A DNA stretch of 64,000 nt, from the NCBI GenBank assembly GCA_021807105.1, contig JAKAPL010000005.1, positions 6,178 through 70,177 on the forward strand, written 5' to 3'. This stretch comes from Myxococcales bacterium. Its GTDB lineage: Bacteria; Myxococcota; Myxococcia; Myxococcales; JAKAPL01. The translations under genes were made by a program, and so were the position numbers. This document shows, in pieces, positions 1-64,000 of the stretch (position 1 is its first letter; the number at the start of each line of letters is the position of its first letter). The notes below the pieces were generated by a model. It had not been told where the DNA came from and searched no databases. It saw nothing but the letters and a program-made list of their open reading frames with translations.

Positions 1-1038
1 CAGCCGCCGGTCGCGCTCGCCGCGAGCCTCGTCGCCGAGACCCTGACCGCGGGCGGGGCTCAGGAGGTGGCCTGGCGCCGCGGGGCGCGCTGGGCGTTCG
101 TGATGCGCGAAGGGCCTCGGCCGCGGGCCGGCGTGATCCTCGACCGGGACTCGGTCGTGCTCCTGACCGGCGGCGCCCGGGGGATCACCGCCGGCCTCGC
201 GGTGTCGCTCGCCCGCCGCTTCCAGTGCGCTCTCGTGCTCGCCGGCACGCGCCCTCCGCCCGGCGCCGAGCCGCCCGATCTCGCCGCCGCCTCCGATCTG
301 CCCGCGCTGCGTCGCGCGCTGCTCGCGCGGGCGGCCGCTCCCGTCGCGGCGGTCGAGGCGGCGGCCCGCGGGGCCTGGGCCGACCGGGAGATCCGGAGGA
401 CGATGGCGGCCATCGCGGAGGCCGGCGGGCGCGCGAGCTACCACGCGGTCGATGTCCGCGACGAGACCCGGGTGGCCGCGCTCGTCGCCGCGATCTACGA
501 GCGCCACGGCCGTCTCGACGCGGCCATCCACGGCGCGGGCGTCACGGACGACCGGAGCCTCGCGGACAAGGAGCGGGAAGGGTTCGAGCGCGTCCTCGCG
601 ACGAAGCTGGGCGGAGCGCTCGCGCTGGCCCGCCATCTGCGGGACGACCTTCGGCTCTTCGCTCTCTTCGGGAGCGTCGCGGGCGTCTTCGGCAACCGCG
701 GCCAGGCCGACTACGCCGCGGCGAACGCCGCCCTCGATCGGCTCGCGGCGTCGCTCGCCGGCCGCTTCCGGGGGCCCGCCGTCGCGCTCGACTTCGGCCC
801 CTGGGCCGGCGCCGGCATGGTCGGCCCCGAGCTGGCGGCGGAGTACGCCCGGCGCGCGATCCCCCTCGTGCCGCTCGACGCCGGCATCGCGGAGGTGACG
901 GCGGCCCTCTTCGACGGCCCCGCGACCGATCCGGTCCCTTCGCAGGCGCTGCTCTGCGCGGGCGGCCTCGCGCCGTTTGCCGGCGTGGCGTGGCAGGGCG
1001 GGGCGGACGAAGCGGCGGCGGAACGGCCGTCGCCGTGA
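1..1038 (+). CDS. PKS ketoreductase (SDR/KR) domain, 3' part of a gene starting before the window
   Basis: Frame open from base 1; TGGARGIT NAD(P)H-binding motif, HGAGV, GQADYAAAN catalytic Tyr motif, GPW motif typical of PfaA/HglE-like KR domains; stop overlaps the next GTG (GTGA). Confidence 0.9.
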   Translation, partial: QPPVALAASLVAETLTAGGAQEVAWRRGARWAFVMREGPRPRAGVILDRDSVVLLTGGARGITAGLAVSLARRFQCALVLAGTRPPPGAEPPDLAAASDLPALRRALLARAAAPVAAVEAAARGAWADREIRRTMAAIAEAGGRASYHAVDVRDETRVAALVAAIYERHGRLDAAIHGAGVTDDRSLADKEREGFERVLATKLGGALALARHLRDDLRLFALFGSVAGVFGNRGQADYAAANAALDRLAASLAGRFRGPAVALDFGPWAGAGMVGPELAAEYARRAIPLVPLDAGIAEVTAALFDGPATDPVPSQALLCAGGLAPFAGVAWQGGADEAAAERPSP

Positions 1039-4000
1039 GCGGCCCGCCCGAGCCCATCGCCATCGTCGGGATGGGGTGCGTCTTCCCGGGCGCGCGGAAT
1101 CTGGCCGAGTTCGAGGCGAACCTGCTCGCGGGGAAGGACGCGATCGCCGAGGTCCCGCCGGGCCGGTGGGACCCCTCGTACTACGATCCGGCCTCGAGCG
1201 CGGCCGACCGCTTCTATTGCCGGAGAGGCGGGTTCGTGGACGGCGTCGCCACGTTCGATCCGCTCGCCTTCGGGGTGATGCCGCGAGCCGCCGAGGGGGC
1301 GGAGCCCGATCAACTCCTCGCCCTGCACGTCGCGGCGGAGGCGATCGCCGACGCGGGCCTCGACCCGTCCGGCGAGTGGCGGCGCGGCGCGGCGGTGGTG
1401 CTCGGCCGCGGCGGCTACGCGGGCGCCGGGCTGGCCCGCCTCGACCTGCGCGTGCGCGCGCTCCCGATGGTTCGGGCGGCCCTGGAGGCGCACGCGCCCC
1501 GGCAGGCGCGCGAGGTGGCCGCGGCCCTCGAGGCCACGCTGCCGCCGTACGGGCCGGACACGGCCATCGGCCTCGTCCCCAACCTGGCCGCCTCGCGCAT
1601 CGCCAACCGGTTCGACCTGGGCGGCGCCGCTTACACGGTGGACGCGGCCTGCGCGAGCGCGTTGCTCGCCGTCGACCAGGCGGCGCGCGAGCTCTGGAGC
1701 GGGCGGGCGGACGTGGCGCTCGCGGGCGGCGTCCACCTCTCCCACGACGTGACGTTCTGGAGCGTCTTCACGCAGCTCGGCGCGCTGAGCCGGCGGCAGG
1801 AGATCCGGCCGTTCGACCGCGGCGCCGACGGGCTGCTCATCGGCGAGGGGGCGGGCATCCTCGTGCTGGAGCGGCTCTCCGACGCGTTGCGCGAGGGACG
1901 GCGCATCTGGGCGCGGCTGCTCTCGGTGGGGATCGCGAGCGACGGGCGTGGGACGAGCCTGATGAGCCCCCGGGTGGAGGGGCAGCTCTTCGCCTTGGAG
2001 CGAGCGTGGCAGGCCGCCGGCCGCGACCCGAGCCGCGTCGGCCTCGTCGAAGGCCACGGGACGGGGACCGCCGCGGGCGACGAGGCCGAGCTGACGACGC
2101 TCGCGCGCTTCTTCGGCTCCGCGCCGGACGGCCGGCGCGCGGCGCTCGGGTCGGTCAAGTCGATGATCGGCCACGCGATGCCCGCGGCGGGAGCGGCGGG
2201 GCTCATCAAGGCCGCGCTCGCGCTTCATCGCGGGGTCGCGCTCCCGAGCCTCCACTGCGACGAGCCGCACCCGCTGCTCGCCCGCACGCGGTTCCGGGTC
2301 CCTGCCGCCGCCGAGCCCTGGCCGCTCCCCGGGCCGCGCCTCGCGGCGGTGGACGCCTTCGGCTTCGGGGGCATCGACACGCACGCGGTGCTGGAGGCGG
2401 ATGGCGAGCCCCGGCGCGCGCGGTCCCGCCCCTCGGCCGCGGGAGGCGAGCTGGCGATCGTTCTCGCCGCTGGCTCCCCGGAGGAGCTGGCCGCCGCCCT
2501 CGACGCGCCGCCAGCGCGGCCGGCCGGTGGTCCCTGCCGGCTCGTCCTCTTCGATCCGACGCCCGAGCGGGTGGCGATGGCGCGCCGGGCCGTGCTCCGC
2601 GCGCAGCCGTGGCGCGGGCACGATGACCTCTGGTACACGCCGCGGGGGCTCGCCGCGGACGGCGGCAGGACCGCGTTCCTTTTCCCCGGCGTCGAGCCCA
2701 CGTTCGAGCCGCGGGTGGGCGACGTGGCGGAGTGGATGGGGAGGGAGCCTCCCGCGGCGGCGGACCCTGGGGATCTCGAACGCGTGGGTCTCTCCATCGT
2801 GGCGACGAGTCGGCTGCTCTTCGACGCCCTGCTCCGGCTGGGCATTGTCCCGGGCGCCCTGGCCGGCCACAGCATCGGGGAGTGGACCGCGATGATCTGC
2901 GCTTCGCTCGTGCTCCCGGCCGAAGCGGATGCCTTCATCGCCACGCTCGTCCCCGGGACGCTCGCGGTGCCGGACGTCGCGTTCGCCGCCGCCGGCTGCG
3001 GGCTCGCCCGCGCGGAGGAGGCGATCGCCGGGCTTCCCGACATCACGGTTTCCCACGACAACTGCCCGCACCAGGTCGTCCTCTGCGGGCGGGAGGCCCC
3101 CCTCGAAGAGGGACTCGCCCGGCTGCGCGGAAGGCAGATCCTCGCGCAGCGACTCCCGTTCCGCTCGGGCTTCCATTCTCCGCTCTTCGCGGACTACGTG
3201 GCCCCGCACCGGCGGAACCTGGCCCGGCTGCCGATCGGGAGGGCGGGGTGGCCGCTCTGGTCCGCCACGACGTGCTCCCGTTACCCGGACGATCCGGCGG
3301 CGGTGCGCGAGCTGGCGGCCGAGCACCTCGTCCGCCCCGTCCGGTTCCGCGAGCTGATCGAGCGGCTCTACGCCGATGGCTGCCGCATCTTCGTGCAGGT
3401 CGGCGCGGGCGCGAGCCTCGTGGGGTTCGTCCAGGACACGCTGCGCGGGCGCCCCCACCTGGCCATCGCCGCCAACGTGCCCAAACGTTCCGGGCTCGCC
3501 CAGCTCCGGCGGCTGCTCGCGGCGGCGTTCTGCGAGGGGCTCGCGGTGGACCCCGGCGTGCTCGGCCCCAAGGCATCGGGCGCGCGCCCGCTGAACCTGA
3601 GCGTTTTCGCGCCAAGGCTCGCGCCCGCCGCCCCGCCCGAGGAGGCCGCGACCGGCGTGCTCGGCCTCTTCACGCGCGCGCTCCAGACCGTCGCCCGGGC
3701 GCAGGAGGACGTGGTCGCCGCGTACGCCCGCCGGGCGCCGGCCGTGGTCGAGGCGCGCGAGACGAGCGAGCGGCGGAGTCTGTCGCCGTCCACCCACCCC
3801 TACCTGCTCGACCACAGCTTCTACCGGCAGCCGCCCGGTTGGCCCGAGCTCTCCGATCGGTACCCGGTGGTGCCGATGACGCTGCTGCTCGAATGGCTGC
3901 GCGAGGCCGGAGAGGCCTGCGCCGGCCGCCCCGCCGTCGCGTTCGAGGAGGTCCGGGCCCACCGCTGGCTCGCCATCGCCCCGCCCATCGAGGTCACGCT

Positions 4001-5189
4001 CCGGGCGGCGCGGCGCGACGCGGATCGCGTCGCCGCGAGCGTCGATGGGTTCGCCGAGGGGATCCTGCGGTTCGCCCCGGCCGGCGTCGCCGCGTGGACG
4101 CGGCCACCCCCGCTCGTCCCCGCGGAGCCGCCGCCGGTCGAGGCCGGCGCGCTCTACCGCGATCGCTGGATGTTCCACGGGCCCGCGTACCAGGGCGTGC
4201 GTTCGATCGAGGCGTTCGGCCCGGGCGGAATCGACGGCACGATCGTGACGCCCGAGGCGCCGGGCGCGCTGCTCGACTGCGCCGGCCAGCTCTTCGGCTT
4301 CTGGATCATGCAGCGGGTGGCGGCCGACCGGATGGCGTTCCCGGTCCGGATCGCGCGCGTCGATTTCTTTGGCCCCGCGCCACGGCCCGGCGAGCCGGTC
4401 CGCTGCGCGGTGCGGGTCGGCGCGCTGGGCGAGCGGGAGGTGCGGGCGGACCTCTGGCTCTGGCGGCCGGACGGGCGGCCGTTCTGCCGGATCGCGGGGT
4501 GGGAGGACCGCCGCTTCGACACCGACGAGCGTCTCTGGGAGCTGCTGCGCTGGCCGGAGAAGAACCTGCTCGCCATCCCGCGGGACGCGTACGTCCGGGT
4601 GACCGATCCGTGGAGGAGCCTCGCCTCGCGGGATCTCCTCGCGCGGCGCTACCTGGGTGCCCGCGAGCGGGCGGTCTTCGAGGCGCTGCCGCCGCGACGC
4701 CAGGGGCCCTGGCTCGACGGCCGGATCGCCGCCAAGGACGCGATCCGCCGCCTCCTCTGGTCGGAGGGGGCCGGCCCCCTCTTCCCGGGGGAGATCGAGC
4801 TCGAGAACGACGCGGCCGGCCGGCCGCGGGTGCGGGGCGGAGCAGGGAGGGACGTGGCCATCTCCCTCGCCCACGTCGAGGGGGCGGCGGTCGCGCGGGC
4901 CGTCCGCGGCGCGCCGGCCGGGATCGATCTCGAGCGGCCCGCGCCGCGGCCAGAGGGGTTCGCCGCGCTCGTCCTCGGGGAGGACGAACGCCGCCTGCTG
5001 CCCGAAGGCGACGAGTGGCTGGCGCGCGCCTGGACCGCGAAGGAGGCGCTCGCCAAGGCCCGAGGCGAGGGGCTGCGCGGTGATCCGCGCCGGCTCCCGA
5101 TCCAGGAGAGGGATGGTGAGCGGCTGCGAATTGATGGTAGTTGGGTACGGACCGTCCACGACGAACCCTTCCTGATCGCCTGGATTTGA
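1035..5189 (+). CDS. Type I PKS KS-AT-DH with C-terminal Sfp-type 4'-phosphopantetheinyl transferase domain
   Basis: GTG at 1035 (MSGPPEPIAIVGMG); KS triad DAAC, EGHGTGT, GHAMPAAG; AT GHSIG and SGFHS; DH-like HPYLLDH...YPVVP and LDCAGQ; PPTase motifs GRIAAKDA, ISLAH, GIDLE, WTAKEALAK. Confidence 0.9.
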   Translation: MSGPPEPIAIVGMGCVFPGARNLAEFEANLLAGKDAIAEVPPGRWDPSYYDPASSAADRFYCRRGGFVDGVATFDPLAFGVMPRAAEGAEPDQLLALHVAAEAIADAGLDPSGEWRRGAAVVLGRGGYAGAGLARLDLRVRALPMVRAALEAHAPRQAREVAAALEATLPPYGPDTAIGLVPNLAASRIANRFDLGGAAYTVDAACASALLAVDQAARELWSGRADVALAGGVHLSHDVTFWSVFTQLGALSRRQEIRPFDRGADGLLIGEGAGILVLERLSDALREGRRIWARLLSVGIASDGRGTSLMSPRVEGQLFALERAWQAAGRDPSRVGLVEGHGTGTAAGDEAELTTLARFFGSAPDGRRAALGSVKSMIGHAMPAAGAAGLIKAALALHRGVALPSLHCDEPHPLLARTRFRVPAAAEPWPLPGPRLAAVDAFGFGGIDTHAVLEADGEPRRARSRPSAAGGELAIVLAAGSPEELAAALDAPPARPAGGPCRLVLFDPTPERVAMARRAVLRAQPWRGHDDLWYTPRGLAADGGRTAFLFPGVEPTFEPRVGDVAEWMGREPPAAADPGDLERVGLSIVATSRLLFDALLRLGIVPGALAGHSIGEWTAMICASLVLPAEADAFIATLVPGTLAVPDVAFAAAGCGLARAEEAIAGLPDITVSHDNCPHQVVLCGREAPLEEGLARLRGRQILAQRLPFRSGFHSPLFADYVAPHRRNLARLPIGRAGWPLWSATTCSRYPDDPAAVRELAAEHLVRPVRFRELIERLYADGCRIFVQVGAGASLVGFVQDTLRGRPHLAIAANVPKRSGLAQLRRLLAAAFCEGLAVDPGVLGPKASGARPLNLSVFAPRLAPAAPPEEAATGVLGLFTRALQTVARAQEDVVAAYARRAPAVVEARETSERRSLSPSTHPYLLDHSFYRQPPGWPELSDRYPVVPMTLLLEWLREAGEACAGRPAVAFEEVRAHRWLAIAPPIEVTLRAARRDADRVAASVDGFAEGILRFAPAGVAAWTRPPPLVPAEPPPVEAGALYRDRWMFHGPAYQGVRSIEAFGPGGIDGTIVTPEAPGALLDCAGQLFGFWIMQRVAADRMAFPVRIARVDFFGPAPRPGEPVRCAVRVGALGEREVRADLWLWRPDGRPFCRIAGWEDRRFDTDERLWELLRWPEKNLLAIPRDAYVRVTDPWRSLASRDLLARRYLGARERAVFEALPPRRQGPWLDGRIAAKDAIRRLLWSEGAGPLFPGEIELENDAAGRPRVRGGAGRDVAISLAHVEGAAVARAVRGAPAGIDLERPAPRPEGFAALVLGEDERRLLPEGDEWLARAWTAKEALAKARGEGLRGDPRRLPIQERDGERLRIDGSWVRTVHDEPFLIAWI

Positions 5190-5195
5190 TCGACC

Positions 5196-5501
5196 ATGCC
5201 CGAACTTCGCCGCGAACGGATCCTGGAGGATGTCGCGGGCCTCGTGCGCGAGGTCGTGGGCGAGGCATGGATCGAGACGGCCGACATCGGCATGGAGACC
5301 GCCTTCGGCGCCGACCTCGAGCTGGAGAGCATCGAGTTCGTGGCCCTGGGCGAGCGGCTCTCGGCCCACTTCGGCCCGGAAGTGGACTTCGTCGGATGGC
5401 TGTCGGGCATGGAGCTGGATGAGATCCTCGCCTTGAGAGTGGGTGACCTGGTAGACTTCATCGCTTCGTGCCCCTCGTCGTCGCGAACGGGACAGCGCTG
5501 A
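5196..5501 (+). CDS. Acyl carrier protein
   Basis: About 100 aa, acidic, FGADLELESIEFVAL motif with the Ppant serine; directly follows the PKS gene. Confidence 0.85.
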   Translation: MPELRRERILEDVAGLVREVVGEAWIETADIGMETAFGADLELESIEFVALGERLSAHFGPEVDFVGWLSGMELDEILALRVGDLVDFIASCPSSSRTGQR

Positions 5502-6223
5502 ACGCGGTCGAGCTGGGGCGCGGCCCCGGTGTCGTCATGCTCCACGGACTGTTCGTCGGGAGCAGCGCGTCCTGGTACTTCACGAGCGCCCCAGCCCTCG
5601 CCCGCCGCCGGCGCGTCCTCCTCTACGACCTGCGCGGGCACGGCCGCAGCGCGCGACCCGCGACGGGTTACGATACCGCGACGCTCGCCGGAGATCTCGG
5701 CGCGCTCCTCGACGCGCTGGGCTGGCGCCAGCCGGTCGCGCTCGTCGGCCACAGCTACGGGGCTCTCGTCGCCCTGCGGTTCGCGCTCGACCGGCCGGAT
5801 CGGGTCGAGAAGCTCGCCTTGGTCGAGGCGCCGGTGCCTCCCTCGGGGCTCCCCGATCTCCAGATGTTTCTGGCCCTGGGGCCCGAGTCCATGGCGGAGG
5901 CGCTGCCCGAGGCGCTGCGCCGCTCGCTCGACCGCCGCGGCCGGCAGGCGGAGAGGCTGCTCGCCGCGCTGCGCGGCTTGACGTTCTCCACCTCGCTCCT
6001 GCGCGACGTGCAGGCCGAGCCAGACATCCCCGACGAGCGGCTCGCGACGCTGCGCGGCCCGTTGCTCGCCTACGGCGCGCGCTCGAGCTGCCTCGACGCG
6101 GGGAGGCGGCTCGCCCGGGTCATCCCGGGGGCGAAGCTCGTGGTGCTTCCGGGCGGCCACTACCTCCATCTCGACGCCGCCGCCGCGCTGACCGGCGCGA
6201 TCGAGGCGTTCCTCGATGGCTGA
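5468..6223 (+). CDS. Alpha/beta hydrolase (thioesterase/esterase-like)
   Basis: MLHG, YDLRGHGRS, GHSYG nucleophile elbow, C-terminal GGH. Confidence 0.85.
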   Translation: MPLVVANGTALNAVELGRGPGVVMLHGLFVGSSASWYFTSAPALARRRRVLLYDLRGHGRSARPATGYDTATLAGDLGALLDALGWRQPVALVGHSYGALVALRFALDRPDRVEKLALVEAPVPPSGLPDLQMFLALGPESMAEALPEALRRSLDRRGRQAERLLAALRGLTFSTSLLRDVQAEPDIPDERLATLRGPLLAYGARSSCLDAGRRLARVIPGAKLVVLPGGHYLHLDAAAALTGAIEAFLDG

Positions 6224-7004
6224 CCTCATCGCCAACGGGGTGCGGCTGCACGTCCAGGTGCTGCGGCCCGCGGCGCCCGCCGGGCCCGCGGTCCTCTTCC
6301 TCCATGGCCTGGTGATGGACAACCTGTCGAGCTTCTATTTCACGCTCGCGCCGTCCGTCGCCCGAACGGCCGAGGCCGTCCTGTTCGACCTGCGCGGTCA
6401 CGGCCGGAGCGAGCGGCCGCCCCGCGGTTACGCGGTCTCCGATTTCGTCGGGGACGCGCTTGGGCTGCTCGACGCGCTGCCGGCGCGCGGCCCCGTGCAC
6501 GTCGTCGGCAACAGCTTCGGCGGCCTGCTCGCGCTCTCGCTCGCCGCCGCCGCGCCCGGACGGGTCGCCTCGCTCGTGCTGCTCGACGCTCATCGCGGTC
6601 CGTCCGGCTGGGGCGACGCGATGGCGCGGACGCTCTCCCTGCGAGGGGAGGAGCGCGACGAGGCCATCGCGCGCGGCTTTCGCCACTGGCTCGGCCGCCA
6701 CAGCACGCGCAAGCGGACGCGGCTCGCGCGGATCGCGCAGGCGCTGATCGAGGAGACCACGCTGGTCGAAGACCTGCGGGCGAGCCCCGCGCTGGCGGAG
6801 GACGCGCTCCGGGCGATCGACCGGCCGGTCCTCGCGCTCTACGGCGCGGGGTCGGATCTCCGCCCGCAGGCGGAGGAGCTCGCGCGGCTCCTCCCGAGAG
6901 TCGAGCTGGCCGTCCGCGCGGGATGCACCCACTCGATCCTCTGGGAGGAGACGGCCTGGGTGCGCGACCGGATCGTCGCCTGGATCCGCGAGCACGAGGG
7001 ATGA
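6216..7004 (+). CDS. Alpha/beta hydrolase
   Basis: FLHG, FDLRGHGRS, GNSFGG elbow, C-terminal CTH; paralog of the upstream gene. Confidence 0.85.
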   Translation: MADLIANGVRLHVQVLRPAAPAGPAVLFLHGLVMDNLSSFYFTLAPSVARTAEAVLFDLRGHGRSERPPRGYAVSDFVGDALGLLDALPARGPVHVVGNSFGGLLALSLAAAAPGRVASLVLLDAHRGPSGWGDAMARTLSLRGEERDEAIARGFRHWLGRHSTRKRTRLARIAQALIEETTLVEDLRASPALAEDALRAIDRPVLALYGAGSDLRPQAEELARLLPRVELAVRAGCTHSILWEETAWVRDRIVAWIREHEG

Positions 7005-8155
7005 GCCGCTTCCTGTTCGTCGTCCCGCCGCTCGTGGGCCACGTGAACCCGACCGTCGCCGTCGCTGCGGCCCTCGCCGGACGCGGTCACCGCGTCGCCT
7101 GGGCCGGTCACCCGGGCCTCGTCCGCCCGTTGCTGCCCCCCGGCGCGGAGCTGCTGCCTATCCCGGCGGAGGGGATCTTCGAGCGGGAGGAGGCGATCCG
7201 CGAGCGCGCGGGGACCGCCCGCGGGCTGCTCGCCTTCAAGCAGCTCTGGGACGAAATCCTACTGCCGCTCGCGCGGGCGATGCTCCCGGGCGTCCTCGCC
7301 GCCGTCGACTCGTTTCGTCCCGACGCGCTGCTCGCCGATGAGCAGGCCCTGGCCGGGGCGCTCGGGGCGCGGCGGCGCGGTCTCCCCTGGGCGACGCTCT
7401 GCACCACCAGCGCGCGGCCCGCGGAATCGCTCGCCGGGCTGCCGAAGGTCCTCGACTGGCTGCGCGGGCGGATGGCCGCGCTCGAACGCGAGGCCGGCCT
7501 CCCGCACGTCCCCGAGCCCTTCCTCTCTCCCCGTTGCATCGTCGTATTCAGCACCCGGGCGCTCGCCGGCGAGGGCGGCTTCCCGGCCCACGCGCACTTC
7601 GTCGGGCCCGCGCTCGCGGGGCGGACGGACCCCACGCCGTTCCCCTGGGAGGCGCTGCGACCCGGGCCGCGGCTCCTGGTCTCGCTGGGGACGGTCAACG
7701 CGCGGCGGGGGCAGCCGCTCTACCGGATCCTCGCCGCCGCCCTGGAGGGGGAGCCGGTGCAGGTCGTCCTCGTGGCGCCTCCCGAGATCGCCGGCCCGAT
7801 GCCGGGAAACTTCCTCGTCCGTCCCCGCGTCCCGCAGCTCGCGCTGCTGCCCCACGTCCAGGCCGTCCTTTGCCACGGCGGCCACAACACGGTTTGTGAA
7901 GCGCTCGCGCAGGGGCTCCCGCTCATCGTGACGCCCATCCGCGACGACCAGCCCGTGATCGCGCAGCAGGTCGTCGGCGCCGGCGTCGGCCTCCGGCTTC
8001 GCTTCGGCCGCACCGACCCCGACGAATTGCGCGGCGCCGTCCGCCGTGTCCTGTCGGAGCCCCTGCTGCGGGAGAACGCCGCCCGCGTGGCCGACTCCTT
8101 CCGGAAGGCCGGTGGCGCGGCCGCCGCCGCGGACATCCTGGCCTCCCTCGCGTGA
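7001..8155 (+). CDS. Glycosyltransferase, GT1/MGT family
   Basis: ATG at 7001 overlapping the previous stop; GHVNPT, VSLGT, VPQLALL, CHGGHNT and DQP motifs. Confidence 0.9.
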   Translation: MSRFLFVVPPLVGHVNPTVAVAAALAGRGHRVAWAGHPGLVRPLLPPGAELLPIPAEGIFEREEAIRERAGTARGLLAFKQLWDEILLPLARAMLPGVLAAVDSFRPDALLADEQALAGALGARRRGLPWATLCTTSARPAESLAGLPKVLDWLRGRMAALEREAGLPHVPEPFLSPRCIVVFSTRALAGEGGFPAHAHFVGPALAGRTDPTPFPWEALRPGPRLLVSLGTVNARRGQPLYRILAAALEGEPVQVVLVAPPEIAGPMPGNFLVRPRVPQLALLPHVQAVLCHGGHNTVCEALAQGLPLIVTPIRDDQPVIAQQVVGAGVGLRLRFGRTDPDELRGAVRRVLSEPLLRENAARVADSFRKAGGAAAAADILASLA

Positions 8156-9960
8156 CCGGCTGGGGGCTCACGGGACTCCTGCTCGGAGGTCTCTTTCTCT
8201 TCGACGCGCTGCGGCTGCGCGGCAAGCTCCGGGCGCTGCCCGTGCTCGCGGCCTCCGCGCCCGCCGGGAACGACTCGTGGGCTCTCCTTCTCGCGCCCGG
8301 CGCGGCGCTCACCCCGCAGGCGCGCGCGGGGGCCGCGGCCTTCGCCGAGGCGGAGGGCCTTCAGGTGCTCGACCTCGTCCCCGCGCGTTGGCGGACGCGG
8401 CAGCTCCTGAGCTTTCTCCAGCTCGTCGATCCAGCGGCGTATCGGAACGACCGCCTCGCCGGAGGGCGGAGCGCCGGGCAGGCGATCCTCGTCCGGCGAT
8501 CGCTCCTCGCCCGCGCGGGCCTCCGAGAAGGATTGGCGCTCGACCCGGTCGGGTTCGCGCGCGCCGCGCGGGCGCTCAAGGCCCATGCTCCGGATGGCTG
8601 CGGGTTCGCGATCGCGCCGGGACTCTCGGCGGCGCCCGCGCCGGGGGGGCGTGCTCGCTTCCTGCTCCTGCGGGAGCTCGCGCTCGACTTCACGCCATCC
8701 GTTCTCGCCGGTCAGCTCGGCCTCTGGGGGCTCGTGGCCGTGGCGGCGTGGAGGGGCGGGGCCTGGGGCTGGGCGGGTCTCGCCTCGCTCCACCTCCAGC
8801 CCTGGATCGCTCTCGCCGGCGGCCGCGTCCGCCTGCCCGACCTCGCGCAAAACGGCCTGCTCGCGCTCGCGCTCCAGCTCTCGGACTGGCTCGGCGTCGT
8901 CGCCTCCGCGCGCCCCGACGAGGAACGGAGGGTGATGGTCGCCGCCGCCCGCCCGGCGGCCCTCTCGGTCGCGGCCGGCGCAGCGCGGTTCTTCGAATCC
9001 CGGCGGGAGGACTGCTACGTCTGCGGGAGCCGCCGGCTTTCGGCCGTGATCCGGCTTCCCGACCGACTCCAGCACAAGCCCGGGACCTTCACCCTGGAGC
9101 GCTGCGCGGACTGCGGCCATCTCTTCCAGAACCCGCGCCTGACCGCGGAGGGGCTCTCCTTCTACTACCGCGACTTCTACGACGGCCTCGGCGAGCGCTG
9201 GCTGGACGCGTTGTTCGGGCTCGCCCGCCGGAGCTACCTCGGACGGGCGCGAGAGCTCTCCGGCCTCGCGCCGCGCCGCTGGCTCGACGTGGGGACCGGC
9301 TACGGCCACTTCTGTCTCGTCGCGCGCGAGGTCTGGCCCGACACTCGCTTCGAGGGACTCGACGCGGGCGCCAGCGTGGAGGAGGGCGCGCGCCGCGGCT
9401 GGCTCGACGAGGCCCATCGCGGCTTCTTGCCCGATCTCGCCCCTTCGCTCACGGGCCGCTTCGACGCCATCAGCCTGAGCCATTGCCTGGAGCACGCGCG
9501 GGACCCGCGCGCCGAGATCGCCGCCGCGCACGCCGCGCTCGCGCCCGGCGGCGCGCTGCTCATCGAGGTGCCCGACCCCGAGTGCCGGCTCCGCCCGCTC
9601 CTGCGCTCGCTCTGGCTGCCGTACTTCCAGCCGCAGCACCAGCACCTGCTCTCGGTGGCGAACCTCCGGCGGCTCCTGGCCGAGGCCGGCTTCCAGGTCG
9701 AGCGCGTCCGCCGCGACGAGGTCCACACCGGCGCGGACTTCTTCTTCGCCGCGTACCTGGCCCTCGACGCGATCGCCCCGCGCGCGGACCTGCCCTGGCT
9801 CTCCCCGCCTCGGCGGGGCCAGCCTCTCGCGCGCGCCGCCGTCTTCGCCGCCGGTGGTCCGCTCCTCCTCGCCGGCGTCCTCGCCGACGGCCTCGTCCGC
9901 CCGTTCCTCGCCGTGCCGCGCCTCTCGAATGCCTATCGCATCCTCGCGCGGCGCGCGTGA
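8152..9960 (+). CDS. Membrane-anchored class I SAM-dependent methyltransferase with Zn-ribbon
   Basis: Hydrophobic N-terminal region; CYVC...CADC; WLDVGTGYG SAM motif I; SHCLEH; LAPGGALLIEVP. Confidence 0.8.
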   Translation: MTGWGLTGLLLGGLFLFDALRLRGKLRALPVLAASAPAGNDSWALLLAPGAALTPQARAGAAAFAEAEGLQVLDLVPARWRTRQLLSFLQLVDPAAYRNDRLAGGRSAGQAILVRRSLLARAGLREGLALDPVGFARAARALKAHAPDGCGFAIAPGLSAAPAPGGRARFLLLRELALDFTPSVLAGQLGLWGLVAVAAWRGGAWGWAGLASLHLQPWIALAGGRVRLPDLAQNGLLALALQLSDWLGVVASARPDEERRVMVAAARPAALSVAAGAARFFESRREDCYVCGSRRLSAVIRLPDRLQHKPGTFTLERCADCGHLFQNPRLTAEGLSFYYRDFYDGLGERWLDALFGLARRSYLGRARELSGLAPRRWLDVGTGYGHFCLVAREVWPDTRFEGLDAGASVEEGARRGWLDEAHRGFLPDLAPSLTGRFDAISLSHCLEHARDPRAEIAAAHAALAPGGALLIEVPDPECRLRPLLRSLWLPYFQPQHQHLLSVANLRRLLAEAGFQVERVRRDEVHTGADFFFAAYLALDAIAPRADLPWLSPPRRGQPLARAAVFAAGGPLLLAGVLADGLVRPFLAVPRLSNAYRILARRA

Positions 9961-10158
9961 GGTGGTGAATCAACCCGGCTTCTCATCGCCGGAGGCGGAC
10001 TTCTTGCGCCGCCGGTCGTCCACCAGCCTGGCGCCCAAAGTCGCGGGAGACCGTACGCGGCAGGAGCCGCTCCGAGGCCGCGTGGCCGAAGAGGTTCAGG
10101 GTCTCGGGTAGGGGATACGGGTACGGGAGCGGGAGCAGGGGGCGGACCCGCCGGTGGA

Positions 10159-13100
10159 CTAGTGTAGCTCTCCGCCGCCGCAGACGTTGGGGTGGCCGCC
10201 GCCGCCGCAGGTGCCGGCGTCGCAGCTCCCGCAGTCGAGCAGGCCGCCGCAGCCGTCGGCCGTGGGGCCGCAGTCGTACCCGAGGCCGGCGCAGGTGAGT
10301 CTCGTGCAGCTCGGAGAGCCGCAGACGCCGGGGGTGCCGCCGCCCCCGCACGTTCCGGCGTCGCAGCTCCCGCAGTCGATGGACTTGCCACAGCCGTCGC
10401 CGGCGGGGCCGCAGTCGAAGCCCAGATCGGCGCAGGTCCTCGGCACGCACTCGGCGAACGAGCCGCAGGCGCCGGGGACGCCGCCGCCGCAGCTCTCTCC
10501 CTCGGGGCAGCTCCCGCAGCCGCCGTCGATCGCGCCGCCGCAGCCGTCGCCGGCCGGACCACAGGAGATGCCCTGCTCGGCGCAGGTGCGCGGCACGCAG
10601 GCGGTGCCGCAGCTCCCCGGCTTGCCGCCTCCGCCGCAGGTCTCTCCCGCGGGGCAGCTCCCGCAGCCGCCGTCGATCGCGCCGCCGCAGCCGTCGCCCG
10701 CGGGACCACAAGAAAGGCCCTGCTCGGCGCAGGAGAGCGGCGCGCAGTGGGCGGGGTTGCCGCCGAAGCCGATCGTCTTCAAGTCCAGGCCGCCGGGGCA
10801 ACTGTACGAGATGGCGTAGTCCCAACCGTAGAGCATGACGCCGAAGGGCTGGTCACCGCTCATCGAGTGGACGCCGGGCTGGACGCGGAGCCGCGCGACG
10901 CCATAGCCGGCGGCGCCCATCGGGACGAGCGCGGCGATGGGCGCGCCGTCGAGCGTGATCCGGGCCGACCGGGGAGCGATCACGTCGACGAAGCCGTACG
11001 CGTACGAGGTGGGCGTATAGAACGTGTAGGCCGATCGGTACTGGCCGGTCGGGACGGCCAGGGCCATGTTCGCGTCGCCCAGGCACTTCGCGTCGTTGGG
11101 CCCGTTCGCGTAGGGGCACGAGTTGGTCGTCGGGGTCGTGAAGACGCTCGGGTCGTAGGTCCCCGAGAGCGCGCCCCACGCCTCGAGGTAGTGGGCGACG
11201 AGGACCGGCTTGTTCGCGGTGAGATCGAAGCTCTCCGCGGTCGCGAACTCGAAGACCTGGCCGGCCGAGAGAGTCGGGATCGTCGCGATGGACGGGTCGG
11301 AGAGGGTGACGGCCGTGCCGTCCTCGCCGGCCACGACCCGCCAGCGGTCGACGTCGTCAGCGGAGCGCTGGATGTACTTCTCGCATTCGTAGGAGGTGCC
11401 CCACGCCGTCGTCGGGAAGAGCTGGGCCTCGAAGTGATCGCCGCCGAGCGCGGTGTCGGGGACGGTGGTGGCGCCCGTGCCGCCGAACGCGGCGATCGGC
11501 TTGTCGGCGGTCACGCGCGCCCCGGTGATGTCCTGGAGGTTTCCCGCCTCGGCGATCTCGACGGCCTCCCCCTCGTCGAGGGTGAGGGAATAGCTGCCGC
11601 CGGCCGCGATCGCGGGGATCGTCCCGTCGGCGGACGCCGACGTCGCGACCGGCACCTGCACCTGCACGTGCGTGGCGGGCTGCGTGGCGACGACCGCGAG
11701 GTAGCCCTGGCCGAGCGGCGGCGTGAGGCCGGGCAGCCCGTTGAAGAGGTACGAGAGGACGAAGTAGGAGGCGACCAGGCTGTGGGTGGGCAGCAGGAGG
11801 TCCGCGCCGCCGCTGAACGCCTGGGCCGCGTTGATGGGGTTGTATTCATAGGCGGCGATCGGGGCGGTCGAACGCAGGTGGAACGCCTGGCCGGCCTGGG
11901 TCCGGGTCAGGCGGTCGCGGGCGTTCGGGACCACGAACGTGGCCGCCTGGCCGGGCCCGATGGTCTGTGCGTCGATGATCCCCTGGGCGTCCTCCAGGGT
12001 CACGGTCGCCGAGAGCGTCTTGGAGGTGTTCGAGGCGACGACGCCGAAGTTGCCCTGGAAGTAGCCCGGCCCGTCCTCGGTGTTCCAGAGGTGGACCGGC
12101 CAGAACTCACAGCCCTCGCTGGAGGTGCCGGTGAGGGCGACGTCGCAGGCGTTGGCGCAGTGGTCGCCGACGCAGATCTCCCCGGCGTCCGCGTCGCAGG
12201 CCTCTCTGCCGCTGCACCGCGGGGTGCAAGCGGCGTTGGCGCAGATGAAGAGGGACGGGCAGGCGTGGCCACAGGCCCCGCAGTTCTCGGGGTCGGTCGA
12301 GAGATCGGTGCAGAGCGGGCCGTTCGCGGAGTTGCAGGAGGCGAGCGGAGCGAGGCAGGCGCCGCCGTCCGCGCCGTTCCCGTCACCGCACACGTAAGGG
12401 ATGCCCCCGCCGCCGCAGACGTCCGGCGCCTCGCAGCTCCCGCAGCTCATCAGGGCGCCGCAGCCGTCGGCGACGAGCCCGCAGGTCGCGCCGGCGTTCG
12501 AGCAGATGCGCGGGACGCAGGGGGGCTGGGCGCACCGGCCGGCGATGCCCGCGCCGCCGCACTGCCCGGCGTCGCACGTGCCGCAGTCGAGCGCGCGGCC
12601 GCAGCCGTCGCCCGCCGGGCCGCACTCGACGCCCTGATCGGCGCAGGAGAGCGGCACGCAGCCGCCGTCGGCCGAGAGGTGGCCTCCGTCCTCGCTCCCC
12701 CGCGAGATACCGCAGACGTTGGGCACGCCGCCGCCCCCGCAGCGGTTCGGCGTCGTACAGGAGCCGCACTGGAGGAGGCCGCCGCAGCCGTCGGCGAGCG
12801 GGCCGCAGTTCGCCTGCTCGGAGACGCAGGTCCGGGGCACGCACGCCGCGTGACCGCCGCAGACGCTCGGGACGCCGCCGCCGCCGCAGGTCTCGGGCGG
12901 GGTGCATTCGCCGCACTGGATCACGCCCCCGCAGCCGTCGCCGATCGGTCCGCAGTCCGCGCCGGCGGAGACGCAGTCGCGCAGCGCGCAGCGCGCGCCG
13001 CCGCTCGAGCTGCTCGAACCGCTAACGGCTCCCGAGGACGTCGATCCGCCGCCGCTCCCCGAGGAGGACGAGCTGCTCGAGCCGGCGGCGCCTCCGGAGC

Positions 13101-13224
13101 TGGACGAGGAAGAGGCCGAGGGGGACCCGCCGTCCTCCGCCGGCGCCGGCCGGCCGCCGCACCGGCAGGCGGGGCCCGCCGCGAACGCGAGGACGATCAG
13201 CACGGCCTGCCCGGGGACCCGCAT
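10159..13224 (-). CDS. Secreted Cys-rich repeat protein with central IgGFc-binding-protein-like domain
   Basis: Start MRVPGQAVLIVLAF (ATG at 13224), signal peptide, Ser/Gly linker, many CGPxxDGCGxxxxCGxC repeats on both sides of a domain with GCEFW, LLLPT, DHFEAQLFPTTAWG, PFGVMLYGWDYAISY. Confidence 0.8.
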   Translation of the reverse strand: MRVPGQAVLIVLAFAAGPACRCGGRPAPAEDGGSPSASSSSSSGGAAGSSSSSSSGSGGGSTSSGAVSGSSSSSGGARCALRDCVSAGADCGPIGDGCGGVIQCGECTPPETCGGGGVPSVCGGHAACVPRTCVSEQANCGPLADGCGGLLQCGSCTTPNRCGGGGVPNVCGISRGSEDGGHLSADGGCVPLSCADQGVECGPAGDGCGRALDCGTCDAGQCGGAGIAGRCAQPPCVPRICSNAGATCGLVADGCGALMSCGSCEAPDVCGGGGIPYVCGDGNGADGGACLAPLASCNSANGPLCTDLSTDPENCGACGHACPSLFICANAACTPRCSGREACDADAGEICVGDHCANACDVALTGTSSEGCEFWPVHLWNTEDGPGYFQGNFGVVASNTSKTLSATVTLEDAQGIIDAQTIGPGQAATFVVPNARDRLTRTQAGQAFHLRSTAPIAAYEYNPINAAQAFSGGADLLLPTHSLVASYFVLSYLFNGLPGLTPPLGQGYLAVVATQPATHVQVQVPVATSASADGTIPAIAAGGSYSLTLDEGEAVEIAEAGNLQDITGARVTADKPIAAFGGTGATTVPDTALGGDHFEAQLFPTTAWGTSYECEKYIQRSADDVDRWRVVAGEDGTAVTLSDPSIATIPTLSAGQVFEFATAESFDLTANKPVLVAHYLEAWGALSGTYDPSVFTTPTTNSCPYANGPNDAKCLGDANMALAVPTGQYRSAYTFYTPTSYAYGFVDVIAPRSARITLDGAPIAALVPMGAAGYGVARLRVQPGVHSMSGDQPFGVMLYGWDYAISYSCPGGLDLKTIGFGGNPAHCAPLSCAEQGLSCGPAGDGCGGAIDGGCGSCPAGETCGGGGKPGSCGTACVPRTCAEQGISCGPAGDGCGGAIDGGCGSCPEGESCGGGVPGACGSFAECVPRTCADLGFDCGPAGDGCGKSIDCGSCDAGTCGGGGTPGVCGSPSCTRLTCAGLGYDCGPTADGCGGLLDCGSCDAGTCGGGGHPNVCGGGELH

Positions 13225-13317
13225 CGCGGGGGATTGTCGCGCCTCCTCGCCGCCAGGGCAAGCTCCCCGTGGAATGGGCTTGCCGCCGCCGTGGAACCGT
13301 GCCATAGGACCCGTCCC

Positions 13318-14421
13318 GTGCCGCGCTTCCGGTACGACGAGAACCTCTTCTACGAGGATTCGCCGACGTTTTGGCCGGGCCCCGATGACGTGGAGGCCTT
13401 CCACCGCACGCTCCCCGGCTTCGCGCCGACGCCGCTGCGGTCCCTGCCGGCGCTCGCCCGCGAGCTGGGCGTCGCCGAGCTGTGGGTGAAGGACGAAGCC
13501 ACGCGGCTCGGGCTCGCGGCCTTCAAGGTCCTCGGCGCCTCCTACGCGATCCACCGCCACCGGCTCCACCACGGCACCGGGCCGACCACGTTCGCGAGCG
13601 CGACCGACGGCAACCACGGCCGCGCGGTCGCCTGGTCCGCGCGCCGCCTCGGGCAGAAGGCGGTGATCTACGTGCCGCGCGGGACCGTGCCCGCGCGCAT
13701 CGACGCGATCCGGGCCGAGGGGGCGCAGGTCATCGTGGTGGAGGGGACCTACGACGACGCGGTCCGCCGGTCGGCGAAGGAGGCCGCCGAGAACGGCTGG
13801 ACCGTCGTCTCGGACACTTCCTGGGCGGGCTACAAGGAGATCCCACAGTGGATCATGGAGGGCTACACGACGCTCTTCAGGGAGGTGACGCGGCAGCTCG
13901 CCGGCGCCGAGCCGACGCACGTCGTGCTCCAGGCGGGGGTGGGCGCGTTCGCCGGCGCGGGCGGCCTCTTCTATGCGCGCGAGGGGCGCCGGCCGGTGCT
14001 CGTCTGCGTCGAGCCGATCGAGGCGGACGGCCTGCGCGCGTCGGTCGCCGCGCCGGGCGGCATCCGCCGCCTGCCCGCGGGCAGCCAGCGGTCGATCATG
14101 GCCGGTCTCAACTGCGGGATGCCGTCGCTGCTCGCCTGGCCGGTCATCCGCGGCAGCTTCCGCGGCTTCCTCGCGATCGACGACGAGTACGCGCGGGCGG
14201 CGATGCGCCGGCTTGCGGCGGAGGGGATCGTCTCCGGCGAGTCCGGGGCGGCGGGCGTCGCCGGATTGCTCGCGTTCGCCGGGGAGCCGGAGCTCGCCGC
14301 GGCCCGCGCGAAGCTCGGCCTCGACGCGGGGGCGCGCGTGCTCGCGGTCTCCACCGAGGGCGCGACCGACCCGGCGGGCTGGCGCGCGATTGTCGGGACC
14401 GAGCCTCCCGTGGCAGGGTAG
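13318..14421 (+). CDS. dpaL: Diaminopropionate ammonia-lyase (PLP-dependent)
   Basis: VKDEATRLGLAAFKVLGASYA (PLP Lys), ATDGNHGRAVAW, SDTSWAGY, QAGVG, SIMAGLNCG, GESGAAG, STEGATDP; GTG start inferred. Confidence 0.9.
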   Translation: MPRFRYDENLFYEDSPTFWPGPDDVEAFHRTLPGFAPTPLRSLPALARELGVAELWVKDEATRLGLAAFKVLGASYAIHRHRLHHGTGPTTFASATDGNHGRAVAWSARRLGQKAVIYVPRGTVPARIDAIRAEGAQVIVVEGTYDDAVRRSAKEAAENGWTVVSDTSWAGYKEIPQWIMEGYTTLFREVTRQLAGAEPTHVVLQAGVGAFAGAGGLFYAREGRRPVLVCVEPIEADGLRASVAAPGGIRRLPAGSQRSIMAGLNCGMPSLLAWPVIRGSFRGFLAIDDEYARAAMRRLAAEGIVSGESGAAGVAGLLAFAGEPELAAARAKLGLDAGARVLAVSTEGATDPAGWRAIVGTEPPVAG

Positions 14422-14425
14422 GAGG

Positions 14426-15679
14426 ATGGCTTTCGCGATCGACGGCCGGCGGCTCTGGGAATCGCTCGAGGCCCTCGGGCGGATCGGCCGCTACCGCGAC
14501 GACGAGGCGGAGGTCTGGGGCGTCTGCCGGCTCGCCCTCACCGCCGCGGACGGCGAGGGGCGGCGCCACGTCGTCGAGCAGATGAAGGCCGCGGGGCTCG
14601 CGGTCACGATCGACCGGATCGGGAACGTCTTCGGCCGGCGGGAGGGGCGCGAACCGCTCGCGCCTGTCATGGTCGGTTCGCACGTCGATTCCGTTCCCAC
14701 CGCCGGCCGGTTCGACGGCTGCCTCGGCGTCCTCGGCGGCCTGGAGATCGTCCGCAGCCTCGCGGACGACCAGCGGGTCACCCGCCGGCCGATCGTCGTC
14801 GCCTTCTTCACCGACGAGGAGGGGTGCCGGTTCGGCACCGACATGCTCGGCAGCGCGGTCGCGACCGGCCGCATCCCGCTCGATCGGGCGTATGGCCTCA
14901 AAGACCGCGACGGCCTCACCGTCCGCGACGAGCTCTCCCGGATCGGCTTTCTCGGCGAGGCCGACGTGGCGCTCGCCCCGCCCCACGCTTACGTCGAGTG
15001 CCACATCGAGCAGGGGCCGACGCTGCGCGCGGCCGGCAAGGACATCGGCGTCGTCTCCGGCGTCCAGGCGATCTCGTGGCACGAGCTGACCCTCACCGGC
15101 AGGAGCGCCCACGCCGGCACGACGCCGATGGAGCTGCGCGCCGACGCGGGGATGGCCGCCGCGCGGCTCAACCTCTACCTGCGGGCCATGATCCTCTCCG
15201 GACGCTACGGGGCGCTGCGGGCCACGATGGGCGCGATCGTCCCGCGCCCCGGCCTCGTGAACATCGTGCCCGGCAAGGTGATCGCGACCATCGACCTGCG
15301 CAACCCGGACGACGGCGCCATGCGCCGCGCCGAGCAGGACCTGATCGGCTTCTACGACCGCGTCGCGCAGGACGAGCACGTGAAGATCACCTGGCGGCAG
15401 ACCGCGCGGACCGATTCGGTCGCCTTCTCGCCCAAGCTCCAGGAGCGGATCGCGGCGGCGGCCGAGGCGCGCGGTCTCTCCTGCTCCCCGATCGTGTCCG
15501 GCGCCGGCCACGACGCCCAGGAGATGGCGCGCCTCTGCCCCGCGGGCATGGTCTTCGTCCCCGGCGAGAACGACGGCATCAGCCACAATCCGCGCGAGTA
15601 CTCGACGCCGGAGCAGTGCGCGCGCGGCGTCTCCGTCCTCGCCGACGTGCTCCTCTCGCTGGCGGAGGAGGAGGGCTGA
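14426..15679 (+). CDS. M20 Zn-dependent N-carbamoyl-amino acid amidohydrolase (allantoate amidohydrolase/beta-ureidopropionase family)
   Basis: RBS GGAGG then ATG at 14426; [55 protein letters not shown]. Confidence 0.9.
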
Positions 15680-15683
15680 CCCG

Positions 15684-16616
15684 GTGCGGGCCGCACTCGT
15701 CCAGACCGTCAATGTCTACCCGCTGCCGGCGCGGCGGGAGGAGCTGGCCGCCGTCGCCTCGCTGCTGCCCGCGATCGCCCGGGCGAACGTCGACCACCAC
15801 CTGACCCTGCTCGGCGAGGCCGCCTTCCGCGGCGCGCAGGTGGTCTGCCTGGGCGAGCTGTTCCCGGCGCCCTACTTCGCGCTCGACGCGGACCCGATGT
15901 GGCGAGGGCTCGCGGAGGACGCCGAGAACGGCGAGACCGTGACCCGCCTGCGCGGGGCCGCCGCCCGCCTGCGCCTCGTCGTCGTCGCGCCCATCTACGA
16001 GCGGGCCCCGGACGGCCGCCGCTTCAACACCGCGGTGGTCATCGACGCGAGCGGGCGCATCCTCGGCAAGTACCGGAAGAACCACATCCCCGAGGGCGGC
16101 AACGAGCAGGGGACCTTCCACGAGAAGACATACTACGAGCCCGGGGTCCCCGGGGCCGGGCCGGGCGGGGCGAACGTCTCGCGAAACCCGTTCTTCCCCG
16201 TCTTCCAGACCCCGCTCGGCCGGATCGGCGTCGCCATCTGTTACGACCGCCACTTCGAGGGCGTCTTCTCGACGCTCTCCGCCGAGGGCGCGCAGCTCGT
16301 CTTCTGCCCCGCGGTCTCCTTCGGGGAGAAGAGCCGGCGCCTCTGGCGGCAGGAGTTCGCGGTCGAGGCCGCCCGCCACCGGCTCTTCATCGGCGCGAGC
16401 AACCGCAAGGGCGCGGAGCCGCCGTGGGGCCAGGAGTACTACGGCGAGAGCCACTTCGTCGGACCCGACGGCCCGATCTCCGACCTCTCCGATCACCCGA
16501 ACCTCGTGATCGCGGACGTCGACCTCGACGGCCTCTCGCGCCCCGATCCCGCGGGCTGGGACCTGCGGCGGGACCGGCGGCCCGAGATCTACGGCGCGGG
16601 GAAGGCGAACGGCTAG
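15684..16616 (+). CDS. Nitrilase-superfamily C-N hydrolase, beta-ureidopropionase-like
   Basis: E-K-C triad: CLGELF, YRKNHIP, ICYDRHF; FHEKTYY and YYGESHF motifs. Confidence 0.85.
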
Positions 16617-16779
16617 AAGAACGTCAGCCGCCCGGAGCGACGATGCCCATGAGGAACCCGGGGAGCGGGGCTCGTTGCTTCTGTTCCCGGGCTCATGGCG
16701 TTCGAATCAGTTTTTCGCGCGAAGCGCGGAGCCGTCCCGTGGACGGTCATCGGCGACGAAGAGAGGCTCCCCGCCCCGC

Positions 16780-17772
16780 ATGACCCGCCTCCTGTCCTGG
16801 TTTCTCGCCGCCTCCCTCGCCGGCTGCGGCGGCGGCGTTTCGCGAACCGCCGCCGCGTTGTTGCGGCGGCTCCCGCTCCCGGTCCGGACGCGGTGGCGGC
16901 TGCGGATCGACGTCCCCGATCGGAGCTGCGTCGGCGAGGCGGGCGGCACGGTCTGCTTTCAGGAGGGGGCGACGCGCGAGGAGGCGCGCGCGGTCCTCCA
17001 CGCGCTCGCCGCGCAAGGAGGGCTCGCGGGGCGGCGGATGCGGGCGATCGTCCGCCACGTGGGCGAGGGCGCCGAGGCCACCCCGCAGATCCTCTTCGCG
17101 CTGCCCGAGGGGGCCTGGTCGGACGCCGGGACCGCCGAGGCCCTCACCCTCGCCGCGAAGGCGCTCCACTCCGATCCGCGGTTCGCCGAGGCCGACGTCC
17201 TCCTCACCGGCGAGGACTGGTGGCCGCGGCGCGTCGTCCATGGCACCTGCCCGGCGGCCGGGAGCGCGTGCTGCGCGCTCGTGATCCCGGACGGCGCCCG
17301 GACGGTCGCGCGGGTCGAGCGGGCGCTCCCGCCGGCCCTCGGGGGGACGCCGGCTGGGGGCGTCTACACGCTCTCGTCGTTCTCGTACGTGGGCGATGGC
17401 CCGGACGGCCGCGAGGCGCGGGGCGCCCTCTCGATTGCCGGAGGCGAGCTGTCGAGCGCGATCACCTTCGACGTGGAGCGCGTCCGCTACCTCCATTGTC
17501 CGGCCCAGTGCGAGCGGTACGCCTTCCACGTCGAGGGCCGCCAGCTCGTCGCGAGGCAGATCTGCCCGTCTTGCCAGGGGGCGGACTGCGACGTCCGCTG
17601 GGGCTTCACCGCGACCCCCGACCGTCTCTCCCTCATCCACGAGGGCCAGGGCATGGAGCCCTCGACCGCGCTCGTGTTCACGAGACCCGGGGGCGATCGT
17701 GGGGCCGTCGCGGGCGGGGAGAGACCGCCGGACGCGGCGGAGGTGCGGGACGTGGTGGAGCGATCGTTCTAG
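16780..17772 (+). CDS. Hypothetical lipoprotein
   Basis: MTRLLSWFLAASLAGC lipobox; GC3-rich codon usage; no family recognised. Confidence 0.55.
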   Translation: MTRLLSWFLAASLAGCGGGVSRTAAALLRRLPLPVRTRWRLRIDVPDRSCVGEAGGTVCFQEGATREEARAVLHALAAQGGLAGRRMRAIVRHVGEGAEATPQILFALPEGAWSDAGTAEALTLAAKALHSDPRFAEADVLLTGEDWWPRRVVHGTCPAAGSACCALVIPDGARTVARVERALPPALGGTPAGGVYTLSSFSYVGDGPDGREARGALSIAGGELSSAITFDVERVRYLHCPAQCERYAFHVEGRQLVARQICPSCQGADCDVRWGFTATPDRLSLIHEGQGMEPSTALVFTRPGGDRGAVAGGERPPDAAEVRDVVERSF

Positions 17773-17789
17773 CGAGCGGGCGGTCGATC

Positions 17790-18077
17790 CAGGGCCGCGG
17801 CAAAGAGCTTGTGAATTAATCCCCGGACCGAGCCAGGCCGTCGAGACGGGCCCCAGATGCGAGGCGCGGCAACGAGGCATACTCACTGGAGTATGCCGCA
17901 GTTGACGAGAACAAAGAGCCCGGATCGGCGGTCTGGCGACGGGAGGGGATTTGATTCACAGGCTCAAAGTCGTGCAGCGAGCGAAACTTTGATGAGGAAA
18001 CCAGGAAGCTAGGAAGAAAAACCTCCCGGGTTCCTTATAGGCGAGGTTCGCGCACCGCGACTTTGACCTAGGCCGTG
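17790..18077. mobile_element. Older MITE (family E), IS4-like ends, interrupted by MITE A1
   Basis: After removing A1 the ends read CAGGGCCGCGGCAAAGTCG and (reverse complement) CACGGCCTAGGTCAAAGTCG; flanked by a 10-bp direct repeat GCGGTCGATC at 17780-17789 and 18078-18087. Confidence 0.7.
17805..17965. mobile_element. MITE family A, copy 1 (161 bp)
   Basis: TIR GAGCTTGTGAAT / ATTCACAGGCTC, 3-bp TSD AAA on both sides, central hairpin GGCATACTC-ACTG-GAGTATGCC; near-identical inverted copy at 26538-26702. Confidence 0.9.
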
Positions 18078-18095
18078 GCGGTCGATCGTTTTTCG

Positions 18096-18124
18096 TTGAC
18101 ATCGCCCGCCGGTGAACGTAGATG
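18096..18124 (+). promoter_or_regulatory. Candidate sigma70 promoter for the riboswitch leader
   Basis: Perfect TTGACA at 18096-18101, only a weak -10 (GTAGATG) 16-17 bp downstream, about 25 nt before the aptamer. Confidence 0.4.
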
Positions 18125-18146
18125 GCGCGCGTTGGTTGGCGGAACA

Positions 18147-18306
18147 CTCGTTAGGCGAGGCGTCCGCGCGAACAGAGGCCACTGCCCCGCAACGACGAGA
18201 GTCGCCAAGGGGTAGACCAGGGCTTGCCGGCTTAAGGCTTGCTCTAACGTGGCTGAGGATCGAGGTGGGCCCTCTACGTCGCGCGGTGCTGAAGCTCGAC
18301 TTGGAG
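18147..18306 (+). ncRNA. M-box (ykoK leader) Mg2+-sensing riboswitch
   Basis: Colinear match to the ykoK leader consensus: CUCGUUAGGCGAGGC...CUGCCCC...CGCCAAGGGGUAGACCAG...UAAGG...UAACGUGGCUG...GUGCUGAAGCUCGAC. Confidence 0.88.
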
Positions 18307-18355
18307 CAGGCGCCGTCCGGGACCCGCGCGCGGGCTCCCGGGTCGCGAGGCCTGG

Positions 18356-18536
18356 GAGGCTGGTGTGAAATGGGTGGCGTCGCGAGAAAGCCGAGACCGG
18401 GGCGAGACGGGCGCCCGGGGAGTGAGCAGCACAAACGTACTCTTTGCAGTCCTACGTTGAGCAGCGGAGCGACGAGGCCGCCCGTCGCGGCGAAGGGATC
18501 GACTTTCGCAGCAGGCAGCCATCTCACACCAGTCTC
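18356..18536. mobile_element. MITE family B, copy 1
   Basis: TIR GAGGCTGGTGTGAAATGG / CCATCTCACACCAGTCTC; flanks CTGG (decayed) and CTAG; homologous to four other copies in the window. Confidence 0.9.
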
Positions 18537-18540
18537 CTAG

Positions 18541-18652
18541 GAGACTGTCGGGTAAAAACGTAACCCATTGAAATGAGACCTGCGGAGAAACGCCACATGC
18601 TGAGTCATTTCGATGCCTTGCGCGATCCTGAATTTATTTCTCCGACAGTCTC
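18541..18652. mobile_element. MITE family C (112 bp)
   Basis: TIR GAGACTGTCGG / CCGACAGTCTC, flanked by CTAG at 18537-18540 and 18653-18656; AT-richer interior. Confidence 0.85.
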
Positions 18653-18670
18653 CTAGACGTGGAGGAGGTC

Positions 18671-20161
18671 GTGTCTGGTCGTTTTCGGCTCGGCGCCGGC
18701 TGCCGTGGGTTCACCCTTCGGGTGGCGCCGGTGGCCTGCCTCGCGCTCCTCGCCGCCGCGCCGGCGTTCGCGCAGACCGCGCCGCCGGGGCCCCACGAGG
18801 AGGATGAGTTCGACTTCATGCACTGGCTCGCGGATCGCGGCCTGCACGATCTCGAGGACGAGAGCTGGAACGCGTACGGCCAGTTCACCTGGATCCAGCA
18901 GCTCAAGCCGCCGTTCCCCGCGAAGTACACGAACCTGAACGGGAGCAACCACTCGCTCCTGCCGACCCGGGAGTGGAGCTTCACGGGGACCGCGACCCTC
19001 TACTTCGGCGTGCGGCTCTGGAAGGGCGCGGAGGGCTACGTCGTGCCGGAGGTGATCTCCGAGCACCCGCTCTCGGATCTGTACGGGCTGACCGGCGCGA
19101 TCCAGAACTTCGAGCTCCAGAAGGGCGGCAGCGACGTCCCGCAGGCGTACCGCTCGCGCGCCTACGTGAGGCAGACGATCGGCCTCGGCGGCGGGGAGGA
19201 GCACGTCCCATCCAACCCGATGCAGCTCGGGACGACCTACGACCGCCGGCGTCTCGTCCTCGTCGCGGGCAGCTTCAGCGTCCTCGACTTCTTCGACCGG
19301 ACCCCCTTCGACATCGATCCGCGCCAGGGCTTCTTCAGCCTCGCCTACCTGACCTATCCGGCCTATGACTTCGCCTCCGACGCGCGGGGTTATTCCTGGG
19401 GCGGGGTCGTCGAGCTCGACTGGGACGACTGGGCCGTTCGCTACGCCCGGATCACCCCCCCCGCGGAGCCGAACCAGCTCCCCGTGGACTTCCGGCTCTG
19501 GGAGTACTACGGCGACCAGATCGAGCTGGAGCACGACCATCGGCTCTTCGGCCGGGACGGCAAGGTCCGCATCCTGGGCTACCACACGCGGGCGATCATG
19601 GGCCGCTTCGCCGACGCGATCTCGGCCTTCGAGGCGGACCCCCAGGAGAACGCGGCCGACTGTCCCGGCTTCAATTACGGCTCGCTGAACGCGCACGCCC
19701 CCGACCTCTGTTGGGTCCGCCGGCCGGACGACAAGTGGGGGATCGGCCTGTACGCCGAGCAGTACGTCGCCCGCGACATCGGCCTCTTCTTCCGTGGCAT
19801 GTGGGCCGACGGCCAGAGCGAGGTCGATGCCTACACCTCGGCGGACCGCTCGCTCTCGTTCGGGGCGCTCGGCAAGGGCGCCCTCTGGGGGCGGCGCAAC
19901 GACGTGACGGGGGTGGGCGTGAACGGGAGCTGGATCTCCGCCGTGCACGCGGCCTACCTCGCGCTGGGCGGCGTCGATGGCTTCATCGGCGACGGGGCGA
20001 TCACCCCGGCGCCCGAGCTCACCGGCGACGTCTTCTACAGCTTCGAGATCCTCTCCTCGATCTGGCTGTCGGCCGACTTCCAGCACATCGTGAACCCGGC
20101 GATGAACGCCGCCCGCGGCCCCGTCGAGGTCTTCGGAGCGAGGATCCATGCGGAGTTCTGA
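18671..20161 (+). CDS. OprB-family porin, MnoP-like (candidate divalent-cation porin)
   Basis: Signal peptide (...AAPAFAQ), YFGVRLWKGAE, PEV, RAYVRQT, YDFASDARGYSWG, C-terminal ADFQHIVNPAMNAARGPVEVFGARIHAEF ending in Phe; start uncertain (18659/18671/18722). Confidence 0.8.
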   Translation: MSGRFRLGAGCRGFTLRVAPVACLALLAAAPAFAQTAPPGPHEEDEFDFMHWLADRGLHDLEDESWNAYGQFTWIQQLKPPFPAKYTNLNGSNHSLLPTREWSFTGTATLYFGVRLWKGAEGYVVPEVISEHPLSDLYGLTGAIQNFELQKGGSDVPQAYRSRAYVRQTIGLGGGEEHVPSNPMQLGTTYDRRRLVLVAGSFSVLDFFDRTPFDIDPRQGFFSLAYLTYPAYDFASDARGYSWGGVVELDWDDWAVRYARITPPAEPNQLPVDFRLWEYYGDQIELEHDHRLFGRDGKVRILGYHTRAIMGRFADAISAFEADPQENAADCPGFNYGSLNAHAPDLCWVRRPDDKWGIGLYAEQYVARDIGLFFRGMWADGQSEVDAYTSADRSLSFGALGKGALWGRRNDVTGVGVNGSWISAVHAAYLALGGVDGFIGDGAITPAPELTGDVFYSFEILSSIWLSADFQHIVNPAMNAARGPVEVFGARIHAEF

Positions 20162-21254
20162 CGCCACGACGGCCGTCCCCGTCCCTCCCGAGGAGGCGCT
20201 CCTCGATCCGAGCCGGGAGGCGGCGGCAGCCGGCGAGCTCCCTGACCTCGCGCCTTCCGTGAGGCCCGGGAGCCCGCGTCGCGGGCGGCTCCGCGTCCTG
20301 GCGGTGGCCGCGCTCGCGACGCTCGCCGCCGGCCGCGCGTCCGCGCAGGCGGCCGCCCCGGGCTTCGCCCTCGACCGGTTCGTCCCTGCCCCCGCGGGCG
20401 CGGGCTGGTTCGCGAACGACGACCTCGCGATGGCGGGCTCGCTCGGCGGGGCGGCCGAGCTGACGCTCTCGCAGGCGCACGATCCCCTCGTCGTCGGCCA
20501 CGGGGCCGGGCGGCTCCCCGTCGTCTCGGACGAGGCGCTCGCGCACCTCGGGGCGTCCGTGAACGGCCCCTGGTGGCGGCTGTTCCTGGACCTTCCCATG
20601 CCGCTCGCCGTCGTGGGCCGGTCCGGCGTGCGGGACGGTTACGCCTACACGGCCCCGGCGGTGAACGTCGGCACCAACCCGGACAGCCTGCCGGACGTGA
20701 GCGTCGGGGTCGAGGCGCGCCTCCTCGGCGAGGCGGATTCCGGGCTGCGTCTGGGCCTGGGCGCCCAGCTCTTCGTCCCCTCGAACGGTCCGCTCGACAC
20801 GCCGTCGACCTACCTGACCGACGGAACGGTCCGGGGGATCGTCCGGTTGCTCGCGGCGGGCGACGCCGGCCGCCTCCGCTGGGCCGGCCAGGCGGGGGTT
20901 CACGTCCGTCCGCTCGACGACGCGCCGATCCCGGGGAGCCCCGAGGGCAGCGAGCTGCTCTTCGCCGGCGCGGCCGGTTGGAGCTTCGACGTGCGCCCGG
21001 GCTGGGCGCTCGTCGCGGGGCCGGAGGCGTTCGGGGAGACGGCGCTGCGCTCCTTCTTCGGCGGGGAGACGACCGGCGCGGAGGCGCTCCTGACCGGGAG
21101 GCTCGAGGGAACGGGTCCGGGAGCGCGGCTCCGCGTCAAGCTCGGCGCGGGAGGCGGCCTCGACCCCGCCTTCGGGGCCCCCGAGTGGCGCGTCGTCGTC
21201 GCGGTGGAGTTGTTCTCGCGTCCCTCCGGGACCGCGGGGGCGGGACCGCGTTGA
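20148..21254 (+). CDS. Putative outer-membrane beta-barrel protein (resembles the N-terminal barrel of myxobacterial OmpA-like proteins)
   Basis: Signal peptide ending ASAQA, GFALDRFVPAPAGAGWF, amphipathic beta-strands, FGAPEWRVVVAV end; start may be GTG at 20259. Confidence 0.65.
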   Translation: MRSSDATTAVPVPPEEALLDPSREAAAAGELPDLAPSVRPGSPRRGRLRVLAVAALATLAAGRASAQAAAPGFALDRFVPAPAGAGWFANDDLAMAGSLGGAAELTLSQAHDPLVVGHGAGRLPVVSDEALAHLGASVNGPWWRLFLDLPMPLAVVGRSGVRDGYAYTAPAVNVGTNPDSLPDVSVGVEARLLGEADSGLRLGLGAQLFVPSNGPLDTPSTYLTDGTVRGIVRLLAAGDAGRLRWAGQAGVHVRPLDDAPIPGSPEGSELLFAGAAGWSFDVRPGWALVAGPEAFGETALRSFFGGETTGAEALLTGRLEGTGPGARLRVKLGAGGGLDPAFGAPEWRVVVAVELFSRPSGTAGAGPR

Positions 21255-21414
21255 CGGACAAACGAAATCCGAGACGCGATTCCCCGTAGGGAGCCCGCGA
21301 GGCGCACAGGCAGTCTTCGTCGAAGGCGTACTGAAGTACGCCGAGACGGAAACTGCCGAGCACCGAAGCACCGGCCGCGTCGGACCGACCGAGAGTAGGC
21401 GCAAAAGGGCTAAG
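21255..21414. repeat. Decayed hairpin element (family F), host of MITE D
   Basis: GCGAGGCG (21297)...GGCAGT...GGCGTACT-GA-AGTACGCC (21325-21342)...ACTGCC...GCACCGAAGCA; same core as families A, B and D; termini not resolved. Confidence 0.55.
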
Positions 21415-21652
21415 CCCGGCTTATTCACGGTACGGCGTAGCGAGGCGTTCGAGACCGCAGCCGAGAAGGGCAAGCGCAGCGACGACCGACGAGGCGTGCT
21501 GAAGCACCTCCCCCCAAGTCGTTGTAGGGGGGCAAGCCCCCCGCAGGAGGAAGGAGCGAGCACACCCCCCCAAGTCGTTGTAGGGGGGCAAGCCCCCCCC
21601 TTCACAGGCGCGGGATCGGACGCCGCAGCAGCCGGGCCGTGAATAAGCCGGG
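21415..21652. mobile_element. MITE family D (238 bp) with IS1380-type ends
   Basis: Perfect 16-bp TIR CCCGGCTTATTCACGG / CCGTGAATAAGCCGGG; 5-bp TSD CTAAG; first 14 bp identical to the IS1380 left end at 25008. Confidence 0.92.
21510..21598 (+). repeat. Two identical 33-bp REP-like units inside MITE D
   Basis: CCCCCCAAGTCGTTGTAGGGGGGCAAGCCCCCC at 21510-21542 and 21566-21598; contains GTAG followed by a G/C hairpin. Confidence 0.8.
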
Positions 21653-21657
21653 CTAAG

Positions 21658-21760
21658 CCCGAGACCGGTCGACCGTGTCGTCCCCCGCAAGGCCACGATC
21701 TCCCGTGTCGCGCGGGTCAGGGGCGTCAGGAGCGTCGGCTTCGAATTGGGGACCAGCATG
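21658..21760 (-). pseudogene. 5' stub of a gene cut by the MITE D/F insertions
   Basis: Strong RBS AAAGGAGAAGG a few nt before an ATG near 21760 on the minus strand; the reading runs into MITE D after about 100 bp; frame not firmly established. Confidence 0.3.
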
Positions 21761-21849
21761 GTGCCTTCTCCTTTGTCAGTGGACCGCTTGATTGCGGCCC
21801 ATACCCCTATAAAAATGCAGTCCGTGTGCCACTCGGAAGCAGCGTGATT

Positions 21850-22905
21850 TCAGGGTGTTGCCCCGTCGCGGAACTCGATGACCGTACGGAGTCTGGTCGA
21901 GAGTCCAGGATTCGTGGACTCGGGCTCCTCCGCCCCGGCCGTGGGCCGCAGCCCAACACGCGTGCAGCAGGCTTCGCTGGCCTGACGATGGCCGGACTCG
22001 ACGTGTCGCTGGCCGGACTGGAAGAGTCGATGGCCGGACACGTCGAGTCGCTGACCCGACTCGACGTGTCGCTGGCGAGACTCCTCAAGCCCCTGGCCGG
22101 TCTTGACGTGTCGCTGGCCGGTCTTGACGTGTCGCTGGCCGGACTCGACGTGTCGCTGGCCGGTCTCGACGTGTCGCTGGCCGGTCTCGACGTGTCGCTG
22201 GCCGGTCTCGACGTGTCGCTGGCCGGTCTCGACGTGTCGATGGCCGGACTCGACAAGTCGATGGCCGAGCCCGACGAGTCGATGGCCGAGCCCGACGAGT
22301 CGATGGCCGAGCCCGACGAGTCGATGGCCGAGCCCGACGAGTCGATGGCCGAGCCCGACAAGTCGATGGCCGAGCCCGACGAGTCGATGGCCGGACTCGA
22401 CGAGTCGCTGGCCGAACTCATCGAGTCGCTGGCAAGGCTCGACGAGTCGCTGGCAAGGCTCGACGAGTCGATGGCCAGGCTCGACGAGTCGCTGACCCGA
22501 CTCGACGAGTCGCTGGCCGAACTCATCGAGTCGATGGCCGGACTCGACGAGTCGATGGCCGAGCCCGACGAGTCGCTGGCCGAGCCCGACGAGTCGCTGG
22601 CCCGACTTGACGAGTCGCTGGCCCGACTCGTCGAGTCGCTGGCCGGACTCGACGAGTCGCTGGCCCGACTCGACGAGTCGCTGACCCGACTCGACGAGTC
22701 GCTGACCCGACTCGACGAGTCGCTGGCCCGACTCGACGAGTCGCTGCCCGGACTCGACGAGTCGCTGACCCGACTCGACGAGTCGCTGGCCGGACTCGAC
22801 GAGTCGCTGGCCGGACTCGACGAGTCGCTGGCCGAGCCCGACGAGTCGACGGCCGGACTCATCGCGCGGGCGCGCGGGGCGCGCGGTGACGGACGATTCC
22901 GCCAA
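21850..22905 (-). CDS. Possible heptad-repeat protein (GQRLVES)n encoded by the array
   Basis: Many unit-to-unit substitutions are silent in this frame (GGC/GGT/GGG, TCC/TCG/TCT, CTC/CTT); no clear RBS; may be non-coding. Confidence 0.3.
   Translation of the reverse strand: MAESSVTARPARPRDESGRRLVGLGQRLVESGQRLVESGQRLVESGQRLVESGQRLVESGQRLVESGQRLVESGQRLVESGQRLVESGQRLDESGQRLVKSGQRLVGLGQRLVGLGHRLVESGHRLDEFGQRLVESGQRLVEPGHRLVEPCQRLVEPCQRLDEFGQRLVESGHRLVGLGHRLVGLGHRLVGLGHRLVGLGHRLVGLGHRLVGLGHRLVESGHRHVETGQRHVETGQRHVETGQRHVETGQRHVESGQRHVKTGQRHVKTGQGLEESRQRHVESGQRLDVSGHRLFQSGQRHVESGHRQASEACCTRVGLRPTAGAEEPESTNPGLSTRLRTVIEFRDGATP
21988..22863. repeat. Tandem array of about 42 units of 21 bp with palindromic core
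   Basis: Consensus CTGGCCGGACTCGACGAGTCG with strict 21-bp phase; core GACTCG-A-CGAGTC is a perfect inverted repeat; at least three frames stay open across it. Confidence 0.95.
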
Positions 22906-23320
22906 GCGCCATGCCGGCGCGGACCGGGTTCAGGTCGCCATAGCGCATGACGGTCAGTACGTGGCGGCCGCTCGCGTCCGGCTGGATCATCGGCGACTTC
23001 ATCCGCTGCGTGACGACCTGCCCGCGACAGCTTTGCTGCTGCTGGTTGTACCAGCGGGCGAAGAGGTGGTTCACGACCTGCCAGAAGCGGCTGAACTCCT
23101 CCTGGCCGCGGGTCGCGACGACGACGAGGTGCGGGTGGGTGCCCATGAGGCAGTAGGAGCGGACGAGGATGCCGTGGCGCGGGGCGTACTTGGCGACGAG
23201 GGAGAGGAAGCAGCGCTTGGCGAGGTCGTCTTCGAGGACGCGGGAGAAGTTGTGGCTGCGCCATGTACAGTGGTTGGTGGAGCCGAGGTCGACGAGGAGG
23301 CGGCGAGGGATGCGGGCCAT
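22859..23320 (-). pseudogene. REP-associated tyrosine (Y1/HUH) transposase, RAYT-like, C-terminally truncated
   Basis: MARIPR start, HCTWR, YCLMGTHPHL (HUH), RYGDLNPVRAGM (catalytic Tyr and NPVRAG); the usual downstream WSS motif is absent. Confidence 0.8.
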
Positions 23321-23838
23321 GGCTGCCGCCCAGGGGCAAGCATCGTGCCGACCTACCGAGTGATCCATAGAGCGAGGGTCTGACATCGGTGGGGAGAAAT
23401 GGGCCACCGGACGATCGAGACCGGGGAGAACTCGTCCGTCACCGGAGGCCCGGGTAGTTGCGCGCGATCTCGCGTGCCTCGCGCGGGCCGCAGCGCTCCG
23501 CGGCGCTTGGCGGAAACGGCCTGGGGCCGCTTCCAAGGAAGTGCCCCAGGGTCTGCACCGGCGCGCGCAGTTCGGACGACTCGAGATCGCGGCTATCTCC
23601 ACGTCCTTGCTGGAGAATCCGGTTGTCCGTCACCGTCTCCCCCCGTCTCCCCCCCCGCTGGTCCCACCGCCCCTGTCGCTCCGATCGCCCCGTCTCGCCT
23701 CTCTCGCCTCCGGACCCGGTCGCCCCGCCGGTCCGCCGCAGGCGTCAACGCCACCCACGGCCAAGATTCCGGCGGCAACGCCGATGCCAACCAAGACACG
23801 ACGTCACAATAATCTGTCTTTCCGCAATCCAGCCATCG

Positions 23839-25002
23839 TCATCGACCTGCGCCTCCCGATGAAGCCGCGCGTCCAAGCGGCAACGGCCGCGTTGCCATCC
23901 GCAGCCATGCGTTTCTCGCCCTGCAAACCTCACCGGTCGAGGAACACCTCTCGGACCCGCGAAATGGCTTCGGCTGCCACTTGCCGACGCCGGCCATCGC
24001 CCTTGCCGCCGCGCGCGCGTCCCGGAGGGGCACGCCATCGTCCACCAGCCACGTGAACAAAAGCGGAGCAGTCGCACTTCCCATGATCGGGAACTGCTCA
24101 TCCACGACCCACGGCTGCGGAAGCGCCTCCACGAACTCTCTTTTCGTCGCAAAGCCAAGGCGTCCCAGCCGGCAGCCATCCCACAGAATCCGTCGCACGC
24201 CCTCAAGGCGCCTCCGCCATGTCGCCTCGGCGGTGTCCCCTTTGGGGAAGTCGTGCAGTCTCTTGTAAGCGTGCTCCTCATCTTCGCCCTTCTCTCGCCT
24301 GGGCTTACAGATGAGCCCAAGAATGAAATGACGACGCGAATGCCCCTGCGCGGCCGCGCGAGCTGCCTCAATCTTATCGAGGACGCGCATGCCCCCAGGG
24401 CAAGCCCGGACCCAGCCTGAATCGGGGGAAGCTACAGCGCCCAGCCAAGCTTCCAGCGAGAACTCTGGGGACAGGAATCCGGACGCGACCTGGCCCAGAA
24501 CACGCCTTACACCGTCTGGAAAGCGTGCGCACCGTCCCAACACATCCATGGCAAGTTCCGTCGGCCAGTGAGAATCGTGCCGCCTTTCCGCTCGCAGCAG
24601 GCCGTCGGTCTGGCAGGGGCCTGCTCGGGCGAAATCCACATCCGGGCGAGCGAAACCCGTGCTGGGATCGGGGCAACGCTTCCATGTAGCGTGCGCAAAC
24701 GTTGCGTCAAAGTGGAGGGCCGCTGGAACGCTCCGGCGATCCCGCGTCGGTGCTGGCAGAAGCACGAGGTCGTGGTCGACCAGGAATGCTGTTCCAACCG
24801 CACTGGGACCAAGACCGCGGTCGTAGTCCAGGTAGCGCAACCTAATCCTGAACAAGCCACTTGCTTCGAGGGAGTCAATCTGCAACCGAAAGTCGCGATC
24901 TCCGCCTCCACCGTGAGCCTCGAAAACACCCACGATTGCAGCCGGCGGTGCTGTCGCGCCAGCCGCAAACACACTTACACCCAGCGCCGCGCCTAGAGTC
25001 AC
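23839..25002 (-). CDS. Hypothetical exported protein, lower GC, 5' end abutting IS1380
   Basis: 387-aa ORF with atypical A/T-ending codons; hydrophobic N-terminus begins 5 bp from the IS1380 end, so probably 5'-clipped. Confidence 0.6.
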   Translation of the reverse strand: MTLGAALGVSVFAAGATAPPAAIVGVFEAHGGGGDRDFRLQIDSLEASGLFRIRLRYLDYDRGLGPSAVGTAFLVDHDLVLLPAPTRDRRSVPAALHFDATFAHATWKRCPDPSTGFARPDVDFARAGPCQTDGLLRAERRHDSHWPTELAMDVLGRCARFPDGVRRVLGQVASGFLSPEFSLEAWLGAVASPDSGWVRACPGGMRVLDKIEAARAAAQGHSRRHFILGLICKPRREKGEDEEHAYKRLHDFPKGDTAEATWRRRLEGVRRILWDGCRLGRLGFATKREFVEALPQPWVVDEQFPIMGSATAPLLFTWLVDDGVPLRDARAAARAMAGVGKWQPKPFRGSERCSSTGEVCRARNAWLRMATRPLPLGRAASSGGAGR

Positions 25003-25114
25003 CTGAACCCGGCTTATTCACCGTAAAAAGCGAAGAAAAGACGACGCGCCGCCTCGGAAGCGTGGTAGGACAAGGTTTCCACGCCATTGTCCGGCACGCA
25101 GAAGGAGGCGCGTC

Positions 25115-26539
25115 ATGGGTGAAGACCTAGCACTCTTTCCAGTCGAGTTCAACGGGTCCTTGAAGGTCGAGGCTCGGGCCGAGCGGCTTTCCGGGGAGGC
25201 TGGGGCGGTGATCCTCCGGGAGGTCATCGAACGGCTTGGCATCGGTCGGTTCCTGGCCGATCGGATCGAGGATCCGCGGAATCAGGATCTCATCACCCAC
25301 CCGCTCATCGAGCTGCTCCAGACCGAGTTGCTCATGCTCGGCCAGGGCTGGCACGACCGCGACGACGCGGATGCCCTGCGCGACGATCCGGTGATGCGCC
25401 TTGCGGTATCCGAGCGGCGGGGGATCGCGCCGCTGCTCTCGCCGGGGTTGCCGGAGGGGAAGCCGAAGCCGAAGAACCCACGGGTCCCCGACGGCCTCGC
25501 CTCGCAGCCGACGCTCTCGCGCCTGGGGCGCTCCCTGGCTACGGATGAGAACCGAGCGGTGCTGCGCGAGGCGTTACTCGTCACGGCGGCGCGGCGGATC
25601 AAGGCCGAGCGCGGCGGACACCGGATGCGGTACGTGACGATCGACGTGGACAGCCTGCCGGTGGAGGTCGAGGGCCATCAGGAGGGCAGCGAGTACAACG
25701 GCCACTACCACGCCCGGATCTTCCACCCCCTCGTCGCCTCCATTGGCGAGACCGGCGACCTGCTCGACCTCCGACTGCGCAGGGGGAACGCGCATACGGC
25801 CGCGGGGGCGCTCGACTTCATCTTGCCCTTGCTCGATCGGGTCGAGACGGAGCTGTGCCAGGTGGCGTCCGTGCGCATGGACGCGGGTTTCCCGGAGGAG
25901 AATCTGCTCTTCGGAATGGAAGAGCGGCGGAAGTGGACGCCCTACGTCGCCCGGGTGAAGAACAACCCGATCCCGGATCGGATGGCCGAGCCCTACTTGC
26001 GGCGTCCACCCGGACGCCCGCCCGAAGAGCCGCGCACCTGGTTCTACGAGATGACCTACATGGCCGAGAGTTGGTCCCGCCCTCGGCGCGTGGTGCTCGT
26101 CGTCCAGGAGCGGCCGGACGAACTCTTCCTGCACCACTTCTGGCTGATCACCAACTGGGACGAGAGCCAGATGCCCGCCGACGAGCTTCTGGAACTCTAC
26201 CGCGATCGCGGAGCAGCGGAGGGCCACTTCGGCGAGCTGATGAGCGTGCTCGCGCCCGCGCTGTCGTCCTCGCCCCGGCAGAAGAGCCACTACCGTGGCA
26301 AGCCACCCGAGACGAAGATCGCCCCCGGCGACGGCTTTGCCCAGAATGAGGTGATCCTGCTCGTAAACGCCCTCGCCTACAACGTCGCCCACGCCGCGCG
26401 CGTGCTCGTGGAGACGGCCACCGGCGAAGGCTGGAGCCTGATGCGGGTGCGCGAGCGGCTGCTGCGGGTGGCCGCGCGCGTGCTCGTCCATGGCCGCCGG
26501 GCCATCCTCGTCATCAACGAGGTCTCGGCGCGGCTCTGA
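25115..26539 (+). CDS. IS1380 transposase, last 16 aa lost to a MITE insertion
   Basis: LASQPTLSRL, TIDVDS, YNGHY, LRRGNAHTA, VRMDAGF, YRDRGAAEGHFGE; the TGA is created by the MITE A2 junction. Confidence 0.9.
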   Translation: MGEDLALFPVEFNGSLKVEARAERLSGEAGAVILREVIERLGIGRFLADRIEDPRNQDLITHPLIELLQTELLMLGQGWHDRDDADALRDDPVMRLAVSERRGIAPLLSPGLPEGKPKPKNPRVPDGLASQPTLSRLGRSLATDENRAVLREALLVTAARRIKAERGGHRMRYVTIDVDSLPVEVEGHQEGSEYNGHYHARIFHPLVASIGETGDLLDLRLRRGNAHTAAGALDFILPLLDRVETELCQVASVRMDAGFPEENLLFGMEERRKWTPYVARVKNNPIPDRMAEPYLRRPPGRPPEEPRTWFYEMTYMAESWSRPRRVVLVVQERPDELFLHHFWLITNWDESQMPADELLELYRDRGAAEGHFGELMSVLAPALSSSPRQKSHYRGKPPETKIAPGDGFAQNEVILLVNALAYNVAHAARVLVETATGEGWSLMRVRERLLRVAARVLVHGRRAILVINEVSARL

Positions 26540-26702
26540 GCCTGTGAATCAATCCCCTCCCATCGCCAGACCGCCGATCCGGGCCCATCTGCTTCGTTGC
26601 GTCAACTGCGGCATACTCCAGTGAGTATGCCTCGTTGCCGCGCCTCGCATCTGGGACCCGTCTCGACGGCCTGGCTCGGTCCGAGGATTGATTCACAAGC
26701 TC
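26538..26702. mobile_element. MITE family A, copy 2 (165 bp)
   Basis: TIR GAGCCTGTGAAT / ATTCACAAGCTC; 3-bp TSD TCT; inverted relative to copy 1. Confidence 0.92.
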
Positions 26703-26985
26703 TCTGGAGCGCGCTCTGGTCGAGGCTCGCGGCCATGCGCTTCGTCGAGGGCTGACCCCAGCCCTCTTTGCACAGCCCCAAGCTCTCGCCGCGCCGGACG
26801 CGGGGCGAGGCCGTGTGCCGCCAACCGCATTCGGCCGGCTCACAACGCCGCCCAACTCCCAAATCAAGCCGCGAGAGCAACTCGATGCACGCACATCCAG
26901 CCATCGATAACCTCCTCCACCCGCTCCGCTGCCCGCCCTTCGGTGCCCTACGCTCGCGATCCAGGTACGGCGTGAATAAGACGGG

Positions 26986-27375
26986 TTAACAGCAGCCCGA
27001 GGACACAGAGCTTCACGTGCGCCTCGATGCGGTGCGCCACCCAGTGATACACCGGCCTCATCTTCAGCCCGCTCTTCATCGAGCGCCAGCACACTCTTCC
27101 ACCCTCATGAGCTGCTTGTAACCGAGCGCGAGGTCCTGGGCGGTGAGGGTGTCGTCGTTGCTGGTGACGACCCACTTGCCGTCGTACTTGGCCTCCCGCG
27201 CCACCCGGCCTCGAACGATCCGCAACTGCTCACCCGCGGTCTGCCGAAGGTAACGGCCAAAGCGCTCGCTGGTGAGCAGCGCACAGACCCGCTCGCTGTG
27301 CTCCTTGCCCGTCGGGTCGCGTAGGCTGCGCAGCTCCTTCCGGGGGGGGAGACCTCCTCCCGCAGCCACTGCTGA
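26986..27375 (-). pseudogene. IS1634-family transposase remnant
   Basis: EAKYDGKWVVTSN, LGYKQLMRVEE then frameshift to CWRSMKSGLKMRPVYHW...RIEAHVKLCVLGLLL; cut by the IS1380 right end. Confidence 0.85.
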
Positions 27376-27462
27376 TGGCAGTTAAGCTTCGAGTAGGGCT
27401 GTAGCGCCCGACCGGCCACCGTCGCGGCGAAACGTTTCCGCGTGGCGAGGGACTAACGAGGC

Positions 27463-27936
27463 ATGCGGATCGTGGTCACGGCGCTCGCGGGAAGCTGGCT
27501 CCTCTCGGCCTGCGGGGTGCGGGCCGGGGAGAGGCTCCCGAGCTTCGCGGCGCGCACCGCGTCGGGGGCGGAGGTCTCGGCGGCGGCGCTGCGGGGTCAC
27601 GCCACGATCGTGGACCTCTGGTCGCCGGGTTGCATCGCCTGCGTGGGTGAGTTGGCGGCCTTGCAGCGGCTCCAGGACGACCTGGGGCCACGCGGGCTGC
27701 GCGTCATCGCGCTCTACGATCGGGGAGGGCCGAGGGACGGGTGGCTCGTCGGCGATGGCGCCGGGGCTCGCTTCCCGATCGCGCGCATCGGCGGCGGTCT
27801 GATGCGCCGGCTGGGCGGCTGGGAGTTTCCGACGACGCTCTTCGTCGGCAAGGACGGCCGGGTCCGGACGGTCGTGCACGGCGATCCCGGCGAGGGACGG
27901 CTCCGGGCGATGACCCTGGCGCTGCTCTCGCCCTGA
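27463..27936 (+). CDS. TlpA-family thiol-disulfide oxidoreductase (lipoprotein)
   Basis: Lipobox LSAC, VDLWSPGCIAC (CxxC), FPTTLFVGKDG cis-Pro motif. Confidence 0.8.
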   Translation: MRIVVTALAGSWLLSACGVRAGERLPSFAARTASGAEVSAAALRGHATIVDLWSPGCIACVGELAALQRLQDDLGPRGLRVIALYDRGGPRDGWLVGDGAGARFPIARIGGGLMRRLGGWEFPTTLFVGKDGRVRTVVHGDPGEGRLRAMTLALLSP

Positions 27937-28251
27937 TCCGCGCGAGGTCCCGCCCCACGACCCCCGAGGCTCCGCTTCCGCGTGAAGATTCGGCGATGGG
28001 CCTCGCGGACGACGAGGTGCGACGGGGGCTGGACTCTCCTCCCAGCGGATCGTCGTGAGGCGATCCGGCCGTCGCGGCGCGGGAAGGCAGCGTGGCCGCG
28101 CCGGGGCTCCCGGTCCTCGGAGGCCGCGCTGTCAGAGGCTCGCGGTATAGGAGCCCCCATCCGTCCGTGATCGAGGCCGTGCCTCCATAGAGGCGCGGCC
28201 CCGGCCGGCGAGAAGGGCGCACATGCGAGGCGTGACCGAGCGAGGATCAGA

Positions 28252-28358
28252 GAGTGTGTGAACGAATCCCCTCCCGTGGCCGGGCCGTCGCTCCCGGGCC
28301 CATCTGCTTCTGGGACCCCATCGAAGGTGGGGATGGGTCAACTGCGGCCTCCTCCAGT
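28252..28358. repeat. Partial, diverged MITE family A copy
   Basis: GAGTGTGTGAACGAATCCCCTCCC...CCGGGCCCATCTGCTTC...TCAACTGCGGC aligns with the left part of copy A2; second TIR missing. Confidence 0.7.
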
Positions 28359-28390
28359 CCTTCCCGCCGGACCCGGGCGAGGGTGGTGCG

Positions 28391-30214
28391 ATGAGGAGCA
28401 CAGCGGCCGAGCCTCTTGAGCCTCGCGCGGGCCCCGGGAGCCAGCGCGCCCTCGTCGATGGAGCCGCGGGAGCCGGGCCCGTGCGCTGGATCCTGGGGCA
28501 GGGGGAGGCGGCCGAGGCGGAGCAGGCCGCGAGCCTCGCCCGGGCCATCGGCATCCACCCGGTCGCGGCGCGCGTGCTCTGCCGGCGGGGCCTGGCGCGC
28601 CCCGAGCAGGTCGAGGCGTTCCTCGCCGACGACCTCGCGGGGCTGCCAGACCCTTTCCTGCTGCGCGACATGGACCGGGCGGTCGAGCGGATCGCCGCCG
28701 CGATCGCGCGCGGGGAGAAGATCGTCGCTTACGGCGACTACGACGTGGACGGCGTCTCGTCGACCGTGCAGCTCGTCACGCTCCTGCGCGCGGCGGGCGC
28801 GCAGATCGACTGGTTCGTGCCCCACCGGCTGCGCGAGGGCTACGGCCTCAACCCGGAGGCGATCGAGAGGCTCGCCGCGGGGGGGGCGAAGCTCATCGTC
28901 AGCCTCGACTGCGGCGTCGGCGCGGTCGAGGAGGTCGATCGGGCGGCGGCGCTCGGGGTGGACGTGATCGTGGTCGACCACCATCAGCTCTCCCCCGAGC
29001 TGCCGCGCGCGGCCGCCATCCTGAACCCGCTCCAACCGGATTGCCGCTTCCCGGAGAAGCGGCTCTGCGCCGCGGGGGTGACGTTCTTCCTCGTCATGGC
29101 GTTGCGCAAGCGGCTGCGCGAGGCCGGCGCGTTCGCGGGGCGCGAGGAGCCGAACCTGCGGCGGATGCTGGACCTCGTCGCGCTCGGGACGGTCGCGGAC
29201 GTGGTGCCGCTGCTCGGCGCGAACCGGACGCTCGTGCGGGCGGGGCTCGTCGAGATCGCGCGCGGGGCGCGGCCGGGCCTGCGCGCGCTCGCCGAGGTGG
29301 CGGGGCTGCCGCCGAGCCGGGCGGTCACCGCGGGCCAGGTCGGCTTCAAGCTCGGGCCCCGCATCAACGCCGCGGGGAGGATGGACGACGCGGGGCGGGC
29401 GGTGCGGCTCTTGCTCGCGGAGACGCCGGAGGAGGCGGTGCGGCTCGCCCGCGCGCTCGACGAGGAGAACCGCTCGCGCCGGGAGATCGAGGCGGCGATC
29501 CTGCGGGAGGCGCTCGCCCAGGCGGGGGAGCGGCTCGCGCGGGACCCGCCGCGCGGCCTCGTGCTCGCCGCCGAGGGGTGGCACCCGGGGGTCGTCGGGA
29601 TCGTCGCCTCGCGGGTGGCGGAGCGGACGGGCCGACCCGCCATCCTGCTCGCGATCGAGGGCGAACAGGCGAAGGGCAGCGGCCGGAGCGTCGCCGGGTT
29701 CGACATCCACGGCGCGATCGCCCAGTGCGGGGGGCTGCTCGATCGGTTCGGGGGCCATCGGGCGGCCATCGGGCTCGCGTTGCCGGCGAGGAGCATCCCG
29801 GAGTTTCGCGCGGCGTTCGAGGCGGCGTCCGCCCGCGGGCTGTCCGACGAGCAGGTGGGCCCTCGCTGCCACGTCGAGCTGCCGGTCGCGGCCGGGGACC
29901 TCACCGAGCGGCTCGCGCTCGATCTCGAGAAGCTCGCCCCGTTTGGCGCCGGCAACCCGGAGCCCGTGCTCGCGGCCTTCGGCCTCTCCGGGAAGGCACG
30001 GGCGATGCCCGCGCGGGAGGAGGGGAGCGAGCCCCACCTCGAGGTCCGGTTCCCCGGGCGGACGCCGCCGGCGATCGGGTTCGGGATGGGACGGGAGGCC
30101 GGCCTGTGCGATGGACCGGTGGACGCCGCGTTCCACCTGGAGGTCGATCGCTGGCAGGGACGGTCGCGCCTCCGGCTGCGGCTGCGCGCGCTGCGCGCGG
30201 CTCAGGCTTCCTGA
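28391..30214 (+). CDS. recJ: Single-stranded DNA exonuclease RecJ
   Basis: YGDYDVDG, EGYGL, DCG, DHH, GTVADVVPL, PRINAAGR, WHPGVVGIVAS, GSGRS, FGGH, PFGAGNPEP; start may be GTG at 28481. Confidence 0.95.
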   Translation: MRSTAAEPLEPRAGPGSQRALVDGAAGAGPVRWILGQGEAAEAEQAASLARAIGIHPVAARVLCRRGLARPEQVEAFLADDLAGLPDPFLLRDMDRAVERIAAAIARGEKIVAYGDYDVDGVSSTVQLVTLLRAAGAQIDWFVPHRLREGYGLNPEAIERLAAGGAKLIVSLDCGVGAVEEVDRAAALGVDVIVVDHHQLSPELPRAAAILNPLQPDCRFPEKRLCAAGVTFFLVMALRKRLREAGAFAGREEPNLRRMLDLVALGTVADVVPLLGANRTLVRAGLVEIARGARPGLRALAEVAGLPPSRAVTAGQVGFKLGPRINAAGRMDDAGRAVRLLLAETPEEAVRLARALDEENRSRREIEAAILREALAQAGERLARDPPRGLVLAAEGWHPGVVGIVASRVAERTGRPAILLAIEGEQAKGSGRSVAGFDIHGAIAQCGGLLDRFGGHRAAIGLALPARSIPEFRAAFEAASARGLSDEQVGPRCHVELPVAAGDLTERLALDLEKLAPFGAGNPEPVLAAFGLSGKARAMPAREEGSEPHLEVRFPGRTPPAIGFGMGREAGLCDGPVDAAFHLEVDRWQGRSRLRLRLRALRAAQAS

Positions 30215-30271
30215 CGGCGCAGAGGTTGCATGAATCCAGAGGGGAGTTCAGCGGGTACGGGAGGGGAAACC

Positions 30272-30475
30272 ATGCAGGTCGATCCCATCTGTGGGCGGAA
30301 GTTCGAGGCGGCGCCGGGGACGCCGAGCGTCGAGGTGAAGAGCCAGCGCTATTACTTCTGTTCCCCGCGCTGCAAGGAGGTGTTCGAGAGGCGGGCCGAA
30401 CGGGCGAGGCTCGGCCACCTGGCGAAGATCGGGGCGCTGCTGTCGAACGGCAAGGTCCGCTGGGGGATCGCGTAG
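30272..30475 (+). CDS. YHS domain protein
   Basis: RBS GGAGG; MQVDPICG...YYFCSPRCKEVF. Confidence 0.85.
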   Translation: MQVDPICGRKFEAAPGTPSVEVKSQRYYFCSPRCKEVFERRAERARLGHLAKIGALLSNGKVRWGIA

Positions 30476-30511
30476 GAAGCGCGCTTCCCTTTTCGTGACG
30501 ATCGATGTTCC

Positions 30512-30539
30512 TTGACTCGATCGATCGCGCCGGTATCAT
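30512..30539 (+). promoter_or_regulatory. Candidate sigma70 promoter of aspS
   Basis: TTGACT, 16-bp spacer, TATCAT, 47 bp upstream of the aspS ATG. Confidence 0.55.
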
Positions 30540-30586
30540 CCGTCCCGCTCGCGCGAGGCGCCGGTGCAGCCTTCGCGAGGGCGCCC

Positions 30587-32410
30587 ATGCCCGCTCGCCC
30601 GCGCTTCATCCAGGATCTCAAGCGAACCCATTCCTGCGGGGTGCTGACCGCCGCCGACATCGGGAAGACCGTGGTCCTGTTCGGCTGGGTGCAGAACCGG
30701 CGCGACCACGGCGGCTGCGTCTTCATCGACCTGCGCGACCGCGAGGGGCTGACCCAGGTGGTCTTCGAGCCGGAGACCGACGCCGAGGCGCACCAACTCG
30801 CCGGGACCCTGCGCCTGGAGTATGTCGTCGCCGTACGCGGCGAGGTCCGCAGCCGCGGGAGCCAGGTGAACCCGCGGCTCCCCACCGGGGAGATCGAGGT
30901 CCGGGCCACGCAGCTCGAGGTCTTCAACCGGGCCGAGACGCCGCCGTTCCCGATCGAGGACCGGATCGACACCGCGGAGGAGAAGCGGCTCGCCCACCGT
31001 TACCTCGACCTGCGCCGCGCGCCCCTCCAGAAGGTCCTGGTGATCCGCCACCGGATGAACCAGGCGGCGCGGACGTACCTCTCCGGCCGTGGCTTCCTCG
31101 AGCTCGAGACGCCCTTCCTGATTCGATCGACCCCGGGCGGCGCGCGCAACTTCCTCGTCCCTTCGCGGCAAAACCCGGGGAAGTTCTACGGCCTCGCCGA
31201 GTCGCCGCAGCTCTTCAAGCAGCTCTACATGGTGGCGGGCTTCGACCGCTACTTCCAGATCGTCAAGTGCTTCCGCGACGAAGACCTCCGGGGGGACCGC
31301 CAGCCGGAGTTCACCCAGATCGATCTGGAGATGAGCTTCATCGCCGAGCCGGACGTGTTCGCGATCGTCGAGGGGCTGATGGCGGAGCTGTTCCGTGTCG
31401 CGAAGGGGAAGGAGATTTCCGCGCCGTTCCCCCGCCTCACCTACGACGAGGCGATGGCCCGCTACGGCGTCGACAAGCCGGACACGCGCTTCGGCCTGCC
31501 GCTGTGCGAGGTGACGGACCTGGTGCGCGCCGCGGGCTCCGGGCTGCCGCTCCTGCCCCAGGCCGTCGAGCAGGGCGGCGTCGTGAAGCTCCTCTGCCTC
31601 CCCGGCGGCGGGGGGCTCTCCCGGACCGAGCTGGACGGGCTGGAGGGGGTCGCGAAGAGCTTCGGCGCGCGTGGCCTCGCCCGGGCGAAGATCGGCGCGG
31701 GCGGCGAGTGGACGCAGTCGCCGCTCGCCAAGGGCGCCTCGCCGGAGTTCCGCGCGGCCGTCGGCGAGCGGGCGCGGGCGGGCGAGGGCGACGTGCTGCT
31801 CTTCCAGTTTGGAAAGCCGAAGATCGTCAACGGCGTGCTCGGGCAGCTCCGGACGCTGCTCGCCAAGCGGCTCGGGCTGATCCCGGAGGGACGCGACGAT
31901 CTCCTCTGGGTCGTGGACTTCCCTCTCTTCGAGTACTCGGACGAGGCCAACGCGTACGTCGCGAGCCACCACCCGTTCACCGCGCCGCGGCCCGAGGACG
32001 TCGCGCACCTGCTCTCCGAGCCCGGCCGCGTGAAGGCGCGCGCCTACGACCTCGTCCTCAACGGCAACGAGATCGGCGGGGGTTCGATCCGGATCCACGA
32101 CTCGGCCGTGCAGGCCCAGGTCTTCCGCGCGCTCGGGATCTCCGACGAGGAGGCGCGGGCGAAGTTCGGCTTCCTGCTCGACGCCCTCCGTTTCGGCGCG
32201 CCCCCCCACGGCGGGATCGCGCTCGGGATGGATCGGCTGGTGATGCTCCTCGCCGGCGGCGAATCGCTGCGCGACGTGATCCCGTTCCCGAAGACCCAAC
32301 GGGGGACGGACCTCATGACCGGCGCGCCCGGGGAGGTCGGCCACGCGCAGCTCGACGAGCTGCACGTCGCGGCCGTCCCGGTGGCCGGCGCGGCCAAGGA
32401 CACGGGCTAG
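30587..32410 (+). CDS. aspS: Aspartate--tRNA ligase (likely non-discriminating)
   Basis: RTHSCG, GWVQNRRDHGG, STPGGARNF, CFRDEDLRGDRQPEFTQIDLE, HHPFT, GGGSIRIH, GAPPHGGIALG, FPKT. Confidence 0.97.
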   Translation: MPARPRFIQDLKRTHSCGVLTAADIGKTVVLFGWVQNRRDHGGCVFIDLRDREGLTQVVFEPETDAEAHQLAGTLRLEYVVAVRGEVRSRGSQVNPRLPTGEIEVRATQLEVFNRAETPPFPIEDRIDTAEEKRLAHRYLDLRRAPLQKVLVIRHRMNQAARTYLSGRGFLELETPFLIRSTPGGARNFLVPSRQNPGKFYGLAESPQLFKQLYMVAGFDRYFQIVKCFRDEDLRGDRQPEFTQIDLEMSFIAEPDVFAIVEGLMAELFRVAKGKEISAPFPRLTYDEAMARYGVDKPDTRFGLPLCEVTDLVRAAGSGLPLLPQAVEQGGVVKLLCLPGGGGLSRTELDGLEGVAKSFGARGLARAKIGAGGEWTQSPLAKGASPEFRAAVGERARAGEGDVLLFQFGKPKIVNGVLGQLRTLLAKRLGLIPEGRDDLLWVVDFPLFEYSDEANAYVASHHPFTAPRPEDVAHLLSEPGRVKARAYDLVLNGNEIGGGSIRIHDSAVQAQVFRALGISDEEARAKFGFLLDALRFGAPPHGGIALGMDRLVMLLAGGESLRDVIPFPKTQRGTDLMTGAPGEVGHAQLDELHVAAVPVAGAAKDTG

Positions 32411-32589
32411 GAGACTGGTGTGAAATGACTGCCTGCTGCGAAAGCCGATCCCTTCGCTCGCGACGGGCGGCCTCGTCGCTTCGCTGCTCAACGTACTGCA
32501 AAGAGTACGTTTGTGCTGCTCACTCCTCGTGCGCCCGTCTCGCCTCGGTCTCGGCTTTCTCGCGATGGCACCCATTTTACACCAGCCTC
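32411..32589. mobile_element. MITE family B, copy 2 (179 bp)
   Basis: GAGACTGGTGTGAAATG / CATTTTACACCAGCCTC; CTAG TSD on both sides, the left one containing the aspS stop codon. Confidence 0.92.
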
Positions 32590-32760
32590 CTAGTGTCCTG
32601 TCCGGCAAATCCCTTGGGATTCGAGCGCCCCCGGCCCGCCCCGGCGATGTTGCGCTCCCTGTGGCATACTTCAGAGAGCATGCCTGGGTCGCGCGCCTTG
32701 CCGGGACGGCCCAGGTTTGCTCTCGGTGCACAAGGTAGTTCTCGGACAGGACACTAAGAC

Positions 32761-34395
32761 GTGGCGCCGAGAGAGAGCTACGACATCCTCGTCATCGGCG
32801 GCGGCGTCAACGGCACCGGCACGGCGCGCGACTGCGCGATGCGGGGGCTCGCGACGGCGCTCGTCGAGAAGCGCGACGTGGCGTCGGGGGCGAGCGGTGC
32901 GAACAGCGGGATGATCCACGGGGGGATCCGCTACCTCCCTGCCGACCCGCAGGTCACCCGCCTCTCCTGCATCGACTCCGGCTACATCCAGAAGATCGCG
33001 CCGCACCTGCTCTTCCGCATCCCCTTCATCTTCCCGATGCGGCGCAAGGGGCCGCGCCCGTCGCTCGTCGAGAAGGCGTACCTGTACGGGGCCGAGGTCG
33101 TCTTCTCGATGTACGACGACTACCAGCCCTTCAAGCGGGGAAAGCCGTCGAGCCGGCTCTCCGCCGAGGAGACCCGTGCGCTCGAGCCGGGCATCCGGCC
33201 CGACATCGTCGGCGCGGTGACGACCGACGAGTGGGGCATCGACCCGCAGCGGCTCTGCGTGGCGAACGCCCTGTCGGCCAGGGCGCACGGGGCGGACGTC
33301 TTCCTCCACGCGCGCGTCGTGGGGTTCGTGCGGGCCTCGGACGGACGGGTCCTCGGGGCGGAGGTCGAGCAGGACGGCCGGCGCTTCGTGCTCCGGGCGC
33401 GCGTGGTGCTCAACGCCTCCGGCCCGTGGTCTCCCCGGGTCGCCGCGCTCGCCGGCGTCACCGTGAAGCTCCGGCCGGGCAAGGGCGTCCACCTCACCCT
33501 CGACCGGCGGATCTCCAACTACGGGGTGATCTGCACCGCGGTCGACGGCCGGCAGATCTTCGTCTACCCGCACGAGCAGTCCTCGATCATCGGCACCACC
33601 GACGACGACTACTATGGCGATCCGGATCACATCCCGATCACGCGGGACGAGGTCGAGTACCTGTTCCAGGGCATCGAGAGCATCTTCCCATCCATCCGGC
33701 GGGCGCGGGTGGTGCGCGCCTGGGCCGGCGTCCGGCCGACGCTCTGGAAGTACGGGCGGACCGAGGACGCGCTCTCCCGGGAGCACGCCCTCATCGATCA
33801 CGCGGACCACGGCGCCCCGGGCCTCTACAGCCTCGTGGGCGGGAAGCTCGCGAGCTACCGGGTGATGGCCGAGGAGACGACCGACGTGCTTTCCCGCGCG
33901 CTGCATCGCTTCGCGCGCTGCCGCACGCACGAGGAGCCGCTCCCGGGGGGCGAGGGAGTTCCCGACGTGGCGGAGCTCGCGGCCGAGCATCGCTTCCCCG
34001 AGTGGACCGTGAGCCGCTGCGTCTACCGGCACGGGAAGCTCGCGGACCGGATCCTCGCCGCGGCGCACGACGAGCCGTGGCTGCGGTCGATGCTCTGCCC
34101 CTGCGAGCAGGTGACCTACGCCGAGGCCGTCTGGTGTCTCCGCGAGGAGCTGGTTCGGACTCTCTCCGACCTGCGGCGCCGCTGCCGGCTAGGGATGGGG
34201 CCATGCCAGGGCGCGGACTGCGCGGGCGCCGCGGCGCAGCTCCTCGCGCGCGAGCGCAGGCTCTCACCGGGCGAGACCGAGCGCGAGCTGCGCGTCTTTC
34301 TCGCCGAGCGCTGGTCCGGACAGAGGCCGGTCCTCGCCGGCGAGAGCATGGGCCAGCAAGAGATCACCCGGGCCCTGTACCGGGAGACGCCGTGA
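32761..34395 (+). CDS. glpA: Glycerol-3-phosphate dehydrogenase subunit A (FAD)
   Basis: GGGVNG, GMIHGGIRY, NASGPW, IGTTD, AGVRP, GGKLASYRVMAE, C-terminal CPCE...RLGMGPCQGADC (BFD-like Fe-S). Confidence 0.9.
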   Translation: MAPRESYDILVIGGGVNGTGTARDCAMRGLATALVEKRDVASGASGANSGMIHGGIRYLPADPQVTRLSCIDSGYIQKIAPHLLFRIPFIFPMRRKGPRPSLVEKAYLYGAEVVFSMYDDYQPFKRGKPSSRLSAEETRALEPGIRPDIVGAVTTDEWGIDPQRLCVANALSARAHGADVFLHARVVGFVRASDGRVLGAEVEQDGRRFVLRARVVLNASGPWSPRVAALAGVTVKLRPGKGVHLTLDRRISNYGVICTAVDGRQIFVYPHEQSSIIGTTDDDYYGDPDHIPITRDEVEYLFQGIESIFPSIRRARVVRAWAGVRPTLWKYGRTEDALSREHALIDHADHGAPGLYSLVGGKLASYRVMAEETTDVLSRALHRFARCRTHEEPLPGGEGVPDVAELAAEHRFPEWTVSRCVYRHGKLADRILAAAHDEPWLRSMLCPCEQVTYAEAVWCLREELVRTLSDLRRRCRLGMGPCQGADCAGAAAQLLARERRLSPGETERELRVFLAERWSGQRPVLAGESMGQQEITRALYRETP

Positions 34396-35609
34396 CGAGG
34401 GTCCTCGTCGTCGGGGGAGGAGTCGCGGGGCTCACGGCGGCCCTCGCCGCGCGCGAGGCGGGTGCCGAGGTGGCGATCGTCTCGCGGGGGCCGGGCGCGA
34501 GCGCGCTCGTGTCGGGCGCCGTCGAGGTCGCGCCGGGGGGGGGGCCGCCCGTAGAGGCGGCGCGGGCGCTCGCGGATCGCCTGCCCGGTCACCCGTACGC
34601 CCGGCTGCGCGATCGGCTGGGCGAGCTGCCCGGCGCGCTGTCGCTCCTGCGCCGGAGCCTCTCTCCGCACCTCTCGGAGGAGGGGGGGCGGTTCGTGACC
34701 CCCCTGGGTGGCGTCCGTCCGGCGGCGCTCGCGCAGGTGTCGCAGGCGGCGGGAGCGATTCGGGCCGGGGAGCGGATCGCCGTCGCGGGGTTCCGGCACC
34801 ACCCCGGCCTCTCGGCGAGCGAGCGGATCGCCGAGCGGCTCGCCGGGGAGGGAATCGCGGCTTCCTCCGTGACGCTCGACTGGCTGGACAGGGTCGAGCG
34901 GCTGGGGTGGACGATCTTCGAGCTGGCCCGGCTCCTCGACGATCCGGCCGAGGCGGCGCGGCTCGGAGAATCGATCCGGAGGGCGAAGCCCCAGGCCGAT
35001 CGCGTGCTCCTGCCCGCGTTCGTCGGGATCGAGCGCCCGGAGCAGTCCCTGAAGCTCGTCTCCGAGGCCGCGGGGGTCGCCTGCGGCGAGAGGCTCGCCG
35101 GGCTGCCGACGCTCCCGGGCCTGCGCCTTCGCCGCGCGATGGATAGAGCGCTCGGCGCTCCCGAGCTGCACCCGGTGGCCGGCGAGGTCGTCGAGCTGCG
35201 CGACGGCCACGCCCGCGTCGATCGCGAGTCGGGCGAGGAGGAGCTGCGCTTCGACGTGGCCGTGCTCGCCTCGGGCAAGTACGTCGGCGGCGGAATCCGC
35301 TGCGGCCGGTCCTTCGTCGAGCCCCTCGGTGGCTTGCCCGTCCACGACGGCCAGGGCGAGCTGAACGGCCGGGCGCCCGAGAGATTGCTGGCCGACGCTC
35401 CCTGCGGGCCCTGCCCCGCGTTCGAGGCGGGTGTCCGCATCGACGGCTCGTCGCGGCCGCTCGACGCGACCGGCGCGCCGGTGGCGTGGCTGCGGGCGGC
35501 CGGGGCGGTGCTCGCCGGTTCGGACTTCGCCGCGGACGGCGCCGGCCTCGGGCTCGCCGCCTTCACGGGATACCTCGCGGGACGTTCCGCCGCCGCGGGT
35601 CGAGGGTGA
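34392..35609 (+). CDS. glpB: Anaerobic glycerol-3-phosphate dehydrogenase subunit B-like
   Basis: GTG overlapping the glpA stop; GGGVAG, GASALVSG, PTLPGLRL, VLASGKYVGGG, AAGAVLAG, GLGLAAFTG. Confidence 0.85.
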   Translation: MTRVLVVGGGVAGLTAALAAREAGAEVAIVSRGPGASALVSGAVEVAPGGGPPVEAARALADRLPGHPYARLRDRLGELPGALSLLRRSLSPHLSEEGGRFVTPLGGVRPAALAQVSQAAGAIRAGERIAVAGFRHHPGLSASERIAERLAGEGIAASSVTLDWLDRVERLGWTIFELARLLDDPAEAARLGESIRRAKPQADRVLLPAFVGIERPEQSLKLVSEAAGVACGERLAGLPTLPGLRLRRAMDRALGAPELHPVAGEVVELRDGHARVDRESGEEELRFDVAVLASGKYVGGGIRCGRSFVEPLGGLPVHDGQGELNGRAPERLLADAPCGPCPAFEAGVRIDGSSRPLDATGAPVAWLRAAGAVLAGSDFAADGAGLGLAAFTGYLAGRSAAAGRG

Positions 35610-35612
35610 ACC

Positions 35613-36050
35613 ATGTTGGAGAAGCGCGAAATTCTCGGGTGGGTCACTTTCGGGGGGAGGGCGCTCGTCGTCCATCCGTTGCAGGTCGCGTTCCGGGGCC
35701 GCCCCGGGGTCGATCGGTTCCGTGAGAACTTCCTGCCCGAGGGGCTCGTGCCCACGAGCGCGGCGGACCGGAGGCTGCTGCGCGGGGCCTCCCGTTGCAC
35801 GAGCTGCCACCTGTGCGACGCCGCCGGAGCGAGCCCGGCCCTTCCGAGCCTCGTGCCCCTCGTCTTCGCCCGCAGCAGCCTGGACCTCGTCCACGCGCGG
35901 CCGGCCCTCGCCGCCCTCGCCGCGCGGCCGGAGGTCCTAGAGGAGGGGGAGCGGCTCTGCCCGAGCGGGGTGCCCCTTCGCCTACTGGCGGACTGGCTCG
36001 TCGATCGGTTGGCGAAGGTGGACGCCGCGGCCGGCGGTGGTGCTCCGTGA
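35613..36050 (+). CDS. Small 4Fe-4S protein
   Basis: CTSCHLC and LCPSGVP motifs; coupled to neighbouring genes. Confidence 0.7.
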   Translation: MLEKREILGWVTFGGRALVVHPLQVAFRGRPGVDRFRENFLPEGLVPTSAADRRLLRGASRCTSCHLCDAAGASPALPSLVPLVFARSSLDLVHARPALAALAARPEVLEEGERLCPSGVPLRLLADWLVDRLAKVDAAAGGGAP

Positions 36051-38644
36051 GCCCCGCCGCCGACGCTCCGGTGCGTCCCGTTCCGCCTCCGCGGGAAGGG
36101 ACCCGGACGCTCGCGGCGGAGCTGGGGCCCCGCTGCGGCGGCCGCGTCTCCTTCTCGGATCTCGACCGGCTCGCCTGCGCGCGCGACATGTGGCCGCGCT
36201 GGCTCATCTACGAGCGCGAGGGGCTCTGGCCCCGGCCGCCGGATCTCGTCGCGAGCCCGGCGACCGTCGTCGAGGCGCAGGCCGTCCTCGCCGCCTGCGC
36301 CAAGGCCGGCGTCCCCGTCGTGCCGTACGGAGCCGGCTCGGGCGTCTGCGGCGGCACGCTCTGCACGCAGGGGGGCGTGGCGCTCGATCTGAAGCTCCTC
36401 TCCCGCGTCCGGCGGATCGATCCCGAGCGGCGGACGGTCACGGTCGAGGCGGGCCACCTCGGCTGGACGCTCGAGGAGAAGCTCGCCCGCGCCGGCTGGA
36501 CCGCGGGCCATTTCCCATCGTCGATGAGCTGCTCGACCGTCGGCGGCTGGGTGGCGGCGCGCGGGGCCGGGCAGCTCTCGACCCGCTACGGGAAGATCGA
36601 GGACATCTGTCTGGGCCTCGAGGCCCTGCGCTTCTCCGGGGAGCGGATCGAAGCCGAGGCCGACCTCGGCCAGAGCCCCTGGGTCGACCTGCTCGCGGGC
36701 AGCGAGGGCACGCTCGCGGTCGTGACCGCGGCCACCCTGCGCCTCTGGTCGGCTCCGGAGCGGCGGCGGTTCTCGGCCTGGCGCTTTACGGGCGTCGAGC
36801 CGGGCCTCGCCGCCCTGCGCGAAGTCCTCCGGGCCGGCCTGCGTCCGGCGGTCGTCCGCCTCTACGATCCCCTCGACACGCTGCTCGCGAGCGGCGGCGA
36901 CTCCGGCGGCCCGAGCGGGGGCCGGAAGAGCCCGGCCGCGGCCTCCTCCAACCCCTGGCTGCGGGCCGTCGGGAAACGGCTGGGCTTCCCCGCCCTCGGC
37001 CTCGCGTTGCGGGCCAGTTGGACGATCACGCGGGCCGTCGACCTCCTCGCCCGCCGGGGCTGCCGGCTCGTCCTGATCTTCGAGGGAGCGTCTGCGCTCT
37101 GCGACGCCGAGGCCCGGGCGGCGGAGCCGATCCTGCGGCGGCACGGCGCGGTGGCGCTCGGGGAGGAGCCGGCCGAGCACTGGTGGAGGCACCGCTACGA
37201 CATCTCCTTCCGCCAGGCGCCCGTCTTCGCGGCCGGCCTCTGGGTCGATACGATGGAGCTGTCCGCGACCTGGGACCGCCTCCCCGTGCTCTACCGTTCG
37301 GTCCGCCGCGCGCTCGCGCCCTACGCCGTCTGCATGGCTCACTTCTCCCACGCTTACGCGGACGGCTGCTCGGTCTACCTGACCTTCATCGGCGGGGGCG
37401 GCAGCGCCGAGGAGGCGGCGGAGCGTCATCGCGACGCCTGGGCGGCCGGCCTGACCGCGGCGCTCGCCGAAGGGGTCGCGGTCACCCACCACCACGGCGT
37501 CGGCCTCGCGAAGGCCGATGCCTACCAGAAGCAGCTCGGCGCCGGCGGACAGCGGCTGCTCTCGGCGCTCCACGGCGCCCTCGATCCCCGCGGCCTCATG
37601 AACCCCGGGAAGCTCGGGCTGCGCCCGCCCCCGTCGGCGCCGGTCCGCGTGCGCGCCGCCCGGACGGCGCGGCGGCGGTTTCGTCCCTCCTCCCGCGAGG
37701 AGCTCGCGGCCTGGCTCCGGTCCCAGGCGGCCGAGGGGGGCGCCGATCTCTCGGCGATCGATGGCTCCGCCTTCGATACGCTCGGCCCGATCGGCGAGGA
37801 CGCCCTCTTCGTGGAGGCCGGCGCGGGGCGCAAGCTGGCCGGGATCGAGTCGCGGCTGCGGACTCGTGGGCTGACGCTCGGCCTCCTGCCGCCGTCGGTG
37901 CTCGCGGGCACCGTCGCCGACTGGCTCGAGGGGCCGCATCGCGGCCTGCGCGCCTCGCCCTCCGGACTCCTGGAGACGGCCGCGCTCTCGCTGGAAGCGC
38001 TGCTGCCCGACGGCACGATCTTCCGTTCGCCGCCCGTTCCTCGCTCGGCCGCAGGCCCCGGGCTGGTCTCGCTCGTCCTCGGCGGCGAAGGACGTTGCGC
38101 GCGGCTGGTCTCCGCGGCGCTGCGGGTCGCGCCGTCGGCGGCGGCCCGGCGGCGCGTCGCCCTGCGCGCCCGCCGCGCCGCGCCGCTTTTCGCGACGCTG
38201 CGCGCGGGGCTCTCCGCGGGCGCGATTCCGGCGGCGGCGGGCCTCTGGCGCGACGGCGGAGAGGTCGTCCTGGCGGCGGCCTACGACGGCCCCGGAGCCG
38301 TCACCGAGGCGGGCGCCGAGACCGTGCTCGCGGAGGCGGGCAAGCGCGCCCTCGCGCCGGGCCACGCCGCGGACGGCCAACACTGGTGGAGCGGCCGCGC
38401 CGGCGCCGTGGGGCTCGAGGTCGCGTGCTCCTGGTTGGACATGGCGGCGCTCTTCTCACGGTGGTCCGGGCGGTTCGAGCTCTACCGGATCACGCACGAG
38501 GGGGCGGTGGTGGTCGGTCTCCCGCAACGAGCCGTGAAGGGCAGCCGCTTCCGAAAGCTCCACCCGCGTCCCTCGCGTCGCGCCCCCGATCCGCTCTTCG
38601 ATGGCGTGGCGCGCTCGCTTCGCGCGCCGGGAGGCCGGTCATGA
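36047..38644 (+). CDS. FAD-binding oxidoreductase, alkyl-DHAP synthase-like, with a second degenerate FAD-binding domain
   Basis: VPYGAGSGVCGG, GHFPSS...STVGGWVAARGAGQLSTRYGKIED, GSEGTLAVVT, AHFSHAYADGCSVY, THHHGVG, MNPGK; then VEAG...GTVADWL...RSAAGPGL. Confidence 0.85.
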   Translation: MSPAADAPVRPVPPPREGTRTLAAELGPRCGGRVSFSDLDRLACARDMWPRWLIYEREGLWPRPPDLVASPATVVEAQAVLAACAKAGVPVVPYGAGSGVCGGTLCTQGGVALDLKLLSRVRRIDPERRTVTVEAGHLGWTLEEKLARAGWTAGHFPSSMSCSTVGGWVAARGAGQLSTRYGKIEDICLGLEALRFSGERIEAEADLGQSPWVDLLAGSEGTLAVVTAATLRLWSAPERRRFSAWRFTGVEPGLAALREVLRAGLRPAVVRLYDPLDTLLASGGDSGGPSGGRKSPAAASSNPWLRAVGKRLGFPALGLALRASWTITRAVDLLARRGCRLVLIFEGASALCDAEARAAEPILRRHGAVALGEEPAEHWWRHRYDISFRQAPVFAAGLWVDTMELSATWDRLPVLYRSVRRALAPYAVCMAHFSHAYADGCSVYLTFIGGGGSAEEAAERHRDAWAAGLTAALAEGVAVTHHHGVGLAKADAYQKQLGAGGQRLLSALHGALDPRGLMNPGKLGLRPPPSAPVRVRAARTARRRFRPSSREELAAWLRSQAAEGGADLSAIDGSAFDTLGPIGEDALFVEAGAGRKLAGIESRLRTRGLTLGLLPPSVLAGTVADWLEGPHRGLRASPSGLLETAALSLEALLPDGTIFRSPPVPRSAAGPGLVSLVLGGEGRCARLVSAALRVAPSAAARRRVALRARRAAPLFATLRAGLSAGAIPAAAGLWRDGGEVVLAAAYDGPGAVTEAGAETVLAEAGKRALAPGHAADGQHWWSGRAGAVGLEVACSWLDMAALFSRWSGRFELYRITHEGAVVVGLPQRAVKGSRFRKLHPRPSRRAPDPLFDGVARSLRAPGGRS

Positions 38645-39762
38645 ACGAGTTACGGGCGCTCTCCGAACGGCGCGCCGAGCTGGATCACTGCGCCTATTGC
38701 CCGAAGCTCTGCCGCCACACCTGTCCCGTCTCCGAGGCGACCGGTCGCGAGGCGCTCACGCCCTGGGGGAAGATGTCGGTCTCGTTCCTCGCGGCCGGCC
38801 GCGTCCGTCCTCCCGACGCGGCGCTCGCCGAGGCTGCCTTCGCCTGCACGGGCTGCGGCCGATGTCGCGATTTCTGCCGCGACCGGAACGACGTCCCCGG
38901 GACGCTGGCCGTCGCGCGCCGGGTCGTCGTCGCGGCCGGCCTCGCGGGGCCCGGCGTGCGGGCCCTCCTCGAACGCTTTCACCGCGACGGCAGCCCGGTC
39001 GGAGCGCTCGCGGGCGCGCCGGAGGCCTCGGGGGCGGAGCTGGCCTCGCCGCCGGAGGTGGACGCGTACTTCCCCGGCTGCACCGCGCTCGTCCGCGAGC
39101 GGTACGACGTCCTCGCGGCGCAAGGAGCGGGGCGCGCGCTGGGCCTGCCGCTCCCGCTCTCCCGCGCGGCCGGGCTTTGCTGCGGCTATCCGCTGTACGC
39201 GGCGGGCGACCACGACGCCTTCGCGCGCCACGCCCGGACGGTGGCCGCGAAGCTCCCCGCGGGCGGTCGCCTGGTCGTGGGCGATCCCGGATGCGCGCAC
39301 ACGTTCCGCAACCTCTACCCGCTCTTCGGTGTGGAGCCCCGCTGCGCGATCACCCCGCTGCCCGAGGCGCTCGCCGGAGGCCTCCCGAAGGCGCGCCTGC
39401 GGCGGCCGTTGCCCGAACGCGCCGTCTGGCACGACCCCTGCCACCTGGCCCGCTCGCTCGATTGCACGGCGGCCCCGCGGCAGATCCTCGGCCAGGCGCT
39501 CGCCGGCTTCTCGGAGCCGCTCCACGCGGGAGCCGAGACGCTCTGCGCGGGAGGGGGGGGCGCGGTCCCGTGGTCGATGCCCGCGGTGGCCGAGGCGATG
39601 GCCCGGGCGCGCGCGGGCGAGCTGTCGGCCGAGGCGCCGCTCGTCGTCACGGCCTGTCCGACCGCCAAGCGCGCCCTCCAGAGGGGCGGCACCCGTGTTC
39701 GCGATCTCGCGGCCGTCGTCGCGGCCTGGCTGGAGGTGGCCCCGAAGGACCTCCCGCCATGA
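38641..39762 (+). CDS. Fe-S oxidoreductase, GlpC/CCG-domain family
   Basis: CAYCPKLCRHTCP, CTGCGRCRDFC, YFPGC, CCG, WHDPCHLAR, TACPT. Confidence 0.85.
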   Translation: MNELRALSERRAELDHCAYCPKLCRHTCPVSEATGREALTPWGKMSVSFLAAGRVRPPDAALAEAAFACTGCGRCRDFCRDRNDVPGTLAVARRVVVAAGLAGPGVRALLERFHRDGSPVGALAGAPEASGAELASPPEVDAYFPGCTALVRERYDVLAAQGAGRALGLPLPLSRAAGLCCGYPLYAAGDHDAFARHARTVAAKLPAGGRLVVGDPGCAHTFRNLYPLFGVEPRCAITPLPEALAGGLPKARLRRPLPERAVWHDPCHLARSLDCTAAPRQILGQALAGFSEPLHAGAETLCAGGGGAVPWSMPAVAEAMARARAGELSAEAPLVVTACPTAKRALQRGGTRVRDLAAVVAAWLEVAPKDLPP

Positions 39763-40685
39763 GTGCCGCCGAGACCGTCGCGATCGTGAACCCGCGTTCG
39801 GCCGGCGGCGCGACCGCGCGCCTCTGGCCCAGCCTCTCGGGCCAGCTCTCCGCGGCGTTCGGTCGCGTCGACGCGCGCTTCACCGATCGACCCGGCGCGG
39901 CGACCCGCTTGACGCGCGAGGCGCTGCGGGAGGGGGCGAAGCTCGTCCTCTCGGTCGGCGGCGATGGGACCCACAACGAGGTGGCGAACGGCTTCTTCGA
40001 CGGCGCGGCGCCCCTCGCCCCGGAGGCGGCCCTCGGGATCGTTCCGGCCGGCACGGGCGGCGACTTCCGCAAGTCCTTCGGCTGGGCGGCCGACCCGGTC
40101 GAGGCGATCCAGCGGCTCCGCGCCGGCGGCCGGCGAAGGATCGATCTCGGACGGCTCTCGTTCACCGCCCCGGATGGCACGCCGGCGCTACGCCACTTCG
40201 TGAACGTCGCGAGCTTCGGCATCGGCGGCCAGGTCGACGATCGCGTGAACCGTTCGTCCAAGATCCTGGGGGGGCGCCTCTCGTTCGCCGTGGCCTCGTT
40301 TCGCGCCCTGACCACCTTCCACGACCAGAAGATCCGCCTCTCCCTCGACGGCGGCGCGCCCGAGGAGATGACAGTGACGAGCGTCGCCGTGTGCAACGGC
40401 CAGTACTTCGGAGGCGGCATGTGGGTGGGGCCGGAGGCGAAGGTGGACGACGGGCTGTTCGACGTGACGATCTGGCGCGGCCTCGGCCTCGCCGATTTCG
40501 TCCTGCGCGCCCGGCGCGTCTACGACGGCACCCATGTCTCCCTCCCCAACACGACTCTGGCCCGCGCGCGCCGTGTCCGCGCGGAGAGCGACGAGACCGT
40601 CCTGCTGGACGTGGACGGCGAGCAGCCCGGCCGCCTCCCGGCGACCTTCGAGCTGCTCCCGGGCGCGCTTCTGCTCGCGGGGTAA
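39759..40685 (+). CDS. Diacylglycerol/lipid kinase family protein (YegS/DgkB-like)
   Basis: IVNPRSAGG, GGDGTHNEVANG, PAGTGGDF, NGQYFGGGM, DVDGE. Confidence 0.9.
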   Translation: MSAAETVAIVNPRSAGGATARLWPSLSGQLSAAFGRVDARFTDRPGAATRLTREALREGAKLVLSVGGDGTHNEVANGFFDGAAPLAPEAALGIVPAGTGGDFRKSFGWAADPVEAIQRLRAGGRRRIDLGRLSFTAPDGTPALRHFVNVASFGIGGQVDDRVNRSSKILGGRLSFAVASFRALTTFHDQKIRLSLDGGAPEEMTVTSVAVCNGQYFGGGMWVGPEAKVDDGLFDVTIWRGLGLADFVLRARRVYDGTHVSLPNTTLARARRVRAESDETVLLDVDGEQPGRLPATFELLPGALLLAG

Positions 40686-40769
40686 GGCGGCGAATCGGGG
40701 CGGGCCTCGTCCGGTGCCCGGGCGCCGGCGACCGGGATGGAACGGATCCCGCAGTCTCCCACGGATCTC

Positions 40770-41414
40770 CTATGCTGACCTCCGGGAATGCACACCGTCG
40801 AAGAAGTGGACGGCTCCGGTCTCGAGCTCGTATTCGGCACCGACGACGGCAACCCGGCCGGCGATGACCAGGTCCTCGATGAGGCGACTTCCGTGGCAGA
40901 TCTGATCCACCGATGCCCGTACATTCACGCGCGCGGCCTCGCGGATGACGCCGTCGCGGTCTCCCGGGCGAACCAGCCCCTGGATGTGGGGTGCAATCCG
41001 GTCGGTGATGGAGCGAATGTTCTGGGTCTGCGGGCCCAAGCCTGTCTCGATCGCATTCACCGTGGCCGTGATCGCGCCGCAGCGGGTGTGACCCATGCCG
41101 ACGACCAGGCGTGTCCCGAACTGGGACGTCGCGAACTCGATCGAGCCCACGCCCGATGGGGCCACGATATTGCCCGCGATCCGCACGACAAATAGGTCGC
41201 CGAAGCCGGCGTCGAAGACGAGCTCGACGGGTATCCTCGAATCGGAGCAGCCGAGTACGATCGCGAAGGGCCGCTGCGTCTCCGTGGCCAGGCTCCGGCT
41301 CCACGCGCGCGCCTCCGACCTCCCGCCTGCCTCCCGGAAGCGACGATTGCCGTCGATCAGCCGCTGGAGCGCCTGCTCGGGCGGCAGCGAATTGGGATCC
41401 CAGGTGTGAGGCAT
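40770..41414 (-). CDS. Beta-class carbonic anhydrase
   Basis: LIDGNRRF, LGCSDSRIP, GDLFVVRIAGN, GHTRCGA zinc ligands. Confidence 0.92.
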   Translation of the reverse strand: MPHTWDPNSLPPEQALQRLIDGNRRFREAGGRSEARAWSRSLATETQRPFAIVLGCSDSRIPVELVFDAGFGDLFVVRIAGNIVAPSGVGSIEFATSQFGTRLVVGMGHTRCGAITATVNAIETGLGPQTQNIRSITDRIAPHIQGLVRPGDRDGVIREAARVNVRASVDQICHGSRLIEDLVIAGRVAVVGAEYELETGAVHFFDGVHSRRSA

Positions 41415-41421
41415 CGACTCC

Positions 41422-41895
41422 CTATCTCACCAAGGCGCCGGGGCGCTCCGCTCGTGGCCGCGCTCGGGCCTCGCGGCCCTCTTCCCGCTGGCCGTAGACG
41501 AGCGCGAGCAGAGACGAGACTCTCTTGTGTCGCTCAATCGGATGGCGCAGCGGAAGAGAAGCCCGTACCTCGTATCGATTCCGACGGCCGCGCCGGCTCC
41601 GCAGGAGGTAGCCGGCGCCCTCCAGGTCTGCGATAATTCGCTGAACGGCGCGCTCGGTGATGCCGACGAACGCTGCGACCTCGCGCATCCGCACCTCGGG
41701 CTCCCGGGCGATGCATAGGAGGACGTGCGCGTGGTTGGTCAGGAACGCCCAGGTGGTTCCCGAATCCTGCGCCTCGCGAGCCGGAGCTTCGCGCTGCCTG
41801 GACGCCTTGGGGTTCCTGCGAGCCGCCGTCACTGCGTCACCCCATCGAGGTGTCGAGATCCCTCTTGAGCCCGACCCGGCTGCAGCCTGGTCCAA
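41422..41895 (-). CDS. Winged-helix (MarR/ArsR-like) transcriptional regulator
   Basis: WAFLTNHAHVLLCIA, VGITERAVQRIIADLE, GRRNRY, LRHPIE; start uncertain. Confidence 0.8.
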   Translation of the reverse strand: MDQAAAGSGSRGISTPRWGDAVTAARRNPKASRQREAPAREAQDSGTTWAFLTNHAHVLLCIAREPEVRMREVAAFVGITERAVQRIIADLEGAGYLLRSRRGRRNRYEVRASLPLRHPIERHKRVSSLLALVYGQREEGREARARPRAERPGALVR

Positions 41896-42104
41896 GAGAC
41901 GCGAGGCCCTCCAGGGCGCGTTTACCTTCCGGCAATGGCTGCCTCTCCGCTTGCGGGCGAGCCGCGACTTGCGCTAGGAGATACACGACATGACAGTCTA
42001 TAGTCAAGCTTCGTTAACTTCAGCGACCCGCTAGCGCATCTCTACACGAGTTCATCATTTACAAAGGATCGGGAGGCGTGGTTCATGAGCCCGCGGGGCG
42101 GTCG

Positions 42105-42605
42105 ATGACGAACATCGGATCGAAGACCGGCCCTTGCGTGGCCATCATCGTGGGCAGCAAGAGCGACTGGGCGACCCTGCAGCGCGCCGCCGGCGTGCTC
42201 GACGAGCTCGGGGTCCCCTACGAGGCCAGGATCGTCTCGGCCCACCGGACGCCCGACTTTCTCTTTGAATACGTGGGTGGCGCCGAGGCGCGCGGCATCC
42301 GGGTGATCATCGCGGGCGCGGGCGGCGCGGCCCATCTGCCGGGGATGGCGGCCGCCAAGACGACCTTGCCGGTGCTCGGTGTCCCCGTGCGGTCCAGGGC
42401 CCTCTCCGGTCTCGATTCGCTCCTGTCCATCGTGCAGATGCCCAAGGGAGTGCCGGTCGGTACGCTCGCCATCGGTGAAGCCGGGGCGGCCAACGCGGGC
42501 CTGCTCGCCGCGGAGATCCTCGCGCTCGGCGACCCCGAGCTTCGCGATCGCCTCAAGGCGCGCCGCCAGCGGCAGGCCGCGGCCGTCCTCGAAGAGACGT
42601 TGTGA
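42105..42605 (+). CDS. purE: N5-CAIR mutase
   Basis: [41 protein letters not shown]. Confidence 0.96.
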
Positions 42606-43759
42606 CGCGAGTCTGGCCGGGCGGGACCATCGGCATCCTGGGCGGCGGACAGCTCGGACGGATGCTGGCGCTCGAGGCCCGCCGCATGGGCTATCGCGTC
42701 GCGGTGCTCGACCCCGAGCCCGAAGGCCCGGCCGCGCAGGTGGCGGACAGCCACGTCAGGGGAGCCTTCGACGATCTCGAGGCTGCGATGAAGCTCGCCG
42801 GAGAGAGCGACGTCATCACGTTGGATACCGAGCACGTTCCGCGCGAGCTGCTCGAGCGACTCGAGACGATGAAGCCGATGCGCCCCTCCGCGCGTGTCCT
42901 GCGCGTCATCCAGGACCGGCTCGAGCAGCGCCGCTTCCTGGAGGCGCTGGGCGCACCCCAGGTCCGGTACGCGGCGGTATCGGACGCGGAGAGTCTCCGC
43001 GCCGCGGCGGAGCTCGTGGGGCTCCCATCGGTTCTCAAGACCCGCCGCTCCGGCTATGACGGCAAGGGTCAGGCCCGCGCCGCGCTGCCGGTCGAGCTCG
43101 CCGGCGCGTGGGGGAGGATTGGAGAGGCTCCCGCCATCCTCGAATCGTTCGTCGCCTTCGAGAAGGAGATCTCCGTCCTCCTGGCGCGCGATGTCGATGG
43201 CGACGTCCGCTTCCACCCCATCGCGGAGAACGTGCACCGTCACCACATCCTTCGGACCAGCCGGGTGCCGGCACGGATTCCGGAGGAACTCGCCGCGCAG
43301 GCGCAGGCGCTCGGTGCCCGCATCGCGTCCGCCCTCGATCACGTGGGGATGATGGCGGTCGAGCTGTTCGTGACGCGGGGCGGGAGCCTTCTGGTCAACG
43401 AGATCGCCCCGCGCACGCACAACAGCGGCCACTACAGCTTCGGCGCGTGCGCGACATCCCAGTTCGAGCAGCACGTGCGGGCGATCTGCGGGCTGCCGTT
43501 GGGAGACCCGTCGCTCCTCCGTCCTGCCGTCATGCTGAACCTCCTCGGAGATCTCTGGCGGGACGGCCCGCCCTCTTGGAGCCCCGTGCTCGCGCACCCC
43601 GCCGCGCACCTCCACCTCTACGGCAAGCGGCGCGCTTCACCCGGACGCAAGATGGGGCACGTGCTGATCCTCGGCGAAGACGTCGAGCAGGTCAGCACCC
43701 TCGCCGAGACCATTGCCGCGGAGTTGGACCGCGGCGCATCCGCCGGACGCGATGGCTGA
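42602..43759 (+). CDS. purK: N5-CAIR synthetase
   Basis: [44 protein letters not shown]...GRKMGH. Confidence 0.96.
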
Positions 43760-44723
43760 GGCCGGCGACATTGAACGGGCGGTCCACGTCCTGCGAGCGG
43801 GCGGCCTCGTTGCCATCCCCACGGAGACCGTCTACGGGCTGGGCGCAGACGCCGAGAACAGCACGGCCGTCGTCCGCATCTTCGCGGTCAAGGGGCGCCC
43901 CTCGAACCACCCGCTCATCGTCCACATCGGCAGCGCCAGCCAACTCGACGACTGGGCGGCGGAGGTGCCGGAGCCGGCCCGGCGGCTGGCCGCGCGCTTC
44001 TGGCCAGGCCCCATGACCCTCGTCGTCCGACGGAGCCCGCGCGTCCCGCTCGTGGTGACGGGCGGGCTCGAGAGCGTCGCGTTGCGGGTGCCGGCCCACC
44101 CCTTGGCGCTCTCGCTGCTTTCCGCGTTCGGTGGCGGAGTCGCGGCGCCGTCGGCCAATCGCTTTGGCGCGGTGAGCCCTACGAACGCACGTCATGTCCG
44201 CGAGGCGCTGGGAGATGCCGTCGACTTCGTGCTGGACGGCGGCGCCTGCGCGGTCGGCGTCGAGTCGACCATCGTCGATGTGACCGGTGACGCGCCCGCG
44301 ATCCTCCGTCCGGGGGGGGTCTCGCGCGAGGACTTGGAGCGGGTGATCGAGCGCAGGCTGCCGGTGAACCTCGAAGCCTCCGTTCGGGCCCCCGGCCAGC
44401 ATCCATCGCACTACGCGCCCCGAGCGAAGGTCTTCCTCGTCGAGCCGGATTCCATCCTCGCTGAAGGCGAGCGCCTCCAACGGTTGGGGCGCCGCGTCGG
44501 TCTCCTCCTGCCTGCTGCCTTCGCCCCCCCTCACGCCTCTGACGCCGACCAGGTCGTCATCGTGGCCCCGGACTCGATGGCGGAGTACGCACGGCGGCTC
44601 TACGAATTCCTGCGCGAGCTCGACCATCGCGGGTGCGACGTCGTCGTCGCGTCCTTGCCCGCGGAGGACGGATTGGGCCTGGCGATCGCGGACCGTCTCC
44701 GCCGAGCCGCGGGGCCTCGGTAA
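43752..44723 (+). CDS. sua5: L-threonylcarbamoyladenylate synthase (Sua5 type)
   Basis: PTETVYGL, KGRPSNHPLIVH, FWPGP, AAPSANRFG, GVESTIVD, APGQHPSHYAP linker, C-terminal SUA5 domain ending DRLRRAA. Confidence 0.93.
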   Translation: MAEAGDIERAVHVLRAGGLVAIPTETVYGLGADAENSTAVVRIFAVKGRPSNHPLIVHIGSASQLDDWAAEVPEPARRLAARFWPGPMTLVVRRSPRVPLVVTGGLESVALRVPAHPLALSLLSAFGGGVAAPSANRFGAVSPTNARHVREALGDAVDFVLDGGACAVGVESTIVDVTGDAPAILRPGGVSREDLERVIERRLPVNLEASVRAPGQHPSHYAPRAKVFLVEPDSILAEGERLQRLGRRVGLLLPAAFAPPHASDADQVVIVAPDSMAEYARRLYEFLRELDHRGCDVVVASLPAEDGLGLAIADRLRRAAGPR

Positions 44724-45199
44724 CATCGATCGGCTCGTCCCGGGGGAAGTGGGATAGCCCCTCGCGTTATCGAGGAGCTCACCCCATTTTCCCTTATCGC
44801 CGGCTTCCGTGAGGACCTGGTGAGCGGCCTAGGCTCGACGCGCGTTGAAGTCCTTGTAACGCCTGGAGAATCCCAACCGTTTCGATTTCGGTCGCTTTCG
44901 CTGGCCCCGCGCGAGACCGGCTTCCGGAGGCGTCATCAAGCTCGGCTAGCGCGTTAGCGAGCTTGGCTGGCGGGTTAGCCTACGAAGCTAACGCGTTGGC
45001 CTGCGAGGCGGACGCATTCGGCAAGGTTCCGGACGCCTCCGGCGACGGCCCCCGAGCAGCCGGAGTCTGACGCTCGGCGGGCAATACCCGAGGATCCCTC
45101 GCAGACGGCCACCCGCCTGCGTCTCCTCGGACAACCCTTGCCCCCGTTAGGAGGGGCCCAGGCCGGGCCGTGAGCGCGTACGGCCTGTAGCCGGCCGCC

Positions 45200-46186
45200 C
45201 TATCCCTGCCTTCGCAGCGGCATCCGCTGGGCGAAGAAGGCCTCGACGCGGCGGCGGGGCGCTCCTTCTAGGTGGGCGAGCGAGAGGCCGGCGCCTGCGC
45301 TGGCCCAGCTCGCGCTTCCGGCCTCGCGCACCCATTCGACCGGAGCGTCGGTCTCGATGGCCGCGCCCCCGGAGAGCTCGATCCGCAGCCGGACTCGCTG
45401 GCCCACGGGCGGCGGGCGATCCGTCGCGACGAAGACGCCGCCGGTCGCGAGGTCCCCCGAGGCGCCCACGTAGAAGTTGTGCTTGCCGAAGAGGGTGACC
45501 TCGACGCGAAACGAGCTGATCGGCCGGACCGGCGCCGGGGCGAGCGTGCCGACCTCGTCGTGGATCCGTTCGAGGACGGCGGATCGGCGGCGCGCGACGG
45601 CGGGCGCGGGCGGCCCCACCGGCGGGATCCCCGCCACGCGCGCCTGCTTGCCGCTCCGGGGAATCCCCGGAGGCGGCGGGGCCGCGGGCGGCGGGCGAGG
45701 CGCGGGCGGGTCGAACGTCAGGTCGATGTCGATCCCCTCCTCGGCCGCGGCGTCGGCGGTCGGGAGGGGCGCGGCCTCGGAGACGACCTCCGCCTCGGGG
45801 AGGAGTTGCTCGGCGATCACCTCCCCGGGCGAGTCGAGCAGGTCCCGCATCGCGATGATGCCCGCCGGCCGGCAGGCGGCGGCCACCCTCTCGATCGCCC
45901 GCCCGCCCCCGCCGCCGTCGATGAGGACGAGCTTGCACGCCCCGTCCTCGCGCAGGGAGGCGAGCGCGCGGGCGAGCGCCGCCTGCGGGACGCCGTCGAG
46001 GAGCGGATCGACGAGCAGGAGGTCGGGCCGGATGAGCCGGACCATGTCCTCGGAGAACCCGTCGCCCGAGGAGAGCGTGTCGACCTCGTAGCCGGCGGCG
46101 GCGAGCTCGCGGGCGAGCAGCGCGCGGACCGCCTCGTCCGCGTCGACCACGAGGACCCGCGGCGGCGTCTCGAACGAGAGGTCCAC
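45200..46186 (-). CDS. Atypical receiver domain plus C-terminal TIGR02266/PilZ-like domain protein
   Basis: RVLVVDAD...PDLLLVD receiver fold; C-terminal HNFYVGASGDLATGGVFVAT...VEWVRE...GAGLS. Confidence 0.75.
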   Translation of the reverse strand: MDLSFETPPRVLVVDADEAVRALLARELAAAGYEVDTLSSGDGFSEDMVRLIRPDLLLVDPLLDGVPQAALARALASLREDGACKLVLIDGGGGGRAIERVAAACRPAGIIAMRDLLDSPGEVIAEQLLPEAEVVSEAAPLPTADAAAEEGIDIDLTFDPPAPRPPPAAPPPPGIPRSGKQARVAGIPPVGPPAPAVARRRSAVLERIHDEVGTLAPAPVRPISSFRVEVTLFGKHNFYVGASGDLATGGVFVATDRPPPVGQRVRLRIELSGGAAIETDAPVEWVREAGSASWASAGAGLSLAHLEGAPRRRVEAFFAQRMPLRRQG

Positions 46187-46195
46187 GGCCGAAGG

Positions 46196-47233
46196 TCAGC
46201 TCCCCTCCGCCGGAGCCGGCCGCACGTCCACGATCACCTGCGCCTTCTCGAGGTCGGCCACGGCCTGCCGGAAGCTATGCATGCCGAGCGCGCCGCCGGC
46301 CTCCATTAGCCCCGGGAGGCGCGGGAGCCCCTCCGGGTCGCGCAGCGCGCCGGCCACCGCGCGGGTGCGCAGGAGCACCTCGACCGCGGGGACGAGGCCA
46401 GCGCCGTCCGCGCGCGGCAGGAGCCTCTGCGCGACGACCGCGCGCAGGGAGTCCGCGAGCCGGTCGCGCGCCGCCTGCTGCTCGCCGGCGGGGAAGAGGC
46501 CGACGAGGCGCGCGAGGGCGCTGGTCGCGTCGCGGGCGTGGGAGGAGGCGAGGACGAGCCGCCCGGTCTCCACGGCCTTCAGGCAGAGGTCGGCGGATTC
46601 GCGGTCGGGCAGGTCCGAGGTCATCACCACGTCCGGGTCCTGGCGCAGGGCCGCGGCGAGCGCGCTCCTGACGGACGGCGTGTCGGAGCCGACCTCGCGC
46701 TGGGCGATGACGGCCTTCCCGTCGCCGTAGACGAACTCGATCGGGTCCTCGACGGTGACGACGTGGAGCCGCTCGGCGTGGTTCACCTCGTCGAGCAGCG
46801 CGGCGACGGTCGTCGACTTCCCGTTGCCCGCCTCCCCGGCGACGAGGACGAGCCCGTCGCGGACGGCGGCGAGCGCCTGGACGGCCGCGGGGAGGCCGAG
46901 GGCGGCGAGGCGGGGGATCTCGAACGGGACGACGCGCAGCGAGAGGCCGAAGGATCCGCGCTGGCGGAAGAGGTTCACGCGGAAGCGGGAGAGGCCGGAG
47001 ACGGAGAAGCCGCGGTCGGCCTCGGGCGGGAGAGCGGGGCGGCGGGTCCCGGCGGGGTCCAGGACGTAGGATGCCGCCGCGCGGGTGTCGGCCTCCGTCA
47101 GGCGGGCGAGGCGCGCGTGGAGGAGCTGGCCGCGGATGCGGAAGACGGGCGGGTAGCCGGCGAGGAAGTGGATGTCGCTCGCGCCGCGACGCACGCCGAG
47201 GGCGAGGAGGTTCTTGAAAGCGTTGCGGTTCAT
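46196..47233 (-). CDS. pilT: PilT/PilU-family type IV pilus ATPase paralog (degenerate motifs)
   Basis: ASDIH, RFRVNLFRQRG, Walker A GEAGNGKST, TVEDPIEF, QREVGSDT, ALRQDPD. Confidence 0.85.
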   Translation of the reverse strand: MNRNAFKNLLALGVRRGASDIHFLAGYPPVFRIRGQLLHARLARLTEADTRAAASYVLDPAGTRRPALPPEADRGFSVSGLSRFRVNLFRQRGSFGLSLRVVPFEIPRLAALGLPAAVQALAAVRDGLVLVAGEAGNGKSTTVAALLDEVNHAERLHVVTVEDPIEFVYGDGKAVIAQREVGSDTPSVRSALAAALRQDPDVVMTSDLPDRESADLCLKAVETGRLVLASSHARDATSALARLVGLFPAGEQQAARDRLADSLRAVVAQRLLPRADGAGLVPAVEVLLRTRAVAGALRDPEGLPRLPGLMEAGGALGMHSFRQAVADLEKAQVIVDVRPAPAEGS

Positions 47234-47330
47234 GCGACTCCTTCGTGGGCGCGCCGAGGGCCCGGCGTTCAGACGCTAACGCGAACGAGCGAATCGTCCA
47301 AGAAAACGGCCGCGCGCCCAGCCCGTCTAG

Positions 47331-47509
47331 GAGGCTGGTGTGAAATGGCTGCCTGCTGCGAAAGCCGAACCCTTCACCGCGACGGGCGGCCTCGTCGCTT
47401 CGCTGGTGAACGGATTGCCAAGAGTACGTCTGACGCTGCTCACCCCTCGGACGCCCGTCTCGCCGCGGTCTCGGCGCTCTCGCGACGGCACCCATTGCAC
47501 ACCAGCCTC
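47331..47509. mobile_element. MITE family B, copy 3 (179 bp)
   Basis: GAGGCTGGTGTGAAATGG / CCATTGCACACCAGCCTC; CTAG TSD on both sides; lies between divergent genes. Confidence 0.92.
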
Positions 47510-47800
47510 CTAGAGAAGAGCCCTGCGACGGACCGCGGTGAGGGACGACTTCGCCCAGGGCCCCGATCGTCCGGTGTCCACGCCGGCTCGCGCCGGCCGA
47601 CGGCGGCCACCCCCACCCCGGCCGTCCCTCCTGCGCGGGAGCGGCGTGACGACGAGGATCACGGCCTTGCCCGGGTCCGTTGGGCGTCCGCGTCTTTCGT
47701 GCTAGCTTCCCGCTCGATGAGGTCCGCTCGGCCGGCGAAGGTCGTGACCAGGGACGGTGCGCCCCGCGCCGGTGGAGCTCTACGGGATCCGCTGCCCGGG

Positions 47801-48913
47801 GTGAGGCGGGCGCTCCTCCCGCTGCTGCTCGCGGTTGCCGCCTGCCGGGCGCCGGGGGAGACGCAGGCGCGACCGCCGCCGCTCTATCCGCAGAGCGTGC
47901 CGGTGAGCCTCGAGCCGCCGCGCGTCGAGAACCTCGATCTGCCGCGCAGCCTGATCGACCGCGTGACGATCCTCGACCCCCGCGTCCGGGCGGCGCTCCA
48001 GGAGGACGACTTCCAGCAGTCCACGGCGCAGGTCGACGTGCTCTGGGTCGTCTCGAACGCTGGTTCGATGGCCGACGAGCGCGACCGGCTCGCGAATGCA
48101 GTCTCGGCGTTCATCCAGGTGCTCGCCGCCTCCAAGGTCTCCTGGCAGATGGGGGTCACCTCCTCGGATCTCTCGACCTATCCGCTCCCGGGCGGCGGGA
48201 CGCACGTCGGCGACGGCGGGAAGCTCCATGGTCCGGTCCCCGTCCTGTCGGCCAGCGACCCCAACTACCTCTCCGACTTCAAGGCCGCGCTCACCTGGGA
48301 CATCCAGCGGGCCAGCGCGCCCGCTGAGACCGAGATCTTCCGGTCGATGTTCCTGGCCGTGCAGAACGCCGGGCCGGGCGGGCCGAACAGCGGGTTCCTT
48401 CGTCCCTCCGCCGCGCTCGCGGTCATCGCCGCGGCGAACAGCGATGACCAGTCGTTCGGCGAGCCGGGCTGGTACGCGCGCTGGCTGCTCGGACTCAAGG
48501 GTAAGGGAGACGAGGCGCTCGTGACCTTCTCCGCGCTTGGCGGGCCGACCGGCGGCTGCACGCCGACCGGGCAGGAGAACCTCTTCGGCGCGCAGGTCGA
48601 GCCGACCATACGGATGCAGGAATTGGTCCAGGCGACCGGCGGCGTCTTCGAGAGCATCTGCGACGAGCCGGCGTTCGTCCCCGCGCTCCAGGAGATCGCG
48701 CTCAATCTCAAGACGCTGCGCCGCTACTTCCCGCTCTCGGCGCCGCCCGACCCCACGTCGATCTCGGTCCGGGTGGACGGGCAGCCGGTGGCGCAAGATC
48801 CGCAGGAGGGCTGGCAGTATGTGGCGGCGATCAACAGCGTCGCGTTCCTCGGGAGCTACGTGCCCGACCCGGACGCCAAGGTCGTGATCACGTACGCGGT
48901 GGCGGGGCCATGA
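47801..48913 (+). CDS. vWA-like domain lipoprotein
   Basis: GTG at 47801, lipobox VAAC; VDVLWVVSNAGSM, GFLRPSAALAVI, TGGVFESIC, C-terminal beta domain with GWQY. Confidence 0.75.
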   Translation: MRRALLPLLLAVAACRAPGETQARPPPLYPQSVPVSLEPPRVENLDLPRSLIDRVTILDPRVRAALQEDDFQQSTAQVDVLWVVSNAGSMADERDRLANAVSAFIQVLAASKVSWQMGVTSSDLSTYPLPGGGTHVGDGGKLHGPVPVLSASDPNYLSDFKAALTWDIQRASAPAETEIFRSMFLAVQNAGPGGPNSGFLRPSAALAVIAAANSDDQSFGEPGWYARWLLGLKGKGDEALVTFSALGGPTGGCTPTGQENLFGAQVEPTIRMQELVQATGGVFESICDEPAFVPALQEIALNLKTLRRYFPLSAPPDPTSISVRVDGQPVAQDPQEGWQYVAAINSVAFLGSYVPDPDAKVVITYAVAGP

Positions 48914-50313
48914 GGAGGGCGGCAGGAGCGGCGCTCGCGGGCGCCTGGGCCGTCCTCGCGGCCTGCGGGGTCTCTCCGTCGGGCGCGGCTTGCCCGCAAG
49001 GGACCGACGAGGTCTCCGGGCTCTGCGTCTGCTCGACCAACGACGGCTGCCCCGCCGGCGAGGCGTGCCGGGACGGCGGCTGCGCCTGCGCGAGCGACTG
49101 GTGCTGCCCCGCGGGCTACGCCTGGGACGCGGACGGCGGCGCGTGCGCGTGTCAGGCCGACGCCTGCTGCCCCGCGGGCTACCGGTGGGATCCGGAAGGG
49201 AACGCCTGCGCCTGCGCGGCGAGCGCGTGCTGCCCCGTGGGGTTCCGTTTCGACCCGACCGCGGGCGAGTGCCTCTGCGCGGCGGACGGCTGCTGCCCCA
49301 TCGGCACCGGCTGGGACCCCGTCTCCGAGACCTGCGCCTGCCAGAGCGACTCCTGCTGCCCGTACGGGTTCATCTATGATCCGACGCGGCAGAACTGCAC
49401 GTGCGGCGCGGACTCCTGCTGCCCGCCCGACCACACGTTCGACCCCGGCGCGCGCGCCTGCGTCTGCACCGGCGCCTCCTGCTGCCCGCCGGGCTTCTCC
49501 CGCAACGGGAGCCGCTGCGTCTGCACCTCGGACGCGAGCTGCGGGACGGGCCAGTTCTGCGACGCGACCTCCGGGAGCTGCCGGTGCAAGGACGACACGG
49601 GCTGCCCCGCCGGCTACTTCTGCAACGGCGCCGGCTCGTGCCAGTCGCTCTCCGGCTGCACGACGAGCTTCGACTGCCCCGCGGGCTACTTCTGCGACAC
49701 GCGGGGACCCGTCTGCTCGAAGGCCGGCTGCACGATGGATTCGCAGTGCGCCTTCGGCCAGATCTGCGACCCCGACGGCGGCGCGTGCGGCCCCGGCTGC
49801 CGCTCCACCGCCGACTGCCCGCTCCAGCTCTCGTGCCAGGACGGCCGCTGCGAGAGCTTCTGCACGGACAACGACTTCTGCCCGCTCGGGGACTGGTGCA
49901 ACGACGCGTCCGGGGCCTGCTACTCGAATGGCACCAACTACTGCGTGATCCCGGCGTGCGGCTCCTGCGCCCAGCCGGGCTGCGCCTGCTCCGAGGGGGC
50001 GACCTGCCTGGAGAGCATCATCGAGGGGCAGACCACCGCCTGGTGCGCGCAGCCGTGCACCGTGCAGAGCGACTGCCCGAGCGAGTTCGACTGCACGCCC
50101 ACCCTCGCCGCCTGCTGCGACAACCCCGAGAACGGGACGGTCGACATGTGCAGCGCCTACGAAGGGACGCCGTGCCCCGACGGGACGATCTGCCACGGCT
50201 GGAGGACGGTGGACGAATCGCTGCCCCAGTACCTGTGCACCGACCAGACGACGAACCAGCCGAAGCTCTACCAGGCGTACTGCTCGCCCAGAAGCGGCTA
50301 CTGCTCGCAATGA
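48910..50313 (+). CDS. Cys-rich repeat lipoprotein
   Basis: Lipobox LAAC; about seven C-x-C-x4-CCP-x-G-aromatic repeats followed by Dickkopf/EB-like Cys repeats; ATGA coupling to the upstream gene. Confidence 0.8.
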   Translation: MRRAAGAALAGAWAVLAACGVSPSGAACPQGTDEVSGLCVCSTNDGCPAGEACRDGGCACASDWCCPAGYAWDADGGACACQADACCPAGYRWDPEGNACACAASACCPVGFRFDPTAGECLCAADGCCPIGTGWDPVSETCACQSDSCCPYGFIYDPTRQNCTCGADSCCPPDHTFDPGARACVCTGASCCPPGFSRNGSRCVCTSDASCGTGQFCDATSGSCRCKDDTGCPAGYFCNGAGSCQSLSGCTTSFDCPAGYFCDTRGPVCSKAGCTMDSQCAFGQICDPDGGACGPGCRSTADCPLQLSCQDGRCESFCTDNDFCPLGDWCNDASGACYSNGTNYCVIPACGSCAQPGCACSEGATCLESIIEGQTTAWCAQPCTVQSDCPSEFDCTPTLAACCDNPENGTVDMCSAYEGTPCPDGTICHGWRTVDESLPQYLCTDQTTNQPKLYQAYCSPRSGYCSQ

Positions 50314-50355
50314 CGGCGGAGCAGGCGCGTTCGGGAGGAGGGCCGCTCCCGCCCT

Positions 50356-51474
50356 CTACCGCGCCGCTTGGGCGGCCGGGGGGGCGAGCCACTGGGAGGG
50401 ATCGAGCGCCGTGCCGTGGTGGCGGATCTCGAAGTAGAGATAGGGGCCCTTGAGGCTCCCGGTCGCGCCGACCGTCCCCAGCGCGTCGCCGGCCTGCACT
50501 AGGTCGTCGATCCTCCGATCGATCTCGGCGAGGTGGGCGGAGAGCGTGTAGTAGCCGTCGCCGTGGTCCAGGATCAGGAGGTTTCCGTAGCCGGAAAGGC
50601 GGCCGGCGTAGACCACGCGGCCCGCGTGGATCGCGTGGACCTTGGTCCCCGCGGGCGCGCGGATGTCGAGGCCTTTCTGGAGCGTCACCGTGCTCCAGCG
50701 AGGGTTGTAGATCTGGCCGAAGCCGACCTCGATCGTCCCCGGGACCGGGCGCGGCAGGCTGCCCTTGGCGGCGGCGAAGCCCGTGGTCGCCATCCGGAGC
50801 GGGGGCAGCGCGTCGACGATCCGCGAGAGCCGGCCCTGCGCCCTCGCCAGCTCGGCGAGAGTGCGCTGGTGCAGCGCTTTTTCGCCGCGCACGCCCGAGA
50901 GCAACGCCGCGTGGCGCCGCGCGAGGGAGAGCGCCTTCGCCCGCGCCTCCTTCGCCGCCGCCTCGCGCCGCGCGAGCTCTCCGGCGAGGGTGGCCGCCGC
51001 GCTCCGAGCGGCGGCCGCCGCGTCGAGATCCCGGGCGACCGCCTTCACGTCCGAGAGCTGCCGGTCGAGCAGCTCGTGGAAGAGTCGGCTCGTCCGGGCG
51101 GCCTCGGCCGCCGTGGCCGAATCGAGCAGGAGCGACAGCCGCCGCCGATCTCCGAGCCGCTGCCAGACGCGCAGGCGGGCCGCGAGGCCCCGCGAAGCCG
51201 CCTCGACCCGCGCCCGCGCCTCCGCCTCGCGCTCCCGGGCGGCGGACAGCGCTGCGGCGGTTCTCGCGCGGCGCGCCTCGCAGGCGCCGGCCTCGCGCGC
51301 GGCCGTATCGGCGGACCGGGAAGCCGCGTCGAGCGCCTCCAGGATCGAGGTCTCCTCGCCATGGAGCCGTTCGATGTCGAGCCGCTCCTGGCGGACCTCC
51401 TCCTGCGTCGCCGAGAGCCGCTCCCGCGGGCTTATCGGCGAGGCGGCGAGCGCGAGCAGGAGGAGGACGGGCAT
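50356..51474 (-). CDS. envC: Murein hydrolase activator EnvC (coiled coil plus degenerate M23)
   Basis: Signal peptide, long coiled coil, KGLDI, GYGNLLILDHG, LYFEIR; follows ftsEX. Confidence 0.88.
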   Translation of the reverse strand: MPVLLLLALAASPISPRERLSATQEEVRQERLDIERLHGEETSILEALDAASRSADTAAREAGACEARRARTAAALSAAREREAEARARVEAASRGLAARLRVWQRLGDRRRLSLLLDSATAAEAARTSRLFHELLDRQLSDVKAVARDLDAAAAARSAAATLAGELARREAAAKEARAKALSLARRHAALLSGVRGEKALHQRTLAELARAQGRLSRIVDALPPLRMATTGFAAAKGSLPRPVPGTIEVGFGQIYNPRWSTVTLQKGLDIRAPAGTKVHAIHAGRVVYAGRLSGYGNLLILDHGDGYYTLSAHLAEIDRRIDDLVQAGDALGTVGATGSLKGPYLYFEIRHHGTALDPSQWLAPPAAQAAR

Positions 51475-51477
51475 GGA

Positions 51478-52353
51478 TCAGCGCCCGAGGAAACGACCGA
51501 CCGAGAGGCCGCTCGCGGTGAGGCCGAGGAGTGCGCCGGCGGCGACGAGGCCGGCGAGGGTCGGGACGAGGGGCAGCGGGTGCGGGCCCAGCGACGACAG
51601 CAGCGAGACGGCGGCGACCGCCCGCGGCCAGAGACGGATCCAGAGGATCCCCAGCACGGCCGCGGCGATCAGGCCCGCGAACGCGCCCTCGGCGAGCCCT
51701 TCGAGCAGGAAGGGGAGGCGGATGAAGAGGTTGGTCGCGCCCACCAGCCGCAGGATCCCGATCTCCTCGCGCCGCGCGTACACCGAGAGCCGGAACGTGT
51801 TGGCGACGAGGGCGACCGTCGCGCAGAGCGTCACCAGGACGATCGCGAGGCCCGCGCGGCGGGCGAAGCGCAGGAGCCGCTGGGCGGGCGCGAACAGGTC
51901 CCCGCCGTAGTCCACGTCGGCGACGCCGGGGAGGGTCGCGAGGGACCTCGCCTGTCCGGCGACGAGCGCGGGCGGGAGGCTCGACGCGGCCACCGAGAAG
52001 GCGTCCCGCAGCGGGTTCTCCGGCAGGTCGTCGAGCACGCTCCCCAGGGAGCCGAGCGAGCCGCGGAGCTGCGCGAGCGCCTCGGCCTTGCCCGTCGTTC
52101 GCACCGGGCCGAGGTGGGCGAGGCGGGCGGCGACGGCCTCGCGGTCGGCGGCGGTCGCCGAATCGTCCAGGTAGACCGTGAGCCGCAGTTCGCCGCCCCA
52201 CGCGGACAGGAGGCGGGAGGCGAGCAGCCCCGCCGCGAAGAGCGCGCCCGCCGCGAAGAGCGCGAGGGCGAGGCTCGCGACGGCGATGAGCGTCCCGGAG
52301 GGCGACTCGCGCAGCCCCCGCCAGGTACGGCCGGCGAGATAGCCGGGCGTCAC
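51478..52353 (-). CDS. ftsX: Cell division permease FtsX
   Basis: Four TM segments, ENPL, NTFRLSVYARREEIGILRLVGAT...PFLLEG. Confidence 0.92.
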   Translation of the reverse strand: MTPGYLAGRTWRGLRESPSGTLIAVASLALALFAAGALFAAGLLASRLLSAWGGELRLTVYLDDSATAADREAVAARLAHLGPVRTTGKAEALAQLRGSLGSLGSVLDDLPENPLRDAFSVAASSLPPALVAGQARSLATLPGVADVDYGGDLFAPAQRLLRFARRAGLAIVLVTLCATVALVANTFRLSVYARREEIGILRLVGATNLFIRLPFLLEGLAEGAFAGLIAAAVLGILWIRLWPRAVAAVSLLSSLGPHPLPLVPTLAGLVAAGALLGLTASGLSVGRFLGR

Positions 52354-53084
52354 CGCGAGCCTCGGCCCGGGCGCGAGCTGGGGAAGGTCTCCATCTCGGT
52401 GATCGCACCCGCGGGGTCCTCCGGCGGCGACGCGCCGGTCATCAGCCGGCCGCGGTCGAGGGTCAGCACCCGCCGGTGCCAGCGGGTGAGCAGGTTCCGG
52501 TCGTGCGTCGCGACCATCACCGTGGCTCCCCGCGTGTTGACCTTCGCGAGCAGGGCCATGATCTCGTCCGTCCGCTCGGGGTCCAGGTTCCCCGTCGGCT
52601 CGTCGGCGAGGAGGATCGCGGGGTCGTTCACCAGCGCCCGGGCCAGGGCGACGCGCTGCTGCTCGCCCCCGGAGAGGCGGGCCGGAGGGCTATCCACCTT
52701 GTGCTCGAGCCCCACCGCGGCCAGGATCTCCCCGACCTTGCGCCGGATCTCGCGGCGGGGCCGGCCGAGGACGTGCAGCGCGAGCGCGACGTTGTCGAAG
52801 ACCGTCGCGGAGGGCAGCAGCTTGAAGTCCTGGAAGACGACACCAATGTTGCGGCGCAGGTAGGGAACGGCGGAGGCGCGGATGCGGGCGACGTTCCGAC
52901 CGTTGACCAGGATCTGCCCCTTCTGCGCCCGCTCGGCGCAGAAGATCAGCTCGAGCAGGGTCGTCTTGCCCGCGCCCGAGGGGCCGGTGAGGAAGACGAA
53001 CTCGGCCTTGTCCACGGTCAGGCTCACGTCGGTGAGCGCCGGCTGGCCCTGGTACGACTTGTGGACGTGGAAGAACTGGATCAA
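52350..53084 (-). CDS. ftsE: Cell division ATP-binding protein FtsE
   Basis: FLTGPSGAGKTT, YLRRNIGVVFQDFKLL, LSGGEQQRV, LLADEPTGNLD. Confidence 0.95.
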   Translation of the reverse strand: MIQFFHVHKSYQGQPALTDVSLTVDKAEFVFLTGPSGAGKTTLLELIFCAERAQKGQILVNGRNVARIRASAVPYLRRNIGVVFQDFKLLPSATVFDNVALALHVLGRPRREIRRKVGEILAAVGLEHKVDSPPARLSGGEQQRVALARALVNDPAILLADEPTGNLDPERTDEIMALLAKVNTRGATVMVATHDRNLLTRWHRRVLTLDRGRLMTGASPPEDPAGAITEMETFPSSRPGRGSR

Positions 53085-53090
53085 GCGGCG

Positions 53091-53531
53091 CTACGGATGC
53101 CTGGCCAGGTAGTCCGCGATGACCTCGTCGAGGCTCTTCTCGCTCGTGAGGTCCTCGGCGAACAGCGTCTCGCCCCCCGTCGCGGCCGCGGGGCCGGCGG
53201 TCGCGGGCCCCGGCGCGTGCAGTTCACCCGGCTGGAAGGAGCGGGCCGCGGCCGGCCGGCGCGCATCGAAGGCCCCCGAGACGAGCCGGCGGAGCATCTC
53301 CTTGTGCTGCCGCTCCATGACCTCTCGCACCCGGCGTTCCAGGTCCGGGCTGCCGAGGAACGCCCCGTAGCCGGTCTTCTGCGAGGCGAGGATGTTCCCG
53401 CCCACGAAGAGGTGGGTGATGACGTGGGGGTTCTCGACGCCGGAATCCTCGGTCTGGACGTGATAGACGCGCCCCTGGTACTGGACGTTGTGGTTGAAGC
53501 CGGCGACCATCTTGCGCGGGGCGGGGGCCAC
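53091..53531 (-). CDS. Conserved hypothetical protein
   Basis: GFNHNVQYQGRVYHVQTEDSG...HLF...MERQHKEMLR and KSLDEVIADYL; resembles a family I recall from Deltaproteobacteria; start 53531 or 53511. Confidence 0.75.
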   Translation of the reverse strand: MAPAPRKMVAGFNHNVQYQGRVYHVQTEDSGVENPHVITHLFVGGNILASQKTGYGAFLGSPDLERRVREVMERQHKEMLRRLVSGAFDARRPAAARSFQPGELHAPGPATAGPAAATGGETLFAEDLTSEKSLDEVIADYLARHP

Positions 53532-53632
53532 GCCGCGACCTTAGCCGCGCGGTTCGGCCTGGGCAAGCCCGACCGGCTTGGCCAAGCGCCCCAGACGTTG
53601 ACCCCCTGGAGGCGGCCGGGTTACGAGGGCGC

Positions 53633-54706
53633 ATGAAGAAGATCGCGGTCATCCCAGGGGACGGGGTCGGCCCGGAGGTCATCGCCGTCGCGGTCCGCGC
53701 GCTCCAGGCCGTCGATCGGGCGCGCGGGCTCGGCCTCGAGCTCGTCCCGTTCGACTACGGCGCGGAGCGCTACCTTCGGGACGGCGTGACCTTGCCGCCG
53801 GGCCAGATCGAGGACTTCCGCGAGAACTACTCCGCTATCCTCCTCGGGGCGATCGGCGACCCGCGCGTGCCGGACAACCGCCACGGCCGCGAGATCCTCC
53901 TGGGCCTGCGCTTCTCGCTCGATCTCTACGTGAACCTGCGTCCGGTCCGGCTCCTCGCCGAGCGGCTCTGCCCGCTCAAGGGCAAGAAGCCCGCCGACGT
54001 GGACCTCGTCGTCTTCCGCGAGAACACCGAGGGGCTGTACGCGGACGTGGGCGGCATCTTCAAGAAGGGGACGCCGGACGAGATCGCGGTCAACGAGGAC
54101 GTGAACACGCGCAAGGGGGTCGAGCGGATCCTCCGCGCGGCGTTCGCCTGGGCGAAGGCGCACGGCAAGGGGCGGGTCTGCATGAGCGACAAGGCGAACG
54201 CGCTCCGCTTCGCCCACGATCTCTGGCAGCGGGCGTTCCGGGAGGTCGGCGCCGACTACCCGGGGATAGAGAAGCGCCACCTGTACGTGGACGCGCTCGC
54301 CATGAAGCTCGTGGAGACCCCGGAGGCCTTCGACGTGATCGTCACCTGCAACCTGTTCGGGGACATCCTGACCGACCTCGGCGCTGCGCTCGTCGGGGGG
54401 CTGGGCCTCGCCGCCTCGGCGAACCTGAACCCGGATTCGCGGACGCTCGCGGGGATGTTCGAGCCAGTCCACGGATCGGCGCCGGACATCGCCGGGAGGG
54501 GGATCGCGAATCCGCTCGCCGCCGTCTCCTCCGCGGCGCTCCTGCTCGACGCGATCGGTCATGGCCCCGAGGGCGCTATCCTGGAGCGGGCGGTCGGGAG
54601 CGCGGTTGCGCGAGGGGTGCTCACCAGGGACGTGGGAGGCGAGGCGAGCACGGCGGCGGTCGGGGACTTCGTCGTCGCCGAGATTGAGAGAATCGTCCGG
54701 GCCTGA
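53633..54706 (+). CDS. leuB: 3-isopropylmalate dehydrogenase / isocitrate-isopropylmalate dehydrogenase family
   Basis: IPGDGVGPEV, NLRP, RENTEGLY, DKANAL, NLFGDILTD, FEPVHGSAPDIAG; substrate specificity not certain. Confidence 0.8.
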   Translation: MKKIAVIPGDGVGPEVIAVAVRALQAVDRARGLGLELVPFDYGAERYLRDGVTLPPGQIEDFRENYSAILLGAIGDPRVPDNRHGREILLGLRFSLDLYVNLRPVRLLAERLCPLKGKKPADVDLVVFRENTEGLYADVGGIFKKGTPDEIAVNEDVNTRKGVERILRAAFAWAKAHGKGRVCMSDKANALRFAHDLWQRAFREVGADYPGIEKRHLYVDALAMKLVETPEAFDVIVTCNLFGDILTDLGAALVGGLGLAASANLNPDSRTLAGMFEPVHGSAPDIAGRGIANPLAAVSSAALLLDAIGHGPEGAILERAVGSAVARGVLTRDVGGEASTAAVGDFVVAEIERIVRA

Positions 54707-54811
54707 TCGGCTCCTTCCGGGATTGCTCGTGCCGCGCGGTGATTCAGCGATGCTTAGGCGAAGACTCGGGGGCGGGAGAGGGCGATCGGCCACGGTGGGG
54801 CGGGAGCCCGG

Positions 54812-55462
54812 TTGATGCGCTGGCAGATCTTGCTCGCGGGGGCCGCCGCGGCCTGGTTCCTCTTCCGCAGCCTGCCGGCGGCGCTGCTCTTTGTCTCCCC
54901 CGGACTGCTCCGCTCCCGGGAGACCGACGACGACGGCTCGCTCGATCCGGCACGCGAGCCGGCCATGGAGCGGGTCGCGCGCGCGCTCGCGGAGCTCGGT
55001 TTCGAGAAGATCGGAGCGATCGAGGTCCGCCCGCCGCTCTCGGCCCCGTCGGCCGACCTCGTCTGGGCATCGACGGGAAAGCGGGCCTTCGCCGACGTGG
55101 CCGCGCGGGGAGGCCGGATCTCGGTGACGTTCTTCTCGCCGTTTCCCGGTGGCCGCGCCGTGCTCACGTCGGACTTCCGCCGGCCGTCGGTCGCGCACGA
55201 GGGCTACCTCGCGGGCGGGCTCGCGGGCATCGATGTGGCCGAGCTGTGGGCCGTCCACCAGCGCCGGGTCGAACATTTCCGGCCTCCGGCGGCGCCGTGG
55301 ACGGACTTCACCGCCGCGGGCCGCGTCCGGGCGGAGGAGGCCGTCCTCCTCGGCCCCGGACGGCGCGACCTGCGGCGGCGCTCGGCGGGCGCGGCGATCG
55401 TCGCGCTGTTGGCGCTCGCCGTGCTCGCGGTCAGCGTCCTGCAGCTCGTGAGGCTCGCCTAG
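54812..55462 (+). CDS. Hypothetical membrane protein
   Basis: N- and C-terminal hydrophobic helices; GC3-rich codon usage. Confidence 0.65.
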   Translation: MMRWQILLAGAAAAWFLFRSLPAALLFVSPGLLRSRETDDDGSLDPAREPAMERVARALAELGFEKIGAIEVRPPLSAPSADLVWASTGKRAFADVAARGGRISVTFFSPFPGGRAVLTSDFRRPSVAHEGYLAGGLAGIDVAELWAVHQRRVEHFRPPAAPWTDFTAAGRVRAEEAVLLGPGRRDLRRRSAGAAIVALLALAVLAVSVLQLVRLA

Positions 55463-55641
55463 GAGGTTGGTATGAAATGGGTGCGGTCGCGAGAAAACCG
55501 AGACCTAAGGCGAGACGGGCGCCCGAGGAGTGAGCAGCGGAAACGTACTCTTTGCAGTACGTTGAGCAGCGAAGCGACGAGGCCGCCCGTCGCAGCGAAG
55601 GGATCGGCCGTCGCAGCAGGCAGCCATTTCACACCAGCCTC
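55463..55641. mobile_element. MITE family B, copy 4 (179 bp)
   Basis: GAGGTTGGTATGAAATGG / CCATTTCACACCAGCCTC; CTAG TSD, the left one containing the upstream gene's stop codon. Confidence 0.92.
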
Positions 55642-55845
55642 CTAGCCGGTCCGGCGACCGGCGCGGGATCCTGGACGTCACGGGGGCGGGGAGTTGGGAA
55701 AAAGCGATTGCCCTCTTCCCGCCTCCCGGCCTCTTGGCCTTCCACGGAGGCGAGCCTCTCCCTGGTGAACCCCTGCGCCGGTCATGGTGGCGAGGGGCCG
55801 ATGGTCCGGGCGCCGACCGTCCGGTAAGCTGCACCGCCTCGCCCG

Positions 55846-58416
55846 ATGACCACCGCCCTCCTCGCCCTCCTCCTGCACGCGGCGCCGCTCCTTCCGGCGG
55901 AGCCGATCCACGTCGCCGCCGACCGGATGGCGTATGGCCAGGGATTCGCCCGCGCTACGGGGCACGTCACGGTCACCGGGCCGGGCTTCATCCTGCACGC
56001 GCCCGCGCTCACCGAGGACACCACGCGCCGGAGGCTCGACATCGAGGGGCCCCTCTTCGCGGTCGACGGCCAGAACCTGCTCCTCGCGCGGCGGGGGACG
56101 GTCGACCTCGATCGGGCGACGGTCGAGCTGTTCCAGATCCACCTCTTTCAGAAGGAGCTGGTGTCGGCCGAGGAGCTGGCGGCGGCGCGGACGGCGGCCG
56201 AGGCCCAAAAGCTCGGCGCGAACCGGATCCTCGTCACGGCCGATCACCTCGTGCGGCTCGGCCCCGGCCGCTACCGGCTCACCGGCGTCGAGCTGACGAG
56301 CTGCAAGTGCACGGGGGAGGGGCGCTGCACTCCGGCCTGGTCGATGGCCTCGCGCCGGGCCGACGTGGAGGCGGGGCAGGGCGCCTGGCTCGCGTGGCCC
56401 GCCTTCCGGATCGCCGACGCCGGGCTTCCCTTGCTGCGCCCGCCCGCGCTCTACCTGCCCCTCGCCGACCGGCGCACGGGGTTCTTGCTCCCCCACTTCG
56501 CCTGGCAGGTCCAGAACGGGGCCATCCTCGACGAGCCGTTCTTCCTTACCCTAGGGCCGAGCTACGACCTCACGCTTTCGGCGGGCTACGTGACCGGCCA
56601 GCAGGAGCTGATTCCCGCGTCGTCGGCGGCGGGGGCTCCGCTCGTGCCGGGGGGGATCGGGATCGGCGGCGTCCATGGCCCGCGGGCGAGCGCCGAGTTC
56701 CGTTACGCTCCCGCGCCGGACCTGGTCGGGCGCCTCTTCGGGAGCGTCCTGGATGACGAGAACCACGACTGGATCGCGACGCCCTCCGGCAAGTATCAAG
56801 GGTACGTCCGCGGCCCGCGCGCCTCGCTCCACTACTACCAGGTGCAGGGCGACGAGGGTCGGTTCGGCGATCGGCTCGACCTCTCGCTCGTCTCCGACGC
56901 GCGCCTGACGAGCCAGCTCACGACGGACATCCTCTTCGCGTCCATCCCCGCGACGCGCAGCGCTGCCCTCGGATTCTGGCGCGGCGACGACCTGCTGCTC
57001 TCCGCGGACGCCGTCTATTACCAGGACTTCCAGGGCTACTTCTCGCCCGAGAACGTCCACCAGGAGCTGTTCGGGCCGGGCGCGCCGGCGACGCTCGCGA
57101 CCGCGCCGCGACTCGAGGCGAACGTCCCCGATCGGCGGCTCGGCCCCTTCTGGCTCTCGGTCTCCTCGGAGGCCACCCACGAGGGCGCCCTCGGCCAGCC
57201 CTACGACCGGATCACCGAAGGCCCCCTCCCGTTCACCTCGCCGGATCTCGCGCTCGCGCCCTTCTCGCCGTGGCAGCCCGGCCGCGCGCCCGCCGATCGG
57301 CTCGACGTCGTCCCGGCGCTGCGCTGGCCCGTTGATCTCGGCCGCTTCGCGACCGCCTCGCTCCAGGCGTCGTTCCGCGAGGATCTCTGGTCCTTCGAGG
57401 ACGACACCCAGCCCGGCGGGACGAGCCTCGGGCAGTCCGGCCAGCGCGGCTACCCGATCCTCGACGGCGAGCTGGGGACTCGGCTGTCGCGAACATGGGA
57501 GTCCGGCTGGAGCCACGTGATCGAGCCCGAGCTGCTCGTCCGCGCGATCCCATCGATCGAGGCGAGCGGGCTCGTCCCGCCGCTCTGGATGGCGCCCTCG
57601 AATGGGTTCGTGTTCGACCACGCCACCGGCCTGCCGATCGCGACGTTCCTGCCTCTCCCCTACGACGAGATCGACTTCGCGCCGGGGTACGGCGCCACGC
57701 CGGCCACGGGCGCGCCGGGGATGCTCGTGCGAGGTGTTCTGCCGGAGGGCTTCGCGCAGGCCGAGCTGCACGTCGATCAGCGGCTGCGCGGGCCCGGCTT
57801 CTCTGGCCGCCTCGACTTCGGGGAGTACGTGGACCTGTTGGGCCCGGAAGGAACGTTCGGGCTGATCAAGAGCACCTTCGGCCCTTTCCACGCGAACGCC
57901 TACGCGCTCATCGCGAACCGCACCTTGCCCTGCCCGAACTGCAACGCAGGGGAGAGCGAGTTCCGCCGGCTCGAAGAGGCGAGCGGCGACGCCGGCTGGG
58001 GCGATACGCGCGGCGACAACGTCTCGGTCTCCTTCGCCCGCGCGCTGGCCGCGGGCTCGCTGCGGCTCGACTCTCCGCTCGACGCGCTCTTCGCCCCGCC
58101 CCTGCCGGCCGGTGACCCGCTCTGGGCGCTCCCCGACCTGACGCAGGTGATGGCCGCCGGGACCGCGCAGATCGCGGACGGGTTTGCCGTCCACGGCGGC
58201 GTCACCTATCTCTTCGCCTCGGGCGCACCCATCCAGATTCTCGCGGGCACGGGCTGGAAGTCATCCCAGGGGTGCCTCGCGCTGGACGCGAACCTCGTGT
58301 TCCAGCCTTTCTTCCAGCCCGCGGTCTCCGGCCAGCCACCCACCGCCCCGACGTTTGGTCTCGCTGCTTTCTTCGTGACCTTCGACCTCGGGGAGCTGGG
58401 CGGCGGGAGCCTGTAA
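55846..58416 (+). CDS. lptD: LPS-assembly protein LptD
   Basis: Signal peptide, OstA-like N-terminus (IHVAADRM, ATGHV), TSC...PAWS, RRTGFLLP, EPFF, HVIEP, barrel strands ending DLGELG. Confidence 0.8.
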   Translation: MTTALLALLLHAAPLLPAEPIHVAADRMAYGQGFARATGHVTVTGPGFILHAPALTEDTTRRRLDIEGPLFAVDGQNLLLARRGTVDLDRATVELFQIHLFQKELVSAEELAAARTAAEAQKLGANRILVTADHLVRLGPGRYRLTGVELTSCKCTGEGRCTPAWSMASRRADVEAGQGAWLAWPAFRIADAGLPLLRPPALYLPLADRRTGFLLPHFAWQVQNGAILDEPFFLTLGPSYDLTLSAGYVTGQQELIPASSAAGAPLVPGGIGIGGVHGPRASAEFRYAPAPDLVGRLFGSVLDDENHDWIATPSGKYQGYVRGPRASLHYYQVQGDEGRFGDRLDLSLVSDARLTSQLTTDILFASIPATRSAALGFWRGDDLLLSADAVYYQDFQGYFSPENVHQELFGPGAPATLATAPRLEANVPDRRLGPFWLSVSSEATHEGALGQPYDRITEGPLPFTSPDLALAPFSPWQPGRAPADRLDVVPALRWPVDLGRFATASLQASFREDLWSFEDDTQPGGTSLGQSGQRGYPILDGELGTRLSRTWESGWSHVIEPELLVRAIPSIEASGLVPPLWMAPSNGFVFDHATGLPIATFLPLPYDEIDFAPGYGATPATGAPGMLVRGVLPEGFAQAELHVDQRLRGPGFSGRLDFGEYVDLLGPEGTFGLIKSTFGPFHANAYALIANRTLPCPNCNAGESEFRRLEEASGDAGWGDTRGDNVSVSFARALAAGSLRLDSPLDALFAPPLPAGDPLWALPDLTQVMAAGTAQIADGFAVHGGVTYLFASGAPIQILAGTGWKSSQGCLALDANLVFQPFFQPAVSGQPPTAPTFGLAAFFVTFDLGELGGGSL

Positions 58417-58620
58417 GCGGAGCGCCGGCAATGGGGCTCGCCATGGAGCGTCCGCCGTGCGACGTCGAGCCGCTGGCCGCGCCCGGGGGCTCGCCCGTCT
58501 TCCGTGAGGGGGGGCGGGGAGGCCGAGCACGTCGCTGGAACCGCGGAAACACGGGGGAAGGCGTCGAGTTTCACCGCCCGTCTCTTGCGTCGTTGCAGCG
58601 GCAGGTTTACTGACGAACCC

Positions 58621-58977
58621 ATGACACCTTCGGTCTCGAGTCGGATCGGCGAACGGATCAGGTTCTTGCGGCTCCACATGCGCGGCGGCAAGCTAACCCA
58701 GGAGGATCTGGCCGAGCGGGCCAACATCAGCGTCTCGTTCCTGAGCATGATCGAGCGCGGCCAGCGGTCCGCGCATGTGGAGACGCTGAACAGCCTCGCC
58801 CGGGCCCTCGGCGTCACGATGTCCGAGCTGTTCCGCGAGAATCGCGCCCGGACCCCGAAGGGCCCCGACGCGATCGCCGAGCCGCTCGTCCGTTTCGTCG
58901 AGAATCGGCGGCTCAGCCGCCGGGAGGTCGAGAAGATCCTCGACGTCGCCGCCGCGATGTTCCCGCTGCGGCAGTGA
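58621..58977 (+). CDS. XRE-family HTH transcriptional regulator
   Basis: IGERIRFLR, LTQEDLAERANISVSFLSMIERG, LARALGV. Confidence 0.9.
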   Translation: MTPSVSSRIGERIRFLRLHMRGGKLTQEDLAERANISVSFLSMIERGQRSAHVETLNSLARALGVTMSELFRENRARTPKGPDAIAEPLVRFVENRRLSRREVEKILDVAAAMFPLRQ

Positions 58978-58999
58978 ACGACGCTCCCCGCAGGGCTAG

Positions 59000-59177
59000 G
59001 AGGCTGGTGTCCAATGGCTGCCTACTGCGAAAGCCGAACCCTTCGCTGCGACCGGCGGCCTCGTCGCTTCGCTGCTCAACGTACTGTAAAGAGTATGTTT
59101 CCGTTGTTCACTCCTCGGGCGCCCGTCTCGCCTCGGTCTCGGCGCTCTCGCGACGGCACCTATTGGACAGCAGTCTC
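59000..59177. mobile_element. MITE family B, copy 5 (178 bp)
   Basis: GAGGCTGGTGTCCAATGG / CCTATTGGACAGCAGTCTC; CTAG TSD, the right one containing the stop codon of the minus-strand protease gene. Confidence 0.9.
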
Positions 59178-60137
59178 CTAGAGCGAGTCCACGGGGACGG
59201 GCACGAAGGTCAGCACGAACAGGACGAGGGCGGCGGCGCAGACGGCGCGCCGCAACGGCGAGAGAGGCTCCGCGGCGTTCTTCACGGGGGGATGTCCGTA
59301 GCCGACGAGCCGGGTCGCGACGAGCCACCAGACGAGCCACGAGAGGCTCGAGAAGATCCCTAGTCCGAGCAGCCCCCAGCCGACCGCCCGCCCGAGCGCG
59401 CGGCTCTTCTCCCCGAAGAGCGCGTGGGCCACGTGTCCACCGTCGAGCTGCCCGATGGGGAACAGGTTGAGGCTGGTGACGAAGAGGCCGAAGACCGCCG
59501 CGAATGCGACCGGGTGGACGACCACGTCCTGACCCGCGGGTGCTGGACCCAGGACCCACCGCTCGCAGATCCGGACGAGCAGGTCATCGCCGAAGGCGAG
59601 CACGCCGGAGGAGGCCGCGACCTGTCCGTGCAGAACGCGCCACTCGTGGAGCACGATCGCGAGGACCGAGTCCCCGCCGAGCCAGAAGCTCGCCCCCGCC
59701 GTCGGGCTCGGCTGGTAGTGGGACCAGGAGAGGCCGAGGACGAGCAGGGGAAGGGCGACGACGGCCCCCGCGATCGGCCCGGCCGCGCCGATGTCGACGA
59801 GGGCGTCGCGGGTGGCGATCGGGGAGCGCATGCGGATCACCGCGCCCAGGGTGCCGAAGGAGACGAGGCCGAGGCCGGGGAGGACGGGAGGCACGGGGAT
59901 GACGAAGGGCAGCGACGTCTCCACCCGGTGGATCCGGGCGAAGACGTAGTGGCCCATCTCGTGGGAGAGGAGGATGGCGAGCAGCGTGGTCGAGAAGGCG
60001 AGCCCCTGGGAGAGCAGCGCGCCCCCGTCGAGTCCCGGCCGGGCAAGGAGCATCCCCGCCCACGTCGTGGTGAGGAGGGTCAGGACGAGGAGCGCGCCGT
60101 GGAGCGGCAGGCGCCTTTCGACCGCCGCGTCCGCCAC
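59178..60137 (-). CDS. Site-2 protease (M50 family)
   Basis: HEMGH, GAAGPIAG, NLFPIGQLDGGH; multiple TM helices. Confidence 0.92.
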   Translation of the reverse strand: MADAAVERRLPLHGALLVLTLLTTTWAGMLLARPGLDGGALLSQGLAFSTTLLAILLSHEMGHYVFARIHRVETSLPFVIPVPPVLPGLGLVSFGTLGAVIRMRSPIATRDALVDIGAAGPIAGAVVALPLLVLGLSWSHYQPSPTAGASFWLGGDSVLAIVLHEWRVLHGQVAASSGVLAFGDDLLVRICERWVLGPAPAGQDVVVHPVAFAAVFGLFVTSLNLFPIGQLDGGHVAHALFGEKSRALGRAVGWGLLGLGIFSSLSWLVWWLVATRLVGYGHPPVKNAAEPLSPLRRAVCAAALVLFVLTFVPVPVDSL

Positions 60138-60141
60138 CGCT

Positions 60142-62076
60142 TCAGCTTCCTCCCAGCCCTTGCCGCGGCACGACCTTCCCGAGATCCAGCTCCTCGTAGC
60201 CCTTCGCCGTGATCGTCACGTAGAAGAGATCCTTCTGCGGCTCGCGATCCGGGCCGATCGTCGTGGTTCCGGTCGCGCCGGGGAAACCCTGAATCGCCGC
60301 GAACGCGTCGCGCGCCTGCGCGCGGGTCGCAGGGTGCGAGGCGAGCGCCTGCGCGACCATCCGCGCCGCGTCATAGGCCTCCGCCTCCATCAGGCCGGGC
60401 GGGTGGCCGTACGCCTTCTGGAAGGCGGCGACGAAGGCCCGGGTGGCCGGCCGCGCGCTCTGGGCGAAGAAGCCATCCACGAAGACCGAGCACTCAACGT
60501 ACCGGCCGGCGCGTTCCACGAGGTCGAAGTCCGGGTCGGCCCACGCGGTCCAGCCGAGCAGCTCGACCGTGGGGATCCGCGTGGCCCCGGTCGTCTCTCG
60601 GATCCGGCGCAGGTCGGCCGCGTCGCAGCCGTTCGTGACGACGTTCTCCACCGCGAGCTGGGGGGCGATGAGCGAGACGTTGCGCGCCGAGTCGGCGATG
60701 AAGAGGGCGTCGAAGTCGACGACCGGAGGCAGCCCTTCGCGCAGCTTCCGCAGCTCCCGCTTGAACCGCAGCGGCCGCAGCTTCTCCTCCCGCAGCTCGC
60801 GCACGCCCTCGATCCAGTCCTCGCGCAGCTCGAGGTCGTGCCGGCCGACGAGCTTCTCAGCGTACGTCTTGAAGGTCGTCGTGCCGGCCGGATAACTCTC
60901 CGCGCCGCGCACGACCCCCCCGGCCGCGTCCACCTGGTCCCAGAGGAGGTTCATCATCTGACGCCCGTAGTCGATGTCCGGCCAGAGGAACGCGAAGCGC
61001 TGGATCCCCCGCCGCTTCGCGTATTCGATGATGGCGCGCGCCTGCGCGGAGTCAGTCAGGAAATTCCGGAAGACGTATGGCCCGAGGTTCGTGAGCCCCT
61101 CGGCGCGCGCCAGGGTGACGATCGGGATCCCGAGCCGCTGCGCGGCCGTCGCGGCGGCCTCAGCCTCGGAAGAGAGGATCGGTCCGAGGAGGATCTGGGC
61201 GCCCTGCGCGGCGAGCGCCTCCACGGCCTTCGCGGCCGCGGCCGGATCGCCGCGGCTGTCCGCGACTCGGATCCGGTCCGCCGCGTCGCCCAGGGCGAGG
61301 CGGATGCCCTGCAAGGCGGCCGTCGCGTAGGCCGCGAACTGGGGCGGGCTTTCGGGCAGGAGGACGCCGATGAGGCCCGGCTCGACGCGACCAGCCGAAC
61401 GGAGCCGGTCGAGGGCGGCCTTCGCCACCGGCGCGGCGGGCGAGCCCGGGAAGCGCGCGAGGAAGGTCGAGAGCTCGACGTCCGCGCCGGGCGCGCCCTC
61501 GTGGGCGAGGACGAGCGCGCGCTTGGCCGAGAGGATCGGGACCGCCGGATCGTCCGGAGGCAGATCGGAGAGGAGCCGGGCGATGTCGATCACCGGTAGG
61601 CGCGCGTCGACGATCCGGCGGATCTCCGCCCGGGCCCGCGAACGCTCCGCTGCGTCGGGCGAGAGCTTGGTGAGCTTGACCCAGGCGCGCACGGCCTCGG
61701 CGAAGTCCCCCCCTTCCACGGCCGCCTCCGCGAGCCGGCGAACGACCGCCGGCTTCTCCTCGGCGGGCGCCCGTTCGACCTGGGTGCGCAACGCCTGCTC
61801 TGCATCGTGGAAGCGCCGGAGTGCGAGGTCCAGCGCCGCCATCCGGCGCTTGGCTGCGTCCGCGAGCGGATCGAGCGGGTAGCGGAGCGCCAGCTCCGCG
61901 TAGGCGTCACGCGCCGGCCCCAGCCTGCCCGCCGCCTCCTCGGCACGGCCACGAGCCCAGAGGGCCTGTGCGGCGGCCTCGTCCTGCGCCCCCGGCGGGG
62001 TGGGCTCTGCGGGAGCCGGCGCGGAATGAGCGCACGCGGCGAGAAGGAAGGCAGCGAGAAAACAGAGGCGAGCCAT
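60142..62076 (-). CDS. Penicillin-binding protein activator LpoA-like lipoprotein (TPR plus periplasmic-binding fold)
   Basis: Lipobox LAAC, TPR-like helices, IGVLLP, LGPIL, FDALFIAD, AYDAA, FPGATG. Confidence 0.8.
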   Translation of the reverse strand: MARLCFLAAFLLAACAHSAPAPAEPTPPGAQDEAAAQALWARGRAEEAAGRLGPARDAYAELALRYPLDPLADAAKRRMAALDLALRRFHDAEQALRTQVERAPAEEKPAVVRRLAEAAVEGGDFAEAVRAWVKLTKLSPDAAERSRARAEIRRIVDARLPVIDIARLLSDLPPDDPAVPILSAKRALVLAHEGAPGADVELSTFLARFPGSPAAPVAKAALDRLRSAGRVEPGLIGVLLPESPPQFAAYATAALQGIRLALGDAADRIRVADSRGDPAAAAKAVEALAAQGAQILLGPILSSEAEAAATAAQRLGIPIVTLARAEGLTNLGPYVFRNFLTDSAQARAIIEYAKRRGIQRFAFLWPDIDYGRQMMNLLWDQVDAAGGVVRGAESYPAGTTTFKTYAEKLVGRHDLELREDWIEGVRELREEKLRPLRFKRELRKLREGLPPVVDFDALFIADSARNVSLIAPQLAVENVVTNGCDAADLRRIRETTGATRIPTVELLGWTAWADPDFDLVERAGRYVECSVFVDGFFAQSARPATRAFVAAFQKAYGHPPGLMEAEAYDAARMVAQALASHPATRAQARDAFAAIQGFPGATGTTTIGPDREPQKDLFYVTITAKGYEELDLGKVVPRQGLGGS

Positions 62077-62221
62077 GGGCGCCCGCGGTGTAGCGCGCGC
62101 TCGGGCCTCGGGTCAACCGCCGCCGCGGCCCTGCTTCCTTGGCCGCCGCCGTCAGCCCGCGCGGGCCCCGGTGGACCGGGAGGCGGGCTTGCGGTAGAAT
62201 GACTATGCTCTGGCCAAGGAC

Positions 62222-63424
62222 ATGGACAATCGCCCGCTCGTTGCTTTCTCCACCGTCGCGTTGGCCGCGGCACTCTCGTCCTGTTGTCCGGACCGGCTCG
62301 TCCCGATGGAGGCGGCGTACGCCGGCGACGCGGGCATCCAGACCACCAGCGAGGTCGATCCCGGCGGCCTGAACGCGCCGGGATACACCGGTGGGCCGGA
62401 CGAGGATGCGGGTCTCCGGGACGCCGGCGAGGGTCGCGATGCGGGCCTGGATTCTGGAAGCCACGAAGACGCCGGCTTCCACGAAGACGCGGGCGCCGAG
62501 GACGGGGGCCACGGATCGAGCGGCGGAACCTCCGGCGGAACATCCGGCGGCACCTCGGGGAACAGCTCGGGCGGCACGTCCGGCAGCTCGGGAGGCACGT
62601 CGGGAGGGACTTCGGGCGGGACCTCCGGCGGCACTTCGGGAGGGCCTGGCGAGACGGACGGCGGCTGCCGGACGGACCCCGATCTGGCCGGCGCGCCCTG
62701 GACCATGACGGCCGACTACGACATGTCGGTGGCCGTCCAGCACGGCGGCATGCCGGGCGTCGTCCGGGCATTCGAGGACATCAGTGGCGTCCTCAACTCG
62801 CTCCAGAGCGCTGGCTTCCCGATCCCCTCGTGGGCCACGACGCTCTTCCAGAACCTCGCGAACCTCAAGGACCTTTTCCAGGACATCCACGTCATCTCGA
62901 ACCTCCAGCTCGACCGCGACAGCACCTTCAAGTACAGCGCGCAGGAGACCTGGGAGCAGGTGGACGTCTACCAGAATGGCACGCTCGTCCCGCTCGACGG
63001 CGGCAACGTCGGCTTTACCTCCCCCCCGGGATACACCGTCACGACGTGCAGCGGCACGGCGACGTTCTCGCGCCACGACATCTCCGGGTCGATCAACGGT
63101 CTGCTCCCGGAGGTCCTCGACGCGGCCACGATGGTCTACACCTGCACGAGCGGCGGCCCTTGCTACTCGTCCTTCCAGGACGCGGTCCAGGGCGCGCTCG
63201 ATTGCTCGCAATTCGGCTTCCCCGCGTCGGTGCTCTGCGACGCCATCGTGGGGGGCGTCGTCGGCGAACTGGAGAACGCGCTCGCTGGGGTCGCCTTCCC
63301 AGCGAACGTCTGCACGGTTGCCGGTACCTGTACGATCCAAGACGCGAACGACCTCGTGAACGGCGTCTGGCAGGGCGACCTGTCGGGCGTCCCGTTCCCG
63401 GGGACGTTCAGCGCGGTCCGGTAG
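62222..63424 (+). CDS. Hypothetical lipoprotein with DAG and GGTS low-complexity linker
   Basis: Lipobox LSSC; EDAG and SGGT repeats, then a Cys-containing globular domain. Confidence 0.75.
   Translation: MDNRPLVAFSTVALAAALSSCCPDRLVPMEAAYAGDAGIQTTSEVDPGGLNAPGYTGGPDEDAGLRDAGEGRDAGLDSGSHEDAGFHEDAGAEDGGHGSSGGTSGGTSGGTSGNSSGGTSGSSGGTSGGTSGGTSGGTSGGPGETDGGCRTDPDLAGAPWTMTADYDMSVAVQHGGMPGVVRAFEDISGVLNSLQSAGFPIPSWATTLFQNLANLKDLFQDIHVISNLQLDRDSTFKYSAQETWEQVDVYQNGTLVPLDGGNVGFTSPPGYTVTTCSGTATFSRHDISGSINGLLPEVLDAATMVYTCTSGGPCYSSFQDAVQGALDCSQFGFPASVLCDAIVGGVVGELENALAGVAFPANVCTVAGTCTIQDANDLVNGVWQGDLSGVPFPGTFSAVR
62518..62645 (+). repeat. 12-bp coding tandem repeat (SGGT)n
   Basis: About ten units such as TCCGGCGGAACC / TCGGGCGGGACC with synonymous variation. 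Confidence 0.8.
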
Positions 63425-64000
63425 TCAGTCCCGCGGCAGCGGGACCTCGATTTCGAGGCCGTCATGCGCCAGTTCTGCTTTCGGGAACGCCTCACGTGCC
63501 TCCCGGGCGAGGAGAGAGACGTCGTCCTCGTAGCGCGACGAGAAGTGCGTGAGGACGAGCCGCGCGACCCCCGCCTCCCGGGCCAGCTCGGCGGCTTCGC
63601 GGGCCGTCGAGTGGCGCGTCTCGATCGCCCTCTCCCTCTCCCCGTCCGCGAACGTGGCCTCGTGCACGAGCACGTCCGCCCCCCGTGCGGCCCGCGAGAG
63701 GGCCGCGCAGGGGCGCGTGTCGCCGCTCACGACGATCTTGCGCCCGCGACGCGCCGGGCCGAGCACCGCCTCCGGCTGCACGATCTCCCTGCCGAGTTCG
63801 ATCGTCTCGCCCCGTTGCAGCTTCCCGTAGAGCGGCCCGGCCGGAATGCCCAGCGCCTGCGCGCGATCCAGCCGGAACTCCCCCGGCCGGTCGTCCTCGA
63901 CGATCGCGAACCCGAGGGCGGCGATCCCGTGGTCCACCGCGACGGCCTCCACCCGCCACCCGCCGCGGGCGACGATCTCGCCGCCGGAAAGCTCGTGGAT
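63425..64000 (-). CDS. rnz: Ribonuclease Z, 3' part (gene starts beyond the window)
   Basis: VDHG, exosite GIPAGPLYGKLQRG, SGDTRP, HEATF, HST, LTHFSSRY. Confidence 0.92.
   Translation of the reverse strand: MHELSGGEIVARGGWRVEAVAVDHGIAALGFAIVEDDRPGEFRLDRAQALGIPAGPLYGKLQRGETIELGREIVQPEAVLGPARRGRKIVVSGDTRPCAALSRAARGADVLVHEATFADGERERAIETRHSTAREAAELAREAGVARLVLTHFSSRYEDDVSLLAREAREAFPKAELAHDGLEIEVPLPRD

Follow-up and report, generated by a model that had tools for sequence, protein, structure and literature searches.

The Correia elements (NEMIS) of Neisseria and the ERIC (IRU) sequences of enterobacteria are non-coding palindromic repeats, approximately 100-160 bp long, that terminate in inverted repeats and are flanked by short target duplications; they are sited at gene ends, and their interior, conserved across a wide taxonomic distance, folds as a long hairpin. 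In these families each interior has one kind of end. The MITEs analyzed here, in a 64,000-nt stretch of Myxococcales DNA (the window) from genome G000, resemble them in the palindromic build, the terminal repeats, the siting at gene ends and the hairpin interior, but one interior occurs here with 13 end classes, with duplications of CTAG, 3 bp or 5 bp, and also without ends. A second comparison is with IS1380-family MITEs: the ends of our family D are those of an IS in the window, the duplication is 5 bp and this IS is presumed to be the driver, whereas the D interior is not IS-derived, shares homology with the interior of MITEs flanked by CTAG and has other ends elsewhere. MITEPye1 of Paracoccus yeei, with 18-bp terminal repeats, 4-bp direct repeats and predicted folding, is linked to the IS1182 family in PMC11578231, which treats the MITE as a defective IS and describes no core shared between end types. 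Family B, with 18-bp ends and the 4-bp CTAG, is set beside it by description rather than by sequence comparison; the DUF772 domain typical of IS1182-type transposases has no match in G000. REP sequences and REPINs, which are associated with RAYT transposases, are palindromic repeats behind stop codons that may supply TAG and are sometimes clustered or in tandem, according to PMC3733652 (see also PMC3116915). Palindromes after stops, TAG and clusters or tandems are also seen for bare copies of our core, but the core measures approximately 130 nt compared with 20-40 nt per REP, and most copies have terminal repeats of the DDE type with duplications.

The window contains two A, five B, one D, one E and one C MITE, a truncated copy of family F and one IS1380-family IS (Table 1). 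The elements are small (161-238 nt) and non-coding and possess terminal inverted repeats. The A-end pattern has four matches in the window against 0.2 expected, giving A1 and A2; the B-end pattern pairs into four copies and overlooks B5 because of its variant left end, and CTAG flanks all five. The ends and duplications of A (3 bp), B (CTAG) and D (CTAAG at D1) and the F remnant, all proposed by an earlier sequence-only reading, are confirmed as real. "Unrelated" ends, as that reading had them, describes D, E, F and G, which differ, but A, B and C share an initial GAG and resemble variants of a single broad type of end. D1 is a D-short element enlarged by two mini-hairpin insertions of approximately 35 nt. 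Family F has about a dozen copies, the full ones approximately 190 nt long with ends beginning CTTGGGTTTCGCC and 5-bp TCNGA flanks. The transposase of the IS scores 269 bits with NCBIfam NF033539 (equivalog cut-off 180) and matches Pfam PF13701. Dispersed copies in G000 at no less than 90% of query length number 77 for B, 10 for A, two for E and one for C, and 96 and 114 with the D-long and D-short queries, whose sets overlap; the CTAG flank is 83-97% conserved over 66 B copies. A2 is mobile: its empty site, with 26535 joined directly to 26705, is seen in DNA contigs from two runs (X2, X3) and in a contig from the RNA library of X7. Presence/absence polymorphism was found for A2 only, with no empty-site joint for B or D among the matches listed.

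Table 1. Mobile elements of the window; strand is given for the core as oriented in model R1, with its loops rich in pyrimidines.
Feature	Position	Strand	Description
MITE A1	17805-17965	-	A-type ends beginning GAGCTTGTGAAT; 3-bp duplication AAA; R1 match 17828-17939 (-), 15.1 bits
MITE B1	18356-18536	-	ends GAGRCTGGTGTGAAATGG; CTAG flanks; R1 129.9 bits
C1	18541-18652	.	single-copy MITE-like element; GAGACTGTCGGG ends; CTAG flanks; core absent
Remnant F	~21295-21395	-	5'-truncated copy of family F
D1 target duplications	21410-21414 and 21653-21657		CTAAG at each side
MITE D1 (long form)	21415-21652	-	IS1380-type ends beginning CCCGGCTTATTCACGG; R1 17.7 bits on outer part; fold z -8.3
IS1380-family IS	25008-26985	+	ends same as D; transposase ORF 25115-26539; split by A2
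MITE A2	26538-26702	+	duplication TCT; in 3' end of IS1380-family transposase gene; R1 16.6 bits; fold z -7.2
MITE B2	32411-32589	+	CTAG flanks; R1 137.4 bits; fold z -6.0
MITE E1	32591-32759	+	ends beginning GTGTCCTGTCCGG; adjoins B2; R1 16.6 bits
MITE B3	47331-47509	+	CTAG flanks; R1 107.2 bits
MITE B5	55464-55641	-	full copy, variant left end; CTAG flanks; R1 137.5 bits; absent from the sequence-only list
MITE B4	59000-59177	+	CTAG flanks; R1 130.2 bits

The interiors of the different families are homologous. R1, a covariance model built from B-type interiors and cores only, was run over the whole window and over 2,982 nt of other family copies from G000, where it found all three D-short copies at 56.4 bits (E 1e-11), all four G copies at 20.9-28.6 bits, all three full F copies at 19.9-25.1 bits and an additional A copy at 19.7 bits; the A family overall scores 15-20 bits and copy E2 7.6 bits only. 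The best unrelated, non-MITE matches in the window reach 17.0, 16.9 and 16.8 bits, and D1, E1, A2 and A1 lie among these. The similarity is above chance at the family level and fails for some individual copies of the window. Sequence-only profiles linking B to D-short, B to G, A to G and A to E score above all shuffled and reversed controls (A to E: 7.2-11.9 bits compared with a shuffle maximum of 3.8), the direct A-B link being marginal, and the orientation is identical in every case. C1 gave no R1 match at E<=10 in the window scan, so some MITEs here do not carry the core. Derivation of D by deletion from its parent IS is rejected, since D1 and D-short, set against the two IS copies that share their ends, align over the 15-18 bp tips only and not to subterminal IS parts; the D interior is thus not IS-derived. 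The motifs from which a common layout had been read hold in part: A1, D1 and F contain the left 8-mer GCGAGGCG, which B1 lacks, and exact copies of the right-hand motif lie in B5, in F and in A2 read as its reverse complement, but not in A1 or B1.

Outside G000, matches to the B element end approximately 20 nt before either terminus. Of 363 genomes of the order, 75 contain the B-type interior, as do 16 of 151 sampled genomes of the phylum Myxococcota, five of them from other orders. The terminal 20-25 nt are wholly different between end classes; 105 copies fall into 13 such classes, and 23 have no detectable ends. The D-short interior, found in 21 of the 363 genomes, has exchanged its ends in the same way: beyond its own genus (G001) the D-short ends are covered by one match (G095) among the matches listed, and the remaining interiors have GAG-type CTAG-flanked ends or none. 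Several end classes can coexist in one genome (G123, G040), and at locus L085 of G040 a B-type core lies between A-type ends. Core identity is 85% within an end class across genomes compared with 71% between classes inside one genome; cores group by end class and not by genome, indicating that end exchange is rare and old. Between classes, 69% identity over approximately 130 nt is maintained across orders of the phylum, and part of the conservation of the core may come from shared descent and horizontal spread. For the D ends, an autonomous IS with matching termini is present in G000. None was found for the ends of A, B, E, F or G in this genome (a 129-contig draft), for the most frequent end class (looked for in G095, G035 and G153) or for a further class in G040, a complete genome, so that for most end classes an IS origin is an assumption. 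ISs frequently fail to assemble in draft genomes.

Single-strand folds with DNA parameters were as good in 0 of 200 shuffles each for B2, A2 and D1 (Table 1). A, B and E form simple rods, but D1 has a long terminal stem and a branched interior bearing two extra mini-hairpins. The apex of E1 is similar to that of A. Covariation is significant: across 34 B-type cores double changes occur in 13 of 26 pairs compared with 7.8 ± 1.2 in shuffles, none of 500 shuffles reaching 13, and the covariation score is 0.272 against 0.108 (slid controls at most 0.089), although related sequences can exceed shuffles even without structure. Paired cells amount to 94.7%, and the compensatory changes expected of a structured nucleic acid under selection are present. 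Identity is 89-91% in the internal loops and 54% in the apical loop; the two internal loops are mutually non-complementary, yet they are among the best-kept columns (34 cores, more than 25 genomes). The 66 full B copies of G000 diverge from the consensus by 4.5% in the interior compared with 9-12% in the ends. The Rfam scan suggested with the sequence-only reading was run: at gathering thresholds Rfam 15 finds an M-box only in the window and no match to the MITE core, and six core-bearing loci give no match at E<=1. No published description of the shared core was found in the literature. The interpretation offered by that reading, a common structured core present with several end types, is supported and now extends to 13 end classes across Myxococcota and to end-less copies; three contrary outcomes were looked for, namely a lack of significant covariation, a lack of cross-family covariance-model matches beyond GC-rich chance and interiors aligning to their own parent ISs (examined in D, the one family with a resident parent), and none was found.

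Bare cores begin 0-5 nt past a stop codon in 12 of 16 cases, mostly between convergent genes (open frames were traced for one set and the rest judged by eye), and tandem arrays occur, as in G040. The orthologous spacer lacks the core in three of three genomes for the bare-core locus of G133 and in four of five for the G040 array, so that bare cores are recent insertions rather than conserved gene-end signals, and their not being fixed at orthologous sites argues against a locus-specific host role. These absences weigh against the unlikely reading in which the core serves the host as an RNA or DNA signal at the ends of genes, such as an orientation-independent terminator or a protector of mRNA 3' ends, with MITEs favored or tolerated as its carriers; terminator or 3'-end protection roles have been proposed for REP and ERIC elements. 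Such a signal would accord with the siting behind stops, the covarying stems and the avoidance of divergent (promoter) spacers by B copies (two of 40 typed contexts, compared with 30 tandem and eight convergent), and a palindrome functional both ways round fits the lack of orientation bias (15 sense and 15 antisense among the 30 tandem-gene contexts of 76 B copies). Short RNA-library contigs of run X7 also overlap B1 and B2, but such contigs cannot reveal strand, ends or level, and DNA may be present in the library; moreover, a terminator has no need of conserved unpaired loops, and Rfam gives no match. The random orientation relative to genes argues against a strand-specific RNA, the strand-specific placement expected of a cis- or trans-acting RNA not being seen. 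It is similarly improbable that the core is functionless, the families descending from one old palindromic MITE whose ends gave way to others with the turnover of ISs, with pairing kept by arm-to-arm correction and copies homogenized by gene conversion. The grouping of cores by end class agrees with this, recurring B end variants in G000 lie on both arms in mixed combinations, suggesting exchange between arms or copies, and selection for transposability alone can keep MITE lineages alike. However, arm correction should erase asymmetry, yet the non-complementary loops are so well kept; the between-class identity lasts across orders; and bare copies retain the core without ends.

Very improbable is a reading in which bare cores are REP/REPIN-like or IS200/IS605-type palindromes moved by a Y1 transposase, the end-bearing forms being secondary. 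GTAG directly precedes the core in five of five bare copies of the traced set and TAG is the adjoining stop in eight of the 12 stop-abutting copies, and GTAG-tagged REPs are reported to supply TAG stops to flanking genes (PMC3733652). Bare copies also follow TGA and TAA, however, the core far exceeds a REP in length, and a Y1_Tnp search of five genomes gave weak matches only (best E 1e-5); none of the eight loci inspected contains the core, so no Y1 gene flanked by the repeats was seen among them. Scarcely credible is chance similarity among GC-rich palindromes, or an origin of each interior by deletion from its own IS: the window has 65-78% G+C, unrelated sequences attain 17 bits with R1 and the window's A and E copies do not rise above noise, but the D-short score, the 19.7-28.6 bits of F, G and the further A copy, the four profile links above all controls and the single matching orientation contradict chance, and the failure of the D interior to align to the IS copies contradicts such an origin.

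We propose that one homologous, mobile core with many ends very probably underlies these families; in MITEs with many kinds of ends, what lasts seems to be the core. The persistent unit would be a discrete self-folding module of approximately 130 nt, a long imperfect palindrome with stems maintained by compensating changes, two conserved pyrimidine-rich internal loops and a variable tip. In Myxococcota it occurs in three settings: bare behind gene-end stops, in tandem arrays and, most commonly, between terminal inverted repeats of 20-25 nt, whose kinds include IS1380-family ends identical to those of the window IS and GAG-type ends with CTAG or 3-bp TNA-like duplications. The forms with ends would be ordinary non-autonomous transposons on which DDE transposases act in trans, reading the ends only, and the interior would be cargo of common descent rather than an IS leftover, recombined at rare intervals with new ends, after which each new end class would have spread into many genomes. 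Either the core was captured by IS ends or the ends were swapped on an old MITE. We infer, as a possible but somewhat doubtful mechanism, that the core acts in cis as a DNA structure: it may extrude as a hairpin or cruciform and thereby bring the termini of these very short elements together, and the conserved loops may bind a host protein. Acting as extruding DNA, it would be independent of transposase and orientation. To the homologous mobile core and this cis role taken together we give about an even chance. Any palindrome would draw ends together, so end synapsis alone leaves the conserved unpaired loops unexplained; bare copies are insertions as well, though without ends to synapse.

It is quite unlikely, though conceivable, that the core is an autonomous hitch-hiker that creates its own MITEs. 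Abutting stop codons, which resemble the CTAG, TNA and TA-type targets of several IS families, it might often have ISs landing beside it; a new strand could then fold back on the rod, and hairpin-primed synthesis would copy the adjacent IS end as an inverted repeat on the opposite side. One such event would yield a mobilizable element whose new ends are perfect and whose asymmetric core is unaltered; if true, this would be a route to new MITE families in bacteria that has not been described.

Bacterial MITEs are regarded as worn-down copies of one IS and are defined by their ends. The elements considered here were grouped by their ends into families A, B, D, E, F and G. Those named by the sequence-only reading (two A copies, B, D1 and a truncated F) are all present in the window, whose G+C content is 65-78%, and E1 and the single-copy element C1 are additional to them. 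The genome assembly to which the window belongs (3.76 Mb in 129 contigs, 94.9% complete) holds, at 90% of query length or more, 77 copies of B, 10 of A, two of E and one of C, together with 96-114 copies of the two D forms (the two counts overlap) and about a dozen copies each of F and G. The relatives in which these elements also occur go under the names Anaeromyxobacter, Anaeromyxobacteraceae, Myxococcales, Myxococcaceae and Polyangiaceae in public records, which makes the source of the window a myxobacterium.

Elements and neighbouring features in the window, with the basis of each assignment
Feature	Position	Basis or remark
A, two copies		end matches 4 vs 0.2 expected in the window
B, five copies	55464-55641 (fifth copy)	four from end pairing; the fifth has a variant left end
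D1	21415-21652	CTAAG at both flanks
E1	32591-32759	adjoins B2
F		truncated copy
C1		single-copy element
Coding repeats	10195-12992	see text
M-box (magnesium) riboswitch	18140-18313	132 bits
B1 + C1	18356-18652	
OprB-family porin ORF	18659-20161	next ORF on the strand of the M-box
Mini-hairpins of D-long	21499-21534, 21562-21598	about 35 nt, G6/C6 stems
Tandem array	21881-22800	21-bp period, at least 38 copies
IS1380-family IS with D ends	25008-26985	transposase 269 bits on NF033539 (cut-off 180)
Transposase ORF	25115-26539	closed by a stop codon of A2 (26537-26539)
Coding repeats	49017-49701	see text

The covariance model R1 was built from 34 B-type interiors alone, the ends having been removed beforehand. 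In the window it scores 107-137 bits on all five B copies, 17.7 on D1, 16.6 on E1, 16.6 on A2 and 15.1 on A1; with unrelated sequences at 17.0, 16.9 and 16.8 bits, these last four elements of the window are not set apart. In a search of 2,982 nt, R1 matched D-short, which has IS1380-type ends like those of D1 and lacks the two D1 mini-hairpins, at 56.4 bits in 3/3 copies over the full model length (E 1e-11), and in the same search G scored 20.9-28.6 bits (4/4 copies) and F 19.9-25.1 bits (3/3 copies). Another A copy reached 19.7 bits and E2 7.6 bits. The proposal that families with different ends have one core in common is thus borne out by a model derived from B only, through its matches to D-short, G, F and one A copy.

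The links were also followed with sequence-only profiles, which disregard pairing, with the highest score among 30 shuffles of each target as the control. B is linked to D-short (median 11.5 bits, shuffle maximum 7.8) and to G (median 13.2 against 5.0), A to G (up to 19.6 against 4.9) and A to E (7.2-11.9 against 3.8), and the link of A to B is marginal (median 1.1, maximum 12.1, shuffle maximum 8.5); relative orientation is identical in every real profile match. On these comparisons the families make a chain E-A-G-B-D-short, to which F is joined through the structure-aware model only. C1 gave no R1 match in the window scan, so the core is not universal among the MITEs here. The word CCGATCC followed by GGTCTCG was tried as a family marker (124 pairs, 38 in swapped order); at about 2,000 occurrences each, the words are too common to define new families.

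Many exchangeable ends occur on one core. With only two candidates scored in each genome, 75 of 363 genomes from the order had the B interior; in a phylum-wide sample of 151 genomes, 16 had it, five of these belonging to other orders. Anaeromyxobacter dehalogenans and genomes resembling that of strain Fw109-5 have at least 15-18 copies each. Outside the genome of the window, B matches end about 20 nt short of either terminus, and the alignments have a sharp boundary at which an interior 73-86% identical gives way to terminal 20-25 nt that are unrelated. Among the 105 distinct copies there are 13 end classes, the commonest of which is present in 26 genomes, and several classes can occur within a single genome (G123 and G040); the ungapped scorer, which overlooked a few genuine ends (such as those at loci L069 and L082), detected no flanking inverted repeat around a further 23 copies. 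A natural chimera of two families found in the window is seen at L085 (G040:C1:4016743-4016874 and flanks), where an A-type end, beginning AGAGGCCGTGAAAC, surrounds a B-type core. The D-short interior is present in 21 of 363 genomes; among the matches listed for this query, IS1380-type ends outside its own genus (G001) are covered only in G095, and elsewhere the interior lies between GAG-type, CTAG-flanked ends or stands endless behind a stop codon. The A family, in contrast, has ends that move together with the interior (15 of 363 genomes). Core identity is 85% within an end class across genomes (821 pairs) and 71% between classes within a genome (80 pairs), which indicates that end changes are rare and old and that each class spread afterwards. 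Across the whole phylum, the interior is the conserved part of these elements and the ends are the replaceable part.

The interior had been suggested not to derive from the parent IS, and for D this holds. When D1 and D-short were aligned with the IS1380-family IS carrying D ends and with its second copy on another contig, only tips of 15-18 bp aligned; judged by these alignments, the D interior does not descend from the IS that shares its ends. At least one end class, that of D, comes from a real IS, and for the other classes no autonomous partner was found: A, B, C, E and G ends paired 0.45-4 kb apart are missing from the genome of the window, as is DUF772; lone ends in G095 and G035 are remnants rather than ISs; every end pair in G153 is about 177 nt apart; and the complete genome G040 has no end pair 1-2 kb apart. 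Draft assemblies may account for the lack of partners, though one searched genome is complete. A connection with RAYT (Y1) transposases was discarded, no core adjoining any Y1 transposase gene among the loci examined, and B2 had no match in plasmid and phage collections. New ends might be joined to a core by fold-back, in which synthesis primed from the hairpin copies a neighbouring IS end into an inverted repeat across the core, a route that we consider distinctly unlikely.

As single strands, B2, A2 and D1 fold with z scores of -6.0, -7.2 and -8.3, respectively, and none of 200 shuffles was as good in any case. The expected long-rod fold applies to A, B and E, which are simple rods, and not to D1, which has a long terminal stem and a branched interior. 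Pairing extends to 94.7% of cells in the 34 cores (85.2% in shuffles), and the covariation check came out positive: 13 of 26 pairs are changed on both sides against 7.8 ± 1.2, a value reached in 0/500 shuffles, and covariation scores 0.272, compared with 0.108 and with no more than 0.089 when partners are slid, bearing in mind that related sequences may beat the shuffles of this tool even without structure. The two internal loops, both pyrimidine-rich on one strand and not complementary, show 89-91% identity, no less than the stems (87%), against only 54% in the apical loop. In the 66 full B copies of the genome, divergence from the consensus is 4.5% in the interior (positions 21-60), 9-12% in the ends and 58% in the flanks. 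The families share a single homologous core that pairs with itself and whose unpaired loops are conserved. Pure descent with the pairing upheld mechanically seems to us rather improbable.

Bare cores bear on the idea of a terminator-like signal at gene ends. Twelve of the 16 endless copies examined start 0-5 nt behind a stop codon (TAG in eight, TGA in three, TAA in one), the upstream open frame having been traced for five of the 12 and the other stops read by eye, with gene direction taken from codon-position G+C. At L019 (G040:C1:691716-692171), an array of four bare cores, repeating every 108 nt or so, begins right at the TAG stop of the preceding gene. Most bare copies lie between convergent genes, which makes their 'sense' orientation uninformative. 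They are not fixed features: a bare copy in G133 is absent from the orthologous gene end in 3/3 genomes, and the L019 array is absent in four of five relatives, the fifth and closest keeping only its first ~35 nt. Among 76 B copies, 30 in tandem contexts are oriented 15 vs 15, eight are in convergent and two in divergent contexts, and 36 are not typeable. Rfam, to be scanned for a described RNA family, yielded none matching the core, also at relaxed thresholds. In one RNA library, which contains 5% of the words sampled, short contig pieces overlap B1 and B2; strand, ends and level are unreadable from them. We regard a terminator-like role as unlikely. A replication-strand bias was dismissed for G040, where by-eye counts with the origin assumed at position 0 gave 5 plus and 6 minus cores on one half and 2 and 2 on the other. 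We favour the view that the core persists through a cis-acting DNA role independent of transposase and orientation. Extruded as a hairpin or cruciform, it would pull the two ends of such a very short element together, and a host protein could possibly be bound on its loops.

Correia and ERIC elements, MITEs with conserved folded interiors, are among the closest known things. IS1380- and IS1182-type MITEs (PMC11578231) and REP/REPIN elements (PMC3733652) are also among the nearest, and the available parts of these papers describe no interior common to many end types. A full-text literature search, with subscription journals and supplements outside its scope, found no description of a bacterial core common to different end types, nor of such repeats in myxobacteria. 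Of two further papers, one mentions Anaeromyxobacter only in connection with CRISPR and cytochrome motifs (PMC5217627), and the other has none of the terms sought (PMC11602168). Should the core aid transposition, the prevalence of long hairpins among MITEs would be explained; should it be a host-level RNA or DNA signal, Myxococcota would have a widespread structured element that is new. In repeat annotation, clustering on the similarity of whole elements will wrongly merge or split these families.

Mobility is seen for A2. Position 26535 is joined to 26705 in DNA contigs of two runs (X2 and X3) and in one RNA-library contig, which identifies A2 as an insertion missing from some copies of its target. 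A2 supplies the stop codon that now closes the transposase ORF of the IS1380-family IS; since the match to the transposase profile reaches position 416 of 419, the interrupted protein may still be nearly complete. B1 and C1 separate the M-box riboswitch from the porin ORF, so that some 300 nt of the leader, at the expected place of the expression platform, are mobile DNA.

Nine loci of the genome, including C100:19713-19968 and C3:5994-6242, have a B copy split by a D element at one position (about 135/137 of 179), where 19 of 135 B matches stop, and many B copies have CTTAG at this place, the kind of site duplicated by D. D-long consists of D-short and two copies of the mini-hairpin, each sitting after GCAC, and contigs of the two runs X2 and X3 hold variants without one or the other; the mini-hairpin may itself be an insertion element, nested and smaller still. 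Two short sites in the B ends (positions 7-9 and 12-14) vary among the 66 full copies; a few variants turn up repeatedly, on one arm or the other and in differing mixtures, which suggests that arms or copies have exchanged sequence. X2 and X3 contigs also skip 623 or 770 nt of the 21-bp array, indicating that its copy number differs between strains. The coding repeats comprise about ten copies of a cysteine-rich unit that recurs every 57-63 nt, and two blocks of 141-150-nt repeats.
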